From contig CAVPXI010000015.1 in assembly GCA_963709585.1 (NCBI GenBank), positions 128,001 through 192,000 on the forward strand: a DNA stretch of 64,000 bases, read 5' to 3'. The notes under the pieces are model-generated. The model was given only the letters and a program-made list of their open reading frames with translations. It was not told the origin of the DNA and made no database searches. Source of the DNA: Candidatus Dormiibacterota bacterium (GTDB lineage Bacteria; Chloroflexota; Dormibacteria; Aeolococcales; Aeolococcaceae). Made by a program: the position numbers and the translations under genes. Position 1 is the stretch's first letter, and every line of letters begins with the position of its first letter. Positions 1 through 64,000 of the stretch are shown here, one piece after another.

Positions 1-684
1 CGACACGACCCACGGCGCAGCACTGCCCGCCGTGTGCAGCACCAGCCGAACGACCGTGCCCCGATTGACCACCGCCCCATTGGCGGCGACCGTCCCATTG
101 AGAACGTTGGTCACGAAGACGTCCGAAACAGCACCGCGATCGACCGCGGCGAGATCCCAGGGACCGTTGATTCCGAACGCGTGGTTGAGTGTCTCGACGA
201 GTTTGCCGTTCCAGTCGAGAATGATCAGGCAGCCGGCTTTCGCAGTCGCCGAGGTGCCGTCGGAGGTCGGCAGCGACCCCACCACGACCCAGCGGTTATG
301 GAGGATGGCAAGCCCGGTGGTCAACCCCACCCCGCCGGTGCAGATGCCGTGCACGTCGCTCGAGGTGATGTGGGCAAACACCGAACGGCCTCCGTCCGGC
401 GTCATCTGGACGATCGTCGTGCCAGTTCCCTGGGCATTTGTCGAGTTATTGAAGTTGCTCACGAGCACGTCACCGGCAACAAGCCGGCCCTGCAACTCAT
501 GGACTACCGCCATGCCGTACGGGTTCACATCACCATTTCGGGGCACGGTCGACCCGAGCGTGGTGACGCGCGAAAACCCGCTGATGAACAGGCCCGATGC
601 CGATGCAGTGATCTGCCCAAACCCGATGCCGGCCATGGGCACCGCGACCATTGCCACGAGTTGGAGGATGTTACTTCGCCTCAC
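1..684 (-). CDS. Secreted beta-propeller/NHL-like protein, truncated by the left window edge
   Basis: Manual minus-strand translation from GTG at 684 (RBS GGGAGA): signal peptide, then STVPRNGDVNPYGMAV..SNFNN..GINGPWDL. Frame is open to position 1. Not listed in the ORF track. Confidence 0.75.
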   Translation of the reverse strand, partial: MRRSNILQLVAMVAVPMAGIGFGQITASASGLFISGFSRVTTLGSTVPRNGDVNPYGMAVVHELQGRLVAGDVLVSNFNNSTNAQGTGTTIVQMTPDGGRSVFAHITSSDVHGICTGGVGLTTGLAILHNRWVVVGSLPTSDGTSATAKAGCLIILDWNGKLVETLNHAFGINGPWDLAAVDRGAVSDVFVTNVLNGTVAANGAVVNRGTVVRLVLHTAGSAAPWVVS

Positions 685-898
685 TGTTCGTTCTCCCTGG
701 ACGCCGGACGGCCATCCCGACCGCCTCTAGCAGCGCCACGTATGAATACGGGGCGGGTTACGCTCAGGGGCGTGAGCCTCCCATCCTGCGTCTGGCCTCA
801 CCCGCACGGGGCACCAATAGCGCGCGTTTCAGTATTCGGCTTGGTGCCGGGCGGAGCCAACGGAGGCGCCCTGTAAGCTAGCGGCGCAGGAGTGCTTC

Positions 899-1678
899 AT
901 GGCTCGCGAGAGGTTTCGGATCGTTGCGACACCGATAGTCCTCTTCCTCGCAGCCTTCGCCTCGGCAAACGCGTATCCGAGCCCACCGGCGATCAGGTCT
1001 CGAATGGTGACCGTGTCGGCAGTCTCCGCCCCCCGCCGCCTCACGGTCAGGCCTGTGCTCACCGATCGGGCAGCCACTCCGGCGCCTTACAAACACTTGA
1101 CCAAGACTATCTACCTGACATTTGACGATGGGCCAAATCCGATCTGGACTCCGGAGATCCTTTCCCTCCTGGAGGACAGCGGTGCGCATGCGAGTTTTTT
1201 TGTCATTGGGGAGAACGCCAAATCGTGGCCCAAGTTGGTGGAGCGCGAGGCCCGCGACGGCGACACGATTGGAGATCACACCTGGTCGCACCCGAATCTG
1301 ACTCGGCTGTCGGCGACTGTCGTGTGGGCCGAGTTAGCCCGCGACCAGAACTTGATCACCGAGCTGACCGGAAAGCCGCCCAGCTTGTGGCGCCCTCCCT
1401 ACGAGGCGTTCAACCCACCGGTAGTCGCCATTGCATCCGGGTTGGGGATGAAGATGCAGCTGTGGAGCGTGGATACCGGAGATTGGCAGCTACCCGGAAC
1501 CGAGGTCATTGTGTTGCGTGTGATGGCGGCGCTTCACAACGGGATGGTCGTGCTCTTTCACGACGGGGGCGGCGATACCCGAAGCCAAACGGTGGCGGCG
1601 GTGGCCATCTTGATACCCGAGTTGCAGGCGGCAGGGTACCGGCTCGCAGCCCTGCCGGCCCAGGGAGTGGGCGAGTAG
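899..1678 (+). CDS. Polysaccharide deacetylase (NodB/CE4) with signal peptide
   Basis: TFDDGP, HTWSH, RPPY and LFHDG motifs. Confidence 0.92.
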   Translation: MARERFRIVATPIVLFLAAFASANAYPSPPAIRSRMVTVSAVSAPRRLTVRPVLTDRAATPAPYKHLTKTIYLTFDDGPNPIWTPEILSLLEDSGAHASFFVIGENAKSWPKLVEREARDGDTIGDHTWSHPNLTRLSATVVWAELARDQNLITELTGKPPSLWRPPYEAFNPPVVAIASGLGMKMQLWSVDTGDWQLPGTEVIVLRVMAALHNGMVVLFHDGGGDTRSQTVAAVAILIPELQAAGYRLAALPAQGVGE

Positions 1679-1691
1679 GTAGGCAGGCTCC

Positions 1692-2900
1692 TCAGCTCGT
1701 CACGACCACGACTGGAGTGTTGACCTCCGTTTCGATATACGGGCCATCGATCAACCACGACAGTTCATACGCTCCTGCGACGGCGGATGCCCTTTTCAGC
1801 GGCAGCTCCATGGCAAAGGTCCGCGAATGCCCTGCACCCAGCGAGGGCACTGCAGCACAGTTGAGCAAATACCGTGCAACCGCAAAACCCGCGCCACCCT
1901 TGATGGATTCGCTGTAGCCGGGGCAGGGACGAAAGTACAGGGTCTGATCGGACACATTGGTCAGTGTCACGGTGTAGTCGAGCGTCGTCCCGAGGCGCGC
2001 TGGAGAAGCAACCGAAATTGAAACGTCAAGATTCGATGCAGGCGTGAGCTCAGCGGGTTGGTAGCCCGGCTGCTGAAATGACGACACCATCATCGGGTAC
2101 TGTGCGGTGGGCGCACAACCCGGGACTTGAGCACCGCCGAATGGCGCGTCGAAGCGGAAGACACCCCCATCGCGAAGCGTGACGACGACGGTCGCCACCG
2201 TCGCGCTGCCGCAGATTGGAATATCGCTCTGGAGCAACAAATAGGTTTGCCCCTTGACGGGGTCGTTCGGGCCTCCGCTGGCGATCCGTGGGAGTAGTTC
2301 GACACCCGCGTTTGCATATGTGGGGATGTAGCCGCCATCAGCCAGTGCGACCCGGTACTCCGTGACGCGATGGCCCTTGGCGTCGAGGAAGCGAACACTG
2401 GTTGGAAACCCGCTGAGGGTGCATGGGGTAGCGGCACGGTCTGTGAAGATCAACGGCGCCCCGTAGTGACCCAACCCTCCGCCGCCGGGTCCGGGGTGAG
2501 CGATGAGGTCGCGGCTCCGGCACACCTGCAGTCCCGCCGGCGGGCTCGACGGTGTTGGTTGTGGTGTGGGTGTTGGCTCGAGCCCCGCCGGTGTGTCGAT
2601 CCACGGAACGGCTGCCTCGGACGGCGAAGGTCGTGGTGTCTGGGCGGCCGCAGCAGCGCGTGGTTGCGAGGGTTGCGCCCTCCCGGCTCCAATGATTCTG
2701 GGAACGGCAATCGCCAGTGCGATCACCAGGGCGGTGCCGATTCCCACTGCGAGCGACGCCGCCAGCCGGCCAGTACGCGAGCGGCGCGGAGGCTGTTCTG
2801 CACCCACGGCCAATCCGATGCGCACTCGGAGATCGCCTCGAGGCGGGAGGTAGGCCTCGTCGAACACCCTTCTCAACTGGTCAGCGAGCTTGCTGCTCAT
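1692..2900 (-). CDS. Membrane-anchored DUF4232-like protein, putative anti-sigma factor
   Basis: Short N-terminus, TM helix, Pro-rich linker, CTLSGFP-type Cys domain; ATGA overlap with the ECF gene. Confidence 0.6.
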   Translation of the reverse strand: MSSKLADQLRRVFDEAYLPPRGDLRVRIGLAVGAEQPPRRSRTGRLAASLAVGIGTALVIALAIAVPRIIGAGRAQPSQPRAAAAAQTPRPSPSEAAVPWIDTPAGLEPTPTPQPTPSSPPAGLQVCRSRDLIAHPGPGGGGLGHYGAPLIFTDRAATPCTLSGFPTSVRFLDAKGHRVTEYRVALADGGYIPTYANAGVELLPRIASGGPNDPVKGQTYLLLQSDIPICGSATVATVVVTLRDGGVFRFDAPFGGAQVPGCAPTAQYPMMVSSFQQPGYQPAELTPASNLDVSISVASPARLGTTLDYTVTLTNVSDQTLYFRPCPGYSESIKGGAGFAVARYLLNCAAVPSLGAGHSRTFAMELPLKRASAVAGAYELSWLIDGPYIETEVNTPVVVVTS

Positions 2901-3520
2901 CGCATCTCCTCGAAGCGATTCGACATCGCGTGGCCGGATTGCGCTGGGAGGTTGGTACCGCGCAGGTCTTCATCAGTCGTGTATGCGGAGCGAAGCGCCA
3001 ACACCGCGCGACGGAGCCGCGATCTGGCTGCGGCCTGGGACACGCCGAGCACCCGAGCCACCTCCTCGATGGGTAGATCAAGCCAGTACACCAAGGCGAG
3101 GACCAGCCGTTTCTCGCTGCCGAGGTGGGCGACGGTGTTGCGCAGATCGATGGCCTCCGCTGCACGACCCTCGAGTTGTTGACCAGACGGGCCGGTCGCC
3201 TCCTCCACCGGTCCGCTGCCACCTGGCAGATGCCACCATCGGCGACGGCGCACCGAACGGCATTCGTTGGCCACGATGGTGAGGAACCAGGGGCGGACGT
3301 CCCCGCGCTCCGCGCGAAGCGTGGCCACGGCCTTCCACGCCTTGAGAGCCGCTTCCTGCACCGCGTCCTCCGCGGCCTCGCGTTGGGCGAGCATCGTGAA
3401 GGCGAGCTTGTGCGCGGGTATGAGGACGGGAGCCAGCAACTCCTCGAACGCAGTCGGGTCGCCTTCGCGCGCAGCCGCGACCAGGGGTCCGGCGCCGGCG
3501 AGCGGGGCGGGAACTGACAT
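2897..3520 (-). CDS. ECF RNA polymerase sigma factor
   Basis: AEDAVQEA, WFLTIVAN and region 4 EVARVLG..RSRLRRA; start taken at MSVPAP. Confidence 0.9.
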   Translation of the reverse strand: MSVPAPLAGAGPLVAAAREGDPTAFEELLAPVLIPAHKLAFTMLAQREAAEDAVQEAALKAWKAVATLRAERGDVRPWFLTIVANECRSVRRRRWWHLPGGSGPVEEATGPSGQQLEGRAAEAIDLRNTVAHLGSEKRLVLALVYWLDLPIEEVARVLGVSQAAARSRLRRAVLALRSAYTTDEDLRGTNLPAQSGHAMSNRFEEMR

Positions 3521-3664
3521 CGGCAACTCATATGACGCTGGACGGGGCGGTTTCGTGTCGGTGAAGTTTTCGGCGTGGTCGTGTCCCAGGGGCCCGGAGT
3601 GGCCGGTGCCTGTTTCCCGGACCGTTACCTTTTGCCTCCCTCCCGGGGTCTTACTGGCAAGCAC

Positions 3665-4207
3665 ATGGCAACGGACGAGCAAGAGCTGCTCACGCGGAGG
3701 CCGGTCGGCGTGAGTTCCGAGGAGATCGCGAGCCACGACGAGGCGGCTTTCGCGGAGGCGCTCCTCGCCGCCCTACGGCCGGCATTTCGAGCCCTCCGTG
3801 CCATAGGTCTGTCCGAAGATGACGCTGCCGACGTACTCCAGGATGCCTCGATCCGGGCGTGGCGGCACCGCTCCCAGCGACACGGTGACTTCGCGGCGTG
3901 GTTCATTGCCATCGCCTATCACGAGGCGCGGCGCCCTCACCACCGCTGGCCCGCACTCCCGGTCTTTTGGCAAGGAACGAGGGGCTCATCGGACCAGAAG
4001 GGGCAAAACGATGACCTCGACCGCGCTCTTGCGCGGCTGCCGAGGCGGCAGCGGACCGCTATCTCCCTGCGCTACGGCAGTGATCTGACGATTCTCGATG
4101 TCGCCGGCACGCTGGGCATCAGTGAGGCCGCGGCCAAGCAGCTGCTTGCCAGAGCACGCGAGTCGCTCCGTCGAACGCTGTCATCGATTCCAAGAGGTGA
4201 GCCATGA
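3665..4207 (+). CDS. ECF RNA polymerase sigma factor, divergent from the previous one
   Basis: DAADVLQDA, FAAWFIAIA, LPRRQR..DVAGTLGISE. Confidence 0.88.
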   Translation: MATDEQELLTRRPVGVSSEEIASHDEAAFAEALLAALRPAFRALRAIGLSEDDAADVLQDASIRAWRHRSQRHGDFAAWFIAIAYHEARRPHHRWPALPVFWQGTRGSSDQKGQNDDLDRALARLPRRQRTAISLRYGSDLTILDVAGTLGISEAAAKQLLARARESLRRTLSSIPRGEP

Positions 4208-5490
4208 GCAATGACGGCGATGTGATCGCGGAGACACTGAATTCCCGTCCCCTCACTCTGACCGAAGAGGTCGCGCTCGCTCGTGTGGAGCGGTTCGTGT
4301 CGCGCCACGACTTCGCAGCGCCGCGACATCCGAAGCTTGCGCTCGAGCTCCTCCTTGCCGGCGTCGTCGCCGCGGTGGCGATCACGTTCATCGTGGCGCT
4401 TACCCGTCATTCGCTTTCAACGCCAACGCCGGCGCGCCCCACTCCGGTGCCCGTAGCCACCGCCACTGCGACTGCCAGCCCTCCAACTCCGTCAACGAGC
4501 CCGCCTCTGGGACCCGCCATCCCATTGCGCATCACGCAGCAACTGAAACTTGGCAGCTTCCAGGCCAACGCGATATCAGTGGGTTTGGGCAGCGTGTGGG
4601 TTGCGGCCCATAGTCCGGTATATGGGGACAGGGGCAGACTGTTTCGCGTCAATGCATCGTCGGCTCGCCAGACTGGAAGCTGGATGGTCGGGGGAGACCC
4701 GGAGGCGGTTTCGGCGGCCGGCAGCTACGTCTGGGTGGCCAACAGCTTCGGCGATGGTTCGCTCGTGTTGCCCGATCAGAACACCGTCATGCAGTTCAAT
4801 GCGACCACCGGAGCTCTGCTGCACCTGTATCGAATCTCGAGCCCCACCGCAGTGGCGGCGAATGGAAACAGCGCGCTCGTCGTGTCCTCCCGTACGGCGA
4901 ACGGTCCCACCGACATGTATTTCCTGACCGCCGGACGGTCATCACTGGTCGCCACCGTGCAAGGCGTCCTGCAGGGTCCATCGCTGTCGGGTGACGCCGC
5001 ACTCGCCGTCTGTGGTGGCCAGGTATATCTCGGCGTGAGCGAGCTCTCCGCCAGCGGTGCCCAGAGCGTCAACATCTACGTGATTCGCATCGGTGGCGGA
5101 CGTGTGGGGACCATCGCGACGATTCAGGGTGAGTGGTGGCCCGCGATGACCTGCGGGGGCAACTGGCTCTACGTCTTCGACGGGGCTGGAGACCTTCCGA
5201 TGCTCGTGAATCCGGTGGATGGCAGAGTAAGCACGCTGCTCGAAGGATCGGGCGCTTCGGCGGTCGGCTTCGAATCGGGATTTATCTGGCAGCTGCACAA
5301 CGCGTACGGCCCTCCAGGATCGGGGGGATACCTCACCGCCCTGGACCCGAACACGGGCCTCGAGTCGTCGTCCCGTCTGACCATCCCCGGCACCGTGTCA
5401 TCCGACGCGTTTCTCCTCGCCCCGGGTGCGCCCGGCTTGTGGGTGGTCGGCGGCAACGAGGGTCTCCTTCTGCACGTCATCTTCGGCTAG
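4204..5490 (+). CDS. Membrane-anchored beta-propeller protein, putative anti-sigma factor
   Basis: ATGA overlap with the ECF gene; TM helix, PT linker, repeated GSVWVA/YVWVAN blades. Confidence 0.6.
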   Translation: MSNDGDVIAETLNSRPLTLTEEVALARVERFVSRHDFAAPRHPKLALELLLAGVVAAVAITFIVALTRHSLSTPTPARPTPVPVATATATASPPTPSTSPPLGPAIPLRITQQLKLGSFQANAISVGLGSVWVAAHSPVYGDRGRLFRVNASSARQTGSWMVGGDPEAVSAAGSYVWVANSFGDGSLVLPDQNTVMQFNATTGALLHLYRISSPTAVAANGNSALVVSSRTANGPTDMYFLTAGRSSLVATVQGVLQGPSLSGDAALAVCGGQVYLGVSELSASGAQSVNIYVIRIGGGRVGTIATIQGEWWPAMTCGGNWLYVFDGAGDLPMLVNPVDGRVSTLLEGSGASAVGFESGFIWQLHNAYGPPGSGGYLTALDPNTGLESSSRLTIPGTVSSDAFLLAPGAPGLWVVGGNEGLLLHVIFG

Positions 5491-5602
5491 GCGGAATGCG
5501 TGCCCCACGCCTCTTGAGACCACCCCCGCGATGAGGCCCCCAGGTCGGACGGTCAGCCACGACCAATACGAAGGATAGGCGCCCTCAACGGGTTCCCCTA
5601 AC

Positions 5603-6590
5603 ATGGTCGAAACGATGACGGGTGCCCGTGGAGAAGATCCATCCGCCGCGCCCCCGGCCTTGATGGTCGACCAGCTGACCAAGCGGTTCGGCGAGCGCAC
5701 CGCATTCCAGGACGTTTCCTTCACCGTCGCTTCGGGCGAGGTGTTCGGCTTTCTCGGACCGAACGGGGCGGGGAAGACGACCACGGTTCGGACTCTGGGG
5801 ACGCTGATCGCACCCACGTCGGGTACCGCAAGCGTCGCCGGGATTCCGTTGACGTCGCAGAACGGACCGGAGATCCGACAGCGCATCGCGATCATGCCGG
5901 AAAACCCGGGCCTGTACCGACGCCTCACGGTGACCGAGAACCTTGAGCTCTTCGCAGGTCTCTACCAGCAGCGCAACGCAGCTGCTCGGATCGGCGAGGC
6001 GCTCGAGGCCGTGAACCTCACGGCGCGTGCGCGCGACCTTTGTGGCAGTCTGTCCAAGGGACTGTTGCAACGTGTTGGACTGGCGCGGGCGTTGCTCAAC
6101 GACCCTGCGGTCATGTTCCTCGACGAGCCCACATCCGGGTTGGATCCCGTCGCGACGCGTGAGGTGAACGACCTCATCACCGGGCTGCGCCAGCGCGGGG
6201 TCACTGTCTTCCTCACCACCCACCGCCTGGAGGAGGCGGAGCGGCTGTGTGACCGCGTTGCAATCCTCAACACCACGCTCCGCCTGGTGGGCCGGCCTGA
6301 CGAGCTCCGTGAGCGGCTCTTCAGCCGATCACTGGTCGTCGAGACGTTGACACCGCTCGCCACGCCAGATGCGCTCTTCAACAGCACCGACGGAGTCGAA
6401 AGCTGGCGGCCCGACGGGGCGAGCAGTTACGTGCTGAGTGTCACCGACCCGAGGAGGATCGCTCCGCAGGTGACCCGAGCACTCGTCGCCGCGGGTGCCG
6501 ACGTGGTCTCGATTAGCGAGTTCGCGTCACTCCCTCGAGGACGTCTACCTTCAGTTGATCGACGACGACCCGGAGGCATCGCAGCGATGA
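5603..6590 (+). CDS. ABC transporter ATP-binding protein, +1 frameshift near 6521
   Basis: GPNGAGKTT, LSKG, FLDEP. The natural C-terminus HSLEDVYLQL..QR* lies in another frame and ends at an ATGA overlap (6587-6590). Confidence 0.88.
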
Positions 6591-7420
6591 AGTTCAGCTT
6601 CAGACGTCTGGGTGCGGTGCTTCGCAAAGAGGTCCGTGAATACCGCCGCAGCCCCTTCATCGTCGGGACCATGGCGGTGCTCCCGCTCGTGTTCCTCGTA
6701 GAACCCTTGATCGTCATCTTTCGCATCGGCCCGTCGGTCGCGGCAAGCGCAGTGGATAAGGCGGTTGGAAGCACGTTTCTGCTGCTGCTGATCGCGCCCG
6801 CCCTGCTGCCGGCTGTCATTGCCGCGTACTCCGTGGTCGGAGAGCGCGAGCAGGGCACCCTCGAACCCCTGCTGACCACCCCGCTGCGCCGCGAGGAGCT
6901 GCTCCTTGGCAAGGCGCTCGGCGTCGTTGTTCCTGCGGTCGGCATCGCCTATGTGCTTTTCGTTGTTATCCAGGTCTGTGCCCGCCTCTTCGCCAGTAAC
7001 GCGGCTGTGGTCTCCGCCCTAGGGCAAGGTCCGCATATCCTGGCGGAGATTCTCTTCGCACCACTTCTGGCAGGGTGGTCGATCTGCGTGGGCATCGGCA
7101 TCTCGACGCGAGCGAGCGACGTTCGTGTCGCGCAACAGTTGGGGACATTGTCGAGCATCCCACCGCTCGCCGTCGTTGCGTTGGTGTCCTTCAATGTGTT
7201 CACGCCGAGCGTCACCCTCGCCGTGGTGTTCGCACTGATCCTCCTCGTGGCCGACGTGATTCTGTTTCGCGTCGTCGCGGCGTTGTTCGATCGCGAGCGG
7301 CTCATCACCGGCGCGTCGGCCCGGCAAGCGCCGAGCGGCGGCGGTCAGGTCCCACCCGCCGGGGCGGTTCGGCAGATACGGCGTATCCGGGGTAGCGAAG
7401 CTGAGCGACGCGACAGTTAG
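6587..7420 (+). CDS. ABC-2 type permease
   Basis: About 6 TM helices; GEREQGTLEPLLTTP motif. Confidence 0.88.
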   Translation: MKFSFRRLGAVLRKEVREYRRSPFIVGTMAVLPLVFLVEPLIVIFRIGPSVAASAVDKAVGSTFLLLLIAPALLPAVIAAYSVVGEREQGTLEPLLTTPLRREELLLGKALGVVVPAVGIAYVLFVVIQVCARLFASNAAVVSALGQGPHILAEILFAPLLAGWSICVGIGISTRASDVRVAQQLGTLSSIPPLAVVALVSFNVFTPSVTLAVVFALILLVADVILFRVVAALFDRERLITGASARQAPSGGGQVPPAGAVRQIRRIRGSEAERRDS

Positions 7421-7459
7421 GTTGTCTCGGACGTGGAGTGGGATCCGTATCGGCGACCG

Positions 7460-7954
7460 TTACGTACCCGTTGGCGGTGTCTCGCCGGGCGCAAAGCGAC
7501 CCATGTCTGCTCCGATCTTCTTGCCGATGTTGGCCACATGCAGGTGAATCTCGTCGAGGAGATCGGTGGCCTTTTTCACCTGTGCAGTCAGGGCTGTGTT
7601 CTCGGCGAGAAGCGTCTTGATATCGTCGGTGTTGTTCTCGGTATGCAGCGCTACCTCAGAGGCGATCGCATCAGCTCTCTTCGCGGCGATGAGCAGGGCA
7701 GCTGCCTGAATGCCCGCCAGCATCGAGAGAAAGAGGTTGAGAAGAATAAAGGGATACGGGTCAAATCCCGAGCCACCACCCACATGAAGCACGCCGTTGA
7801 CGACGGCCCAGATGATCATTACCGCGAAGAAGACGAAGACGAAGGGCCAAGACCCCATTCCGTTGCGCATCTTATCGGCGGCCCTCTCGCCGAGCGAGAG
7901 TCGGTCACCGGCGCGTACGGTCGGATGCTTCCCCCATTGGTGTTGCCAAGCCAT
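7460..7954 (-). CDS. DUF1003-family membrane protein
   Basis: GERAAD..GSW and FDPYPFILLNLFLS motifs. Confidence 0.88.
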   Translation of the reverse strand: MAWQHQWGKHPTVRAGDRLSLGERAADKMRNGMGSWPFVFVFFAVMIIWAVVNGVLHVGGGSGFDPYPFILLNLFLSMLAGIQAAALLIAAKRADAIASEVALHTENNTDDIKTLLAENTALTAQVKKATDLLDEIHLHVANIGKKIGADMGRFAPGETPPTGT

Positions 7955-8190
7955 GATCAGCTCCTTTCAAGCGCCTGATGGCGAATGTCCGGGATGGACA
8001 TTCACAGAAGCGTGTCATGTGCGTGGACTCTTGACGCGGGTTTGGGGGCAGCGCGGTTGAGCACGCTCCCACTGATACGGCACGACCTGGCTAGATGCGG
8101 CGGAACGTCTCTCCGACGCCTGCGTGGGTGAGGAGCGCCTCGTTTCGGGTCTCTGACAAGAGCCCAGGCGATGCCGGCTGCCGGCGGCAT

Positions 8191-8412
8191 CTATTCAGGG
8201 TGATACTCCCGGTGCCCGGTCCGCTCGTCGAACCAGACCCGCATCCGCCGACCGGTGTCCGGATCGATGAACACCTCGCTGGTGGGCTGGGCACCCTCGG
8301 AGGGAGTGGCTGGGCCGCGTACACCTCCGCCCCGGTATCGGTCCCAGCCGAAGATAGCGATGACGATTCCGCCTATCACGACCACCAAGATGACCACCAA
8401 GATCACAGTCAT
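8191..8412 (-). CDS. Small membrane protein
   Basis: N-terminal TM helix followed by EVFIDPDTGRRMRVW..TGHREY. Confidence 0.7.
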   Translation of the reverse strand: MTVILVVILVVVIGGIVIAIFGWDRYRGGGVRGPATPSEGAQPTSEVFIDPDTGRRMRVWFDERTGHREYHPE

Positions 8413-8440
8413 CACGGACGCCCCCGTCAGACCCCGGCGC

Positions 8441-8785
8441 TCATGACCCGGCGGGTCCCGGAGCTTCCAGCCCCTCCACCACCTGTGCGGTTCCATAGGC
8501 CACGATCTCGCTCATGCTTTTGCCCATCTCGGTAGAGTCGAAACGCATCATGGTGACTGCGTTGGCGCCCATGGCGGTGGCGTTCTCCACCATGCGGTCC
8601 AGGGCCTGACGGCGGGCGTCCTCGTTGAGCTTGACGTAGGATCCGATTTCGCCACCGGCGAGGCTCTTCAACCCGGCGGCGATGTTGCCGCCTATGCCTC
8701 GGGAGCGGACAGTCAGGCCGAAAACCTGGCCCAACGTTCGCACCACCCGAGTGCCCGGGATGTTCTCCGTGGTGGTGACGATCAT
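8441..8785 (-). CDS. YbjQ/UPF0145 family protein
   Basis: MIVTTTENIPG..GGEI..GANAV..AYGTA. Confidence 0.92.
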   Translation of the reverse strand: MIVTTTENIPGTRVVRTLGQVFGLTVRSRGIGGNIAAGLKSLAGGEIGSYVKLNEDARRQALDRMVENATAMGANAVTMMRFDSTEMGKSMSEIVAYGTAQVVEGLEAPGPAGS

Positions 8786-8847
8786 GAGCGCGGAGGATAC
8801 GCGTTCAGATCTGGATCAGGGGCGCCGCGAGGGGGTGAGCACGATGC

Positions 8848-9081
8848 TCACCGCCCATCGAGCACCCGAAGGCGACGCTGGTACTCGTCGGTGTCGATCT
8901 CGCCGCGCGCGAACCGCTCGCGCAGCACCGCGGCGGCGTCTGGCGTGCCGCCATGGCCACCTTTCCACCACAGGCGACCGCGCCAGATGAAGAGGCCGAT
9001 CACGGTGAGCCACAGGGCGCCGAAGACCAACGGAAAGATCCACCAAAAGCCGAAGCCGCCGCCGACCCAATATCCGGGCAT
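8848..9081 (-). CDS. SHOCT-domain membrane protein
   Basis: TM helix plus LRERFARGEIDTDEY. Confidence 0.85.
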   Translation of the reverse strand: MPGYWVGGGFGFWWIFPLVFGALWLTVIGLFIWRGRLWWKGGHGGTPDAAAVLRERFARGEIDTDEYQRRLRVLDGR

Positions 9082-9148
9082 GTCGTGTTCCTCCGATAAG
9101 TTGTGTTGGATGCCAACGGCACCATCGTCGGAGGCGCGCAGTGCTTCT

Positions 9149-9196
9149 GTCGTCCGTCGGGAAGCGACACTTTTGGCTACGTCCGCTGGCGTAGCC
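9149..9196. promoter_or_regulatory. Putative NarL-type response regulator operator, copy 1
   Basis: Imperfect palindrome GGCTACGTC-CGCT-GGCGTAGCC with an adjacent GTCGTCCG box; the same layout recurs at 11186-11230. Confidence 0.5.
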
Positions 9197-9210
9197 GCGC
9201 GTCGACTTGC

Positions 9211-9885
9211 TTACGCCAGCGCTTGGCCCGGCGACACAAGTCCGCTTTCATACGCGAAGACCACAAGCTGCGCACGATCCCGTGCTCCGAGCTTCTGCAT
9301 GGATCGGGACACATGGGTGCGCGCCGTCGCCGGGCTGATCACGAGCCTCTCTGCGATCTCGTCGTTGGAGAGCCCACAGCCGGCCAGCGTCACTACCTCA
9401 CGTTCACGCTCGGTGAGGTCGGCCAGCAGCTTCGTCCGCGGTGCGGCCGGTGCCGGCCGCGCGCTGAAGGCCTCGATGACGCGCCGCGTCACGGCCGGTG
9501 AGAGCAGCGAATCGCCCGCCGCCACCACACGGATGGCGCGCAGCAGCTCGGTTGGCTCCGCATCCTTGAGTAGAAATCCTCCGGCTCCGGCGCGCAGGGC
9601 CTCGAAGACGTACTCATCGATCTCGAAGGTGGTGAGGACGAGCACGCGGACACTGGATAGCTGCGGGTCGTTTGCGATCAGACGCGTCGCCTCCAATCCA
9701 TCAAGGATCGGCATGCGGATGTCCATCACCACCACATCGGGCCGCAGCTCACGCACAACGCGCAACGCTTCCTGGCCGTCAGCTGCCTCGCCGACCACCT
9801 CGATGTCGGGCTCCGCGTCGGCGAGCGCGCGCAGACCGACCCGAATCAACGGCTGGTCATCGGCGAGCACCACCCGGACGCTCAC
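9211..9885 (-). CDS. NarL/LuxR-family response regulator
   Basis: LADDQ, DIRMP, FLLKD, LTERE..GLSNDEIA. Confidence 0.95.
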   Translation of the reverse strand: MSVRVVLADDQPLIRVGLRALADAEPDIEVVGEAADGQEALRVVRELRPDVVVMDIRMPILDGLEATRLIANDPQLSSVRVLVLTTFEIDEYVFEALRAGAGGFLLKDAEPTELLRAIRVVAAGDSLLSPAVTRRVIEAFSARPAPAAPRTKLLADLTEREREVVTLAGCGLSNDEIAERLVISPATARTHVSRSMQKLGARDRAQLVVFAYESGLVSPGQALA

Positions 9886-11108
9886 GGGCCCCCCAGCGGC
9901 AGCGATGCCCACACCCGGAATCCGCCCTCGGGACGCCTGCCTGCGGAAAAGGCGCCGGCCAGGGCTGCGGCGCGTTCGCGCATCCCCTGGAGCCCACCGC
10001 CTTCGCCAGATGGCTCACTCAGTCCGATGCCATCGTCGACGATCTCCAGTTCCAGCCGGTCAGGCTGGAGTACGGCGCGGACCATTGCCATCGCCCCGCC
10101 GCCGGCGTGTCGGGCCACGTTGGTCAACGACTCCTGCACGATCCGATAAGCGGCGGCCGAAACAATCTCGGGGATTTCGTAGTCGCCCTGCGGCAGGTCG
10201 AGATCAATCACAAGTCCAGCGTCGCGCATCTGCGCAGCCAGGGCTGGTACCGCCGAAAGTCCCGGCGTCGGCCTGCGATCAGCGCCCACCAGCCCCTCTC
10301 CTCGGAGCGCGGCGAGCTCGGTGCGAAGCTCGGTCAGCGCCTGTTTGCTCACGCCGCGGATGGCGGTGACCGCTTTGCGCGCCTCCTCGGGCAGGCTGGA
10401 GAGGAAATGCTCGGCCACTCCGGCCTGCAGGCTGATGACCGCCAAGCTGTGACCGATCACGTCATGCATCTCGCGCGCGATCCGCAGCCGTTCTTCGACC
10501 ATGCGCCGGCGTGCTTCCTCTTCGCGGCTGCGCTGCGTCCACTCCGCCCGAGCCCGCAACTCCCTCAGAAAGCGCCGCCGCGCGTCGAGAGCGATCCCCG
10601 CCACCGCGGCGACGCACACCCAGACGCCGGCAAAGAGCGCGACTGGCCACGACCATCCGTACACAGCACCGTGGACCGCGGACAGCAAGGCGGCGCCACC
10701 GAGCGTCGACACGATCCAGATTGGCAGCGATCGTGTCGCGCCCAGGGCGACGACCAGCGCAAGAAATGGGGCCAGCAGAATTGGCCCTGGTGGATCGCCG
10801 ACAAGAAGGTAGGCACTGGTGCAGGCGAGCGACCCGGCATACGCGAGCGGTGGCCACCGTCGCCGCAGCGCCAACGCCATCGCCGCGCTCACGAGCAACA
10901 GGTAGCCGCCGACCCCGATCCGGTGCGCACCGGTGGCGTGCTGCTGCGCCGTGCTCGCCGCCACCAGGAAGCCGGTCAAGACAAGCGCAGGGATCAGGTC
11001 GGCCACAACAGGCGCACGTCGAGCCATTTCCGCCCAGAGCGCTCGTGGCGACGCGGTCGCGGTGAACTGCGCGCTGTGGGGGGCTCGGGATCGCGGGAGG
11101 TCGGTCAT
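9882..11108 (-). CDS. Sensor histidine kinase (HisKA_3)
   Basis: ERLRIAREMHDVIGH, QESLTNVARH, DDGIG. Confidence 0.95.
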   Translation of the reverse strand: MTDLPRSRAPHSAQFTATASPRALWAEMARRAPVVADLIPALVLTGFLVAASTAQQHATGAHRIGVGGYLLLVSAAMALALRRRWPPLAYAGSLACTSAYLLVGDPPGPILLAPFLALVVALGATRSLPIWIVSTLGGAALLSAVHGAVYGWSWPVALFAGVWVCVAAVAGIALDARRRFLRELRARAEWTQRSREEEARRRMVEERLRIAREMHDVIGHSLAVISLQAGVAEHFLSSLPEEARKAVTAIRGVSKQALTELRTELAALRGEGLVGADRRPTPGLSAVPALAAQMRDAGLVIDLDLPQGDYEIPEIVSAAAYRIVQESLTNVARHAGGGAMAMVRAVLQPDRLELEIVDDGIGLSEPSGEGGGLQGMRERAAALAGAFSAGRRPEGGFRVWASLPLGGP

Positions 11109-11185
11109 GCCTCGGCTAGGATGCGCCGTAAAGGCTTCGAGGTAGAGGTCACGATCACCACACCCTAACCGCCGGTGACGGCGTC

Positions 11186-11230
11186 GTCATCCGCCCGGGC
11201 GCGGCTGCTGGCGTACGCCCCCCGACGTAT
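11186..11230. promoter_or_regulatory. Putative NarL-type operator, copy 2
   Basis: GTCATCCG box and GTACGCC-CCCC-GACGTAT upstream of the kinase gene. Confidence 0.45.
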
Positions 11231-11255
11231 CACCCATACGCCCAGAGTTGAGCCG

Positions 11256-12101
11256 TCAACTCGCCGGCGTCGCCCCCTTCACAACAACATATTCCATCGG
11301 TTGCAGCCCACAGTGCCATCGATCAGCGATTGGCTGTAACGCAGGACGAGTGCGCATCGGATCGAAGCCCATCGGTACGATGTCGAGAATTCGGCCACCA
11401 TTCGCCTCGATGACCGGACGAAGTACTCCTTGGGGAAGCGGAAACATGTGCATGCGCGGTGGGATTGGAGGGCTCTCGCGGTTATTGAAGCCGGCAGACG
11501 CTCTCTGGAGTCGGACGCGGAGACGAGTCGTTCGCTGACGCATGCGCTGCAAAGCCGACAGTCCCGAAAATACCGCACCTCCCTCGATCTCGTGGGCGTG
11601 AAACACCAGAACTCCGCGGTCACGCGAGAGAACCCGTACGAGCTCCCCGAGATATGCGAGTGCGTATCTGCGAGGGATGTGTTGGAGCACCCGCGTCGAG
11701 TAGGCAAAGGCAAAGCGGTCGTTCGCAAAGATGGAGAGGTCGGCCCGCTCGTTCAAAGTAAAGGTCAAGCGATCGAGGTTCGGATTGAACCCTCGCGCGA
11801 GTTCCAGCATCGTTGGCGAGATGTCCACCCCCACACAGCCCGCAAAGACTTCCGCAAGAGGTTGACTGACGCGACCTGGTCCGCACCCAAAGTCGAGAGC
11901 CTCCCCGTCGCGATCGATATCCAGACCGCATGCCTCGACATGTTTGAGGGCTGCATCGACATCCTTTCGACCCAACTCCCAGAAGCGTTCAAGCTCATCG
12001 TACGAGCCGCCCTGCGGACCGAGTTCGGTACAGACCGCCCAGAGGGGATCAGTCCGTGCCATGGATTCCCAGTCACTCGAGGTTGTCTTCAACGATGCCA
12101 C
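11256..12101 (-). CDS. Class I SAM-dependent methyltransferase
   Basis: ALDFGCGPG, VGVDIS, VLQH. Confidence 0.9.
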   Translation of the reverse strand: MASLKTTSSDWESMARTDPLWAVCTELGPQGGSYDELERFWELGRKDVDAALKHVEACGLDIDRDGEALDFGCGPGRVSQPLAEVFAGCVGVDISPTMLELARGFNPNLDRLTFTLNERADLSIFANDRFAFAYSTRVLQHIPRRYALAYLGELVRVLSRDRGVLVFHAHEIEGGAVFSGLSALQRMRQRTTRLRVRLQRASAGFNNRESPPIPPRMHMFPLPQGVLRPVIEANGGRILDIVPMGFDPMRTRPALQPIADRWHCGLQPMEYVVVKGATPAS

Positions 12102-12176
12102 AGATGCCGTCCTCTACTTACGACAATCATTCCCGGTAAAATACCGAGGCATCTGATTATCAGGGAGAAGCACGCT

Positions 12177-12629
12177 ATGACCGATTACAAACCGGCTGAT
12201 TACCACACCGTCACGCCGTATCTGGTGGTCAACGGCGCCGAACGTCTGATCACGTTCATCGTCGACGTGCTCGATGGGACCGAAATCATGCGCATCCCCG
12301 GTCCGGACGGTCGTCTCGGTCATGCGGAGGTCCGCGTCGGCAACTCGGTGGTGATGCTCGCCGATCCCCCGTCGCCAGGGGCGACTACCAAATCGATGCT
12401 GCACGTGTACGTGCCCGATTCCGATGCGACATACGCGCGCGCAATAGCCGCAGGTGCCACATCGCTGCGCGAGCCCCAGAATGAGTTCTACGGCGACCGG
12501 ATGTCGGGCGTCGAGGATGCACTGGGGAATCAGTGGTACTTTGCCACACACTTCGAAGACGTCTCGGAAGAGGAAATGGCGCGGCGTGGTGCCGAGGCAG
12601 CCTCGCAAGCGGCATCAGCAGCCTCTTAA
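12177..12629 (+). CDS. VOC/glyoxalase (PhnB-like) protein
   Basis: YHTVTPYL, HAEVRVG, FYGDR..DALGNQW; RBS GGGAG. Confidence 0.92.
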   Translation: MTDYKPADYHTVTPYLVVNGAERLITFIVDVLDGTEIMRIPGPDGRLGHAEVRVGNSVVMLADPPSPGATTKSMLHVYVPDSDATYARAIAAGATSLREPQNEFYGDRMSGVEDALGNQWYFATHFEDVSEEEMARRGAEAASQAASAAS

Positions 12630-12670
12630 TCCAAACCGTCCCTCACCCGCGGCAGTAGACTTCGCCGCTC

Positions 12671-14283
12671 ATGGGTAAGCCCGCTACGAGTTCGAAGATG
12701 TTGCGGTTGGCCGGAACGCTGCGGCGGGGGTCGGCGGCCTGTGGCTTGGCCATTGGCGTGACCGCGATATTAGCAACCACGGCATTCGCGGCGGAAACGC
12801 CAATCGTCATCGAGAGCTTCACCAACGCAACCACCACCTCATCGGCGTGGGGGTTGCCGATGGCCCCCACTGGTACGAATGTAGCCTGCCTGACCGCGTC
12901 ATCGACCTCATCGCAGACGCCGATCCCCGGTTGTGCACTGTCAACACCCGATCCCGCGGGAGCTGGCGCCCTTCGTCTCACCGACGCTACGGGCAGCGAA
13001 GAGGGTGGCGTGGCATTCACGCAGACGTTGCCCACGACAAAGGGTTTGGACGTCTCATTCAACAGCTATCAATATGGTGGATCGCAGGCCGACGGAATCG
13101 GCTTCTTCCTGGCGGCCACCAACCCCGCCAGCCCCACCCCACCGAGCACCATCGGTTCGCCGGGCGGCGACCTGGGTTACTCGTCAGGAACCGGCACCAC
13201 CGGCCTTGCAGACGGATACCTTGGGGTTGGCCTCGACGTCTACGGCAACTACACCAACAGCGATTTCGACGGGACCGGCTGCACGGATCCGCCGTGGGTG
13301 GGGGCTTCAGCAGTCGTTCCCGGCCAGGTTACCGTTCGGGGTCCTGGAAACGGAACGACCGGCTACTGCCCGTTGACGAGCACCGCCGCGACAGACCCGG
13401 GAGCAACTCAAGCACTCGATGGCGGGCCATTCGGAACTCGCGCCGGCTCCAAGGTCCCAGTGGAGATCGCGATCAATCCCAGTACCTCGTCGCTGACGAC
13501 GACGTCTGGCCTGGTGGTGCCGCCTGGAAACTATGCGGTCGCCTTCAAACCTATCGGAGGCGCGAAGCAGAGCTTCGACGGTGTGCTCCCCACCGCAAGC
13601 AACGGGGAGATCCCCAGTGGAACCATCCCAGCGGCGTGGATCAACTCCAAGACTGGTTTGCCATACCAACTCACTATGGGATGGGTCGGCTCGACCGGAG
13701 GTGCCACCGATATCCACGAGATCACTGATGCTGCAGCCGACACGCTCAGCGGCAACTTGCCCGGGCTCGCTGCGAAGTTCTCAGCGTGCAGCCGGCACAA
13801 ACGAACGCGATCGCAACCTACGTGCTCCACGTTTCGACGACTGCTTCCGGAGGGCCGGAGACGCAGTCAATTCTCGTGACGGATACGTTCCCGTCGAACG
13901 TTACACCGCACGCGTCAGGTGCCGGTGGCACCGGGTGGGTGTGCTCCGTGAGCGGGCAGAAGGACACGTGCACCTACGCGGTCTCCGCGGCGCTGGCACC
14001 GGGGACCATTTTGCCGCCGCTGTCAATGCCGGTCACCGTCGACGCTCCGGGAGGTACGACGATCAACGATGTTGCAGCAGTCAGTTCGAACGACGTATTC
14101 CCAGTATCCGTCAGTGCCGCATTCGTGATTCCAGGCATATCGGTGCCAATGACTGGCGCGGAGCAGTCACCGCTCGCGTCAACCCTGGCGGGCCTCATCC
14201 TCATCCTGGCGGGAGGCGCGTTGGCTGGCGCGGAAGTCGCCTTCGGCATTCGACGATCGCTACGGCGGGGGAGTGCGCTCTAG
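12671..14283 (+). pseudogene. Secreted L-type lectin-like + DUF11-like surface protein with a VPMTG sorting-like tail; frameshift near 13790
   Basis: Signal peptide, GALRLT, ADGIGF, GVGLDVYGN, STGGATDIHEI; the downstream frame gives VTDTFPS and VPMTG-TM-basic tail. Confidence 0.7.
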
Positions 14284-14287
14284 GGGA

Positions 14288-14320
14288 GTGTTCGAAATTG
14301 CGGTGCCGAGGCACAGCATC
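14288..14320 (-). repeat. Degenerate att remnant (tRNA-Phe 3' end plus flank)
   Basis: GTGTTCGAAATTGCGGTGCCGAGGCACAGCATC vs 47999-48030 GTATTC-AAATGGTGGTGCCGAGGGACAGAATC (27/33 by eye); intergenic. Confidence 0.6.
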
Positions 14321-14333
14321 CGCAACAAGGGGT

Positions 14334-17300
14334 TCACTGTGCGGTTTCGGCCTCAGCCGCAATGGGTTGCGCAGGGCTCGCCGCGGACAGCTTAGCGAGC
14401 CGCGCCACCCACGCGACGGCACCGAGTTGCTGAAAGATAGCGCGAGCCTCGAGCACCAAGGGAGCGGCGCTGCTGATCTGTCCCTCGCGCTCGAGCCATT
14501 CGCTGTACTCCAGCAAGGTCACGCCAAGCCAGAACTGGTGGCGGATCTCTCTGAACGCCAGCACCGCGTGCTCGAAACCTGCGCCAATCCGTTCCGGATT
14601 GCCGTCACCCTCCGCCATGAGCGCGCGGAGCCGAAGTACATGTGCGGGCAGGAATCGTATGCGGCGAACGTTGGGAAGCCGTTCTGCGATGCCAAGCAGC
14701 TCGCCTGCCGCCTCGCGGTCGCTCATGCTGAGAGCAGCTTCGATGCCGAGAACCAACGACTCCCGGATGGCGTAGTGCCACAACCCAAAAGTCGCAATCG
14801 GTTGCAATGCACCCCGGGCTGCACGCAGAGCTTCCGCGGGCCTCCCTTGGGCGAGGCGCAGAACGGCGACCGCGCAGGCGTGGTCGGTCCGCTCCTGAAC
14901 GTCGGACGAGCGCTCGAAATCCTCGAAGAGCGCGAGCCGCTCGGCGGCTTGCTCCAGTTCTCCGCGATGTGCCAGCATCGCGGTGCCAAATGAGACGTAT
15001 CCCTGGTCGAACGCGATCCGCGCGGTGACCCGATCGTCGACCGACAGCTCTTCCAGCCGCGCAAGAGCCTCGTCCCACCTTCCGAGGCAAAACATGGGAT
15101 AGCAGTAGCCGAGGAAGATGCGCTCCCAGTATCGGTTACCCACGCGCCTCGCGAGCGCCAGACCGCTCTCCACATGGTCTTGGGCCACTTCGTAGCGATC
15201 CTCAGCGTTGGCGATGTCGATCAGGTTGTTATGCGCACGCAACGCGGCGGAAGGCTTGTCGTTCTCGATCGCGACGCGCAAAGCCGCCTCCACGAGCGCT
15301 CGCGCCTCGTGGTGCCGTCCCAACGTCAACAGGAGTAGGTTCTTGGTGTTCAGTGCTTGAGACAACACTTCCGGGAGGTCGAGGGCCTCGGCAAGGTCCA
15401 GCGCTGTCTCGATGCGTTTTGTCGCGAGATCTCTGTTTCCGACGAAGAACTGGAATCGTCCCAGTTGTGCCGCCAGCCAGGCGAACGACTCGTCGGGCGG
15501 ATCATTCACAAGGACCTGGAATGCGCGATCCATGTTCTCGAGTGACTCCTTCATGCGGCCTCTGTCCCACATCACCTCGCTGAGCCGCGCGACGACGCGC
15601 GCAGCGGCATGCGACGCTGCCTGCGCTTCAAACAGTGCGATCGATCGCTCGAACAGGGCGACCGCCTGGTTGCCCCGCGCGCCCGCTTCGGCCATCATCG
15701 CCGCGCGCTCGAGGAGCTCTGCCTGCTCCTGCGGTTCGTCGGTCAGCTCCACGGCACGCTCGAAGGATGCTTGCGCCTCCAGGCTCGCCCCCAGAGATGA
15801 TGCGCGTTCCGCGGCTCCGATCAGGCGAGCTCTTGCTCTCGTTCTAATCTCGGGTGCGTCCAGGGCGTCAGGCGCCGCACGGTACGCATCGAGATAGTGC
15901 GACGCGATGACCTCAACGACGTCGTCCTCGTCGGGTCCCGCGCCAGATTCGAGAAACTCAGCAGCTGCGATATGCAGAACGCGGCGGCGCTTCCTCGACA
16001 ACGTGTCGTATGCAACCTTCTTCACGAGGTCCTGCAGGAACCCGTACTGGCCTCGTTCAGGGGACAGTGGATCCCTCGACATCGTGAGTACTTCTTTGCC
16101 CACCAGCGAATGGAGCAGAGGTTCGAGCTCGGCAGCCGCGAGGCTCGTCATCGCCACGAGCCCCGAGATCGTGAAGGTCCTGCCGAGCACCGCGGCTTCC
16201 TGCAATAGCTGCCGCTCAGCAGGAGCGAGGCCGTCGAGCCGTGCGGCGATCAGAGCCTGCAGCGTCTCCGGAACCTCGAGAGTATCGATGGCGCCAACGG
16301 GGTGGAATGACGTGCCTTGGCGTACGATCAGGCCGCGGTCGAGAAGCATCCGAACCGTCTCCACCGCGTAGAAGGGCACCCCCTCCGCCCGCTCAAGAAT
16401 CCGCGCTTCGAGTTCGTCCGGAAGACCGGGAACGGGTGCACGTAGCAACGCCGTCATCGCCTCGTTGGAGAGCGGCTCAAGAAAGAGCGAGGTGAAGTTC
16501 CGTTTCCTCGCACCCCATGTTGGGTGGCGCTCCGCGAGCTCGGGACGACCCAGGGTCAGGATGAAGATCGGATGGTCTCGGGACCAATCGAGGAGATACT
16601 CGATGAACTCAAGAAGGGCACTGTCAGCCCATTGGATGTCTTCGAAAACGAGCACCGTGGGCTTGGTGTCGGACAGTCTCTCGAAGTACAAACGCCACGC
16701 CGAAAAGAGATTCTCCTGGTCGCCGGATCCCCGATCCTCGAGACCGAGCAAATGAAAGAGTCGAGGCTCGACGAACCGTCGCTCGTCAGGATCTGGCAGG
16801 TGCGTCTCCAGACTTTGATGCAGCTTTGCGCGAGCGGACATCGATTCCTCGTCCTCGACGATTCCGGCCCGCATGCGCACCATCTCGGCGAGCGCCCAGA
16901 ACGCGACGCCATCTCCGTACGCGAGACAGCGTCCGCGATGCCACCAGACGACGTCGACCAGCCCGTCGACGTACTTCTCGAATTCCCATGAGACGCGGGT
17001 CTTGCCGATTCCACCGATGCCGACCACCGAGACCAGATGCGGGCGCCGCTCCTCGGCCGCGGCGTGAAACAGCTCCTTGATAAGGTGCAGCTCCCGGTCG
17101 CGGCCGGCAAACGCCGGCTCGAGCTCGCCTTGCCGGGCGGCCCCGCCGAGCAAGCCGATCACTCGCACAGCTCGCCACAGCGGCACCGGTGCGGTCTTAC
17201 CCTTCAGGTCGTGCAGACCGACGTCTTCGTAGGCGACCGCCGGCTCAGTCGCCCTCCTCGTCGCCTCGCCCACGTACACCATCCCGGGTGGCGCTGCGGC

Positions 17301-17921
17301 TTGGATCCGCGACGCCGTATTGACGAGATCACCGGCCACCATGCCCTGCTCTTCGGCACCGACATTGACGGCGGCTTCGCCGCTGAGAACCCCCGCACGA
17401 ACCTGGAGACTCGCGAGCCCCGCCTCCTGGGCGAGGTCGACAACCGCGTGCGTCAGCTCCAATGCAGCGCGTACGCACCGTTCCGCATCGTCCTCGCGCG
17501 AGACGGGCGTCCCCCATACGGCCATGACTGCGTCTCCGATGAACTTCTCGACTGAACCGCCGTATCGGGCAATCAGTCGTCTGCAGATCTCGAAATAACC
17601 CGACAAGAGGTCGCGCACCTCTTCCGCATCTCGAGATTCGGAGATCGTGGTGAAGCCGACCAGGTCGGCAAAGAGGATCGAAACATGTCGGATCTCGGTG
17701 ACGGGGGCCGCGTAGGACGCGGACCCATCTCCGACCCCGGGCGCGCGGAGGACACGAGGGCGCGGCAGGCCACCGAGCGGCGCGCCACAGGCGCCGCAGA
17801 ACTTCGCGCTTGGTTGGTTGGCCGTTCCGCACGCGACGCAAACCGCCGGGAGCGGTTGGCCACACTCGGCGCAGAACCTACGGTCGGCCTCGTTGTCGGA
17901 TCCGCAATGCAGACAGCGCGT
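14334..17921 (-). CDS. Class III adenylate/guanylate cyclase with double zinc ribbon, AAA ATPase and TPR domains
   Basis: In-frame CxxC repeats upstream of the ORF-track start; LFADLVGFT, KFIGDAVMA, GIGGIGKT, VFEDIQWAD. Apparent start codon is ACG. Confidence 0.9.
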   Translation of the reverse strand, partial: TRCLHCGSDNEADRRFCAECGQPLPAVCVACGTANQPSAKFCGACGAPLGGLPRPRVLRAPGVGDGSASYAAPVTEIRHVSILFADLVGFTTISESRDAEEVRDLLSGYFEICRRLIARYGGSVEKFIGDAVMAVWGTPVSREDDAERCVRAALELTHAVVDLAQEAGLASLQVRAGVLSGEAAVNVGAEEQGMVAGDLVNTASRIQAAAPPGMVYVGEATRRATEPAVAYEDVGLHDLKGKTAPVPLWRAVRVIGLLGGAARQGELEPAFAGRDRELHLIKELFHAAAEERRPHLVSVVGIGGIGKTRVSWEFEKYVDGLVDVVWWHRGRCLAYGDGVAFWALAEMVRMRAGIVEDEESMSARAKLHQSLETHLPDPDERRFVEPRLFHLLGLEDRGSGDQENLFSAWRLYFERLSDTKPTVLVFEDIQWADSALLEFIEYLLDWSRDHPIFILTLGRPELAERHPTWGARKRNFTSLFLEPLSNEAMTALLRAPVPGLPDELEARILERAEGVPFYAVETVRMLLDRGLIVRQGTSFHPVGAIDTLEVPETLQALIAARLDGLAPAERQLLQEAAVLGRTFTISGLVAMTSLAAAELEPLLHSLVGKEVLTMSRDPLSPERGQYGFLQDLVKKVAYDTLSRKRRRVLHIAAAEFLESGAGPDEDDVVEVIASHYLDAYRAAPDALDAPEIRTRARARLIGAAERASSLGASLEAQASFERAVELTDEPQEQAELLERAAMMAEAGARGNQAVALFERSIALFEAQAASHAAARVVARLSEVMWDRGRMKESLENMDRAFQVLVNDPPDESFAWLAAQLGRFQFFVGNRDLATKRIETALDLAEALDLPEVLSQALNTKNLLLLTLGRHHEARALVEAALRVAIENDKPSAALRAHNNLIDIANAEDRYEVAQDHVESGLALARRVGNRYWERIFLGYCYPMFCLGRWDEALARLEELSVDDRVTARIAFDQGYVSFGTAMLAHRGELEQAAERLALFEDFERSSDVQERTDHACAVAVLRLAQGRPAEALRAARGALQPIATFGLWHYAIRESLVLGIEAALSMSDREAAGELLGIAERLPNVRRIRFLPAHVLRLRALMAEGDGNPERIGAGFEHAVLAFREIRHQFWLGVTLLEYSEWLEREGQISSAAPLVLEARAIFQQLGAVAWVARLAKLSAASPAQPIAAEAETAQ

Positions 17922-18121
17922 CTCAGTTCCTCTCGTTGGTTTGGGAGGAAGCCTACAGCGATGCCTTACGGCTGAGGAAGCGTCGTCCGCGTGAGCGAAG
18001 TGCTCGCCGTGCGCGACTTCCCGCGAGCGCCGTTCTTGGCGCTGGCTGGGTGGAAAGCCGCGACCAACTCGTCACCGGAGTGCAGGGAATCGTCCGAAAG
18101 CCTCGGCGCCAGACTGTGCTA

Positions 18122-19156
18122 ATGATGCCTTCCGCGGCGCAGCCGGAGCCCCCCGCGCGTCTATCCGCCGGGTACGAACCGGGGATCAATCGGGCACGCC
18201 TCCTCGAGGCCATCGCCTTCCAGTCGGAGGTCGCCGGCGCCGGAGCAGGCGCCAACGCGACGATCCGCGTCGTCACCGAGCGAGCCCAGCACTTGACCGA
18301 CGCCGATGCCGCGGTCTTTGAACTGGTGGATGGCGACGAATTGATCTCCCGGGCTGTGACTGGTGTCGCGGCGGTCAGCCTCGGTGCGCTGCTCAATGCA
18401 ACCGCGAGGATGTCGAGACTCGCTATCAGCAGCGGCGAGGTGCAGACGTGCTCCAACTCAGAGGTCGACGTCCGCGTGGATCGCATGGCGTGCCGTCGAG
18501 ACGACGTACGTTCAATTCTCTGTGTGCCGGTGTCCCACCGCTGCGAGAACGTCGGCGTGCTCACTGTGTTCTCGTCCTGCGCGTACGCCTTCGACGAAAC
18601 GGACGTCGCGGTGCTGCAGCTGCTCGGCGGGACCATCGCGGCGGCAATGACGCAGGCGCAGCTGATCGAACGCCTCGGTACCATCGCGCGTGCCGGGGCC
18701 CTGACAGGACTGCCCGACCGACGCGCGTTCGAGGAAGAGGCCGGTCGTCAGCTTGCCTTTGCTCGGCGCCAAGGACACACCCTCTGCTTCGGGCTCCTCG
18801 ACTTCGATCATGTCAACCGAACCGATGAGCTCCTCGAGCGCGCTCCCGGAGACCAGCTGCCCGACGAGACGGCGGCGCGCTGGCGAGGCGTGCTGCGCAC
18901 CGAGGATCTCCTTGGCCGCTGGCGAGATGGGCAACTCGCCATCCTCCTGCCGAACTGCACCACGAAAGATGCCGTCCAGTTCTGCTGGAGGCTTCGCGAG
19001 GAGGCCCCTGAAGAAGCCTTCTCAGCCGGCCTCGTCGCTTACCAGGGGACCGAGACCCTGCAGGAGCTCGTGGCGCGCGCAGACGCGTGCCTCCGTAGTG
19101 CCAAAGCGAAAGGCCGGGACAGGACGGTCGCCGAGGGTCTCGTCGACCTCGATTGA
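18122..19156 (+). CDS. GAF + degenerate GGDEF-domain protein
   Basis: GAF (SILCVPV, VGVL), LTGLPDRRAF; active site reads RWRDGQL instead of RYGGDEF. Confidence 0.8.
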   Translation: MMPSAAQPEPPARLSAGYEPGINRARLLEAIAFQSEVAGAGAGANATIRVVTERAQHLTDADAAVFELVDGDELISRAVTGVAAVSLGALLNATARMSRLAISSGEVQTCSNSEVDVRVDRMACRRDDVRSILCVPVSHRCENVGVLTVFSSCAYAFDETDVAVLQLLGGTIAAAMTQAQLIERLGTIARAGALTGLPDRRAFEEEAGRQLAFARRQGHTLCFGLLDFDHVNRTDELLERAPGDQLPDETAARWRGVLRTEDLLGRWRDGQLAILLPNCTTKDAVQFCWRLREEAPEEAFSAGLVAYQGTETLQELVARADACLRSAKAKGRDRTVAEGLVDLD

Positions 19157-19535
19157 GCCGTCGCTCACAGAACGAGACCTGCGACTGCCCTGAGGCCATC
19201 ACGCGCAGGGGGTCAGGCGCCTGGAACGCTGAGCCAAGGGAGCCTCGACGGCCGCGTCCAGATTCGTCAGAGACCTGCCGAAGCCCATATCGGCACTTCG
19301 TAACGCATGGCAACCAACTCTTCACACGTTGCCCGCAGTGACGCCGGGAACCGTCGCGGGACACACCGTCGGCGTCCAGGTCGGCTTCAACGGCACTCCC
19401 GACCACCTCCTGCCATAGCCACCGATACGACCCATGTCGGGCGGATCACCATTCGTTGTGATCTTCGAAATGGTCGTCGGGTCACGTGGCTCGTGGGCTG
19501 CCTCAGTACGCGGGCTGATCGTCGCCTCGGATCAG

Positions 19536-20496
19536 CTACCGCATACGCATCACCAGCCGGTAGGCCAGCGCGAAGAGCGCGAGCGCCAACACGACGAAGA
19601 TCGCCGCCTCGATCCCCTGGAAGAGCCAGAACCGCGCCGCCGGCTGGTAGTGCTGGATCGCGAAGATCTGGGGATAGCAGCCTGGGCCCGGTCCCTGACA
19701 GAATCCCCCGCTCGGAATTGGATGACCCGCGCCATCGACGAGAACGGTAGAACCCACTAACCAATCGGAGGAGGGATTCGGGCCGCTCGTTCCGAAGCTG
19801 AAGCCCGACTGACCCGCCAGGTTGGCGCGCGCCGCAAGGGGCGACAAATAGCGCGGACGAGCCAGCAGCGCCACGGCGATTCGGACGGCAATGAAGCCGA
19901 CCAAGGTGGCGGCGATCGCCGGCACCGTTCGGCGGATCAGTGCGCCAGCGGCCACCCCGAGAGCAAGCGCGAAAAGGGTGTATGCGATCAGCACAGGGGG
20001 GCCGATCTCGAAGCCGTCCCACAGGCTCAGAACTCCCGGCTAACCCCAGACCCCGCTGCATGCCGAACCAGCCCTGGCTCGCAGCCGCCAGGAGTGCGGT
20101 GCTGGATACCGTTCCAAGCACCAGCAACCCAAGCCCGCCGAGAAACCAGCGCCGCCGGGTGATCCCCTGGCTCCAAATCAGCAGGTGGGTGCCGCTCTCG
20201 AGCTCGCGCGCGACCAGGGGGGCGCCGACGAACACTCCGGCGAGCGCCGGGATCACCGTACCCGCGGCGGCGACCCACCACCACGCCGATTGGTAGCTGC
20301 TGCTGTATTGGTTCGGCAGCGACCCGCAGGTCGTGGCAACAACAAGCTGGCTCGTCTGCTGGCAGTTTCGGGAGATCTCGGCCAGGAGGCCGGAGCCGGC
20401 GACGGTGAGCAGCACGACACCGACACCCAGAACGAACAGAACGAGCAGCGCCAACGTTGCCTCCCACCGGTGTTGTCGCCACGTGAGCCAAGTCAT
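19536..20496 (-). pseudogene. ABC transporter permease, frameshift near 20025
   Basis: MTWLTWRQHR, ARELESGT..WSQG; C-terminus YQPAARFWLFQGIE is in another frame. Confidence 0.85.
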
Positions 20497-21395
20497 TGGG
20501 CGGCTTCCTCGGCGACTGTCAGGGCTGGTCGAGCTCCGGCGTTCGGGTTCTCCAAATAAGCCAGCACCAACTCTTCGAGGCTAGGCTCCTGCGACCGCCA
20601 GCCCGGGGGCGCGACAGGGGGATCCCGCCTCACCAGGAGGGCGCTCTCCCGTTCGCTGTGCTGAGCACTGATCACGGTGGGGTCGGTCGACGCGACGGCC
20701 GGGTCAATCCGCGGACCGATGATGACGCGGTGGTCCTCGCGGATCGTGTCGATGTCGCCGGCGAGTTGCACGTGGCCTTCAGAGAGGATCACCACGTGAT
20801 CGCAAACACGCTCGATATCGGCGATGACGTGGGAGGAGAGCACGACGGTCGTCCCGTCGGCAGCCACAGCGTCGACCAGTTCGGCGAGAAAGTCGCGCCG
20901 CGCCACCGGATCCAACGACGAAGCAGGCTCGTCGAGGAGGAGCAACTCGGGGCGCTTGCCCAGGGCGAGCGCCAGGCTCACCTGGGCACGCTGACCGCCT
21001 GACAACATCCGGATGGGACGGTCGAGTGGGATGTCGCGCTTTCGAATCCGCTCGTGCGCTCCATGCTCGTCCCACTTCGGATTCAGCGCCCGGCCAATGT
21101 GCAGGGTGTCGGCGACCGTGAACCGAGCGTAGAGCGGACGATCCTGGGGCACGTAGCCCACCCGTCCGAGGACAAGGGCCGGCTGCCGCTGCGGCGACCA
21201 GCCGAGTGTCTCGATCCCACCCGCATCCGGGGCAAGGATTCCGATGGCGAGGTTGAGGAGCGTCGTTTTGCCCGCCCCGTTGGGGCCGATCAACGCGGTG
21301 ATCCGGGCGGTTGGAATCCGGAGACAGCAGTCGCGCAACGCCCAGGTGCGGCCGTATCGCTTGCCAAGAGCGGTTGCCTCGATCGCCGGTCTCAT
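20493..21395 (-). CDS. ABC transporter ATP-binding protein (YtrB-like)
   Basis: GPNGAGKTT, LSGGQ, LLDEP. Confidence 0.93.
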   Translation of the reverse strand: MRPAIEATALGKRYGRTWALRDCCLRIPTARITALIGPNGAGKTTLLNLAIGILAPDAGGIETLGWSPQRQPALVLGRVGYVPQDRPLYARFTVADTLHIGRALNPKWDEHGAHERIRKRDIPLDRPIRMLSGGQRAQVSLALALGKRPELLLLDEPASSLDPVARRDFLAELVDAVAADGTTVVLSSHVIADIERVCDHVVILSEGHVQLAGDIDTIREDHRVIIGPRIDPAVASTDPTVISAQHSERESALLVRRDPPVAPPGWRSQEPSLEELVLAYLENPNAGARPALTVAEEAAQ

Positions 21396-21787
21396 GCGAC
21401 CCCTTCCCGATAGGCGTCGACCATGGCCAACTCGAATAGTGCGGAAACAGCCTCTTGGCTCAAGCCGGCCTCTCTGGCCCGCGCCACCCACGCCTGAAGA
21501 GCCGGGCTCAGGTTGCGCTGCGTCGCAGCCGAGATCGGAGCCGGCGCCGTGTCCGCGATAAAGGTTCCGAGTCCTGGCCGGCTAAACGCGATGCCCTCGT
21601 GCTCCAGCTGGGTGTATGCCTTCAGGACAGTGTTGGGGTTGATGGCCAGGGAGGCGACGACCTCACGCGCAGCCGGCAGGCGGTCCCCTGGAGCCAGCAC
21701 CCCACGGAGCACCGCCCGCCTCACCTGCCGGACCAGCTGGGCGTACGCAGGCATCCCCGAGCCGAGCTCCAGTCGTAGGTGTATCAC
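21392..21787 (-). CDS. GntR family (YtrA-like) regulator
   Basis: GDRLP..INPNTVLKAY..LEHEG..GTF; short C-terminus; precedes the ABC genes. Confidence 0.9.
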   Translation of the reverse strand: MIHLRLELGSGMPAYAQLVRQVRRAVLRGVLAPGDRLPAAREVVASLAINPNTVLKAYTQLEHEGIAFSRPGLGTFIADTAPAPISAATQRNLSPALQAWVARAREAGLSQEAVSALFELAMVDAYREGVA

Positions 21788-21800
21788 TTCACTAGCTCCA

Positions 21801-21822
21801 TAGTGAATACTATAATAGACGT
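21801..21822. promoter_or_regulatory. AT-rich putative YtrA operator/promoter
   Basis: TAGTGAATACTATAATAGACGT immediately upstream of gntR. Confidence 0.4.
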
Positions 21823-21922
21823 AGTTCGGAGGCACCGTCCGACTGCGCGACGACTTGGAAAGCACGTATGGGCAATCTGGAAGCCGAGTCGTTAGTTCCG
21901 GCCGCCCAGGCGTTCTATAGGC

Positions 21923-22162
21923 ATGAACGTCGACAAGTCCGCAACCACGATGATCCTATCCGCAATCGATTCGAGGGCTCGCTGGGCAGCCCGCTGGCTA
22001 CGGTCCCTGCGTGGCCAGGACGATGACGAGCGTGGTCAAGGGATGGTCGAGTACGCGCTCATCCTCGTCCTCATCGCCATCGTCGTGATCGTCGTCCTCC
22101 AGGTGGTCGGTCAGCAAGTCAACAACGTCTTCTCGAATGTGAGCAACGGCCTGTCCTCATAG
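21923..22162 (+). CDS. flp: Flp/Fap type IVc pilin
   Basis: G|QGMVEYALIL prepilin motif followed by a hydrophobic helix. Confidence 0.88.
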   Translation: MNVDKSATTMILSAIDSRARWAARWLRSLRGQDDDERGQGMVEYALILVLIAIVVIVVLQVVGQQVNNVFSNVSNGLSS

Positions 22163-22283
22163 GTCCGACCGAGGACAGCCACGGACGAAATCCTGCGCAA
22201 AGTCGATTTTGGGCGTGGCTGGGCTGTTCTCGATTCAGTTTGAATAGTCACGCCGCCCGGAGAGATGGACCGATGAACAGAGC

Positions 22284-23179
22284 TCAGCTCTGCTCGGGAG
22301 GAAGCGCCGCCAACTCGAGGCGACGCACGCGCTCGGGATCCGCAATCAGATCCATCTCAACGATCCTCCCGTCGCGGATCGCGAAGATGCCGACTCCGAA
22401 GAGCCGACCACGCGGCGCGACGACAACGCCCACCGCTCCATTGACGAGCGCCAGCCCGGTGAAACGAACGCCGCCCGACCATGCGAGGGCCCCCCGCGCC
22501 ACCGCCGCGGCGCCGCGGAGCTCTCGCGCCCCTGCCCCGCGCCCCGCGGTGCTATCGACCCGGAAGACGATGTCCGGGTCAAGCACTGCGAGCAGCCCGT
22601 CGAAGTCGCCGCTGCGCGAGGCGGCGAGAAAGGCGCTGACAACTTCCCGCTGCCGGGCGAGATCCGTCGGAGGAGTTGCCACGGAACCCCGAACCCGCCG
22701 GCGGGCGCGGCTCGCGAGCTGCCGCGCAGCCGCGGGCGTACGCCCGACAAGCGGCGCGATCTCATCGAAGGGCATGGCGAAGGTGTCGTGGAGCACGAAC
22801 GCGAGGCGCTCGGCGGGCGACAACGTTTCAAGAACGACGAGCAGCGCCAGCCCCACCGAGTTCGGCCATGAGCACCTCGTACTCGGGGTCGGTGCCATCT
22901 GTGCGAGCAAGCGCCGTCGCGGCGGAATAGGACGGCAGAGGTTCCTCGCGCCGCGACTTCCGGGAGCGCAGCATGTTCAAGCACACGCGCGCCACAACGG
23001 TCGTGAGCCATGCGGTGAGGTTCTCAACGCCGGACGCGCCGGAGCGGCTCAGCCGCAGCCAGGACTTCCTGCACCGCATCGTCCGCCTCGCTCAGCGAGC
23101 CGAGCATGCGGTAGGCCACGCCCCGCAGGCGGATGCGGTCGGCCTCGAATCGGTCTGCCAGCCATTGGTCCTGGTTCAT
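22284..23179 (-). pseudogene. ECF41/SigJ-type sigma factor with SnoaL-like extension; two +1 frameshifts (near 23066 and 22860)
   Basis: VAYRMLGSLSEADDAVQE / SWLRL..WLTTVVAR / LSPAERLAFVLHD..FLAAS..VNGAVG. Confidence 0.85.
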
Positions 23180-23180
23180 C

Positions 23181-23242
23181 GGTCACATTCCCTCATCGCT
23201 CGGTGTCACCACATTGACCCGCGAAGCAGCACCGATGTGACC
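23181..23242. promoter_or_regulatory. Two face-to-face ECF41-type promoters
   Basis: + strand GGTCACA-N16-TGTC (23181-23207); - strand GGTCACA-N16-GGTC (23242-23216); ECF41 consensus is TGTCACA-N16-CGTC. Confidence 0.65.
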
Positions 23243-23298
23243 ACACGAGCAGCGCCGGCGTTGGCTCCGTCTCAACCTCGCGATCTGGAGGCCCTGCG

Positions 23299-24151
23299 AT
23301 GACATCACCAATCCTGGTTACCGGTGGCACCGGAACCCTCGGGCGCCACGTCGTCCGGCATCTGCGCGGCGCCGGTCGCGAGGTGCGCGTCCTCAGCCGC
23401 CACGGCGGAGAGCCAGAACCCGGCGTCCAGGCGGTGACCGCCGACCTGGTCACGGGCGACGGCGTTGACGAGGCGGTGCGCGGCGTCGAAACAATCGTCC
23501 ACTGTGCGGGTAACTTCAAAGGAGACGCAGCGATGACTGCCAACCTTTCGCGAGCTGCCTCGAAGGCAGGAGCACCGTATCTGGTGTACATCTCCGTCGT
23601 CGGCACCGACCGCGTCCCCGTGGTGGGGCTCGGCCGCCTCGCCTTCGCATACTTTGGTGCCAAGCGCGAGGCGGAACGGGTCGTCGCCGACTCGGGTTTG
23701 CCGTGGACGATTCTGCGCGCGACGCAGTTCTACGACCTTTTCCTCACGGTGTCCAAGGCGCTTGCGAAGCTTCCGCTGGCACCGATTCCGGCTGGCTTTC
23801 GCTTTCAACCAGTCGACGCCGACGAGGTGGCGGCACGAACTCGTCGAACTCGCTCTCGGCGGGCCCGCGGGCTTTGCGCCGGACTTCGGCGGCCCCCGCG
23901 TCTACGCGATGGTCGACCTCTTCCGGAGCTACCTTCGCGCCACCGGACGCCGCCGGGTCGTAGTGCCCGTATGGCTGCCGGGGACGTCGGCCCGCGCGGT
24001 GCGCGCCGGAGGCAACCGCGTCGCGCCTCGCGTCCCTTCGCCCCCGGCGGGCATCAAGACCTGGGAGGAGTTCCTGGTCGAGCGAACGACCATGGCGGGC
24101 GCCACGCCGTTGGAGGCAACATCGCCGGGAAGTATCGCTACCCATTCTTGA
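23299..24151 (+). pseudogene. NAD(P)H-binding SDR/NmrA-like oxidoreductase, frameshift near 23838
   Basis: ILVTGGTGTLG, YFGAK, ILRATQF; C-terminal part (DFGGPR..TWEEFL) is in another frame. Confidence 0.85.
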
Positions 24152-24373
24152 ACCCGTCTAACGCCGGGTACGGGCGTCCTCGTCTACATTCTGGCGATCT
24201 TCGTGTTCGCGCTTCTTGTATCCGCAGTTGACGTGTGGCTCGCAAATGCCCCCGAAGCCGCAACGGCGCCACTCGCGGCCTTTGGTAGGAGGACCCCAGG
24301 TACGTTCGTGGGATGTCTGGCCTGCGCGACCAACTCCTCATCTGCGGCGAACCACCTGGCCTTCACCCAATGA

Positions 24374-24832
24374 TCATGCTTTGGCGACGGCGAGCCGAGC
24401 GACGGCTCGCTCAGCGGCGTGCCGGACCCGAGCCACGGGATCTTCGCGCAAGCTCGCCACGTTGGTGAGCAGGTCCCCGACCAGGTGTCTAGCGACCACT
24501 TTGGCCGCCATCTCCCGCACTCGCCATGCATCGTCCAGGAGCGCCCCGCGGAGCGCGTCGACCGCCGTTCCGTCCCATGCCCACAGCAGACCGCGGGTCG
24601 CCCAAACGCGAAGCCACAGCATTTCGTCAGCGTGCGAGTTGCCCAGCAATATCTGCCGCGCCGAAGATCCACCCAGGATGATGATCAGCTGCCTATCGCT
24701 TCGATCGCCACCCAACAGGGCGACGCACCCCGACACGACTGCTTGCGTGCCGCGATCGGCGCATTGCGCTTCGATGCGCCGACGCGGAGTCGCTTCGGGG
24801 TGAGGTGTTGACGACATGAGCAGATCATCCAC
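24374..24832 (-). CDS. HEAT-repeat protein
   Basis: LLDDAWRVREMAAK, EDPVARVRHAA. Confidence 0.75.
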   Translation of the reverse strand: MDDLLMSSTPHPEATPRRRIEAQCADRGTQAVVSGCVALLGGDRSDRQLIIILGGSSARQILLGNSHADEMLWLRVWATRGLLWAWDGTAVDALRGALLDDAWRVREMAAKVVARHLVGDLLTNVASLREDPVARVRHAAERAVARLAVAKA

Positions 24833-24869
24833 CCCTCGATTGCTGCCCCAGAATCGGGTACTCAGCGAG

Positions 24870-25808
24870 CTACCAGTTGACCCGGTCTGTCGATAGACCC
24901 GCTCGCTGCATTCTTTCCTGAGCCTCTTTGGGAGTGAGGATCAGGAATGGGTCCTCACCGCCGAGGCTCGCCTTCTTGGCTTCGAACGCGCGCGCCCAAA
25001 GGCCTGCTGCCCAGCTCTCCTCGATCCAACCCTTAGAGGGGGCGGCGCCCCGCGCCATCAAATAACCGTCAAGGAACTCCTCAGTCTGCTCGATCGTGGC
25101 GACCTCGCCGACTGGCCACACGGCGGCGGCTTGCCCCACGATGGCGGTCTCAGGCTGCGCAACCACACTGTCCCAGTCATGCACTGCGAGGAGTTTGTCG
25201 CCGTGCCACTGCAGATTCCCTGAGTAGTAGTCACCATGACCGACAACACAGGGCGACGCAATGCCGAGCAGGCGGGCCCGCGCCGACCGAGCGATGTCGT
25301 CGAGCCAAGGGTCGCCTTCATGAGCGTTCAGGTCACCGTCGCGATCGTCGGGCTCGGGCCAGAGCGCTTCGTCGCCGCGATCCCATCCAACCCACGGTGG
25401 TGACGGCGCCAGCGTTCCGATGTCGGACGGTGACGGCGCCGATCGAACCAGCAAGGCCAATCCCTCGGCGAAGCGCCGCGCCATCGGCACGTTAGGGGCC
25501 TGACCGCCGCCCTCAACCAACTGCTCAGCCGATAGTGCATAGCCGTCACCCCATCTGTCCGGGCCGACGAGCAGTTCCGGCGCCGGAAAGCCGGACGCGA
25601 ACAGTGCCCGCTGAACCTGAGCGCAAGCAACTAGGCGATCTTGCCATTCGCGGGCCTTCACCACGATCCGGCGACCGTTGAACAACTCGACGCCTACCAC
25701 TTGCGAAAGGTAGCCGCCCTCGAACAACGTCGCCGCCGGCCCAGATCCGAAGGACTCGACGCACCACGCTGTAATCGCGTTTGGCGTGATATTGGGGCGG
25801 CGCTGCAT
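24870..25808 (-). CDS. Aminoglycoside phosphotransferase-like kinase
   Basis: VVK, HGDYYSGN, HDWD. Confidence 0.8.
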   Translation of the reverse strand: MQRRPNITPNAITAWCVESFGSGPAATLFEGGYLSQVVGVELFNGRRIVVKAREWQDRLVACAQVQRALFASGFPAPELLVGPDRWGDGYALSAEQLVEGGGQAPNVPMARRFAEGLALLVRSAPSPSDIGTLAPSPPWVGWDRGDEALWPEPDDRDGDLNAHEGDPWLDDIARSARARLLGIASPCVVGHGDYYSGNLQWHGDKLLAVHDWDSVVAQPETAIVGQAAAVWPVGEVATIEQTEEFLDGYLMARGAAPSKGWIEESWAAGLWARAFEAKKASLGGEDPFLILTPKEAQERMQRAGLSTDRVNW

Positions 25809-25923
25809 CGCTTCATATTGCCTGCGGTGAAAGCAGGTGTGGAATCACCGAGAAAGTAATCTCCGCGCTTGCACGCTCCCAGCCACCCGACGCCTGGCCA
25901 ATTCGGCTGGTGACGGGTCGCCC

Positions 25924-26472
25924 TTATAGGACGAAGGGCACGAGCATCTTGGTCGAGCGGCTATACGCCGGGTAAGTGTCGGGGAACTGGTCGGTCAGGT
26001 TGCGCTCCTCGATGGTCGCGCTATAGACGAAGTAGACCCCGGCCAGGGCCACGGCGATCAGCCAAGCCCAGCTGAGCGCCACGGCAGTGCCCACGCCAGC
26101 GACCAGGATGCCAGAGTAGATGGGATGGCGGACCAGACGATAGGGACCGCTGGTCACCAGGTCCGGGTCATCCTTCTGTGACATTGGGGTGCCCCAGTTG
26201 CGCCCGATGTTGATGCGGGCCCATACGGCGAACCCCAGTCCGACCGCGAAGAGCACGAGCCCGAGGCCAGCGCGCCACGGATCCGAGTTGAGGCCGTTGT
26301 TTTGGAAGGCCCCGAAGCGGAACAAGATGATCGCAAGGACGAAGATTACCGCCCTGATGCGCAGCTCGCGGGACCAAGCGACGCGCTCCCTCTTCATCGA
26401 GAAGGCTGCCACGAGCCAGTAGGTCCAGAATACGAGCCACCCTACGGCGAAGACGATTTCGACGGCGGACAT
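25924..26472 (-). CDS. Isoprenylcysteine carboxylmethyltransferase family protein
   Basis: LVTSGPYRLVRHPIYSG, EE..L, YPAY. Confidence 0.9.
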   Translation of the reverse strand: MSAVEIVFAVGWLVFWTYWLVAAFSMKRERVAWSRELRIRAVIFVLAIILFRFGAFQNNGLNSDPWRAGLGLVLFAVGLGFAVWARINIGRNWGTPMSQKDDPDLVTSGPYRLVRHPIYSGILVAGVGTAVALSWAWLIAVALAGVYFVYSATIEERNLTDQFPDTYPAYSRSTKMLVPFVL

Positions 26473-26838
26473 GCGACTTCTACCATACCCGGCGATATGC
26501 CGCGAGGAGGCGCAAGGTATGGGGTCGTGGCAGAACGCGCGAGAAGCTGCTCCTCTGTGCCGCGCGCTGCTAGCGCGTTGCCGATTTCTACCTAGCGTTC
26601 GCTAACCGCGATCATCATCGTCCGCCGGATCATCAGTGGAAGGCTGGCAGCGTTACCGTGGTCCCCGAGCTTCAGGTACATCACGGACCTACCATATTGG
26701 AGCAGCGAATGACCGGGCGGACGTGTAATCCCCCGACGATGGCTATCGTGGACGCCGAGCGACTTCGCCAAATCGGACCGCCCTCCCTGGAGCGAGCATG
26801 AGTGTCACCCTCCCCGCGGATCCTGTCACCACAAACAT

Positions 26839-27795
26839 GTGGTGGACAATCGACGTGCGGTCATTCGAACGGTGGACCTGACCAAGATCTACACGGGGAC
26901 GGTGAAGGCAGTCGACAGCCTCAACCTGACTGTCTACCAGGGCGAGATATTCGGGCTGCTCGGTCCAAACGGTGCCGGGAAGACGACCACCGCGAGCATG
27001 CTCACCACACGGACCATCCCGACGCATGGTCAGGCGTTCGTCGGCGATGTGGACGTGGTCGTGCATCCGGCGATCGCCAAGCAGCTGATCGGTGTCGTGC
27101 CACAGACCAACACCCTCGATCGAGCGCTCACCGTCTGGGAGAACCTGTATTTCCACGGTCGGTTCTTCGGCATGGGAGCGCGTGCGTCGCGCGCGGCAGC
27201 CGACGAGATGCTCATGCGCTTCCGGCTCACCGAGCGCGCCAAGGCTCCGGTCATGGCGCTCTCCGGCGGGCTCGCCCAACGCCTGATGGTGGCTCGGGCC
27301 ATCGTGCACAACCCGGCCGTGCTCTTCCTCGACGAGCCGACCGCCGGTCTCGACCCGCAGAGCCGGATCGCGCTCTGGGAGATCCTCGGTGAGTTGCACA
27401 CCGGCGGGCAGACGGTCCTGCTGACAACCCACAACATGGAGGAGGCCGACAGCCTCTGCAATCGAATCGGCATCATGGACCACGGCAGGATCCTTGCCCT
27501 GGACACGCCGATTCGCCTGAAGGAGACTATCGGCGCGGACACGTTGGTCACGATCACCGCCGACGGTGATCTCGAAGCACTCGCGGCGCGGCTGCGTGAG
27601 GACGTTGCCGGCGTGCAATCGGCCGTGACACGCAAGGGAACCCTCCAACTCGCTGTTCGCGTAGGGGATCGGGTGCTGCTCCGAGTCATCGACAGCGCAG
27701 ACCGCGGGGGCTTCGTCGTCCGCGATGTCCAAGTTGCCGAGCCGAACCTCGAGACCGTGTTCATCAATCTGACCGGAAAGGAACTTCGCGAATGA
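26839..27795 (+). CDS. ABC transporter ATP-binding protein (DrrA-like)
   Basis: GPNGAGKTT, LSGG, FLDEPTAGLD. Confidence 0.93.
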   Translation: MVDNRRAVIRTVDLTKIYTGTVKAVDSLNLTVYQGEIFGLLGPNGAGKTTTASMLTTRTIPTHGQAFVGDVDVVVHPAIAKQLIGVVPQTNTLDRALTVWENLYFHGRFFGMGARASRAAADEMLMRFRLTERAKAPVMALSGGLAQRLMVARAIVHNPAVLFLDEPTAGLDPQSRIALWEILGELHTGGQTVLLTTHNMEEADSLCNRIGIMDHGRILALDTPIRLKETIGADTLVTITADGDLEALAARLREDVAGVQSAVTRKGTLQLAVRVGDRVLLRVIDSADRGGFVVRDVQVAEPNLETVFINLTGKELRE

Positions 27796-28679
27796 CCGCG
27801 GTCACGACCACCCAGGCGCATGTCGGCACGGCGCCCAGCCCCCCGCCCCTGCGCTCGTCGTTCACCTCTTCCCGGATCGCTTTCGGTGCGATGCTCCTGC
27901 GCGATCTGGTCGTGTTGAAGAAGCGGCTGCGTGAGTTCATTCCGCGCACGGTGATCCAGCCGTTCCTGCTTTGCTTCGTCTTCCTCTACGTCTTTCCGAC
28001 CATCGGTCAAGGAGTTGGCGGTGGCCATGGCGCAGCAGGAGAGTCGGCGTTCGCCACGATCCTGGTCGCGGGCGTCGTCGGTCTCTCGATCATGTTCCAG
28101 GGGATTCAGGCGGTGGCGCTGCCGATGGTCCAGGAGTTCGGCTACACAAAGGAGATCGAGGACCGCGTGCTCGCGCCGCTTCCCGTGTCGCTCGTCGCAA
28201 TCGAGAAGGTCCTGTTCGGGGCGATCCAGGGCCTGCTTGCGGCGGCGATCGTATTCCCGATAGCGGCTGTCGTCCACGCGACTGGGGTGCACATCAACCT
28301 CCAAGTGCACTGGCTCGAGTTGATCACACTGATTCCGCTCAGTTGCATCGCCTGTTCATCGCTGGGCCTGACGTTCGGCACGATCTTCGACCCGCGGACG
28401 GTGCCCTTGCTCTTCGGGATCATCATCCTTCCGCTGACGTTTCTCGGCGGAACGTACTACTCCTGGACCACGCTCGCGCCGGTGACGATCGGCGGGTTCC
28501 ACTGGTTGCAGATCCTCGTGCTCGTCAATCCGTTGATCTACATCAACGAGGGAATGCGCGGCGCGCTGACAAGTGCGCCGCACATGTCGCTCTGGGTGGT
28601 GTACCCGGTGCTGCTGGGATTCAGCGCGCTCTTCCTCTGGACTGGGACGCGCAACTTCCGGCGCCGTGTGATCAGCTGA
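27792..28679 (+). CDS. ABC-2 permease (DrrB-like)
   Basis: About 6 TM helices, EIEDRVLAP, NPLIY; ATGA overlap. Confidence 0.9.
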   Translation: MTAVTTTQAHVGTAPSPPPLRSSFTSSRIAFGAMLLRDLVVLKKRLREFIPRTVIQPFLLCFVFLYVFPTIGQGVGGGHGAAGESAFATILVAGVVGLSIMFQGIQAVALPMVQEFGYTKEIEDRVLAPLPVSLVAIEKVLFGAIQGLLAAAIVFPIAAVVHATGVHINLQVHWLELITLIPLSCIACSSLGLTFGTIFDPRTVPLLFGIIILPLTFLGGTYYSWTTLAPVTIGGFHWLQILVLVNPLIYINEGMRGALTSAPHMSLWVVYPVLLGFSALFLWTGTRNFRRRVIS

Positions 28680-28717
28680 TGCGGGGAGGACGTCCCCCTT
28701 TCTAGCCGGTACGACAG

Positions 28718-28795
28718 GCTCACAAGGTGCAGCGTTGTATCCAAGATGATGGTGCCGAGGGACAGGATCGAACTTGTCGACACCAGGTTTTTCAG
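28718..28795 (-). repeat. att site: duplicated tRNA-Phe 3' half plus downstream flank
   Basis: 28750-28795 matches 48011-48055 with 1 mismatch and 1 inserted base; 28718-28749 matches 47980-48010 (26/32 by eye). Confidence 0.9.
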
Positions 28796-28829
28796 CCGCG
28801 CGAACTGACGTTCGCCGACGTCCTTAGAG

Positions 28830-28923
28830 GTCCACCATCGTATTCAGGCGGGCTGTCATGAGGCGGTTAGCGTCCACCATTTATCATCAACGTCCACGCA
28901 CGAAGGTGTCAGCTAAGGTGTCA
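28830..28923. repeat. Putative integrase arm-type/accessory binding sites
   Basis: GTCCAC x3 (28830, 28872, 28892) and AAGGTGTCA x2 (28903, 28915), just inside att. Confidence 0.45.
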
Positions 28924-29056
28924 TTTGAGGACGGCACCGTTTCGCCGGATGCCCTGCTTGACGACGACTATCTGGACTGTGTAATCGCCTCTGGTGACAT
29001 AACGCTCGTGTGCGCCACCATCACGTTCTTCGGCCCGCTCTGTCACCCTAAAAGCC

Positions 29057-29560
29057 GTGGAGCTCGTACACGCAGACCCGGCCGACGCGGTGGCGTTACG
29101 AGACCTGCATCTCCTTACCTGGGAGGTGACGTATCGGCCTCATGCGCCCGAGGCGTGGTACTGCGAGCGACTCGTTGCGCATTCTGTCCGCGATTGGGGC
29201 GAGATTGTGCGCTCTCAGACTGACCGAGGTGGCGGGGTACTGACCGCCAGATCCGGTGGGCGGATTGACGGCCTCTGCCAGTACGGCCCGAGTGAAGACC
29301 ATGATCACAACACCGAGGAAGTGGGACAGATCCACCGCCTTTACGTGCACCCAGCACGACAGAGAATTGGGATCGGGCGATCACTACTCACCGCGTCGGT
29401 GGGCCACCTTCGCCAAGGCGGCGCGCACACAGCGACCCTGTGGGTTCTCGAGACGGATCAGGGCGCCAGGGCCTTCTACGAACGACTGGGCTGGAAACCC
29501 GACGGAACCCGCCAAACTCATCCGCCCACCGACCTCCGCTACCGACTGCCTCTCCGCTGA
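29057..29560 (+). CDS. GNAT acetyltransferase
   Basis: LYVHPARQRIGIGRSL, LWVLE..ARAFYERLGW. Confidence 0.9.
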   Translation: MELVHADPADAVALRDLHLLTWEVTYRPHAPEAWYCERLVAHSVRDWGEIVRSQTDRGGGVLTARSGGRIDGLCQYGPSEDHDHNTEEVGQIHRLYVHPARQRIGIGRSLLTASVGHLRQGGAHTATLWVLETDQGARAFYERLGWKPDGTRQTHPPTDLRYRLPLR

Positions 29561-29582
29561 GGGGGGCTGGTTGAGCTTTAGC

Positions 29583-29607
29583 CTCTGGCGACTTTGGCGG
29601 ACCCTGG
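29583..29607 (+). repeat. Cassette-boundary site
   Basis: CTCTGG-CGACTTTGGCGGACC-CTGG. Confidence 0.55.
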
Positions 29608-29686
29608 CCTGCAGAAGGTAACTCGCACCTGGCCCGCTTGGCCTCGCGGCTATCGGGGGCCCTCGTCTCAGCGTCATGCTTGGTAC

Positions 29687-29947
29687 GTGCGGCATGCAAC
29701 GCAGGAAGACCTTGATCAGGTCGAGGCACTACTGGTGGAGCTCCGCAAGCTTCCCCAGTTGCGAGAGCGCAAGCGTGGTTACTTCTCGAGGGACTCCCGG
29801 GCGTTCCTTCATTTCCACGAAGACGCCGGCGACCTTTACGTCGACGTGAGACTCGACAGCGCGTTCCGTCGCGCGAGGGTCACCAGCGGCACGGAACAGG
29901 CCGATCTTCTCGCACGGGTGCGCAGGGCACTCCAGTCGACCTCTTGA
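29687..29947 (+). CDS. Small hypothetical protein
   Basis: VRHAT..RAFLHFHED..YVDVRL; CATGCT -10-like hexamer just upstream. Confidence 0.7.
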   Translation: MRHATQEDLDQVEALLVELRKLPQLRERKRGYFSRDSRAFLHFHEDAGDLYVDVRLDSAFRRARVTSGTEQADLLARVRRALQSTS

Positions 29948-30175
29948 CTTGCCGGAGCGAGCTTCCACGAGCGGAATAGCGCCGTAACGGTGGGACGCTA
30001 ATGCCGCTGATTAGTCCGTCTAACCCCGTTCGAGCTGTTTGACGGTCCGCAACCACAGATTGGGTCGGCAAGCGGTCGCCCGGGGTGGCGAACGCGGTCG
30101 TCAAGAGACATTGGCGAATGCTGGCCTGCGCGAGGATCCCGTCCTCTTCGTGGTCCGAAAAAATGATGTACTTGC

Positions 30176-30916
30176 TCAGCTTGAAGAGCGTTGCGCCCGG
30201 GGTGGCATCGCGCACCAAGCGCTTCCCGTCCACCAGTAGTTGCCGTCGGGCGAGCGGAGAGCGTTATCGGGCACCGCGGCGGTGGCGCTTACCCACACAT
30301 TGCCGTTCCACCACATGCGGTCAGTCACGCTCATCCAGGTATCGGCATTCCGCCACCACGTCCCATCGGGAGACATGACGTAGCTTGGTGCGAGACCGGC
30401 GAGAATCGTGCGCTTGACATCGCGATTGGAATAGGCATTGGCAATGAACAAGCACACCACGAAAGTGCTGGCTGGTAGCCACCACAAGATCGCCCCGTAC
30501 GCGGTCGGGCCGGTCGTCGGGAAGAGCCAGGAAGAGACGCCCCATGCGAGCGATTCCGGAATCACAAAGGCCATTCCAAGCCAAAGCTTGGCTGCTGGGG
30601 TTGCAGTGAGCCCCTGCCAGAACACGTGTGACTGCGCGGGGTGCGGCCTTCCAGCCGTCACGATGAATGCGAGGCCGTACGCAGTTGCGAGAACCGCCAA
30701 CGTGACGTCAACGGCGACAAAAGGGGTGCCGAGGACGGCTGCCGTAACGCGCGCCGCTGGCGCCTCAAAAAGCGATGCGAGAAGCACTCCGTAGGCCAGT
30801 GCATGAGGAACTCTCGGCCAGAACCGTGGCCTCCGCCCGGTCGGTACCCTCCAAGGTACCCGGCGCCATCTCGCCCTCGGCGGCGCGACCAGCCCAAGGT
30901 GAGTCTCCGCATCCAT
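30176..30916 (-). CDS. Membrane protein with Trp-rich SPDGxxWW repeats
   Basis: 4 TM helices, then SPDGTWW..MWWNG..SPDGNYWWTG. Confidence 0.7.
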   Translation of the reverse strand: MDAETHLGLVAPPRARWRRVPWRVPTGRRPRFWPRVPHALAYGVLLASLFEAPAARVTAAVLGTPFVAVDVTLAVLATAYGLAFIVTAGRPHPAQSHVFWQGLTATPAAKLWLGMAFVIPESLAWGVSSWLFPTTGPTAYGAILWWLPASTFVVCLFIANAYSNRDVKRTILAGLAPSYVMSPDGTWWRNADTWMSVTDRMWWNGNVWVSATAAVPDNALRSPDGNYWWTGSAWCAMPPRAQRSSS

Positions 30917-31012
30917 CCCTGTCAGCGTAGCCGCCTGACCATCAGAAGTCATGGGGGCTCGGCTGCCCATCCCGGTCCATGATTGCCGTAAGGGCCGAGA
31001 ACTGACCTTCGG

Positions 31013-31037
31013 CTCTGGGTACATTGGCGGATGCTGC
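31013..31037 (+). repeat. Cassette-boundary site
   Basis: CTCTGG-GTACATTGGCGGATG-CTGC. Confidence 0.55.
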
Positions 31038-31345
31038 CGTGCGCGAGTGACATCTCCCCGGGAGATATGTCTCAGGATATCGACCGTTCCAGCGCCGCGT
31101 TTCGCGCCGCGATTCGAAATCAGAAAAGCGCGAGCTGGCCAATCCAGCCGTCGTGGTCGTCCAGTCCGTACCTGTGGATGACCGACGACCGGGACGGCGA
31201 CCGTCGTCCAACCTTGCCCTCAGGCCAGCTTGCAGCTCGTCTCGGCGGGTGGCTCCAGCGACGAAGTTGCAGGATGGGCTGGGCTTTCCAGGAACCGGCG
31301 CGAAGCCAGAGAGGGGACCCCCGTGACGTGGCAGAGCGGCTAGCA

Positions 31346-31750
31346 CTACGGGGTCTCTACGACACAGTTACTCAGCAAGACTCCCGACGAGAGGCGCTGT
31401 GCGTTGGCACCTTCCGTCACCGCCGTCACCGTGTTCCCGGTATGAATCGTCGCCGAGTGAGGTTCCAACTGGCATAGGGTCTTCAAACCGCTCAAAGTTT
31501 GGAATTCGAGAATCAAACCTCCGGCTCCCCTGTACACAGAGGCAACTGGTCCTCGCACCAGCAGTGTGACTTCCCTGAAATCGGAATAGAACTCGTCGGC
31601 CTTCATCGCTTGAGCCAGTTGGTCGGGTGTTACCTGACGGGCGCTCAGGGTGCCTACCCCATACGAATCGCCGGCGAAGAATGAAATCGCAGCGACTCCA
31701 ACCAGCGCACCCAGGATGGTAACCAGGATCAGAAGTCGTCCCATATTCAT
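31346..31750 (-). CDS. Membrane-anchored OB-fold-like protein
   Basis: N-terminal TM helix; VTPDQL..LLVRGPVASV..GNTVTAV pattern resembles tRNA_anti-like OB proteins. Confidence 0.55.
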   Translation of the reverse strand: MNMGRLLILVTILGALVGVAAISFFAGDSYGVGTLSARQVTPDQLAQAMKADEFYSDFREVTLLVRGPVASVYRGAGGLILEFQTLSGLKTLCQLEPHSATIHTGNTVTAVTEGANAQRLSSGVLLSNCVVETP

Positions 31751-31923
31751 TTCGGTCTCTGCCTCGTCTTTCCGTCCATCGGGAAAGACAACGTTCGATG
31801 TGGTCGACTGGTTATAGGACTTGAGGGGGAAGACGTTGGTCAGTGACTACCACGCTCGCGCATTCAGAATCGCAGACGGGCGAGATGGGCATCTCGCGCG
31901 AATAGCGGCGAGCGTGCCAAACG

Positions 31924-31952
31924 CTCTAGGAACAAACTCGTACGCTGGGGTG
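31924..31952 (+). repeat. Cassette-boundary site
   Basis: CTCTAG-GAACAAACTCGTACG-CTGGGGTG. Confidence 0.6.
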
Positions 31953-32296
31953 GCCGATCGTGCTCGGTCTGGGGGGCCGACGATCCATTCGCACGGCGCG
32001 CCGGCGACGGAGTGAGGGAGCTCGCAGGGCCTGCAGTCGGTCGGTAGTTGGCCAGTTGAAAGAGGGCCGGGCCAAAGCCCTGCGGACGTACCAGCAGGAG
32101 GTCGTCACTCCAGGGTTGAGAGGGATGTTTTTGCCTTTTGCCCGGCCCAGGCCACCAGCATAGGCGGATTGGCGAGACTTAATTTTGGGGCCAACTCGCG
32201 TTCTGCCTAGACCACTGGTCGATGGTCGGTGAGCGCATCTGCTGCCGGCGCCACGCCAGCACCATCGTCGCGCTGGGTGCCCAGTCCAAGATCGGC

Positions 32297-32325
32297 CTCT
32301 GGTGTGTTAATTGCACGCTGGGGTG
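32297..32325 (+). repeat. Cassette-boundary site
   Basis: CTCTGGTGTGTTAATTGCACGCTGGGGTG; 27/29 identical to 33710-33738. Confidence 0.8.
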
Positions 32326-32364
32326 CGCGAGGCTCTCGTAACACGACCCGATGACTGCCGGCGG

Positions 32365-33534
32365 TTAGCCCATTGTGATGGGAGCGCGCTCGACGGCCAG
32401 GCGCTCGAGCAAGCTCACCGTGGGCGCTGGCCCGGGTTGGTCAGCGATCTCTGCTTGAAGTTCTTGCGCTACCTGTCTGTAACTCTGGTCGGCAAGCACC
32501 GAGGCGACACTGTCGAGGACGTCGTTCGGGGTCAACCGCATCGGGTTCAGGCTGACACCGAATCTGAGTGCAGAGCAGCGCCGAGCGTTGGCGGGCTGAT
32601 CGGCACCCATGGCGCAGAGCACCATCGGCAGGCCGTAGGCCAGTGCTCCGATCAAGGTCCCTGAACCACCGTGGGAAACCACCAACTGGCAGTGCGGCAG
32701 GATCTCAGCTTGCGGTAGGTAGCGTTCGACATGGACGTTGGCAGGCTGTTCGCCGAGTTCCGAGGGATCGATCTGACGCCCAACAGTGACGAGTACGTTG
32801 ACCGGTAGTTGACGCAGACCGGCCAATACTCGACTGAACAGGTCACCCGACTCCAGGTTGAACTCAGTGCCCAGTGTGAAGTAGACGCTGGGGGCGCCGG
32901 CAAGGTGCAGCGGCCATGGGGCCGCGCTGTCGGCACGGCTTACCTCAACTGAGCGAAACATATGGGCTGTGGCGGGAAGCGGGAACGCGGGGTCGCGCAG
33001 CTTGAGCGGAAATGGGGACAGGACCAAATAGCGACTTGGGGCGGCGAGATCGGGATCGGAGGGAAGGCCATACTCACTCCGGACGCGGTCCAGGGTATCT
33101 GCCACCACGCTGGAGCGTACGAGGCTTCCCGCAGCGATGACCAGGACGGTGGCATATGGCACATCGAGCATCTCCGCGGCCAGCACGCTGCCGAAGTCCA
33201 CCTCGTCCGCCACGATGACGTCGGATCGCCATGCGCGGGCAAGCCTCAGCACACCCTCAGCCCTCACCCGTGCGGCCGTGTCGGCGAAGCGCTTACGCAG
33301 GTCACGCTCCTCCCGAGCCATGTCCACCTCCTTCAAGGGCATTCGCCGCGGCGGTCGAGCTGGCGGCAGCGGACCGATTCCGAAGGCGGCGAATCCTCCC
33401 GCCTCGACAATGGGCACCAGCGAGGGCTCGCATGCCACCCCCACGCTATGGCCCGCCGCCTGGGCGGCCCGAGCGATCGGAACCATCGGCTCAAAGTGCC
33501 CAACACCGCCGACGAAGCAGAAGAGGATCTGCAT
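32365..33534 (-). CDS. GT1 family glycosyltransferase (MGT/EryCIII-like)
   Basis: GVGHFEP, YFTLGT, PQAEIL..VSHGGSGT, ADQPANA. Confidence 0.92.
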   Translation of the reverse strand: MQILFCFVGGVGHFEPMVPIARAAQAAGHSVGVACEPSLVPIVEAGGFAAFGIGPLPPARPPRRMPLKEVDMAREERDLRKRFADTAARVRAEGVLRLARAWRSDVIVADEVDFGSVLAAEMLDVPYATVLVIAAGSLVRSSVVADTLDRVRSEYGLPSDPDLAAPSRYLVLSPFPLKLRDPAFPLPATAHMFRSVEVSRADSAAPWPLHLAGAPSVYFTLGTEFNLESGDLFSRVLAGLRQLPVNVLVTVGRQIDPSELGEQPANVHVERYLPQAEILPHCQLVVSHGGSGTLIGALAYGLPMVLCAMGADQPANARRCSALRFGVSLNPMRLTPNDVLDSVASVLADQSYRQVAQELQAEIADQPGPAPTVSLLERLAVERAPITMG

Positions 33535-33709
33535 ACCGCCATCCTCCATGCATTCGCGCCGGCCGCGTCGCGGCAAACGACGGCAGAGGTGTGGGCTGAA
33601 CTTGTCGCGGTGACCCTGCGGTCAGCAGTTTTGGAGAACCTCGTGCTTCTCTGCCAAGGCTTACTCGTACGCCCGATTGAGCCCGGCAACGCCGCCGCCA
33701 TTCGATCGG

Positions 33710-33738
33710 CTCTGGTGTGCAAATTGCACGCTGGGGTG
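33710..33738 (+). repeat. Cassette-boundary site
   Basis: CTCTGGTGTGCAAATTGCACGCTGGGGTG. Confidence 0.8.
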
Positions 33739-33900
33739 AGCATGCCTTCTGGCATCTGATGCGTCGAACCTGTGAGCGAAAGCGATTAGCTCGCGTCGGC
33801 CAACCGTGAGCGTCCGTCGCCGCGGCCCGACCCGCAGCAGGCGCCCACTACATGTGTCCCGCCACATGGAGGCCGATGTCTGCGCTCGCAAGCTGCCGGA

Positions 33901-34656
33901 TCAGACGCGGTGAAGCATCCAGATGTTCGGTTCCCAATACGACCCCACACCGTCTCGGACACTGAGTGGCGCAAGCCCTGCGGGAAAGACGTAGTCCCCG
34001 TCCTCCGGGAACGTCATTCCCGTCCAGTCCTCCCAGTCATGTACGGGCGCCTCGATCTCTAGCGATCTCGTCTCCGTGCGCAGAATGGTCGCGCCTAGGC
34101 GTACGTGAACGCGCACCCACGGATCGAATGGCATACCGTCATTTCGTACCCACTGTGCATACCGATCGATCGGGGTCAACGGGTATCGGTCCTTCCAGCT
34201 CGGACGGACGGGTGCGACGAGCGGGGTCAGCCCGGCGCGTTGGGCGACTGCTGTCATCGACTTGATGATCAGCGCGCTTAGGCCCCTGCGTTGCTGGTCC
34301 TGGGTGACTTCGGCTGCAAGCGCCGAGAGGGCGGTGGGCGGCTCGGGATCATCGATCGCGCGGAGCCCCAGCGCATCGATTCCCGCCGGAAGATCTTCAA
34401 GGGTGCCGTCCCATCGAAACGGAATCGTTCTTCCCCGGCCTGCGATGCGATCCCTGCTGGCGTCGTAAAGCAGGACCTGGAGACGCGCGTGCTTCGGGTA
34501 GAGCGCGCCGAAATATTTCCACGTGTGGTTGCCATGCATGTTGTACTCCGGCCACACAGTCTCGAACAGCGAGCGTGAACGCTCCCACAGGTCGGGTCGC
34601 TGCTCTGCGGTGAACACCTCGATCGGATCAGCGGACGAGGACCTGGATACCCGCAT
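33901..34656 (-). CDS. GNAT-like acetyltransferase family protein
   Basis: QQRRGLS, APVRPSWK..YP, DPWVRVHVRLG, YWEPNIW; RBS GAGGA. Confidence 0.75.
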   Translation of the reverse strand: MRVSRSSSADPIEVFTAEQRPDLWERSRSLFETVWPEYNMHGNHTWKYFGALYPKHARLQVLLYDASRDRIAGRGRTIPFRWDGTLEDLPAGIDALGLRAIDDPEPPTALSALAAEVTQDQQRRGLSALIIKSMTAVAQRAGLTPLVAPVRPSWKDRYPLTPIDRYAQWVRNDGMPFDPWVRVHVRLGATILRTETRSLEIEAPVHDWEDWTGMTFPEDGDYVFPAGLAPLSVRDGVGSYWEPNIWMLHRV

Positions 34657-34828
34657 TATTTCCTCTACTTCGTGGTGAGCCACGTTGGAAACATGTTGAT
34701 GCGGTGGCCACCACGACGCTCCCAAAGTATGAGAGCTAGGCGTGGACCCTAGGTGATCGCTACCGCCCCGTCCGCCTCACTCTTCCAAGCTCGCTCGGCG
34801 GGGCGCAAATTCGACTATGAAGACGTTC

Positions 34829-34862
34829 CTCAGGTGTGTTCGTTGCGCGATGGGATGCGCGA
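34829..34862 (+). repeat. Cassette-boundary site
   Basis: CTCAGGTGTGTTCGTTGCGCGATGGGATGCGCGA; 28/34 to 32297-32330. Confidence 0.7.
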
Positions 34863-34947
34863 CGATGGTTCTTTCGGCTCACTCTAACTCGGCTAGAGCA
34901 CCGTTGCAACCGTTACGCCAGGACGCTGAATTCGAATACTGCGTCTG

Positions 34948-35562
34948 TCACCAGATCAAGGGCACCAGGCGTTTGTGGGCTGCCGCGTAGTCGCTATAGC
35001 CGTTACCGAGGTTCTGCATCAGTGCCCGCTCCTCTACTCGAATGCGGAACACAAGACCGCTTGCAACGACGACGGTGAGGACCACCAGCGAATACCAGTT
35101 GCCGATGAACAAGCCCACAGCCATGAAGACTAGGAGCAGCCCAGTATAGCTTGGGTGCCGGACCACCCTGTAAGGCCCGTCGGTGATCACCGGCTGATCA
35201 CTGCTCGTCTGCACGGTGAATGTGAAGTACCGACCCAATGTACGAAAGCTCCAGAGCCGCAGGGAGATGCCGCCCCAGAACAGCGCGAGCGCGATCCAGT
35301 CAGCGAGCGCGGCGGGCCGGATCGTCGCCGACTGTGCCACCCCCGGGAGCAAGCTCGCCACGAGTGCGCCGACCCCGACGATGAGCCGAAAGAGGACCTC
35401 GCTGCCCCAGTTGGCCTTCACTCCTTCGGGTCGGTGGGTGACGCTCTGGCGCAGTTCCAGCACCACCCAGATTGCCGCTGTGCCGAGCAGGATCCAGCGG
35501 AAGACCGGTGATGTCGCTGCCAACGGGTTCACAGGCAAGTCCCAGGTTCGGTGCTCCTGCAA
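34948..35562 (-). CDS. Isoprenylcysteine carboxylmethyltransferase family protein
   Basis: LGRYFT, GPYRVVRHPSYTG, RIRVEERAL; start uncertain. Confidence 0.88.
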   Translation of the reverse strand: MQEHRTWDLPVNPLAATSPVFRWILLGTAAIWVVLELRQSVTHRPEGVKANWGSEVLFRLIVGVGALVASLLPGVAQSATIRPAALADWIALALFWGGISLRLWSFRTLGRYFTFTVQTSSDQPVITDGPYRVVRHPSYTGLLLVFMAVGLFIGNWYSLVVLTVVVASGLVFRIRVEERALMQNLGNGYSDYAAAHKRLVPLIW

Positions 35563-35897
35563 AACCGTCGCCTTCGTAGCGGTTGCCTCGGGACTAATGC
35601 CTGACCTTGCACCGCTGAGTCAGGTGCCGCCTCGACCAACGCGGCCCACGTTGTTCTCTGCTGATAAGCCGGGTATTCATTGGGAGGCTTCATCGCGACG
35701 TTGGCCGGCAGGTCGGTCGTGTCCGTCGTGGTTGCTGCGAAGACGCGGGTTCAGATGCGCCCGCGAAGCTTGCTGCTGCGTCGAACACGCCCTTACTCCG
35801 CGACCGCGCGCAGAACGTCGACGCGTGATGCCCGGATGGCGACAGCTGCGAGGAGGCCGAAGCACGCTGCGGCGGCGGCATAAAGGAGCATCAGCAC

Positions 35898-36377
35898 CTA
35901 CGACTCTCCCGTATTTCGTTCCAGCAGGACGAGAGGAATCACGCGCGTGATGTGCCGCTGGGACACGTCGTATCGACCCCGCGCGCCCGGGTGCATGATC
36001 GGAGCCAAACCCATGTTGTGGCGGTTGACGAGCGGCCACAGCCGTTCGCGCTCCTCAGCTGAGGCCACCCAGGCTCGCGCTGAGAATTTGTTTCGACGTA
36101 TTTGGACCCTCACCCCGGGATGGGCTTGAAGATTCAGCAGCCAGGACGGCGGATGATCGCTCCCTCCGTTGGAGGCCACCACGACCAACCGTTCGCCATC
36201 CTTGAGGTAGATAAGGGCGGTGGTTCGCGGTTTACCGCTTCTTCGCCCTGTGGTCGTCAGGAGCAAAGCCCGGCCAGCCACTATCCGCGAGCCGATGAGT
36301 TCTCCCGAGTGGCGGTAGACGAACTGATGGAGCTTGAGGTAGGGAACTTGCAGCGTGGCCGCGGGGGTATAACGCAC
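35898..36377 (-). CDS. Deazaflavin (F420)-dependent nitroreductase family (DDN) protein
   Basis: LLLTTTGRRSGKPR, VVASNGG..HPPSWLLNL..P; start uncertain. Confidence 0.82.
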   Translation of the reverse strand: MRYTPAATLQVPYLKLHQFVYRHSGELIGSRIVAGRALLLTTTGRRSGKPRTTALIYLKDGERLVVVASNGGSDHPPSWLLNLQAHPGVRVQIRRNKFSARAWVASAEERERLWPLVNRHNMGLAPIMHPGARGRYDVSQRHITRVIPLVLLERNTGES

Positions 36378-36574
36378 TCGTCTGACTCTCTCTTGTCGAT
36401 GTCCGGCAGTCACCAATGATGATCGTGCCGCGAACGTCGCTGTCAGGGACTGCCTCGGCGGTCGTGCTCTTCGTCTCTCTGGAACACCGCGACTGCGTTC
36501 TCCAATCCAATCACGGTGGTCGGACCGGTCAAGGTCGCGATGTGGTTCCGACGCCGCGATCGGTACCACCGAGC

Positions 36575-36599
36575 CTCTGGTAACAATCTGTTACGCCAT
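36575..36599 (+). repeat. Cassette-boundary site, variant
   Basis: CTCTGG-TAACAATCTGTTACG-CCAT; first 13 nt identical to 38545-38557. Confidence 0.5.
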
Positions 36600-37199
36600 G
36601 GTGCGCGAGAGATTCCTCACGCGGCCGCAGGGCGACGACCGTGAACGTCGGCCTGTCCACGTTCACGCCGCCGGAGGCGTCCCGAGTACGCAGGACGGCG
36701 GGCAGAAACATGTACTGGCTTCGCGGTCGGGGTACGGCTGGGCCGCGTCGCCTCGGCTCTCGGCCGACCTCGGCTCGACGTCAGCCTCAGCCGCTAATAC
36801 GACTTGCTTCGCTCAACGCGCCTGGGACGCACGAACCTTCTCGGCCAACTGTGCAAATCCATCGGCCGCTCCTTCCGAGGATCCGAAGTGATCGCTCCCA
36901 TACTTTCTTAGCTGGTTGTAAATGGTGGGCGAGACATAGCCACGCTTCGGGTTGGCGCGATAGAACGCCGCCAGCAGTACAAGAGATTCGCCGACGACTT
37001 CGCGTTCGTCCGAAGACAGGCCGTCCATCTGCCACATAGTAGGTTGGCGGCCCACGCTACGGCAAGCTCGGCGGGCCGGTCTTGAAGAGGTTGTGGCCGA
37101 GCACAAAGATCAATCTGACGGCCCTGGAGAGAATCCCGGCCTACCGCCGCTGACGTCGCGCCACGCTCCAACTGGCTTGGCGCGTGGCCTCGGGGTCTT

Positions 37200-37560
37200 C
37201 ACACTCTTTAACAGCCCTGTCTTCAGTGATTACGAGGACAACTGGATCGGCGGCAATGCGACGATCAGCGACATCACGTCGTGCTACCTCGGCATCGCCC
37301 GCAACCACGTCGTCGGTGACCTTCGCGTGCTCAACAACCAGTACGCCGACCCTGATGCAATCGAGATCACCTCGAACCACATCGCCGGCGACCTGGTGTG
37401 CCGAGAGAACAGCGCCGTTTGGGATAGCTCCGAAACCTCGTCGACGAGCAACTTCCCGCGCACGCCGAAGCCCAACTCGGTCGGCGGCGAGCGGGCCGGA
37501 CAGTGCGTGCTGGCCACCAAGACGACGTTGCACGGCCATAAGGGTCCTGGTCCCTTCTGA
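37200..37560 (+). pseudogene. 3' fragment of a secreted beta-rich protein
   Basis: Coding-like EDNWIGGN..NHVVGD..DPDAIEI..NSVGGERAGQC with no plausible 5' half. Confidence 0.55.
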
Positions 37561-37574
37561 GCCAAGGGACTTAT

Positions 37575-37615
37575 GTCGAGCAGGGACGGACCGTCGCGTC
37601 CGTCCTTGCTTCGAC
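37575..37615. terminator. Strong stem-loop after the stop codon
   Basis: GTCGAGCAGGGACGGAC / GTCCGTCCTTGCTTCGAC. Confidence 0.55.
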
Positions 37616-37782
37616 GGCAGTGCGCTTCGAGGCAACTGATCGCTGGAACTTCGGGCGCCGCTCCGAGCATGTCGAAGCGCGGATAGTGAGCCCGCGCCCA
37701 CTTACTATTTCTCGATGTAGGCCGTCATCGGGGGAGGACGCCGTTGCCCTCCATCTGGGCAGCCGCTTCGGGTGAGGCCGGA

Positions 37783-37828
37783 TGACAAGGTGGCTTGACA
37801 TCCACGTGGAAGACAAGCTAACTTTACA
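37783..37828 (+). promoter_or_regulatory. Sigma70-type promoter overlapped by two XRE operator-like boxes
   Basis: TTGACA-N18-TAACTT, 7 nt before ATG; GACAAG-N4-CTTGACA and GACAAG-N4-CTTTACA. Confidence 0.6.
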
Positions 37829-37831
37829 TCG

Positions 37832-38038
37832 ATGCAGAACCGGGTACGCGACCTTCGCCTCGGCAGACGCCTAACCCAGGAGGAGTTGGCCACCCGCCTG
37901 GGGGTGTCGCGTCAGACCGTCAACTCCATCGAGGTGGGTCGCTACACCCCTTCCCTGCCCCTGGCCCTCGCGCTGGCACGCTATTTCACCACCACTGTTG
38001 AGGAGATGTTCTATGACAGCCGTGCATCACTACCGTAA
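37832..38038 (+). CDS. XRE-family HTH regulator
   Basis: LTQEELA..VSRQTVNSIE.GRY.PSL. Confidence 0.93.
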   Translation: MQNRVRDLRLGRRLTQEELATRLGVSRQTVNSIEVGRYTPSLPLALALARYFTTTVEEMFYDSRASLP

Positions 38039-38399
38039 GTGGGCGGGGTCCGCCCTGATCCTCGCCTTCGGCCTAGCCGTGTTCGCGGCCTCGCTCGCTT
38101 GGGGGCACCCAGACGACGGAATCTGGGCGTTGGCGCTCTCTACTGTCTTCGCGGGCGCGCTCGCGGTCGGCGGTCGCAGCGAGTTGGTTCGCTCCATGCG
38201 TGGTGACGGTGACGAGCGCGCCGCCCACATCACCAACCTGACCAATCTCATCGTGCTCAATGTCGCCGGGCTGGCCGCCGTCGCAGGGGCGGTGGTCGAA
38301 CAGGCGAAGGGATTCCACTCCGGACCGTGGACCCTCGCATGCGTCATCGGTGGCGGCGTCTACTTCTTGGCCTTCATCGTGGTTCGCGCCATGGTATGA
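38013..38399 (+). CDS. Small 4-TM membrane protein (DUF2178-like)
   Basis: GDER motif between TM pairs; overlaps the XRE gene. Confidence 0.75.
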   Translation: MTAVHHYRKWAGSALILAFGLAVFAASLAWGHPDDGIWALALSTVFAGALAVGGRSELVRSMRGDGDERAAHITNLTNLIVLNVAGLAAVAGAVVEQAKGFHSGPWTLACVIGGGVYFLAFIVVRAMV

Positions 38400-38544
38400 C
38401 GTGAGCCCTGCTTACTCGCGTTCGGAGGCTGCCTTCTCCTGGGCGGCCGGCTTGGTGACCTTCAGTCATCGCCGCCGCTTCGTCGCCGGCACGCGCTGTT
38501 CACCGTAGTCTGGCTGCGCCCCACCACCTTCCGGCACCTCCCGG

Positions 38545-38569
38545 CTCTGGTAACAATTTGGCGCACTCG
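38545..38569 (+). repeat. Cassette-boundary site, variant
   Basis: CTCTGG-TAACAATTTGGCGCA-CTCG. Confidence 0.5.
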
Positions 38570-38650
38570 TGTGTGCCACGCCATTCACATTTGGTACCGG
38601 CGCGCGCGCCCAACGTTGGAAGGACATTTCGGGGATGCGGCAGAAGGGAG

Positions 38651-38879
38651 GACGTTCTTAAGACCCACAGGGTGGGGGCCCGCTCGGAGCGCCCCATCCC
38701 TGTAACGGAACGTCAGATCTTCGGCCGCGGAGCCCACGTCCTGTGACCACCGCAACCTCGAGCCAGCGGTACATGACGTCGGCTTCACGAAGTGGAGCGA
38801 TGACGTTGCTGTGGCGGGCAGGGACCCGTTGCAGCCGCCCCCCTACGGTCGTGATGCCCGCGACGACGTCAATCGCTTC
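38651..38879 (+). ncRNA. Candidate structured leader: three tandem long hairpins
   Basis: Arms 38651-38714, 38719-38792 and 38794-38879, each with nested stems (see findings). Confidence 0.45.
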
Positions 38880-38917
38880 GTCCCGCCGGGCTCATCGGCA
38901 TCATCGGGGGCTCGACA

Positions 38918-39523
38918 GTGAATCGACCGGAAGACCAGCGCAAGCGCAGAGACAGGAGGCCGCTCGGTCTCGTCGCCCTGATCGGCGGCACCATCGCGGC
39001 CGCCTGTCTCATCGGTTTCGGGGGCCTCGCCGCCTGGACCGTGACCACCCAGAACGCGGGCAACACCTTTGCTGCCGGCAGCGTTCACCACACCAACCTC
39101 GCCAAGCTCAACGGCGCCGGCGTGGGCACCTCCTGCACCGACCAGGCGGGCGTGTGCGGGGTCATCTTCACGCTCGCCAACGCCAAGCCGGGCAGCTCGG
39201 TCAGCGGCACCGTGCAGATCACCAACAACGCGGGCTCGCTGCCGAGCACCTTCTCGCTCAGCCTCTCGTCGTCCAGCGGCGCCCTCTGCGCCAGCCTCAA
39301 CGCCAGCATCACCGACAACGAGACCGTTGCCCAGAACTTCTACAACGGCACCCTCTCGGCGATGGGCGCGCAGAGCCTCAAGTCGAGCGCCGGCAACCTC
39401 AGCTGGCCCGCCAGCGACACCGGCACCTACACCTTCACGATCACGCTTCCCGCGAGCAGCGCCAACACCGACATGGGCCAGACCTGCACCGCGGCCTACA
39501 CCTGGACCCAGACCAACAGCTGA
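38918..39523 (+). CDS. TasA/CalY-like secreted fibre subunit with SipW-type signal peptide
   Basis: GGLA|AWT..NAGNTFAAG, NAKPG..GTVQITNN.GS, terminal YTWTQTN strand; adjacent to sipW. Confidence 0.75.
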   Translation: MNRPEDQRKRRDRRPLGLVALIGGTIAAACLIGFGGLAAWTVTTQNAGNTFAAGSVHHTNLAKLNGAGVGTSCTDQAGVCGVIFTLANAKPGSSVSGTVQITNNAGSLPSTFSLSLSSSSGALCASLNASITDNETVAQNFYNGTLSAMGAQSLKSSAGNLSWPASDTGTYTFTITLPASSANTDMGQTCTAAYTWTQTNS

Positions 39524-39541
39524 CCTAGATTCGCGAGGGGC

Positions 39542-39571
39542 AGGGAGGCCGGTCCGCCGACCGGTCTCCCT
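39542..39571 (+). terminator. Intercistronic stem-loop after the tasA-like gene
   Basis: AGGGAGGCCGGTC-CGCC-GACCGGTCTCCCT. Confidence 0.6.
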
Positions 39572-39599
39572 CGCCTGTCACCAGCTCAGGAGATCACCA

Positions 39600-40235
39600 A
39601 TGGCCATGAGCGCATCGAGCCTGCCGACCGGCGTCGCCGATGCCGGCTTGGGCTCGCTGGCGCGGCCCTCTGACGGTCCCGCCGGCGCCACACCCACAGC
39701 CACGATCCGCGCCCGACTGTGCGGCGCGCTGCGCCACGGCGGCAACCTCGCCCTGGCGGCGCTGGCCACAGTCCTGGTGGTGTTCACGTCGCTCATCGTC
39801 GCCGGAGCGGTGACCGGCCACCACTTCGAGCAGGTGATCACCGCCAGCATGGTGCCGACCATCCCGGTGGGCTCGCTGGTGGTCACCGAGCACGTGACCG
39901 CGAGCAGCCTGGTGGTTGGCAACGTGCTCGTCTTCACCAAGCCCGGCAACGTCAGTGAGGTGATCGTCCACCGCATCGCCAGCATCACCCGGGCCGATGA
40001 CGGCTCCATCCTGGTGCAGACCAAGGGCGACGCCAACCACGCGCCCGATCCCTGGCTGATCAAGCAGAGCGCCGGCGGCGCCGCCGACCGCGCCGTCTAC
40101 GTGATGCCGGGGCTGGGGACGGTCGCGTCCGAAGGGCGCAGCGTGCTCATCCTGGTGCTGCCCGCCCTGCTCATCACCTACCTGGTCAGCTGGTCGCGCC
40201 GTCGCTACCACGCCATGGTCGGGACGCAGGCCTGA
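39600..40235 (+). CDS. sipW: Signal peptidase I, SipW/ER type (S26B)
   Basis: TASMVP (Ser), IVHRI (His), TKGDAN; RBS AGGAG. Confidence 0.85.
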   Translation: MAMSASSLPTGVADAGLGSLARPSDGPAGATPTATIRARLCGALRHGGNLALAALATVLVVFTSLIVAGAVTGHHFEQVITASMVPTIPVGSLVVTEHVTASSLVVGNVLVFTKPGNVSEVIVHRIASITRADDGSILVQTKGDANHAPDPWLIKQSAGGAADRAVYVMPGLGTVASEGRSVLILVLPALLITYLVSWSRRRYHAMVGTQA

Positions 40236-40237
40236 CC

Positions 40238-41086
40238 GTGCGCGGCCGCCGCCGCTGGGCCGTCCTGCTCACCGTTGTGGTGGTGTCGCTGCTGTGCGCG
40301 CGCGGCGCGCAGGCGGCGTGGGGAGTGGTCACCAGGAACAGCGGCTCGTCGTTTGCAGCCGGGAACATCGCCGCCCCGACCGGGCTGACCGTCGCCGCGG
40401 TAGCGTCGCCGCCGTCCAACAAGCTGACCTGGACGCTGCCGCCGGCCGCCCAGCGGGGCAACGGCCAGACCGTCACCTCCAGCGTCGACGGCAGCGCCTA
40501 CTCCACCATCGCCACACTCTCCGGAGCTGCGGTCACCGCCACCGACAGCCCGGTTCTCGGCGACACGCTCTACTGCTACAAGGTCACCACCACATGGTCG
40601 CTGTGGACTGCGCCCACCGCCGCCTCGTGCCCGGCGCCGGCAGCGCCGCTCGCCGCCATCAACGCGGGAGGCGCCGCCTCAGGAACCTACGCCGCGGACA
40701 CGGGATTCTCGGCAGGGAGCACCTACAGCACGGGATCGGCCATCGACACCAGCCTGGTGCCCAACCCCGCGCCCCAGTCGGTGTACCAGACCGAGCGCTA
40801 CGGCAACTTCACGTACACCGTGTCTGGCCTGACCGCCAACGCCACCTACCACGTGCGCCTCCAGGAGGCGGAGAACTACTGGAGTGGGCCCGGCAAGCGC
40901 TCGTTCGATGTGAAGATCAATGGCGTCCAGGTGCTGTCCGGCTACGACATCTTCGCGGCCACCGGAGGGCAGTACCGGGCGATCGCGCTGACCTTCGCGA
41001 CCACCGCCGACGCCGGCGGCGCCATCGCCATCCAGTTCATCACCGTCAAGGACAACGCCAAGGTCGACGGCATCGAGATCCTCTAG
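40238..41086 (+). CDS. SipW-type secreted protein with Fn3-like and malectin domains
   Basis: AQA|AW..NSGSSFAAG; AINAGG..YAAD..VYQTERYG..VRL..AE.YW..R.FDV.ING..DIF..GIEI. Confidence 0.85.
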   Translation: MRGRRRWAVLLTVVVVSLLCARGAQAAWGVVTRNSGSSFAAGNIAAPTGLTVAAVASPPSNKLTWTLPPAAQRGNGQTVTSSVDGSAYSTIATLSGAAVTATDSPVLGDTLYCYKVTTTWSLWTAPTAASCPAPAAPLAAINAGGAASGTYAADTGFSAGSTYSTGSAIDTSLVPNPAPQSVYQTERYGNFTYTVSGLTANATYHVRLQEAENYWSGPGKRSFDVKINGVQVLSGYDIFAATGGQYRAIALTFATTADAGGAIAIQFITVKDNAKVDGIEIL

Positions 41087-41209
41087 GCTCGACTGTGACC
41101 GGTCGTGCGGCTGCGCTCAGGCTACGCTGGGCGGCGGCTCGGATGCGCGCCTGGCGCCGCGCGGGGCGGCGGGCTTGGGAGCGGCGGCCTTGCGAGCGCG
41201 CGCAGGCTT

Positions 41210-41587
41210 GTTCGGCGCGGGCGTGAACGCGCAGGGGTGGGGGGCGCGGCTCGCGGTGCGCGAGGGCGTCGAGGTGCGGGCCGAGCAGGCGCTGCAGGTC
41301 GGCCGCGTTGCGGTCGACGATCCAGTGGCCGGCGCGACGCTCCCCTCAAGCACCATGGCGGCCCAGTCGTCCTCGAGGTGATGATGCAGCGTCGGGGGCG
41401 CCGCATAGAAGGGGGGCACAGTCCAGTCGATGACCGAGAACCGACCGGGAGCGGGGGCGTCCGCGGGCAACAAATAGCGCACACGAGCTCCCGTGACGGT
41501 GACCTCGCGGCCCCCATCGGCGGGGACGATGCGAGGTCCATCCGACGTTGGGGGGGCCCATGGCCGAGATGTTACAACCGCGGTCAT
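41210..41587 (-). pseudogene. Chimeric remnant: cupin 5' half joined to a possible alpha/beta-hydrolase 3' end
   Basis: APPTLHHHLEDD..VLEG stops abruptly; AGHWIVDRNAADLQRLL follows in another frame. Confidence 0.45.
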
Positions 41588-41685
41588 GGGCGGGAACAGG
41601 TCGCTCTTTAGGGCATCCTCGTCGGCGATTCTCGTGTTGTCGCAGCGCACGAAACTCCGCTACCACTTCCAAAATGCGTTCTTGG

Positions 41686-41710
41686 CTCTGGTGTGTTAAT
41701 CGTACGCTGG
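41686..41710 (+). repeat. Cassette-boundary site
   Basis: CTCTGGTGTGTTAATCGTACGCTGG; 23/25 to 32297-32321. Confidence 0.75.
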
Positions 41711-41737
41711 CGGGGAATCCTTCGCGGCGAGACCCCC

Positions 41738-42466
41738 ATGGCGATAGCGCCGCGCCTCGGCCGAAGGCTCTTTGCGCTCATTCCAAGTCCCTGGCGCTGC
41801 AAGTTCTGCAACGCTCCATTCTGTGGACCCTATGCCGGTACCTTTCGTCGCATTGGCTACGCGCCCTCGCGCAAGAACCCGAACATCTGCGCACGCTGTA
41901 TCGAATCCGCGCCTGAAGGTGGCGCGGTCGTACCGATCAGTGTGCTCTTCGCCGACGTCCGCGGCTACACGTCTCTCACCGAGCGGACATCGAGCGTCGA
42001 GGTGACCACGCTGCTCAATCGTTTCTATGCGGCCTCGTCGCGCGCTCTGCTCGCCCACGAGGCCGTCCTGGGCCAGATCGCCGGTGACGAGGTCATGGCG
42101 TTATTCGTCCCTGGGTTTGCCGGACCAGGGTATCCGCGCAAGGCCATAGACGGTGCGTGCTCGCTACTACACGCAATGGGCTACGGAACGCCAGAAGGCA
42201 ACTGGCTCGATGTCGGCGTGGGTATCTGTTCCGGTGAGGAGTACGTCGGCAACGTCGGCGGCGGCGGGTTCAAAGACTTCACCGCTCTCGGCGACGTGAC
42301 CAACACCGCCGCTCGCCTTCAAGCGCAAACCAAAGGTGGCGAGGTCCTGCTGTGCGCAGCTACGTACAATGCGGCAGCCGACGCCTGTGCTGGCGCTGAG
42401 CTCAGACAACTCTCTCTCAAGGGGAAGGCGGAGCCGGTTGCCGGATACCTGATCCGCGTCCCGTAG
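41738..42466 (+). CDS. Class III adenylate/guanylate cyclase with N-terminal CxxC...CxxC
   Basis: CKFC..CARC, LFADVRGYT, GDEVMA, GDVTNTAARL. Confidence 0.9.
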   Translation: MAIAPRLGRRLFALIPSPWRCKFCNAPFCGPYAGTFRRIGYAPSRKNPNICARCIESAPEGGAVVPISVLFADVRGYTSLTERTSSVEVTTLLNRFYAASSRALLAHEAVLGQIAGDEVMALFVPGFAGPGYPRKAIDGACSLLHAMGYGTPEGNWLDVGVGICSGEEYVGNVGGGGFKDFTALGDVTNTAARLQAQTKGGEVLLCAATYNAAADACAGAELRQLSLKGKAEPVAGYLIRVP

Positions 42467-43039
42467 CCTGCACTGGGAGCGATATGACGGGCCAGTGGTC
42501 TCTTGCGACAACCTCCAGTCGCTCTACGGGTTGCCGTCGTCCTGGTTCGCGTTGACTAAACGGGCGCCGGACGACCTCCCTCTTGACTTGAATTGAGCAA
42601 CGAAACTTGGAGGACGCTCGCGGAGGGCGAGTATCTTGGATATCCGCGCGCGCTCTCCGCTCAAGGGCTAGTCGAAGAAAATGGGAGCTGCGCTCGCCAA
42701 CCAGGTCATGCCGCGTTAGGTTCACCAAACCTAGGCTGGAGCGTTGCGATTCACCGGTGATTGATCATGCGATTGCCTCCCTCGGCCTGACTCTCAAGTG
42801 AAAAGACACCTTCCCTGTCACCTACGCGCGGCGATCCTCGGCGGTCGAGTGAGAGGATGCTCGTGTGTAATAGAGCGATGTTCCGTGAGGACATATTGAC
42901 CTTGCGTCGACCGTAACGGGTGAGCGCCGAAGCAGATGTGGGGGTCCGTTCAGACCCGAGTTGGCTCGTTAATCTGGAGCGTGCCACCCCGGCTTAGGAA
43001 CGCGTGATCCGAGCGGATTTCAGCGACAGCCTCGGGGGT

Positions 43040-43522
43040 GTCGGCCTCGTCGGAGAGCGGTGCCGGTTGATCGTCTGGGCGTTGCGCAATCCGCCCGCCC
43101 AGGTCGGATGCGTCTCGTGGAGCTCGGGCCGAGCGGTGCAGAGCAGGAGCAGCGGCACCCCTGTGGACCAGTCGTCCAGGTGCTCGAGGAAGGCGAGCAT
43201 CGGCCGGCGGTGCAGCGCGGAGTCCTTCAACGCCTGGCGACGCTTCCTCGAGGGGCTGGCCGCGCAAAACCCCACCGTGCTCGTGGTCGACGATTTTCAC
43301 TGGGCGGATGCGATCGCCAGCTGCTGGCCGGCGCGCTCGAGGAGGTGCCCCCCCGAACTCAGTGCAGGCACTGATCGCCGCCCGCCTGGACACGCTCTCC
43401 GCGGACCGCAAGAGCCTGCTCCAGGACGCGGCGGTGATCGGCAAGGTGTTCTGGGCGGGGGCGCTCGCCCGCATGGGCGAGCGCGACCCGCGGGACGTCG
43501 AGCTCGCCCTCCACGAGGTGGT
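43040..43522. pseudogene. Scrambled fragments of a cyclase-AAA-TPR gene on both strands
   Basis: + strand AWRRFLEGL..VVDDFHWAD and QALIAARLD..QDAAVIG; - strand LAFLEHL..LCTARPEL..PTW. Confidence 0.75.
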
Positions 43523-43904
43523 ACTCAGACTGTGGTCGCCCGGTCCGGTGTATTGGGATCGGCGCAGTGAGTTGAAATGGGTTCCCCGCCAGCGTCGCGT
43601 TGGACGGCCCTGCCGTTATCTGCAACATGTGGTCGTGACCCTGCGCGAAGGTCTCATAGGTCATGCTGGGCACCGATTGGATGAGCTCACCGGCCTCAGC
43701 CGCTAGTCCGGTCAGGGTGACGTTGATCGTCAATCGCGCGATGCCCGTGGCGGTTGAGGGAGTTGCGCGGGGTACCGTGGTACTGCCGCCGCATGCAGCG
43801 ATGCCGAGAGCGCTCCACGCCGAGACTGCTGCAACCAATGCACGCGATCGGATTAGTCGCCGGGCCACAGCGCGCACACCCCACAGCGGGCCCACCGGCG
43901 TCAT
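43523..43904 (-). pseudogene. Truncated paralog of the adjacent lipoprotein
   Basis: GIAACGG..VTLTG..GELIQSV..NATLAGNPF, then a frameshift and truncation. Confidence 0.7.
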
Positions 43905-44537
43905 TTAGCTGGGCAGAGACCTGCACGTCCACGCGAGCATCCCGTTTTCGTTCTCGGTTCCAAGTCCACCGATCCCATGCACCCAGTCGAGGAATGTGAA
44001 CGAACCCGACCCGTCGTCGTTGACCGTCGCGGCTTCTTCGGACTGGAGAAATATCTTGAAGGTCTCCGGCGCGCTCGCCGGGCCGACCGTGACCGCGGTC
44101 GTGAACTGATTTCCTCCAAAGCCTTCCGTGTCCAAGCTGTAATCCCCCGGCCCCGCGTATTGGGCTATCGGCGCCGTGAGGTGGAAGGGATTGCCCGCCA
44201 GCGTCGCATTGGCCGGTCCGGACGGTATCAGGAACGTGTGGCTCCGACCCTCCGCGAACGTCTCGCAGGTCGTGCCGACAACCGACTGGATCAGCTCGCC
44301 CGTTTCAGCTACTGCCCCAGTCAGGGTGACCTTGATCGCTAGCTGCGCGGTGCCCATGACAGCTGAGGGGGTTGGCGTGGGGGCGCTTGTACTTCCGCCG
44401 CACGCAGCGATGCCCACGGCGATCCACAATACGGCGGCCGTCATCGAGGCACCCGATGAGAATCGTCGCCAGGCCGAAGCGCAGACGCCGCAGCGGGATC
44501 CGTTCTCTTCGGCGCGACGGGCGTACCGCTCGACCAT
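43905..44537 (-). CDS. Putative lipoprotein
   Basis: Lipobox IAAC; beta-rich domain ending WTC; start may instead be 44444. Confidence 0.7.
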   Translation of the reverse strand: MVERYARRAEENGSRCGVCASAWRRFSSGASMTAAVLWIAVGIAACGGSTSAPTPTPSAVMGTAQLAIKVTLTGAVAETGELIQSVVGTTCETFAEGRSHTFLIPSGPANATLAGNPFHLTAPIAQYAGPGDYSLDTEGFGGNQFTTAVTVGPASAPETFKIFLQSEEAATVNDDGSGSFTFLDWVHGIGGLGTENENGMLAWTCRSLPS

Positions 44538-44773
44538 GAGCTTCCTAGACCTCCGTGAGACAGGATAATCGTCGTGAATCCAGCCAGTCACGACTATGCC
44601 TGCCATGCTCAGTAGGGGCTGTCAGCCAGTGGACAGTGAATGTGTCGGCAACTAGACTGACAATGGCGTCCTATTTCCCTGAGGATCCAGCCTATGACTA
44701 GACGATGCCCGTGGGGTCATCGTCAACCTGTGTCGCTGACACGGCTCGGGGATGGATGACGGTGGGAGGGCTT

Positions 44774-46445
44774 ATGGGACTCTCGGCTGTGCCCATCCTC
44801 TCGGACAACCCTCTCGTCCGCGCCGCCGCGCGCGTCCCTGCGACCGTCCAGCGCAAGCTCTTGGTGGCATTCGCAATCGTCGTTGCTCTACTCGTTACGG
44901 TCGGTGTTCTGGGTCTCAACGTCTTGAGTCAGTCCAACACTCGCGTCGACGCACTTGGGCAACTGCCACAACGGCTCGCTGCGTATCAGCAGCTCCTCGT
45001 GGACACCGGCAAACTTGGTGGGTTCATGACCGAGCGGGATTTCGTTGTCGGTTGTCTTCCGCCGGAGCCGACCCATTGTACGGCGACGCCGTATACGGAT
45101 GGCGTCCCTGCCCTTAACCGGACGGACGGGGAGATCACCGCAACGCTTGACCTGATGGCTCCGCTGACAAACGTCACCGAGCTGGGGTTCGTGCTCCCGG
45201 CTGACGAGAACGCCATCTTCGCAGCGATCCGCTCGGAATATATCTCGCTTGCTCCAGCCATGATGCAGTTGATCGTCGGCGACGATCACGGCAGCTACGT
45301 CAACAATCAGCCGCAGTCGGATCAGCTGAGCGACGGCTACGGCCACGGACTTTACCCAAATGCCAAACAACTGGTGATCCTGACTTCGAGCGTCTGAATC
45401 AACTCTAGTCGCGCAGGACCACGATTCGAACCTGGCCTCGCAACACCTCTTCATCGGTGTCGCAGCTGGAAGCGCGGCCCTGGCACTAATCCTCGGCGTC
45501 GTTCTTTCGTGGGCGATTGTGGGTCCGATCAAGAAGATGCGGTCTCGCCTTGCTGCGATCGGCTCTGGGGATTTCTCAGAACATGTCAACGTCGACAACC
45601 GCGATGAACTCGGAGCGCTCGCCGCCGATCTCAATCGAATGAACGACGAGGTGAGGCGGCTATATGAGGAGGTGGAAGCCGCGAGCAAGCATAAGTCGGA
45701 CTTCCTCGCCAACATGTCACACGAGCTGCGCACACCGCTCAATGCCGTGATCGGATTCTCCGAGGTGCTGGAAGGCCGCCTCTTCGGTGAACTCAACGAC
45801 AAGCAGGCCGAGTACGTGACCGACATCCACACCTCGGGGCGCCATCTGCTCACCCTGATCAACGACATCCTTGATCTCTCCAAGATCGAGGCGGGCCGGA
45901 TGGATTTGCAGGTCACCAGCTTTTCGTTGCCAGAGGTGCTGCAGAATGTGGAAGCGCTCTTGCGCGAACGCGCAACTCGCCAAGGCATCAGCCTTGGCCT
46001 CGAGGTCGACCCGAGCACCGGAGTCATCGAAGCCGACGAGCGGATGGTCAAGCAGGTGCTCTTCAACCTGCTCTCCAACGCATTGAAGTTCACACCGAAA
46101 GGCGGTCACGTCGACGTCGCGGCGCATACGGAGGGCAAGGAGGTGGTCGTCAGCGTGCACGATGACGGCGTTGGTGTCGATCCGGCGGATCAAGCACGGA
46201 TCTTTGAGGAGTTCCAACAGGTCGGGACTTCCAATCTTCAGGAGGGCACCGGTCTTGGCCTCGCGATCTCGCGGCGTTTCGTCGAGCTCCACGGCGGCAG
46301 CCTCCGAGTTGAGAGCGAGGCGGGCCAGGGCAGCACGTTCACCTTCACGATTCCGAGAACGCAGGGTTCCGCAGCGACAACAGAGAGTGCAGGATCACCT
46401 CCGGAAGTGGCTGGGGCGCCAGCGTCTACCGCGGCACTCTCGTGA
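44774..46445 (+). pseudogene. HAMP-domain sensor histidine kinase, frameshift near 45385
   Basis: TM-sensor-TM-HAMP (DELGAL), FLANMSHELRTPL, NLLSNA, GTGLGL. Confidence 0.88.
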
Positions 46446-46838
46446 CCACCCTCGCCGAGGATCGGCTGGTCCTCATCATCGAAGACAACGAGAAGAATCT
46501 CAAGCTCGCCCCGCGATCTCCTGCGCTACCACGGTTTCCGCACGATCGAAGCATCGGATGCCGAGACCGGCCTCCAGCTGGCGTCAGATTCGACGCCCGA
46601 CATCATCCTCATGGATATCGAACTGCCGGGCATGGACGGCGTGACGGCGTTAGAACGGCTGCGGGCTGATCCAGCCACAGCCGCCATCGTCGTGGTCGCC
46701 TTCACCGCGTCAGTGATGCCGGTCGACGGCGACCGGTTCTCGCGCCGGTTTGCCGGGGTCATCGTCAAGCCGATCGAGGTCACCGCGCTCCCGAACCAGG
46801 TGCTTGCGTACTGCAATGGGTCGGCGAGAGGAGACTGA
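46442..46838 (+). pseudogene. Single-domain response regulator, +1 frameshift near 46510
   Basis: LIIEDN.. then DIILMDIELPGMDG..KP. Confidence 0.85.
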
Positions 46839-47851
46839 TGGATCGCGCCGCCCGGTTGCTTGTCATCGACGACACCCCGCAGAATGGGCGGCTCCTCGAG
46901 GCCCTGCTGACACCGCACGGTTACACAGTCGCGCTGGCGTATTCGGGCGGCGAGGGACTGGAAAAGCTCCACTCTGAGCCGCCCGACCTGGTGCTCCTCG
47001 ACATCCTCATGCCTGACATGACGGGGTACGAGGTCTGCCGGCAACTCCGCGAGAATCCCGCGACCCGACTCCTCCCGGTCGTGATGCTGACGTCGAGCGG
47101 CGACCAGGACAAGGTCAACGCCATCGAAGCGGGTGCCGACGACTTCATCGCTCGACCGCTCAATCCGCAGGAGCTGCTGAGCCGCGTGCGCTCGCTGCTG
47201 CGGATCAAGGAGTATCACGACACCATTCAGGCGCAGGCCGCAGAGCTTGCCGAATGGAACCGCACCCTTGAGGCGCGCGTGCGCAGTCAGGTTGCACAGC
47301 TTGAGGGTCTCGATCGCCTTCGCCGCTACTTCTCGGCGCCGGTCGCCGACGTCATCATGTCCGGCGCCGCGCAGATGCTCGAGCCGCATCGACGCGAGGT
47401 CACCATCCTCTTCTGCGATCTGCGCGGCTTCACGGCCTTCGCTGCCGTCGCGGAGCCCGAAGACGTGATGTCGGCGCTCAGCCAGTTCTACGAAGCGGTT
47501 GGCGAATTGATCCTTCGTTTCGAGGCAACGCTCGAACAGTTCGCGGGCAACTCGATCATGGCCATCTTCAACGACCCAATGCCATGCACTGCGCACACCG
47601 CTACGGCGGTGGGCATGGCGCTCGAGGTTCGCCAAAGGATGCGAGTGCTGTCCGACGACTGGCGCCGTGCCGGCTTCGATCTTGACGCGAGGGTCGGCAT
47701 TGCGCAGGGGTACGCGACCCTCGGTCGGGTCGGATTCGAGGGACGGTTCGACCTTGCGGATGGGGCGCTCCTCGGGTGGAATCAACTCGGCCTGGTCAAA
47801 GTGCAGCGCGATGATCCGCTTGCTTCCGCAGGTCGCACACGTCATCGCTAG
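46838..47851 (+). pseudogene. Response regulator-adenylate cyclase, C-terminally truncated after ~47752
   Basis: REC domain, LFCDLRGFT, GFEGRFD then unrelated sequence; NxAARL motif absent. Confidence 0.8.
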
Positions 47852-48010
47852 CCGCCGAGGGCTACGAAGCGCCACAGTATCGCGAGGCTACACGCCGTCG
47901 GCTGACCTGTCCGTGCGCTGGCGCACCTAACTGCGTGGTGCGTCAAGTATGTCATTGCCCAAATCTGTGGTCTTATTGCGCTCGCAAGGTGCAGACTTGT
48001 ATTCAAATGG

Positions 48011-48086
48011 TGGTGCCGAGGGACAGAATCGAACTGTCGACACCAGGTTTTTCAGACCTGTGCTCTACCAACTGAGCTACCTCGGC
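48011..48086 (-). tRNA. tRNA-Phe (GAA)
   Basis: GCCGAGGTAGCTCAGTTGG..CT-GAA-AA..GTTCGATTC..CTCGGCACCA; 76 nt cloverleaf with CCA. Confidence 0.97.
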
Positions 48087-48166
48087 GATCCGCGACGCAG
48101 TGTACCGGCACCTCACGCCCTTCCCATGGCGCGTTTGGTCCACTGAAGCGCCCGTACAATCAAAGC

Positions 48167-48793
48167 ATGGCCCGGGTCATCCACGTTCGCGTGCGCGGGG
48201 TCGCAGCAGCCGACCGGGATCGATTACAGGACCGGTTCGCCGAGCTCATCAGCGGCCGGGAATGGCGCGACCAGCTTCCCTGGCTGGCCGATGCCGGATC
48301 GACCGACCTCTTCGCCCAACTCTTCTTCGATCAGGCGCTGGCGGCCGATCTCCGCGACGACCCGCCCGCGGACGACCTCGCCGCGGCGGGCTTCATCCGC
48401 GTCGCCGGCGACGAGACCGACGCGCTCGCCCTTGTGTTCGTCCTCCGCGACATCTCCGAGCGCTTTTCATGCCGGGTCGGTGTTCGCGACCCCGACAACC
48501 CGATCGCCAAGCTCCGTGTCGTCGACCTCGTCAGCGGCCGGCTTGCTGACCAGCGAGCCCTCGAATCGATTCTCGTCCGCAGGCCGATCTTCAAGCGGAT
48601 GCGGGACGGCAACCGGATCGAGATGTACCCACCGCGCGCGCTCGGCAGCGCCTTCGGCACGACCGAAGGGGCCGATGGCGAGCGCCGGGCCTGGAGCTTT
48701 CTCGTGCACGGCATGCGCGATTCCCGCCCCAACTTCCTCGAGGCCGAGGCGGAAGCCATCCGCATCTGGCGCGGGCTGCGCTTCCTCGAGTGA
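48167..48793 (+). CDS. Hypothetical protein
   Basis: High-GC3 ORF; TACAAT 6 nt before ATG; GTGA overlap with dtd. Confidence 0.75.
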   Translation: MARVIHVRVRGVAAADRDRLQDRFAELISGREWRDQLPWLADAGSTDLFAQLFFDQALAADLRDDPPADDLAAAGFIRVAGDETDALALVFVLRDISERFSCRVGVRDPDNPIAKLRVVDLVSGRLADQRALESILVRRPIFKRMRDGNRIEMYPPRALGSAFGTTEGADGERRAWSFLVHGMRDSRPNFLEAEAEAIRIWRGLRFLE

Positions 48794-49257
48794 GGGCGGT
48801 CGTCCAACGGGTCAACCGAGCCAAGGTCGACGTGGGGGCCGAGACCGTGAGCGCCATCGACGCAGGGCTGTGCGTCCTGCTGTCAGTCGGCCCACACGAC
48901 GACGAGGCGGTGGCGGAACGGCTCGCCGGCCGCATCGCGACCCTGCGGATCTTTCCGGACGCAGCCGGGCGCATGAACCTCGACCTGGCAGCCTCCGGCG
49001 GCGCGGTCCTGGTGGTGAGCCAGTTCACGCTCCACGCCGACACCTCGCGTGGGCATCGCCCCTCGTTCGTCCGCGCCGCAGCTCCCGACCGAGCGGCCGA
49101 GCTCTACGAGGCGTTCGTGGCCGCTCTCCGGCACCTCGGCCACCACGTCGAAACCGGCAGCTTCGGCGCGCACATGGCAGTGGACCTGGTGAACGATGGC
49201 CCGGTCACCCTGGTCCTCACCAGCGGCGAGCCGGACTGGCCCGCCGACGCAGGGTAG
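48790..49257 (+). CDS. dtd: D-aminoacyl-tRNA deacylase
   Basis: RAVVQRV, VSQFTL, NDGPVT. Confidence 0.96.
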   Translation: MRAVVQRVNRAKVDVGAETVSAIDAGLCVLLSVGPHDDEAVAERLAGRIATLRIFPDAAGRMNLDLAASGGAVLVVSQFTLHADTSRGHRPSFVRAAAPDRAAELYEAFVAALRHLGHHVETGSFGAHMAVDLVNDGPVTLVLTSGEPDWPADAG

Positions 49258-49266
49258 GGCGCGGGA

Positions 49267-50064
49267 TCAGCCGGCGCGGCGGGCCCGGAGCGCGGCGAGC
49301 TGCTCGTCCTCGCCGCCCGCGCCCGAGTAGCGGAGCAGCTCGGGGGGCCTGCCCCCGGTGCCCGCGGGCGATCGGAATCGGGGCACGCGGAGCCGCAGGG
49401 CGGCGACTTCGGTGTCCCGCACCGGACGGAGCACGCCGGAATCGCGCAGCTCCTGGATCCGCCGCCTGAAGGTCCGCTCGCTGCCCTCCGGGCCTCCGTG
49501 GAGGGCCACGTGAAGGCGCAGCAGGTCGTCCCCGGTGAATACGTCGCCGACCAGCGCAGCGGCACCGGCGAGCTGCCGGGTGTCGGCGCGAAGCCGGTCG
49601 AGGGCGGAGCGCAGCGCGGCGGCGCCCGGTGTGTCGAGGTGCAGCCCTCGTCCGGTCGCCGACCAGACCCCGGGGCCGGGAACCGGTCCGTATTGGGCCG
49701 CCGCGTAGTACCAGACCGTGACGCTCCGGGATCGTGCGGGATCGTCCTCGACGCCGACGAGATGGAGACGCTGGCCTCCCCGGGCTCCTCGACGGCCTCC
49801 CAGGTCGATGCCTGCCTCGGCCGCGGCGCGAAGTGCCGCTTCGGGGAACCGCTCCTTGGGGCCCAGATCGCCTGTGGGGAGGGTTCTCTTCAGGGTGAGC
49901 ACGTGCAACGCCCGGCTCGCCGGGGTTCCGGGCTCAGGATCGAACCCGAATACCGCAACCCCCGCGCTCAGCGCCGCCATAGCTCCCTTGGTCATGCTCC
50001 TGGCCTCCTCCAGAGTCGGTGTGGTTTCGGAAGATGATGGCACGAACTGGGCAAATTGTGCCAC
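49267..50064 (-). CDS. NrtR-like Nudix/wHTH regulator
   Basis: DDPARSRSVTV, FT..L..L, RTFRRRI, GGRPPELLRY; start uncertain. Confidence 0.65.
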   Translation of the reverse strand: MAQFAQFVPSSSETTPTLEEARSMTKGAMAALSAGVAVFGFDPEPGTPASRALHVLTLKRTLPTGDLGPKERFPEAALRAAAEAGIDLGGRRGARGGQRLHLVGVEDDPARSRSVTVWYYAAAQYGPVPGPGVWSATGRGLHLDTPGAAALRSALDRLRADTRQLAGAAALVGDVFTGDDLLRLHVALHGGPEGSERTFRRRIQELRDSGVLRPVRDTEVAALRLRVPRFRSPAGTGGRPPELLRYSGAGGEDEQLAALRARRAG

Positions 50065-50111
50065 CTGGAGTTGCCTTTTCCGCCTCCCCGATCTCGCCGA
50101 GCGGTCCCGCC

Positions 50112-51479
50112 CTACGCCTCGCCGGGAGGCGGGCCGGGCGCCGGGACCGTCCAGCTGACGGGTGGCTCGGCCGCTGTCTGGTCTCGGGAGCCGCTCAGGA
50201 CCCGCGGCCAGCTGACCGCCATCCTAGCGCCGCCGAGCGCCGAGGTGTCCACCTCCCAGCGCCCGCTGCTATGGCGGACCACGGCATCGGCGATCGCCAG
50301 CCCAAGCCCCGACCCGTAGCCACCCTGGGCTTCAGCGCGATGGAAGCGATCGAAGATCTTGGGGCGCTCCTCAGCTGGGATGCCCGGGCCGGAGTCCTCG
50401 ACGGCCAGGCGCACCCGGTTGCCCTCGGCGCCGACCCGGACCGCGACGACGCCTCCGGGCGGCGCGTACTTGAAGCCGTTGTCGAGCAAGACGCCGAGCA
50501 GGCGATCCAGCCACTCGGACGAGCCCATGATCACCAGCGGACCGGGGCCGACCGACACCTGGAGCGTGATCCCGCGGCTCTCCGCGACCGCCGCGAAGCG
50601 TTCAGCGGCCTGATGGACGACGACCCCGACTTCGACCGGCTCTGCGGCGGGACGGCCCTGTGGGGTATCCACTCGAGCGAGCCAGAGCAAGTCGTCGACC
50701 AGCCGCCGGATCCGTTTGCTCTCGGACCCGACCCGCTGGAACGCGTTGCGGTACCAAGTCGGGTCACGGTCCAGGCTGAGCGCGAGGCTTGTCTGCGCCT
50801 CGATGACGGCAAGCGGGGTCCGCAGCTCGTGAGAGGCGTCTGCGGTGAACTCGAGCTGGCGCTGCCGGGCGAGCTCGATCGGGCCGCCGACCCTTCGGCC
50901 GACGATCAGGGATACCCCGAAGACGAGCAGCAGCAAAATCACGCCGGCAACGGCCTCGGTGACGGCCAGCGAGGAGCGGGCTTGAGAGATCGAGTCGACG
51001 TCGTAGCCCACCAGCAGCCGCGCGGGACCCTGGAAAACGCCGAAGTGCGTGTCCACCTGAACCTCGCCAAGCGACGTCCCGACGATCCGTACATCGACAC
51101 CCTTGACCTGGGTCGTGATCGGGTCGGTCACAAACGTGTCCGCAGGCGGCAGGGTGGTCCCATCGCCAATGCTGGTCATCTGGCTATTGATGAATGGCGG
51201 CGGCAGCACCCCAGGGGCGAACGCCAGCCAGATGAGTGGCGGCGAATCGATGCCCTGCCCGGTGTCGGCCAGTCCGCTGGTAGTCGTCCCCAGCGGTGGA
51301 TGGACTTTGTAGTGTGCCAGCGACGCCGACAGGCGGCTGTCGACCTGGGCCGTCAGGTTGTTCGTCACGACGACCACCACCACTACGGCCACGATCGCGT
51401 AGACCAACGCGACGAGCCCCGTGCTGATCAGGGCCACGCGCAGCGAGGCAACGTTGACCCGCTCGAGCCGGCGGTTCAC
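50112..51479 (-). CDS. Sensor histidine kinase (HisKA)
   Basis: FTADASHELRTPL, LLDNGFKY, DSGPG, GSGLGL. Confidence 0.93.
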   Translation of the reverse strand: MNRRLERVNVASLRVALISTGLVALVYAIVAVVVVVVVTNNLTAQVDSRLSASLAHYKVHPPLGTTTSGLADTGQGIDSPPLIWLAFAPGVLPPPFINSQMTSIGDGTTLPPADTFVTDPITTQVKGVDVRIVGTSLGEVQVDTHFGVFQGPARLLVGYDVDSISQARSSLAVTEAVAGVILLLLVFGVSLIVGRRVGGPIELARQRQLEFTADASHELRTPLAVIEAQTSLALSLDRDPTWYRNAFQRVGSESKRIRRLVDDLLWLARVDTPQGRPAAEPVEVGVVVHQAAERFAAVAESRGITLQVSVGPGPLVIMGSSEWLDRLLGVLLDNGFKYAPPGGVVAVRVGAEGNRVRLAVEDSGPGIPAEERPKIFDRFHRAEAQGGYGSGLGLAIADAVVRHSSGRWEVDTSALGGARMAVSWPRVLSGSRDQTAAEPPVSWTVPAPGPPPGEA

Positions 51480-52144
51480 GCTTCCTCCAGTCGGTACCCC
51501 GAGCCCCGGACCGTCACGATCTGGATTCCGGTGTTGGGCAGCTTGGCGCGCAGCCGGCTCATCTGGACATCGATGGCGTTGGACCCGAGCGGCTGGGTCT
51601 CGTCGCGCCATGCGTGCTCGGCGATGGCCCTGCGATCGACGACGGCCGGCGACCGCCGCAGGAGCAGCTCGAGGATGTTGAACTCGGTCGACGTCAGGTT
51701 CACGGGAGCGCCGTGCACCTCGATCTCGCGTCGCGCCGGGTCGAGGGTGAGCGCGCCGCGGGTGATCGCCGGGCCGTCGACGTTGCGCGGGCGCCGCTGC
51801 AGCGCCCGGATCCGGGCGACGAGCTCGCCGAAATCGAACGGTTTGATCAGGTAGTCGTCGGCGCCGGCGTCGAGACCCTCGATGCGATCTGACGGAGTGT
51901 CCCGCGCGGTCAGCATGAGCATCGCGGTCGGTCGGTTGTTCCGGCGCGCCCAGGCCACGACCTCGAGCCCGCTGACGCGCGGCATTCGCCAGTCGATCAC
52001 GGCGACGTCGTATTCGTAGAAGCGCAGCTGCTCGATCGCCTCGTCGCCCGCGGCGACGGCGTCGACGAAGTAGCCGGCCTCCTCGAGGCCCTGGACGAGG
52101 ACCTCCCGGAGCCCGCGATCGTCCTCAGCGACGAGCACTCGCAT
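51476..52144 (-). CDS. OmpR-family response regulator
   Basis: VAEDD, GADDYLIKPF, RGSGY. Confidence 0.95.
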   Translation of the reverse strand: MRVLVAEDDRGLREVLVQGLEEAGYFVDAVAAGDEAIEQLRFYEYDVAVIDWRMPRVSGLEVVAWARRNNRPTAMLMLTARDTPSDRIEGLDAGADDYLIKPFDFGELVARIRALQRRPRNVDGPAITRGALTLDPARREIEVHGAPVNLTSTEFNILELLLRRSPAVVDRRAIAEHAWRDETQPLGSNAIDVQMSRLRAKLPNTGIQIVTVRGSGYRLEEA

Positions 52145-52159
52145 CAGCTGATGATGGTG

Positions 52160-52954
52160 TCACGCACCGGTGGATGCGCTACCCCCGCCCCCGCCGAAGC
52201 CGCCACCCCCGCCAAAGCCGCCGCCTCCGCCGAACCCGCCGCCTCGGCCAAAGCCGGCAGTGCACCCGTTGGCCCCGGCGGGCGAGATCGTCAGGGCGCG
52301 CGCGGCGACCACCCCTGAGCTGGCCTTGGTACCGATGGCGGTGAGGCACTGCCCAGTCTGCAGCGCCGTCGCCGTGACCACCGTGGAGGTGGTCACCTTG
52401 ACTGTCGTTGGCACGTCAATCGTCGTTGTCGTGCCGGTCGCTCCCGTGATCGTGACCGAGGTGCCATTCACCGACTTGACCTGGCCGCGAGCCGCAGTGA
52501 ATCCCGCTGCTGCCGCCGGTGGAGAGAAGCTCGGCCGCGGGCTGAAGGTTCCCCCGCCGCCGCCACCACCGATGCCGGTCCTCGTGCAGGAGCCGTTGAC
52601 GGGAGAGCTCAGTGTCACCGTGGTCGCGGTGATGGTCCCGCCGGCGCCCTTGGTGCCGGTGGCGGTGATACAGCTCCCGGCGGCGATGTCCGCAACGGTC
52701 CCGGTGTTCGTCTGGGTGATCGTCGTGGTCGCTGCGTAGGTGACCGTCGAGTCGCCGTTTGTGCCGCTCAGGATGAGTGTCGATCCGTTGATCTGCACCA
52801 GTTGACCGAATGCGGCGTTGCCGGCGAGCCCGCGACGCGCGCCCGACGAGGGTGACGGCGCGCTCGTCGAGCCGCTGCTTGCGGCGGCACTCCCGCATGC
52901 GACGACAGCGAGACCGGCCATTACACCGGCGACGCCCAGGATGGCTCGATTCAT
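52160..52954 (-). CDS. Lipoprotein with two DUF5666-like repeats and a Gly-rich tail
   Basis: Lipobox VVAC; repeated G.C.TA.G..ITA units. Confidence 0.75.
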   Translation of the reverse strand: MNRAILGVAGVMAGLAVVACGSAAASSGSTSAPSPSSGARRGLAGNAAFGQLVQINGSTLILSGTNGDSTVTYAATTTITQTNTGTVADIAAGSCITATGTKGAGGTITATTVTLSSPVNGSCTRTGIGGGGGGGTFSPRPSFSPPAAAAGFTAARGQVKSVNGTSVTITGATGTTTTIDVPTTVKVTTSTVVTATALQTGQCLTAIGTKASSGVVAARALTISPAGANGCTAGFGRGGGFGGGGGFGGGGGFGGGGGSASTGA

Positions 52955-52991
52955 GAGGTGGTTTCTCCTAACGGGATGACAGCGGTGGGTT

Positions 52992-54205
<1,214 letters not shown>

Positions 54206-54209
<4 letters not shown>

Positions 54210-54886
54210 GCAGCGACCCGTTCTCGGAGCCGGCCGTCGGCCATTTCGACGACCCGCTCGGCCACACCGGCGACGTTGGGGTCATGGGTGATGAGCACGA
54301 TGGTGTGCCCCGACCTGTTGAGGCCGGTGAGGATGTCGAGAACCTCACGGCTTGCTTTCGAGTCGAGGTTTCCGGTGGGCTCGTCGGCGAGGATCATGGT
54401 CGGATCCGTGACCAGCGCTCGGGCGATCGCGACGCGTTGCTGCTGACCGCCGGAGAGCTGGTTGGGATGGTGCTGCACTCGACTGGTGAGCCCCACCTGC
54501 GCGAGCGCGTTCAACGCCGTCTGCTTGCGATCGCGGGTGCTGCGATACAGGAGCGGGAGCTCGACGTTGCGCCACGCCGACATCGAGGAGAGCAGATGAA
54601 ACTGCTGGAACACGAAGCCGATGCGGCGATTGCGGATGCTCGCGAGCTCGCGCTCGTTCATGCCGCTGACGTCCTCGCCGGCGAAGCGATATTCCCCGCT
54701 GGTGGGGACGTCGAGACAGCCGAGGATGTGCATCAGCGTCGACTTGCCGGAGCCCGAGGGTCCCATCACTGCGAGGAAGTCGCCATCCTTCACGGAGAGG
54801 TACACGCGATCAACGGCCCGCACCTCCGCGTCTCCGTCGCCGTATACCTTGCTCACATCGACAAGGCGGATGATCTCCGCTGCCAC
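54206..54886 (-). CDS. MacB/LolD-type ABC ATP-binding protein
   Basis: GPSGSGKST, LSGGQQQR, ADEPTGNLD. Confidence 0.94.
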
Positions 54887-54887
54887 G

Positions 54888-56387
54888 TCAGCCGCCGCCA
54901 CCACGGCCGGCGCCGCCGCCACCCAGGCCACCACCGCCGAATCCACCGCCTCCACCCGTGAGGCTGCGGCCCACACCGCTCGTGCTCGACGGAATCGTGC
55001 TGCTGATCGTGGCGATCACGACCACGTCACCGACCCTCACGCCGCTGAGGATCTGGGTGCGAGTCGCGTCCGCGGCGCCCACGGTGACCGCCACCGGGAC
55101 CGGCTTGCCGTTGACGAAGAGCGTCACCGTGCTTCCCGCTGCAGTTGTGTGCACCGCGCTGGTGGGAACGGTGATCACCTGCACCACCTGGTTGATGACG
55201 ACACTGACCGACGCGGACATCCCCGGACGGAGCGAAGGGCTCGCCCCGCTGAGCACCACGGTCACCGGGAACGTCGCAACACCCGAGGTGACCGTGGCCT
55301 GTTCGGCGACCTCGGTGACCTTTCCTGCGGTTGCGTTGCTCGACCCCGCCGCGACCACCTCGGCGGTCTGGCCGATCGCGATCTCGTTGACCAGCGCGTC
55401 ACTCACCGACCCGGTCACCTCGAAGACACCGGGCGTGATGATCACGACCGCATGGGTGGCGGCGCCGCTCGAGCCGGCCGATGCGCCGCCCGTGCCGGCA
55501 CTCGCGATCTGCGCACCGTCGGTGACATTGACGGCCTCGACAACGCCGCCCGTCGGCGCCTTGAGCGTCGCTGCGCTCACCGCCGCCTGCGCGTTGGCAA
55601 CGTTGACCTGGTCGATTTCGACCTGGCTCTGGTCCACTGCGATCTGCGCCGATGTCGTCGGCGATGCACTCTCGACCGCGGTGAGAGCGGACTTGGCATT
55701 CTCCCACTGCACCTTGTCGGTGTTGACCTGGCCCTGGGCCTGGTCGTCGCTCTGCGCCCCCTTGACCTGAGCCGCCTGCCACGCCTGGTAGTCCTGGCTC
55801 ACAGCTGCCTCGTCCGCAGGACACGGGGTCGTGGCGTCGCCGGGTGTGCAGCCGGCGGCAGCGGCCGTTGCCTGGGCCGCGGTGTACACGTTGTAGTCCT
55901 GCGCGACGATCTGGGTGTTCACCGCTCTGGTGTCGGCGAGGCTGGTCACCGCGTTCTGATAGGCGACGTACGCGCTGTTGACCTGGCCTTCGGCCTGGGT
56001 GATGCTGGACGCCGACGCTCCCGCCTTGGCCTGAGACAGATTCGCCTCTGCAGAAGCAAGGGTCGCCTCCGCCTGGGTGAGGCTGGCATCAACGGTGGTC
56101 GGGTCCTGGGTGGCGAGGACCTCGCCGGCGGTGACCGTCTGTCCCGGCTGGACGTTGACGGAAGTCACCTTCCCCGCGCCCTGGAAATCGAGATCGGTCT
56201 CGCCGTCAGCGGCGAGATTCCCCGACAGCGAGACCGTCTGCGTCACGGTCCCGAGCGTTGCGACCCCGAGTCTGTACGAGACGCTCGCCGCAGCACCGCG
56301 GGTGAGCATGAAAACGCCGGTTCCCGCGGCAATCACCACGACAACGATGCCGACGATGAACGGCTTGCTCAGCAAACGACGTCTCAC
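54888..56387 (-). CDS. Efflux membrane-fusion/adaptor protein (MacA/YknX-like)
   Basis: TM anchor, lipoyl half-motifs (GKVTSVNV; LKAPTGGVV), coiled coil, LRPGMSA. Confidence 0.9.
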   Translation of the reverse strand: MRRRLLSKPFIVGIVVVVIAAGTGVFMLTRGAAASVSYRLGVATLGTVTQTVSLSGNLAADGETDLDFQGAGKVTSVNVQPGQTVTAGEVLATQDPTTVDASLTQAEATLASAEANLSQAKAGASASSITQAEGQVNSAYVAYQNAVTSLADTRAVNTQIVAQDYNVYTAAQATAAAAGCTPGDATTPCPADEAAVSQDYQAWQAAQVKGAQSDDQAQGQVNTDKVQWENAKSALTAVESASPTTSAQIAVDQSQVEIDQVNVANAQAAVSAATLKAPTGGVVEAVNVTDGAQIASAGTGGASAGSSGAATHAVVIITPGVFEVTGSVSDALVNEIAIGQTAEVVAAGSSNATAGKVTEVAEQATVTSGVATFPVTVVLSGASPSLRPGMSASVSVVINQVVQVITVPTSAVHTTAAGSTVTLFVNGKPVPVAVTVGAADATRTQILSGVRVGDVVVIATISSTIPSSTSGVGRSLTGGGGGFGGGGLGGGGAGRGGGG

Positions 56388-56510
56388 AAGGAATAACTCC
56401 CAAAACCGGCTCCGACCGCGACCATCGGCCGTGATCGTCGCCCGGGTCGCCTTTCAGGAGCGTGACGAGGCGCGGACATCTCGTAAACCGATGCCGCCTG
56501 CACGCTGGCG

Positions 56511-56574
<64 letters not shown>

Positions 56575-56584
<10 letters not shown>

Positions 56585-57279
56585 TGGGCGACTGTAGCTC
56601 CAGACGCGGTCAATTGCTCGACGCTGCCGTCACTGTGGCCCACCAACACGGTGTCTGCCAAACCCACGAACAACCCATGGCCGGCGACCCCCGGGATGGA
56701 GCCGATCAACGCCGCGAGCACGTCCGGTTCGTCGATGTCGGTGTACTCACTGTCGACGACCAGGTTGCCGTTGTCGGTGATGAAGGGCTGGCCGTCGCCG
56801 CCGACACGAACCGTGAAATCGATCGACGTTCGCTCGACCAGGGTGTGCAGCGTCCTGGCGATCCCGAATTGGACCACCTCGACGGGGATACGACCGCTGA
56901 GCTGGGACATGTATTTGCTGTCATCGACAATAACCACGAAGCGCGCCGCAGACGCGGCAACGATCTTCTCTCGAACCATCGCGCCACCCCTGCCCTTGAT
57001 CAGACGCAACGCGGGATCGACGCTGTCAGCGCCGTCGACGGCGAGGTCGAGACCGTCAGCCCCGAGCTCCTCCACAACCATGCCGTGCTCGATTGCCAGC
57101 GCGGTACTCGCCACCGAGGTTGCGACCGCGCGCACGGTCAGCCCCTGACGCACCCGCTCCGCGAGACCGAGGATGAACCAGCGCGCGGTCGTACCGGTGC
57201 CAAGACCGACGCGCATGCCGTCATCGACCAGCGGCACCGCGGCCTCCCCCGCCGCACGTCGGGCGGCATCGACGTCCAC
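56575..57279 (-). CDS. rpiA: Ribose-5-phosphate isomerase A
   Basis: GLGTGTT, DGAD, IKGRGGA..REK, ITDNGN. Confidence 0.96.
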
Positions 57280-57295
57280 CCGTGCAGCGTAGCCG

Positions 57296-57628
57296 TCAGG
57301 AGGCCAGCCGTCTGCTCAGTTCGCCGGCGGTTGTGGACACGGCGTCACGATGCAGGCCGTCGGGCTGACGCATGAAGCGCTCCTGCACGACGAACACCGC
57401 TTCGATCAGCTCCGCCGCGGACGTGCGGGGGCGGAACGTGACCCCGCGACGGCGGAGCGAGACCAGCACCCGTGTGGGGATCAGGCCACCGCGAAGATTC
57501 ACCTCTTCGAGCTGGGTGAGCAATCCGTCGAGCTCACACAGCGTTTCGCGTCGATGGACCCGTTGTCGTTCCTCTTCTGCTGACCACACCAATTGATTGA
57601 GGACGCGGTTTCGGACGAAGGTGGCCAT
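57296..57628 (-). CDS. Hypothetical protein, possibly SOS-regulated
   Basis: RBS GAGGGAG; 110 aa helical ORF; LexA-type box upstream. Confidence 0.65.
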   Translation of the reverse strand: MATFVRNRVLNQLVWSAEEERQRVHRRETLCELDGLLTQLEEVNLRGGLIPTRVLVSLRRRGVTFRPRTSAAELIEAVFVVQERFMRQPDGLHRDAVSTTAGELSRRLAS

Positions 57629-57747
57629 GACGCTCCCTCGGCGCGTCCACCGGGTTCGGGGGTTTGATGTGACGTAGGGTAGGTCGGACCGAACAGATGG
57701 ACGTCCTGTGGTCGCGATCCTACCGATTTGTCGGCCATTTGCATAGC

Positions 57748-57762
57748 GGAACACATGTTCGA
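57748..57762. promoter_or_regulatory. LexA (GAAC-N4-GTTC) SOS box
   Basis: Minus strand TCGAACATGTGTTCC next to a TATGCA -10-like hexamer. Confidence 0.6.
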
Positions 57763-57821
57763 CGCTGTCGAGGGCAGCTCCACCATGGAGCCGCCCTCAC
57801 GAGCTGATCAGACGCGCGCTC

Positions 57822-58565
57822 TTACCCGCCGAGCAACTGAATGATGTGGTTCGCATCCGCACGGGCTCCGTCGAGATCTGCGCGCGCCGTCTTGATGTTC
57901 TCGGCGGCACTCTTCAAGACGACCTGGTTGCCCGGCCACCCCGCCGGCGTGAGATCGATCACCGATGAGGTCACCCCGGAGATCGACGTGTGCGCGGCGG
58001 CAACCTTGCTCGTCAGGTCGTTCAGATCCGTCTGCGCCTCGGCCTTGACCTTTGCCGACACCGACGAGTTGTTGATCAGGGATTGCAGCTCCGGGATGAG
58101 CGTCGAGAAACTCTGGTTGACCTTGGTCACGCCGTCCGCCGCGATCACCTCGTGGATTTTGGGATCCTCGAGCACGTACACCCGATACCCGGTGACGATG
58201 GTCTGGCAGTCGGCCAAGGTCTGCTTGTACGTGCTGTCGCTCTGAATCGTCGTGTCAAGCGCGATCAACCCCTGCTGGTCGGCGCCGATCTGCCCTTCGA
58301 GTGTCGCCCGGTCACCGCCTGACAGTGCCACCGAGTCCTTGACGAACGTGTCGTCGGCCGCGAGGGTGCCGAGCCGGCGCTGGATGGCGGCATTGCAATG
58401 CGCCTTGAGCGTCGCCAGCGTGAGAGTGTGCGGCGCCGGCGTCGCGCTTGCGACCGGCGAGGGCGAGGAAGTCGTGGCCGCGTCGACACCCACCGAGCCC
58501 GCCAGCCCGAGGCCGGCGGTCAGGGTCAGCGTCGCCATGCCACGCGCGAGAAGCGAGGTGTTCAT
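57822..58565 (-). CDS. Secreted alpha-helical protein
   Basis: Signal peptide; I.RRL..L and YRVYVL motifs. Confidence 0.75.
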   Translation of the reverse strand: MNTSLLARGMATLTLTAGLGLAGSVGVDAATTSSPSPVASATPAPHTLTLATLKAHCNAAIQRRLGTLAADDTFVKDSVALSGGDRATLEGQIGADQQGLIALDTTIQSDSTYKQTLADCQTIVTGYRVYVLEDPKIHEVIAADGVTKVNQSFSTLIPELQSLINNSSVSAKVKAEAQTDLNDLTSKVAAAHTSISGVTSSVIDLTPAGWPGNQVVLKSAAENIKTARADLDGARADANHIIQLLGG

Positions 58566-58867
58566 TGGGATGGGTCTCCTTCGCTGGTGCTCAGCCCGGC
58601 GTTGGCGGCGTTGAGCTGCCCGCCGATGGTGCTGAGCTGGTTGTCGATGCTGCTGATCTGCCGGGTGACGCCGCTTCTATCCGGCGTCGCGGTCGCTGCT
58701 GCAGTCGCCGTCGCGACGGGTGCCGCCACCGTCACCCCGACGGGCGCGGTTGCGCCGGAAGCTCGGGGACTGCTGACGCCGCTCGCACGAACGGCGCCGC
58801 ATCCCGCGACCGCCACGGCTACGATGCCGCACAGGACGCTGTTCCTCAGCGCCGTGACATGAGTCAT
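58562..58867 (-). CDS. Small lipoprotein
   Basis: Lipobox VAGC; RBS AAAGGAG; ATGA overlap. Confidence 0.7.
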   Translation of the reverse strand: MTHVTALRNSVLCGIVAVAVAGCGAVRASGVSSPRASGATAPVGVTVAAPVATATAAATATPDRSGVTRQISSIDNQLSTIGGQLNAANAGLSTSEGDPSQ

Positions 58868-59011
58868 CCGATGTCTCCTTTGGAATGTCCGGAGGGATCT
58901 GGTTCATCCAACCAGAGCTCCGAGCCCGGCTCCTGAGACCATGCGGAGACGCCGCTGAGAAATCGCGAAGAGGTTGCCCAACCTGGTGCCGCCCGAGAGA
59001 GCGGCGTCAAC

Positions 59012-59758
59012 TCAGGCCGCCGTCGCCTCGCGTGCCAGTCGACCGACAAGCGCGTCGAGTGGACCGGCTTCCAGCAGCCTCCGCCCGAAGGCGGACGCCA
59101 GTGCCCCGGCCAGCACCGGAGCGACCACGGCGGGAACGTGCCCGCCGGCGCCGAGCGTCTCCAGTGACGCGACTCCGGCTCCATCGATGCCGCACGGGGT
59201 GATGCGATCGAACCAGCCCAGGTCGGTGGCCACGTTCAGTGCGACCCCGTGGGTGGTGACGCCGCCCGCGAGCTTCACCCCGATTGCGCCGAGCTTCCGA
59301 TCCCCCGACCACACTCCCGTGAACGGCGGGCGGCGGGTCACCTCGACTCCGTAGTTGGCTGCCGTGGCGATCAGGCCGGCCTCGAGCGCCCGGAGATAAC
59401 GATCGACGTCGCCGTGAGCTGGGTGACCCGGGATCGGGAAGATCCCGGCCAGACGCACGATCGGATAGGCGACGAGCTGGCCGGGACCGTGGAAGGTCAC
59501 CGACCCTCCGCGATCGACCTCGAGGAACTCAGCGCCTGCGGCAACGAGCGCGTCGGGCCCCTTGCCGAGGTGGCGAGCCTCACCCTGGCGGCCCATCGTG
59601 TACACGGGCGGGTGCTCCAGCAGGAGCACGGCGTCGTCGGCCAGTTCGCCGGACCTGCGCGCCAGGGCGACCTCTCGCTGCAACACCCAGGCGTCCTGGT
59701 AGCCGACCGTCCCCAGCCACGTCCAGCGAAGCGCCGGTTCCTCGCCCACGTCGCTCAT
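59012..59758 (-). CDS. lipB: Lipoyl(octanoyl) transferase
   Basis: [39 protein letters not shown]. Confidence 0.96.
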
Positions 59759-60693
59759 CCGGCGTGGGCAGCGACCGCCTGCTCGTGCGCGTGATAGCTG
59801 GAGCGGACCAGTGGTCCCGATTCGACGTGCTTGAAGCCGAGCGACTTGCCGTATGCCTTCAGCTCGGCGAACTCGTCGGGATGCCAGTAGCGGATCAGCG
59901 GATGGTGCTTGAGCGACGGGCGCAGGTACTGACCGATCGTGATGATCTCGATGTCATGGGCGCGCATCTTGTCGAGGAGCTCCTTGACCTCGTGCATCTC
60001 CTCGCCGAGCCCGACCATGAGGCCCGACTTGGTCCGGCTCCGCGGCTCGATTCGCTTGGCAGCCCGGAGCAGCTCGAGACTGCGGTCGAGCTCGGACTTC
60101 GGGCGGACCCGCCGGTAGAGTCGGCCGACGGTCTCGACGTTGTGATTGAAGATCTCGGGCACCTCGTCCATGACCGTCCCCAGCGCGTCGCGGTCGCCCT
60201 GGAAGTCGGGTGTCAGCACCTCGATCGTGGTCCCGGGTGCGAGCGCCCGGATGGATCGGATCGTCGCGGCGAACACACCGGCGCCGCCGTCGGCGAGATC
60301 GTCGCGGTCGACGGACGTGACCACGGCGTGGCGCAGGCCCATGGTCGCAACCGCCTCTCCGACCCGGCGTGGCTCATCCCAGTCGATGTCGCCACCACGC
60401 TTGCCGCTCTTGACCGCGCAGAACGCGCAGGCCCGTGTGCACACGTCGCCGAGGATCATGAAGGTGGCGGTCCCGTGCCCCCAGCACTCGGCGATGTTCG
60501 GGCAGCGAGCCTCCTCGCACACAGTGTTGAGACGCTGCCCGCGCATGATCCCTTTGATCTGTGCGTACCCGTCGCCGGCGGGCAGCTTGACGGTCAGCCA
60601 CGCGGGTCGCCGATCAACACCGTCGGGAAGGAGCCGCTGATGCAGCGGCCGGGGATCGGCCACCGGAACGGGCCGCAGGCTGATCTGGTCCAT
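59755..60693 (-). CDS. lipA: Lipoyl synthase
   Basis: [24 protein letters not shown]. Confidence 0.97.
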
Positions 60694-60737
60694 GGCGCTC
60701 TCTCACTCTACACACTCGCTGCGCCACAATCGCCGAG

Positions 60738-62360
60738 ATGAGTTCTCAGCCACCGCTCAACGAGCCGGTTCACCTCTACGCGCCGGGGTCGGCGGAGCGC
60801 GCCCACCTGCGCACCGCGGTCCGCGACATGCAGGCAACCGCGCCGCACACCGTGCCGCTCCACGTTGGCGGACGCACCTACGACGGGCACGGGGAGCGCA
60901 TCTCGGTCAGCGCGCCGCACCGCCGCTCCCTGGCGCTCGTCGAGGCGGCGACCGCCACGACCGATGACGTCCGCGCTGCGGTCGATGCCGCGCTCGCCGC
61001 CCACCACGACTGGTCGACCGCGCCGTGGGAGACGAGGGCCTCGGTCTTCCTCCGCGCCGCTGACCTTCTGAGTGGCCCGTTCCGCGACCGCCTCAATGCG
61101 GCCACGATCCTGGGGCAGAGCAAGAGTGTCCAGCAGGCGGAGATCGACGCCGCGTGCGAGCTGATCGACTTCTGGCGCTGGAACGTCCACTTCGCGGAGC
61201 AGCTCCGGGAGATGCAGCCGGTGTCACCGGCCGGGGTGTGGAATCGCATGGACCACCGGCCGCTCGAGGGCTTCGTGCTGGCGATCAGCCCGTTCAACTT
61301 CACCTCGATCGGGGGAAACCTCGCGGTCACGCCGGCGATCGTCGGCAACACCGTCGTCTGGAAGCCGGCGACCACCGCGCTGCTCGCCGCCCAGGTGATC
61401 ATGGAGATCCTCGAGGCCGCCGGCCTGCCGCCGGGTGTCATCAACATGATCGCCGGGCCCGGGGCGGCGGTCTCGGAGGCCGCGGTCAAGCATCCGTCGC
61501 TCGCGGGCATTCACTTCACCGGCTCGACCGACACGTTCCAGCACCTCTGGACCACTGTTGCCGCCAATCTCGGCAATTACAGGACGTATCCGCGCCTGGT
61601 CGGCGAGACCGGCGGCAAGGACTTCGTGCTCGCGCACCCTTCGGCGTCCACCGACGCACTGCTCGTCGGGCTCCTGCGCGGGTCCTTCGAGTACCAGGGC
61701 CAGAAATGCTCCGCCGCATCGCGCGCGTACATCCCTCACTCGGTGTGGGAACGGCTGCGCGATCCGCTCGCGGTGGCGACCGAGGCGATTCCCGTGGGCG
61801 ATCCCGCGGAGTTCAGCACCTTCATGGGAGCGGTCATCGACGAGCCGAGCTTCCGCAAGCACGAGGCCGTGCTCGCCTCGGCGCGCACCGATCCGGATCT
61901 CACCCTGGTCGCCGGCGGCGAGTGCGACGGCGACGTCGGATGGTTCGTCCATCCCACCATCCTCGAGACCTCGAACCCCCGGCACGAGCTGCTCCAGCGC
62001 GAGCTGTTCGGCCCGATCCTCACCGTGTTCCCGTACCCGGACTCGGACTGGCACTCGGTGCTCGACCTCGTGGATCACACCTCGCCCTATGCGCTCACCG
62101 GCGCCGTGTTCGCCGATGACCGGGCCGCCATCGACGAGGCCGCCGCCCACCTGCGCTACGCCGCCGGCAACTTCTACATCAACGACAAACCAACCGGCGC
62201 GGTCGTCGGTCAGCAGCCGTTCGGCGGCGCGAGAATGAGCGGGACCAACGACAAGGCAGGGTCGGCGCTGAACATGATGCGCTGGGTGTCACCTCGCGTC
62301 ATCAAGGAGACCTTCGTTCCGCCGAGCGAGTGGCGGTACCCGCACCAGGATCCCGACTGA
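60738..62360 (+). CDS. pruA: L-glutamate gamma-semialdehyde (P5C) dehydrogenase
   Basis: AEIDAACELIDF, PFNFT, ETGGKD, YQGQKCSA, ELFGP. Confidence 0.94.
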   Translation: MSSQPPLNEPVHLYAPGSAERAHLRTAVRDMQATAPHTVPLHVGGRTYDGHGERISVSAPHRRSLALVEAATATTDDVRAAVDAALAAHHDWSTAPWETRASVFLRAADLLSGPFRDRLNAATILGQSKSVQQAEIDAACELIDFWRWNVHFAEQLREMQPVSPAGVWNRMDHRPLEGFVLAISPFNFTSIGGNLAVTPAIVGNTVVWKPATTALLAAQVIMEILEAAGLPPGVINMIAGPGAAVSEAAVKHPSLAGIHFTGSTDTFQHLWTTVAANLGNYRTYPRLVGETGGKDFVLAHPSASTDALLVGLLRGSFEYQGQKCSAASRAYIPHSVWERLRDPLAVATEAIPVGDPAEFSTFMGAVIDEPSFRKHEAVLASARTDPDLTLVAGGECDGDVGWFVHPTILETSNPRHELLQRELFGPILTVFPYPDSDWHSVLDLVDHTSPYALTGAVFADDRAAIDEAAAHLRYAAGNFYINDKPTGAVVGQQPFGGARMSGTNDKAGSALNMMRWVSPRVIKETFVPPSEWRYPHQDPD

Positions 62361-62417
62361 CCCGACCGCCAGGGCGCTGAATCGCTTCGCCGACCCGGTC
62401 TGATTTTCGGTCGGGTG

Positions 62418-62636
62418 CTAGGCCCGCCAGCGGGTGCAGGAGCGGGTGGGCCGGCGTCTGCAGGAGCAGCTCCCCGGGTGGCGCGGAGTTCGCCTCGTGA
62501 TCGGCGGATCCTCGGAGGCGACCCGGATCAGGGCATGAAACCTGCTCTCGTCGATGATGCCCTTCTCCAGAGCGCGCCGCGCCCATGCCGGCGGGGTCCG
62601 AAGTCCCCACGCATCGAAAGCGCCTTGCTCGATCAT
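62418..62636 (-). CDS. Small hypothetical protein; C-terminal frame uncertain
   Basis: Strong RBS AGGAGG, directly after the E2 gene. Confidence 0.45.
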   Translation of the reverse strand: MIEQGAFDAWGLRTPPAWARRALEKGIIDESRFHALIRVASEDPPITRRTPRHPGSCSCRRRPTRSCTRWRA

Positions 62637-62664
62637 CGTTCCTCCTGATGATAGCCAGGACGGG

Positions 62665-64000
62665 CTAAACGAGGGTACCCGACGGGTCCAGCCCTTCGAG
62701 GAGCTTCTGGACCGAGGTGACGAAGCGGGTTGCCTGGAGGCCGTCGTTGATGCGGTGGTCGAACGACAGACCCAGGTTCATGATCGGCCGGATCGCGATC
62801 GCGTCACCGACGACCACCGGCCGCTTGACCACCAGATCCATGGTCATGATCGCCGCCTGCGGCTGGTTGATGATCGCCTGGGTCATCACCGCTCCGAGAG
62901 CGCCCGTGTTGTTGAGCGTGAACGTTCCGCCCTGGATCTCATCGAGCTTCAGGTGGTTGGTCCGCGCCCGCGCACCGAGGTCGGCCATGGTGGTCGCGAG
63001 CCCGGTGATGCTCAGCCGGTCCGCGTCGCGCACCACCGGCACGATGAGGTTGTCCTCCAGCGCCACGGCGATGCCGAGGTTGATGGCCCGCTTGACGACG
63101 ATCCCCGCGTCACTCCACGACGCGTTGAGGGTGGGATGGCGTTGCAGCGCCTCGACGACCGCCCGCGCGACAAAGGGCAGGAAGGTGAGCTTGACGCCGT
63201 GCCGCTCCTCGAACGCGGCTTTCTCACGATCGCGAATCCGCCACACCGCGGACATGTCGACCTCCACCATGACGTACGCGTGCGGCGACGTGTGCCGGCT
63301 CCGAACCATGTGCTCCGCAATCGCCCTCCGCACCTGCGTCAGCGGAACAACCGTCTCCCCCTCCCCGGCCTGAGTGAAGGAGGCCGGACCAGCAGACGCC
63401 GAAGCCGCCGTTGGCGCCGTCGAAGCCGGCTGCGGTGCCTGCGTAGGCGACATAGCCGGTGGAGTCGCCGGAGCGGGCGCCGTGGCCGGCGGCCGCGAGG
63501 GCACCGACGAGCCGGCGTCCCTCTGCTGCACGTACTCAAGAACGTCCTTCTTCGTGATCCGCCCGCCGATCCCGCTGCCGGTGATCTGCGACAGATCCAC
63601 CCCGTGCTCGCGCACCAGCATCCGTACCGCCGGGGTCACGTGATAGTCGCCGGCCTGCCCGTTCCCACCGGCTGCCGCATCAGACGCCGGAGCCGCCGCC
63701 GCGGATTCGCTGAAGGCATCCTGAATCGGCCCGACCGCGGTCTCCCCTCCCGCCTGCGCCCGCGCGGGTGGTGCCTGCGGCGCGGTCGGCACAGCTTGCG
63801 GCTCGGAGGGCGCAGTCTGCGGCTCCGCCGGCTCCGTATTCCGCTCCGCGGGTGCCGCTTGCGCGCTCTGCGCCGCCGGCACGCCGACGGCAGCGACCTC
63901 CTTGACATCCGGCTCGACCGCGGCATCCGAAGCCGCGACGCCGGTGTCGATGGAGCAGATCGGCTGTCCCACCGGCACCACGGTGCCTTCCGCGGCGATC
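62665..64000 (-). CDS. Dihydrolipoamide acyltransferase (E2), 5' end outside the window
   Basis: End of lipoyl domain, TPAVR..GSGIGGRITKKD, GGTFT, FDHRINDG. Confidence 0.93.
   Translation of the reverse strand, partial: IAAEGTVVPVGQPICSIDTGVAASDAAVEPDVKEVAAVGVPAAQSAQAAPAERNTEPAEPQTAPSEPQAVPTAPQAPPARAQAGGETAVGPIQDAFSESAAAAPASDAAAGGNGQAGDYHVTPAVRMLVREHGVDLSQITGSGIGGRITKKDVLEYVQQRDAGSSVPSRPPATAPAPATPPAMSPTQAPQPASTAPTAASASAGPASFTQAGEGETVVPLTQVRRAIAEHMVRSRHTSPHAYVMVEVDMSAVWRIRDREKAAFEERHGVKLTFLPFVARAVVEALQRHPTLNASWSDAGIVVKRAINLGIAVALEDNLIVPVVRDADRLSITGLATTMADLGARARTNHLKLDEIQGGTFTLNNTGALGAVMTQAIINQPQAAIMTMDLVVKRPVVVGDAIAIRPIMNLGLSFDHRINDGLQATRFVTSVQKLLEGLDPSGTLV

Follow-up and report, generated by a model that had tools for sequence, protein, structure and literature searches.

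A recurring site bounds single mobile genes in arrays and may belong to a new kind of site-specific cassette system

Integrons assemble mostly single and very diverse accessory genes into long arrays of co-oriented short sites, in which each unit owns half a site on either side and a distinct first site lies on a fixed platform with direct repeats adjoining. In the pdif modules of Acinetobacter plasmids short recombination sites, alternating in orientation, bound accessory genes that have no recombinase gene of their own nearby, and in a third kind of assembly CIMEs accrete beside ICEs or tycheposon-type islands form at tRNA genes, with a repeated tRNA 3' end as the boundary. The locus studied here shares all of these traits with integrons, the bounding sites and the lack of a neighboring recombinase gene with pdif modules, and with accretion a position in tRNA-integrated islands that end in such a repeat. 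We consider it probable that the arrays represent a new kind of site-specific cassette system, in which the sites would be recombination sites and which would work much as an integron does with different parts.

The window (the whole stretch of 64,000 nucleotides that was analyzed) contains ten strong copies of the site, at 29583, 30100, 31013, 31924, 32297, 33710, 34829, 36575, 38545 and 41686, all on the + strand and letter for letter as given in an original prediction made from this DNA. That prediction described a site of about 25–34 bp with a 6+15+4 geometry; the geometry holds, and the site proves longer, about 36 bp (CTCWRG-N15-CTGG-SS-TG-CGCGAGG), with conserved letters up to about column 42 of the alignment. 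The loose pattern CTCTGG-N15-CTGG, allowing at most one mismatch, matches the window 16 times, whereas shuffles average 6.17 matches and peak at 12, with 16 reached in 0 of 100. Among four weaker copies also proposed, the one at 28989 stands as an N10 variant, and those at 24295, 42471 and 42858 are absent from the profile matches even at E<=10. A scan of the genome (3.52 Mb) with a profile made from the copies in the window finds 20 sites at E<=0.05, confined to four places:

C15, the contig of the window: 10 sites
C7, 407.6–412.9 kb: 5 sites, or 8 with looser thresholds
C10/C2: 4 sites, on two contig ends 98% identical to each other
C8: 1 site

All but one of the 20 fall outside predicted genes, despite 86.5% of those contigs being predicted as coding (by our own crude gene caller), which agrees with the claim that the sites are intergenic and confined to accessory arrays. 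The features of the window's array are as follows; sites A to I were read exactly or by pattern and recovered by the profile, sites A to D being also aligned.

28718..28795, no strand assigned: incomplete tRNA-Phe copy, its 3' part with 31 nt of flank, a direct repeat of 47980–48055 (78 nt, 90% identity)
28737..28926, +: conserved leader at the array start, consisting of the tRNA-Phe fragment and about 145 nt, aligned with three genomes (L027, L010, L036)
28989..29013, +: first site, attI-like, short variant CTCTGG-N10-CTCG-KG-TG (profile E=0.068; conserved in four genomes)
29057..29560, +: unit 1, GNAT acetyltransferase (PF00583), in four other genomes at 93–96% identity with different neighbors
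29583..29618, +: site A, type a
29687..29947, +: unit 2, small 86-aa protein with no family match; 92% match within another genome's array
30100..30135, +: site B, type a
30176..31024, -: unit 3, Trp-rich membrane protein, no family matched; in three genomes, homology running from within site B to within site C
31013..31048, +: site C, type a
31346..31750, -: unit 4, protein of 134 aa, no family matched; also in L010 at 90% identity, the match stopping inside site D
31924..31959, +: site D, intermediate type
31969..32199, +: unit 5, geneless, a conserved non-coding element with a core of about 140 nt, multi-copy across the genus; nothing in Rfam matches at E<=1
32297..32332, +: site E, type b, the best copy
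32365..33549, -: unit 6, EryCIII-like/UDP-glycosyltransferase (protein family search); 84% identity at two places in one other genome, the match beginning within site E or where that site ends
33710..33745, +: site F, type b
33901..34725, -: unit 7, 238–274-aa protein with no family match; in several genomes at 91–93% identity
34829..34864, +: site G, type b
34948..36569, -: unit 8, ICMT/PEMT methyltransferase (34948–35532) and F420H2-dependent quinone reductase (35898–36377/36569), by family search; the two genes occur apart from each other in other genomes
36575..36610, +: site H
36813..38399, no strand assigned: unit 9, four small genes, one of them for an XRE-type regulator (37832–38038, +), by family search
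38545..38580, +: site I, right half degenerate
38918..41086, +: unit 10, secreted protein, SipW-type signal peptidase I (39600–40235; TIGR02228 at 71.6 bits, cut-off 51.85) and malectin-domain protein, by family search
41686..41710, +: site J, ordinary left half fused to the cyclase gene via CGCTGG, with no normal right half (exact read, comparison)
41693..42466, +: adenylate/guanylate cyclase gene, flanking the array (family search, comparison)
48011..48086, -: intact tRNA-Phe gene, located in the genome, at the island's other end

The gene labels of the original prediction are partly borne out by Pfam or NCBIfam (GNAT, EryCIII-like glycosyltransferase, ICMT with F420H2 quinone reductase, XRE, adenylate/guanylate cyclase, SipW-type signal peptidase); "OB-fold", "GNAT-like" and "TasA" have no library match, and the cyclase, taken there for a cassette, is a flanking gene onto which the last site is fused.

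Single inter-site units of the window are present in other genomes beside different neighbors, and their ends fall inside the site, the left half-site traveling with the upstream unit and the right half-site with the downstream unit. For the GNAT and Trp-rich membrane protein units, the left halves and flanks upstream all differ and shared sequence begins at CT(G/C)G-SS-TG; at the other end, the shared stretch includes the unit's own left half and ends after CTGG-SS-TG. An unbiased set of loci, chosen solely for containing a type-b site, has 221 internal homology ends, of which 41 fall no more than 60 nt from a site, where 4% would be expected to; the other 180 lie away from any site, which counts against our main reading. 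Alternative junctions at the site also occur in metagenome contigs. In two public runs from two studies, the left half of site J, ending at 41710, is followed directly by the right half of site H (starting at 36600) or one like it, which makes a hybrid site; the two sides have no letters in common where they meet. Each run contributes a single contig, whose short side is 30 or 34 letters at 90% likeness. Because several units start with similar letters, the unit behind this joint is uncertain, and a circle, a duplication or a different gene order could each account for it. In a third run the GNAT unit is preceded by a different left half. All genomes compared are metagenome assemblies, so that repeats may be mis-joined. 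Each test proposed with the original prediction was run itself or through a close substitute and all outcomes were favorable, including the comparison of relatives and the search for alternative junctions; its central claim of cassette-capture recombination sites is thus supported, with recombination deduced from comparison of sequences.

The array begins at one end of a 19.3-kb tRNA-Phe island, marked by the partial tRNA copy, and no integrase gene adjoins the intact tRNA-Phe gene in this genome. The leader contains AAGGTGTCA as two direct repeats, at 28903 and 28915, and in eight of nine further leader copies a co-oriented site comes next. In four genomes the leader and the left half of the first site are conserved together, and what follows to the right varies from genome to genome. 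By analogy, the tRNA-Phe fragment, leader and short first site may be regarded as the counterpart of the integron attI. This conserved platform is a feature beyond the original description. At the far end, the array replaces the first three codons of the cyclase gene and the DNA upstream of it; three compared genomes have ATG GAC GAG immediately before CGC TGG, and the fusion at a CGCTGG native to the gene looks like the use of a secondary site, a further resemblance to integrons.

Of the genomes searched, 34 of 36 in the same genus carry co-oriented arrays of the site, against 0 of 24 in the sister family, and public records with exact copies are titled Candidatus Dormibacterota. The arrays are chromosomal, reach more than 25 units and have a median spacing of about 1 kb. 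Neighboring sites are co-oriented in 80 of 82 pairs (among 108 sites) and in 58 of 58 pairs from 78 metagenome loci; the genes between sites run 48 along the site direction and 52 against it, so that constant site orientation and variable gene orientation, as originally predicted, are seen both in the window and in the 108-site set. Content is very diverse, the 368 predicted proteins of the metagenome loci falling into 265 clusters, 202 of them singletons. Arrays in islands at tRNA-Phe, Val, Gly and Thr keep a fixed order, sites -> ... <- int <- tRNA.

We propose that the mobile unit would consist of a right half-site (about CTGG-SS-TG-CGCGAGG), one or a few genes in either direction with their own expression signals, and a left half-site (CTCWRG-N15), so that a full 36-bp site would be the left half of one unit abutting the right half of the next. 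Since each unit owns a half-site on either side, a circle would hold one whole site, and the 30–290 nt of upstream DNA kept inside units suggests that the genes bring their expression signals with them. We infer that site-specific exchange takes place within a staggered crossover zone, about 8 bp long, at and around (Y)GCTGG-SS (columns 26–33 of the alignment). Arrays would extend from the fixed platform (the leader with its two repeats and the short first site) at the tRNA-Phe island end, distant from the integrase gene; further arrays are seen inside islands at other tRNA genes and, in this genome, at a place where the 20 kb scanned contain no tRNA. The enzyme would be encoded elsewhere.

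No recombinase gene was found beside the arrays, either on contig C15 or among the 368 proteins of the 78 loci, which fits the earlier suggestion of an enzyme working in trans. The recombinase probably does act in trans and is probably of the tyrosine class: no serine recombinase was found in a genome carrying 35 sites, no Y1/HUH gene (Y1/RAYT included) in five genomes, and tyrosine recombinases are present in all 11 genomes searched. Dyad symmetry, which a tyrosine-recombinase core should show, is weak in the site (0.44 for a 7-8-7 reading against a mean of 0.26, sd 0.08, with other arrangements rivaling it as best) and counts against our main reading. Some arrays do have integrases nearby, but these belong to two unrelated clades of ordinary tRNA-island integrases, with no mutual BLASTP match at E<=1e-5, and across 42 genomes their presence shows no correspondence with site counts. 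This lack of linkage between any recombinase and the sites likewise counts against our main reading, as does a genome that has 12 sites and just two detected tyrosine recombinase genes.

The main reading can be narrowed to a named enzyme, a housekeeping Xer-type pair acting on units akin to pdif modules or to Xer-exploiting integrative elements; this version is possible though doubtful. Searches with PF00589 in 11 genomes, including one with zero sites by the strict model, repeatedly find genes of about 310–340 aa and of about 350–635 aa, which from their lengths and matched model regions we take for putative conserved Xer-like genes; the genome with 12 sites has just two detected tyrosine recombinase genes, and the arrays, like pdif modules, have no dedicated recombinase nearby, so that the enzyme would act in trans. 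The type-b right arm starts with GGTGCGC, as does the XerC arm of E. coli dif, but by our reading it faces away from the crossover zone where a dif arm would face towards it. No dif-like 11-6-11 site was found in five genomes (general dif pattern, <=3 mismatches) or in this one. The sites all point one way rather than alternating, and the arrays lie on chromosomes within tRNA islands.

It is unlikely that the units are instead miniature integrative elements with attP-like junctions, stacked in tandem by the tRNA-island integrases in CIME-type accretion. The fixed order at four tRNA genes fits such stacking, as does a tandem leader copy in the contigs of one metagenome run, and by our reading the leader repeats resemble the type-a left half (CTCAAGGTACATT), as arm-type sites might. 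However, the same sites occur across islands with unrelated integrases and are unlike the tRNA ends those integrases use; unit junctions are not tRNA-derived, and the units are far smaller. The C7 array, with no tRNA inside the 20 kb scanned, has its nearest integrase about 60 kb off, and of 42 genomes only 7 were found to have an orthologue of the tRNA-Phe integrase (>=80% identity), which in two of them is partial or split.

Less probable still is a passive repeat (a protein-binding, insulator, REP-like or sigma-54-type promoter element) shuffled by ordinary homologous recombination only. Type-b sites are nearly identical across about 29 nt, sufficient for homologous exchange, fold as RNA at -17 to -22 kcal/mol on the + strand, and by our reading carry GG and GC at what we take to be the sigma-54 consensus spacing; type-a sites, in contrast, have neither that fold nor that spacing. 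The even gene orientations imply that the site is neither promoter nor terminator for the enclosed genes, no sites occur elsewhere in the genome, and the Y1/RAYT gene was not found in the five genomes. The cyclase fusion shares just CGCTGG(CG), too short for homologous exchange, and the constant geometry of abutting half-sites would be left unexplained.

Ordinary attC sites in integrase-less clusters (CALIN) are very improbable, since against the co-oriented arrays of mostly single genes and one C7 unit matching GyrI-like and, weakly, integron-associated Cass2 families (E=0.0044) stand an IntI cut-off of 265 bits with a best protein at 47 (five genomes), no inverted partner downstream (partner score 10.6; upstream control 10.7, random places 12.2), a single-strand fold not above shuffles except by about -3 kcal/mol in type b, and a conserved stretch of about 36 bp with its own letters and no R''/R' repeats. 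The genes, moreover, face both ways at random with no implied common promoter, and the platform lies at a tRNA island end far from any integrase. The sites thus lack the defining features of both attC and pdif, as originally predicted. We conclude that, in the probable cassette system proposed here, the site marks the ends of genes moving singly between genomes of one genus of soil bacteria.

The ten strong copies of the site claimed in the original prediction all read exactly as given in the window, every one on the + strand, and the loose pattern matches 16 times there against a shuffle mean of 6.2, with no shuffle attaining 16. The weaker copies divide: the one at 28989 is on the + strand and real, being five letters shorter, whereas those at 24295, 42471 and 42858 are unsupported by a profile search. 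An ungapped alignment of 22 copies from this genome carries the conservation farther right than had been described, with CTCWRG at alignment columns 7-12, then 15 variable letters, CTGG at columns 28-31, two S, TG, and CGCGAGG to about column 42. There are two main types of centre, type a (...ACATTnnCGGAYG, then CTGG-C) and type b (TGTGTTAATTGCACG, then CTGG-GG), and the letter at column 32 goes with the type, C in 32 of 34 type-a sites and G in 23 of 26 type-b ones. When the whole 3.52-Mb assembly was searched with a profile, sites turned up at four places only.

Places with sites in this genome
The window, on contig C15
C7:407.6-412.9 kb, a second array
Ends of contigs C10 and C2, mutually 98% identical
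C8, a single site

As had been claimed, the sites are intergenic, 19 of 20 lying outside predicted genes where 86.5% of those contigs is coding as predicted by our own codon-bias gene caller.

Among genomes, all of them metagenome assemblies, a sequence-only site model has matches in 34 of the 36 searched in this genus and in none of 24 from the sister family, with 0 to 87 sites per genome grouped as single-strand arrays. A search of 185,579 species, one genome each, gives 35 stretches with the exact type-b pattern, all in records titled Candidatus Dormibacterota or Dormibacteraeota; metagenomes hold at least 128 contig stretches with that pattern, and viral contigs 0 exact matches to the type-b or type-a pattern. 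Neighbouring sites share an orientation: 80 pairs are co-oriented and 2 opposed among the 108 sites of the regions examined, where the median spacing is about 1 kb, and so are 58 of 58 pairs in 78 metagenome loci. A unit between two sites most often contains one gene (42 of 80 units; none in 16, two in 12, three in 6, four in 4). Proteins between sites in the metagenome loci form 265 clusters, 202 of them singletons; the commonest families near the sites are Rrf2, DUF1326, PpoB2, NMO, TetR and histidine kinases, and no gene family repeats there in more than 8 of the 78 loci.

Three units of the window deserve description in their own right. The fifth (31969-32199, core approximately 32044-32185) is filled by a conserved non-coding element, also found at C13:146206-146343 of this genome and at positions 5423-5654 of a region of another genome (L097). 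The core, about 140 nt long, is present in multiple copies across the genus and keeps about 90% identity in unrelated contexts; it lacks an open frame, shows a long GGGCCGGGC...GCCCGGCCC pairing, has no Rfam match at E<=1, and may be a novel structured RNA. Beyond two tRNAs, no known RNA family was found in the window, and none at E<=1 in 28500-32400. At 34948-36569 the genes for ICMT and an F420H2 quinone reductase share one unit, whereas other genomes have them apart; the 365 nt separating the two genes showed no site, and the unit may be a fused pair minus its site. At 38918-41086 a SipW-type signal peptidase is flanked by two secreted proteins, neither matched by a TasA-type family model, with a common N-terminal motif T-x-N-x-G-N/S-x-F-A-A-G right behind the membrane span that looks like a SipW-cognate signal.

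Units of the window recur elsewhere. The original prediction had proposed comparing strains for shuffled cassettes, and a search of window positions 28600-43000 against 42 genomes of the genus found single units at 79-96% identity in unrelated places, often within other arrays.

Units of the window found elsewhere
GNAT unit, in four genomes fetched, plus further partial matches
Unit 2 (small protein), within another array
Trp-membrane unit, in three genomes
Unit 4 (134-aa protein), in one genome
Glycosyltransferase unit, two copies in one genome
Unit 7 (238-274-aa protein), in several genomes

On its upstream side the GNAT unit appears in five contexts with five distinct left half-sites and unrelated flanks, the common sequence beginning at CTCG-SS-TG. 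On the opposite side, the unit's own left half with a private GGACC variant is common to four of these contexts, which part ways after CTGG-CC-TG, the fifth having lost the site; the ends of the Trp-membrane unit follow the same pattern. These alignments show that the left half of a site (CTCWRG and the 15 variable letters) belongs to the upstream unit and the right half (from CTGG on) to the downstream unit, the arrangement that would be expected if a circular unit carried one whole site. Homology ends fall within 40 nt of a site's CTGG in 49 of 226 cases, about 2% being expected, in loci partly selected through the window's own units. Among metagenome loci selected solely for carrying a type-b site, 41 of 221 internal homology ends are no more than 60 nt from a site (4% expected), clustered at the site's two edges, and the remaining 180 lie elsewhere.

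Rearranged junctions were also seen in public sequencing runs, examined as assembled contigs placed at 90% likeness. One contig in each of two runs, from two studies, joins 41710, the last letter of CTGG in the site at 41686, to 36600, where the right half of the site at 36575 starts; the joint has zero letters in common, short sides of 30 and 34 letters, and yields a canonical type-b site. A 5.1-kb two-unit circle, a duplication or a different order of units could each account for the joint, and which unit lies behind it is uncertain because several units start alike. In a third run two contigs put a different type-a left half before the GNAT unit, with a loose end ahead of 29011, and in one run a second leader copy stands 24 letters beyond the first. 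A joint in run X3 that skips 4305 was set aside for its short side of just 21 letters, and so was the shallow cover of the cyclase in run X2 (0.24-3.3, the array having about 14), because a stretch that lacks cover does not count as evidence.

The apparent exchange point varies by event: for the GNAT unit it is to the left of column 30, for the 41710/36600 joint it is between columns 31 and 32, and for the third run it is to the right of column 33, in all three cases between the conserved A25 and T34. The core site of a tyrosine recombinase consists of two inverted binding arms flanking a 6-8-bp overlap. The scatter of exchange points and the way column 32 goes with the centre type suggest a staggered exchange of about 8 bp matching between partners, as in tyrosine recombinases. 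Dyad symmetry is weak. With arms at columns 19-25 and 34-40 and a spacer of 8 bp, 44% of cells are complementary, the mean over 84 arrangements being 26% (sd 8%); three others equal or beat this arrangement, and the 7-8-7 model has no unique support.

The two ends of the array differ from its interior. The cyclase, listed in the original prediction as an enclosed cassette, is not one: the site at 41686 has a normal left half, its CGCTGG continuing directly into the cyclase gene, and in three other genomes this gene stands in a different, common context with ATG GAC GAG immediately before CGC TGG. The array thus meets the cyclase gene nine letters in, where the gene naturally resembles the exchange zone. 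Directly right of the array, segment 43047-43521 is 86-90% identical, in three rearranged pieces, to the interior of an AAA/TPR gene (C2:11355-11959 and C10:33087-33686 of this genome) that lies between two sites on C2/C10.

Order of elements at the left end of the array
tRNA-Phe 3' fragment, 45 nt, within 78 nt that directly repeat the intact gene's region (tRNA-Phe, 48011-48086)
Conserved leader stretch of about 145 letters containing two AAGGTGTCA repeats
Variable stretch of about 60 letters
Short first site, 28989, + strand

This arrangement of leader and first site can be aligned in four genomes, the left half of the first site being conserved and the sequence after its TG different in each of the four. 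Of 9 further leader copies, spread over seven other loci, 8 have a co-oriented site behind them, one of the copies lying in a genome with 0 sites by the strict model. By analogy, the leader with its first site would be the functional counterpart of attI. In a relative (L099, G005:C6:19001-34000), positions 3439-5275 of the region hold two back-to-back diverging leaders, both of them with a first site and array of their own.

Integrons are among the closest known systems. Their co-oriented sites between mostly single, diverse genes are a feature that these arrays share, but integron cassette genes are co-oriented behind a common promoter and the genes here are not (48 run with the site and 52 against in the 80 inter-site units). 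The attC site has imperfect inverted repeats at both ends (R''/R'), by which a single strand folds up as a hairpin about 57-140 nt long. Although a few copies of the present site seemed paired by eye, a systematic test for such a long hairpin was negative: the best complement of the left arm within 100 nt downstream was 10.6, against 10.7 in the upstream control and 12.2 at random genome places. Single-strand folding with DNA energy parameters rises above shuffles only as a weak type-b signal (type a -2.7 against -3.1, type b -3.3 against -1.9), and a short hairpin of the right half is mildly enriched (stems >=5 in 19% against 9%). With the IntI model NCBIfam TIGR02249, no protein in 5 genomes exceeded the cut-off of 265 bits, the top score being 47.1. 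The statement that the site is not attC is borne out by the lack of an inverted partner, of a single-strand fold and of IntI, and by the random gene orientation.

In pdif/Xer modules the site is 28 bp long, follows the 11-6-11 plan of dif and resembles the dif of the host, and the flanking sites alternate in orientation, whereas those here are co-oriented. The general dif pattern had no match with at most 3 mismatches in 5 genomes, and a looser scan of this genome gave no clear dif. On orientation the claimed distinction from pdif holds, and as far as can be judged with the host dif not found in these scans the sites do not look dif-like. The system works like an integron yet does not belong with the integrons or, as far as tested, with pdif.

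Tandem accretion of elements integrating at a tRNA fits poorly, as the junctions between units are unlike the tRNA-derived repeat that bounds the island. REP/RAYT or IS200/IS605-type hairpin elements were rejected because the Y1 (HUH) transposase/RAYT family PF01797 occurs in 0 of 5 genomes, the control being positive in 6 of 14 known genomes. A sigma-54 promoter would suit type b alone and is contradicted by gene orientation. The original exclusion of a promoter role is upheld, and the site is not a terminator or REP element either.

The array lies in a 19.3-kb island (28.7-48.1 kb) delimited by a tRNA-Phe end repeat with copies at 28718-28795 and 47980-48055. Synteny with eight other genomes ends at 28686, just past an ABC-permease gene (stop 28679); the DNA following its orthologue in eight genomes of the genus is found here on another contig (C8:120366 downwards), which places island and array at a large synteny break. 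Relatives show the order leader, sites directed at the integrase gene, and tRNA; the tRNA-Phe island of this genome has no integrase.

tRNA islands associated with sites
tRNA-Phe islands, integrase of 366-396 aa
tRNA-Val islands, integrase of 335-340 aa, 6.2-6.6 kb with tRNA repeats at their bounds
tRNA-Gly island, on C8 of this genome
tRNA-Thr island, a fragment of the integrase only

The integrases form two clades with undetectable mutual similarity. The C8 case (75929-91987) is a tandem pair of islands at tRNA-Gly(gcc), whose 3' 47-48 nt repeat at C8:75929-75975 and C8:82766-82813; the integrase adjoins the tRNA and the lone site is at 83876. The C7 array has no tRNA in the 20 kb scanned, and its nearest integrase match is about 60 kb off. 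It was at first supposed that the sites face the origin; this was dropped as unproven because the terminus could not be located, a one-contig relative showing flat GC skew and gene orientation already flipped over the 320 kb around its expected position.

A recombinase acting in trans, as originally proposed, agrees with what lies beside the arrays: none of 368 predicted proteins in the 78 metagenome loci resembles any of 14 integrases, and contig C15 has zero matches to PF00589. Two candidates were rejected, an integrase beside a small array in a relative (orthologues in just 8 of 42 genomes, none here) and the tRNA-Phe island integrase (orthologues at >=80% identity in just 7 of 42), and array-associated integrases do not track site numbers across the 42 genomes. 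No serine recombinase turned up in a genome carrying 35 sites. Tyrosine recombinases are the sole class present in every genome searched, and, judged by length and by the part of the model matched, two of them look conserved across these genomes.

Integrons are the textbook case of cassette capture; beyond them we know of pdif modules alone. In the full-text literature, as judged by titles and the openings of abstracts, we found no cassette arrays in this phylum, nor chromosomal ones that are neither integron nor pdif. The most far-reaching interpretation, to which we give slightly less than an even chance, is that Dormibacterota possess a second, independently evolved 'integron', with a platform (leader with paired repeats and a dedicated first site), 36-bp double-stranded unit sites, an 8-bp exchange zone, a recombinase encoded elsewhere, and dozens of self-expressed genes per genome exchanged across the genus. 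The short, well-defined site and the first site offer a direct route to assaying for the enzyme. If the reading is true, this third system with unrelated sites would mean that cassette capture arose more than once, gene mobility of this kind would probably be overlooked by tools based on IntI and attC, and the accessory genome of a widespread, uncultured soil phylum would become easier to approach through the sites.
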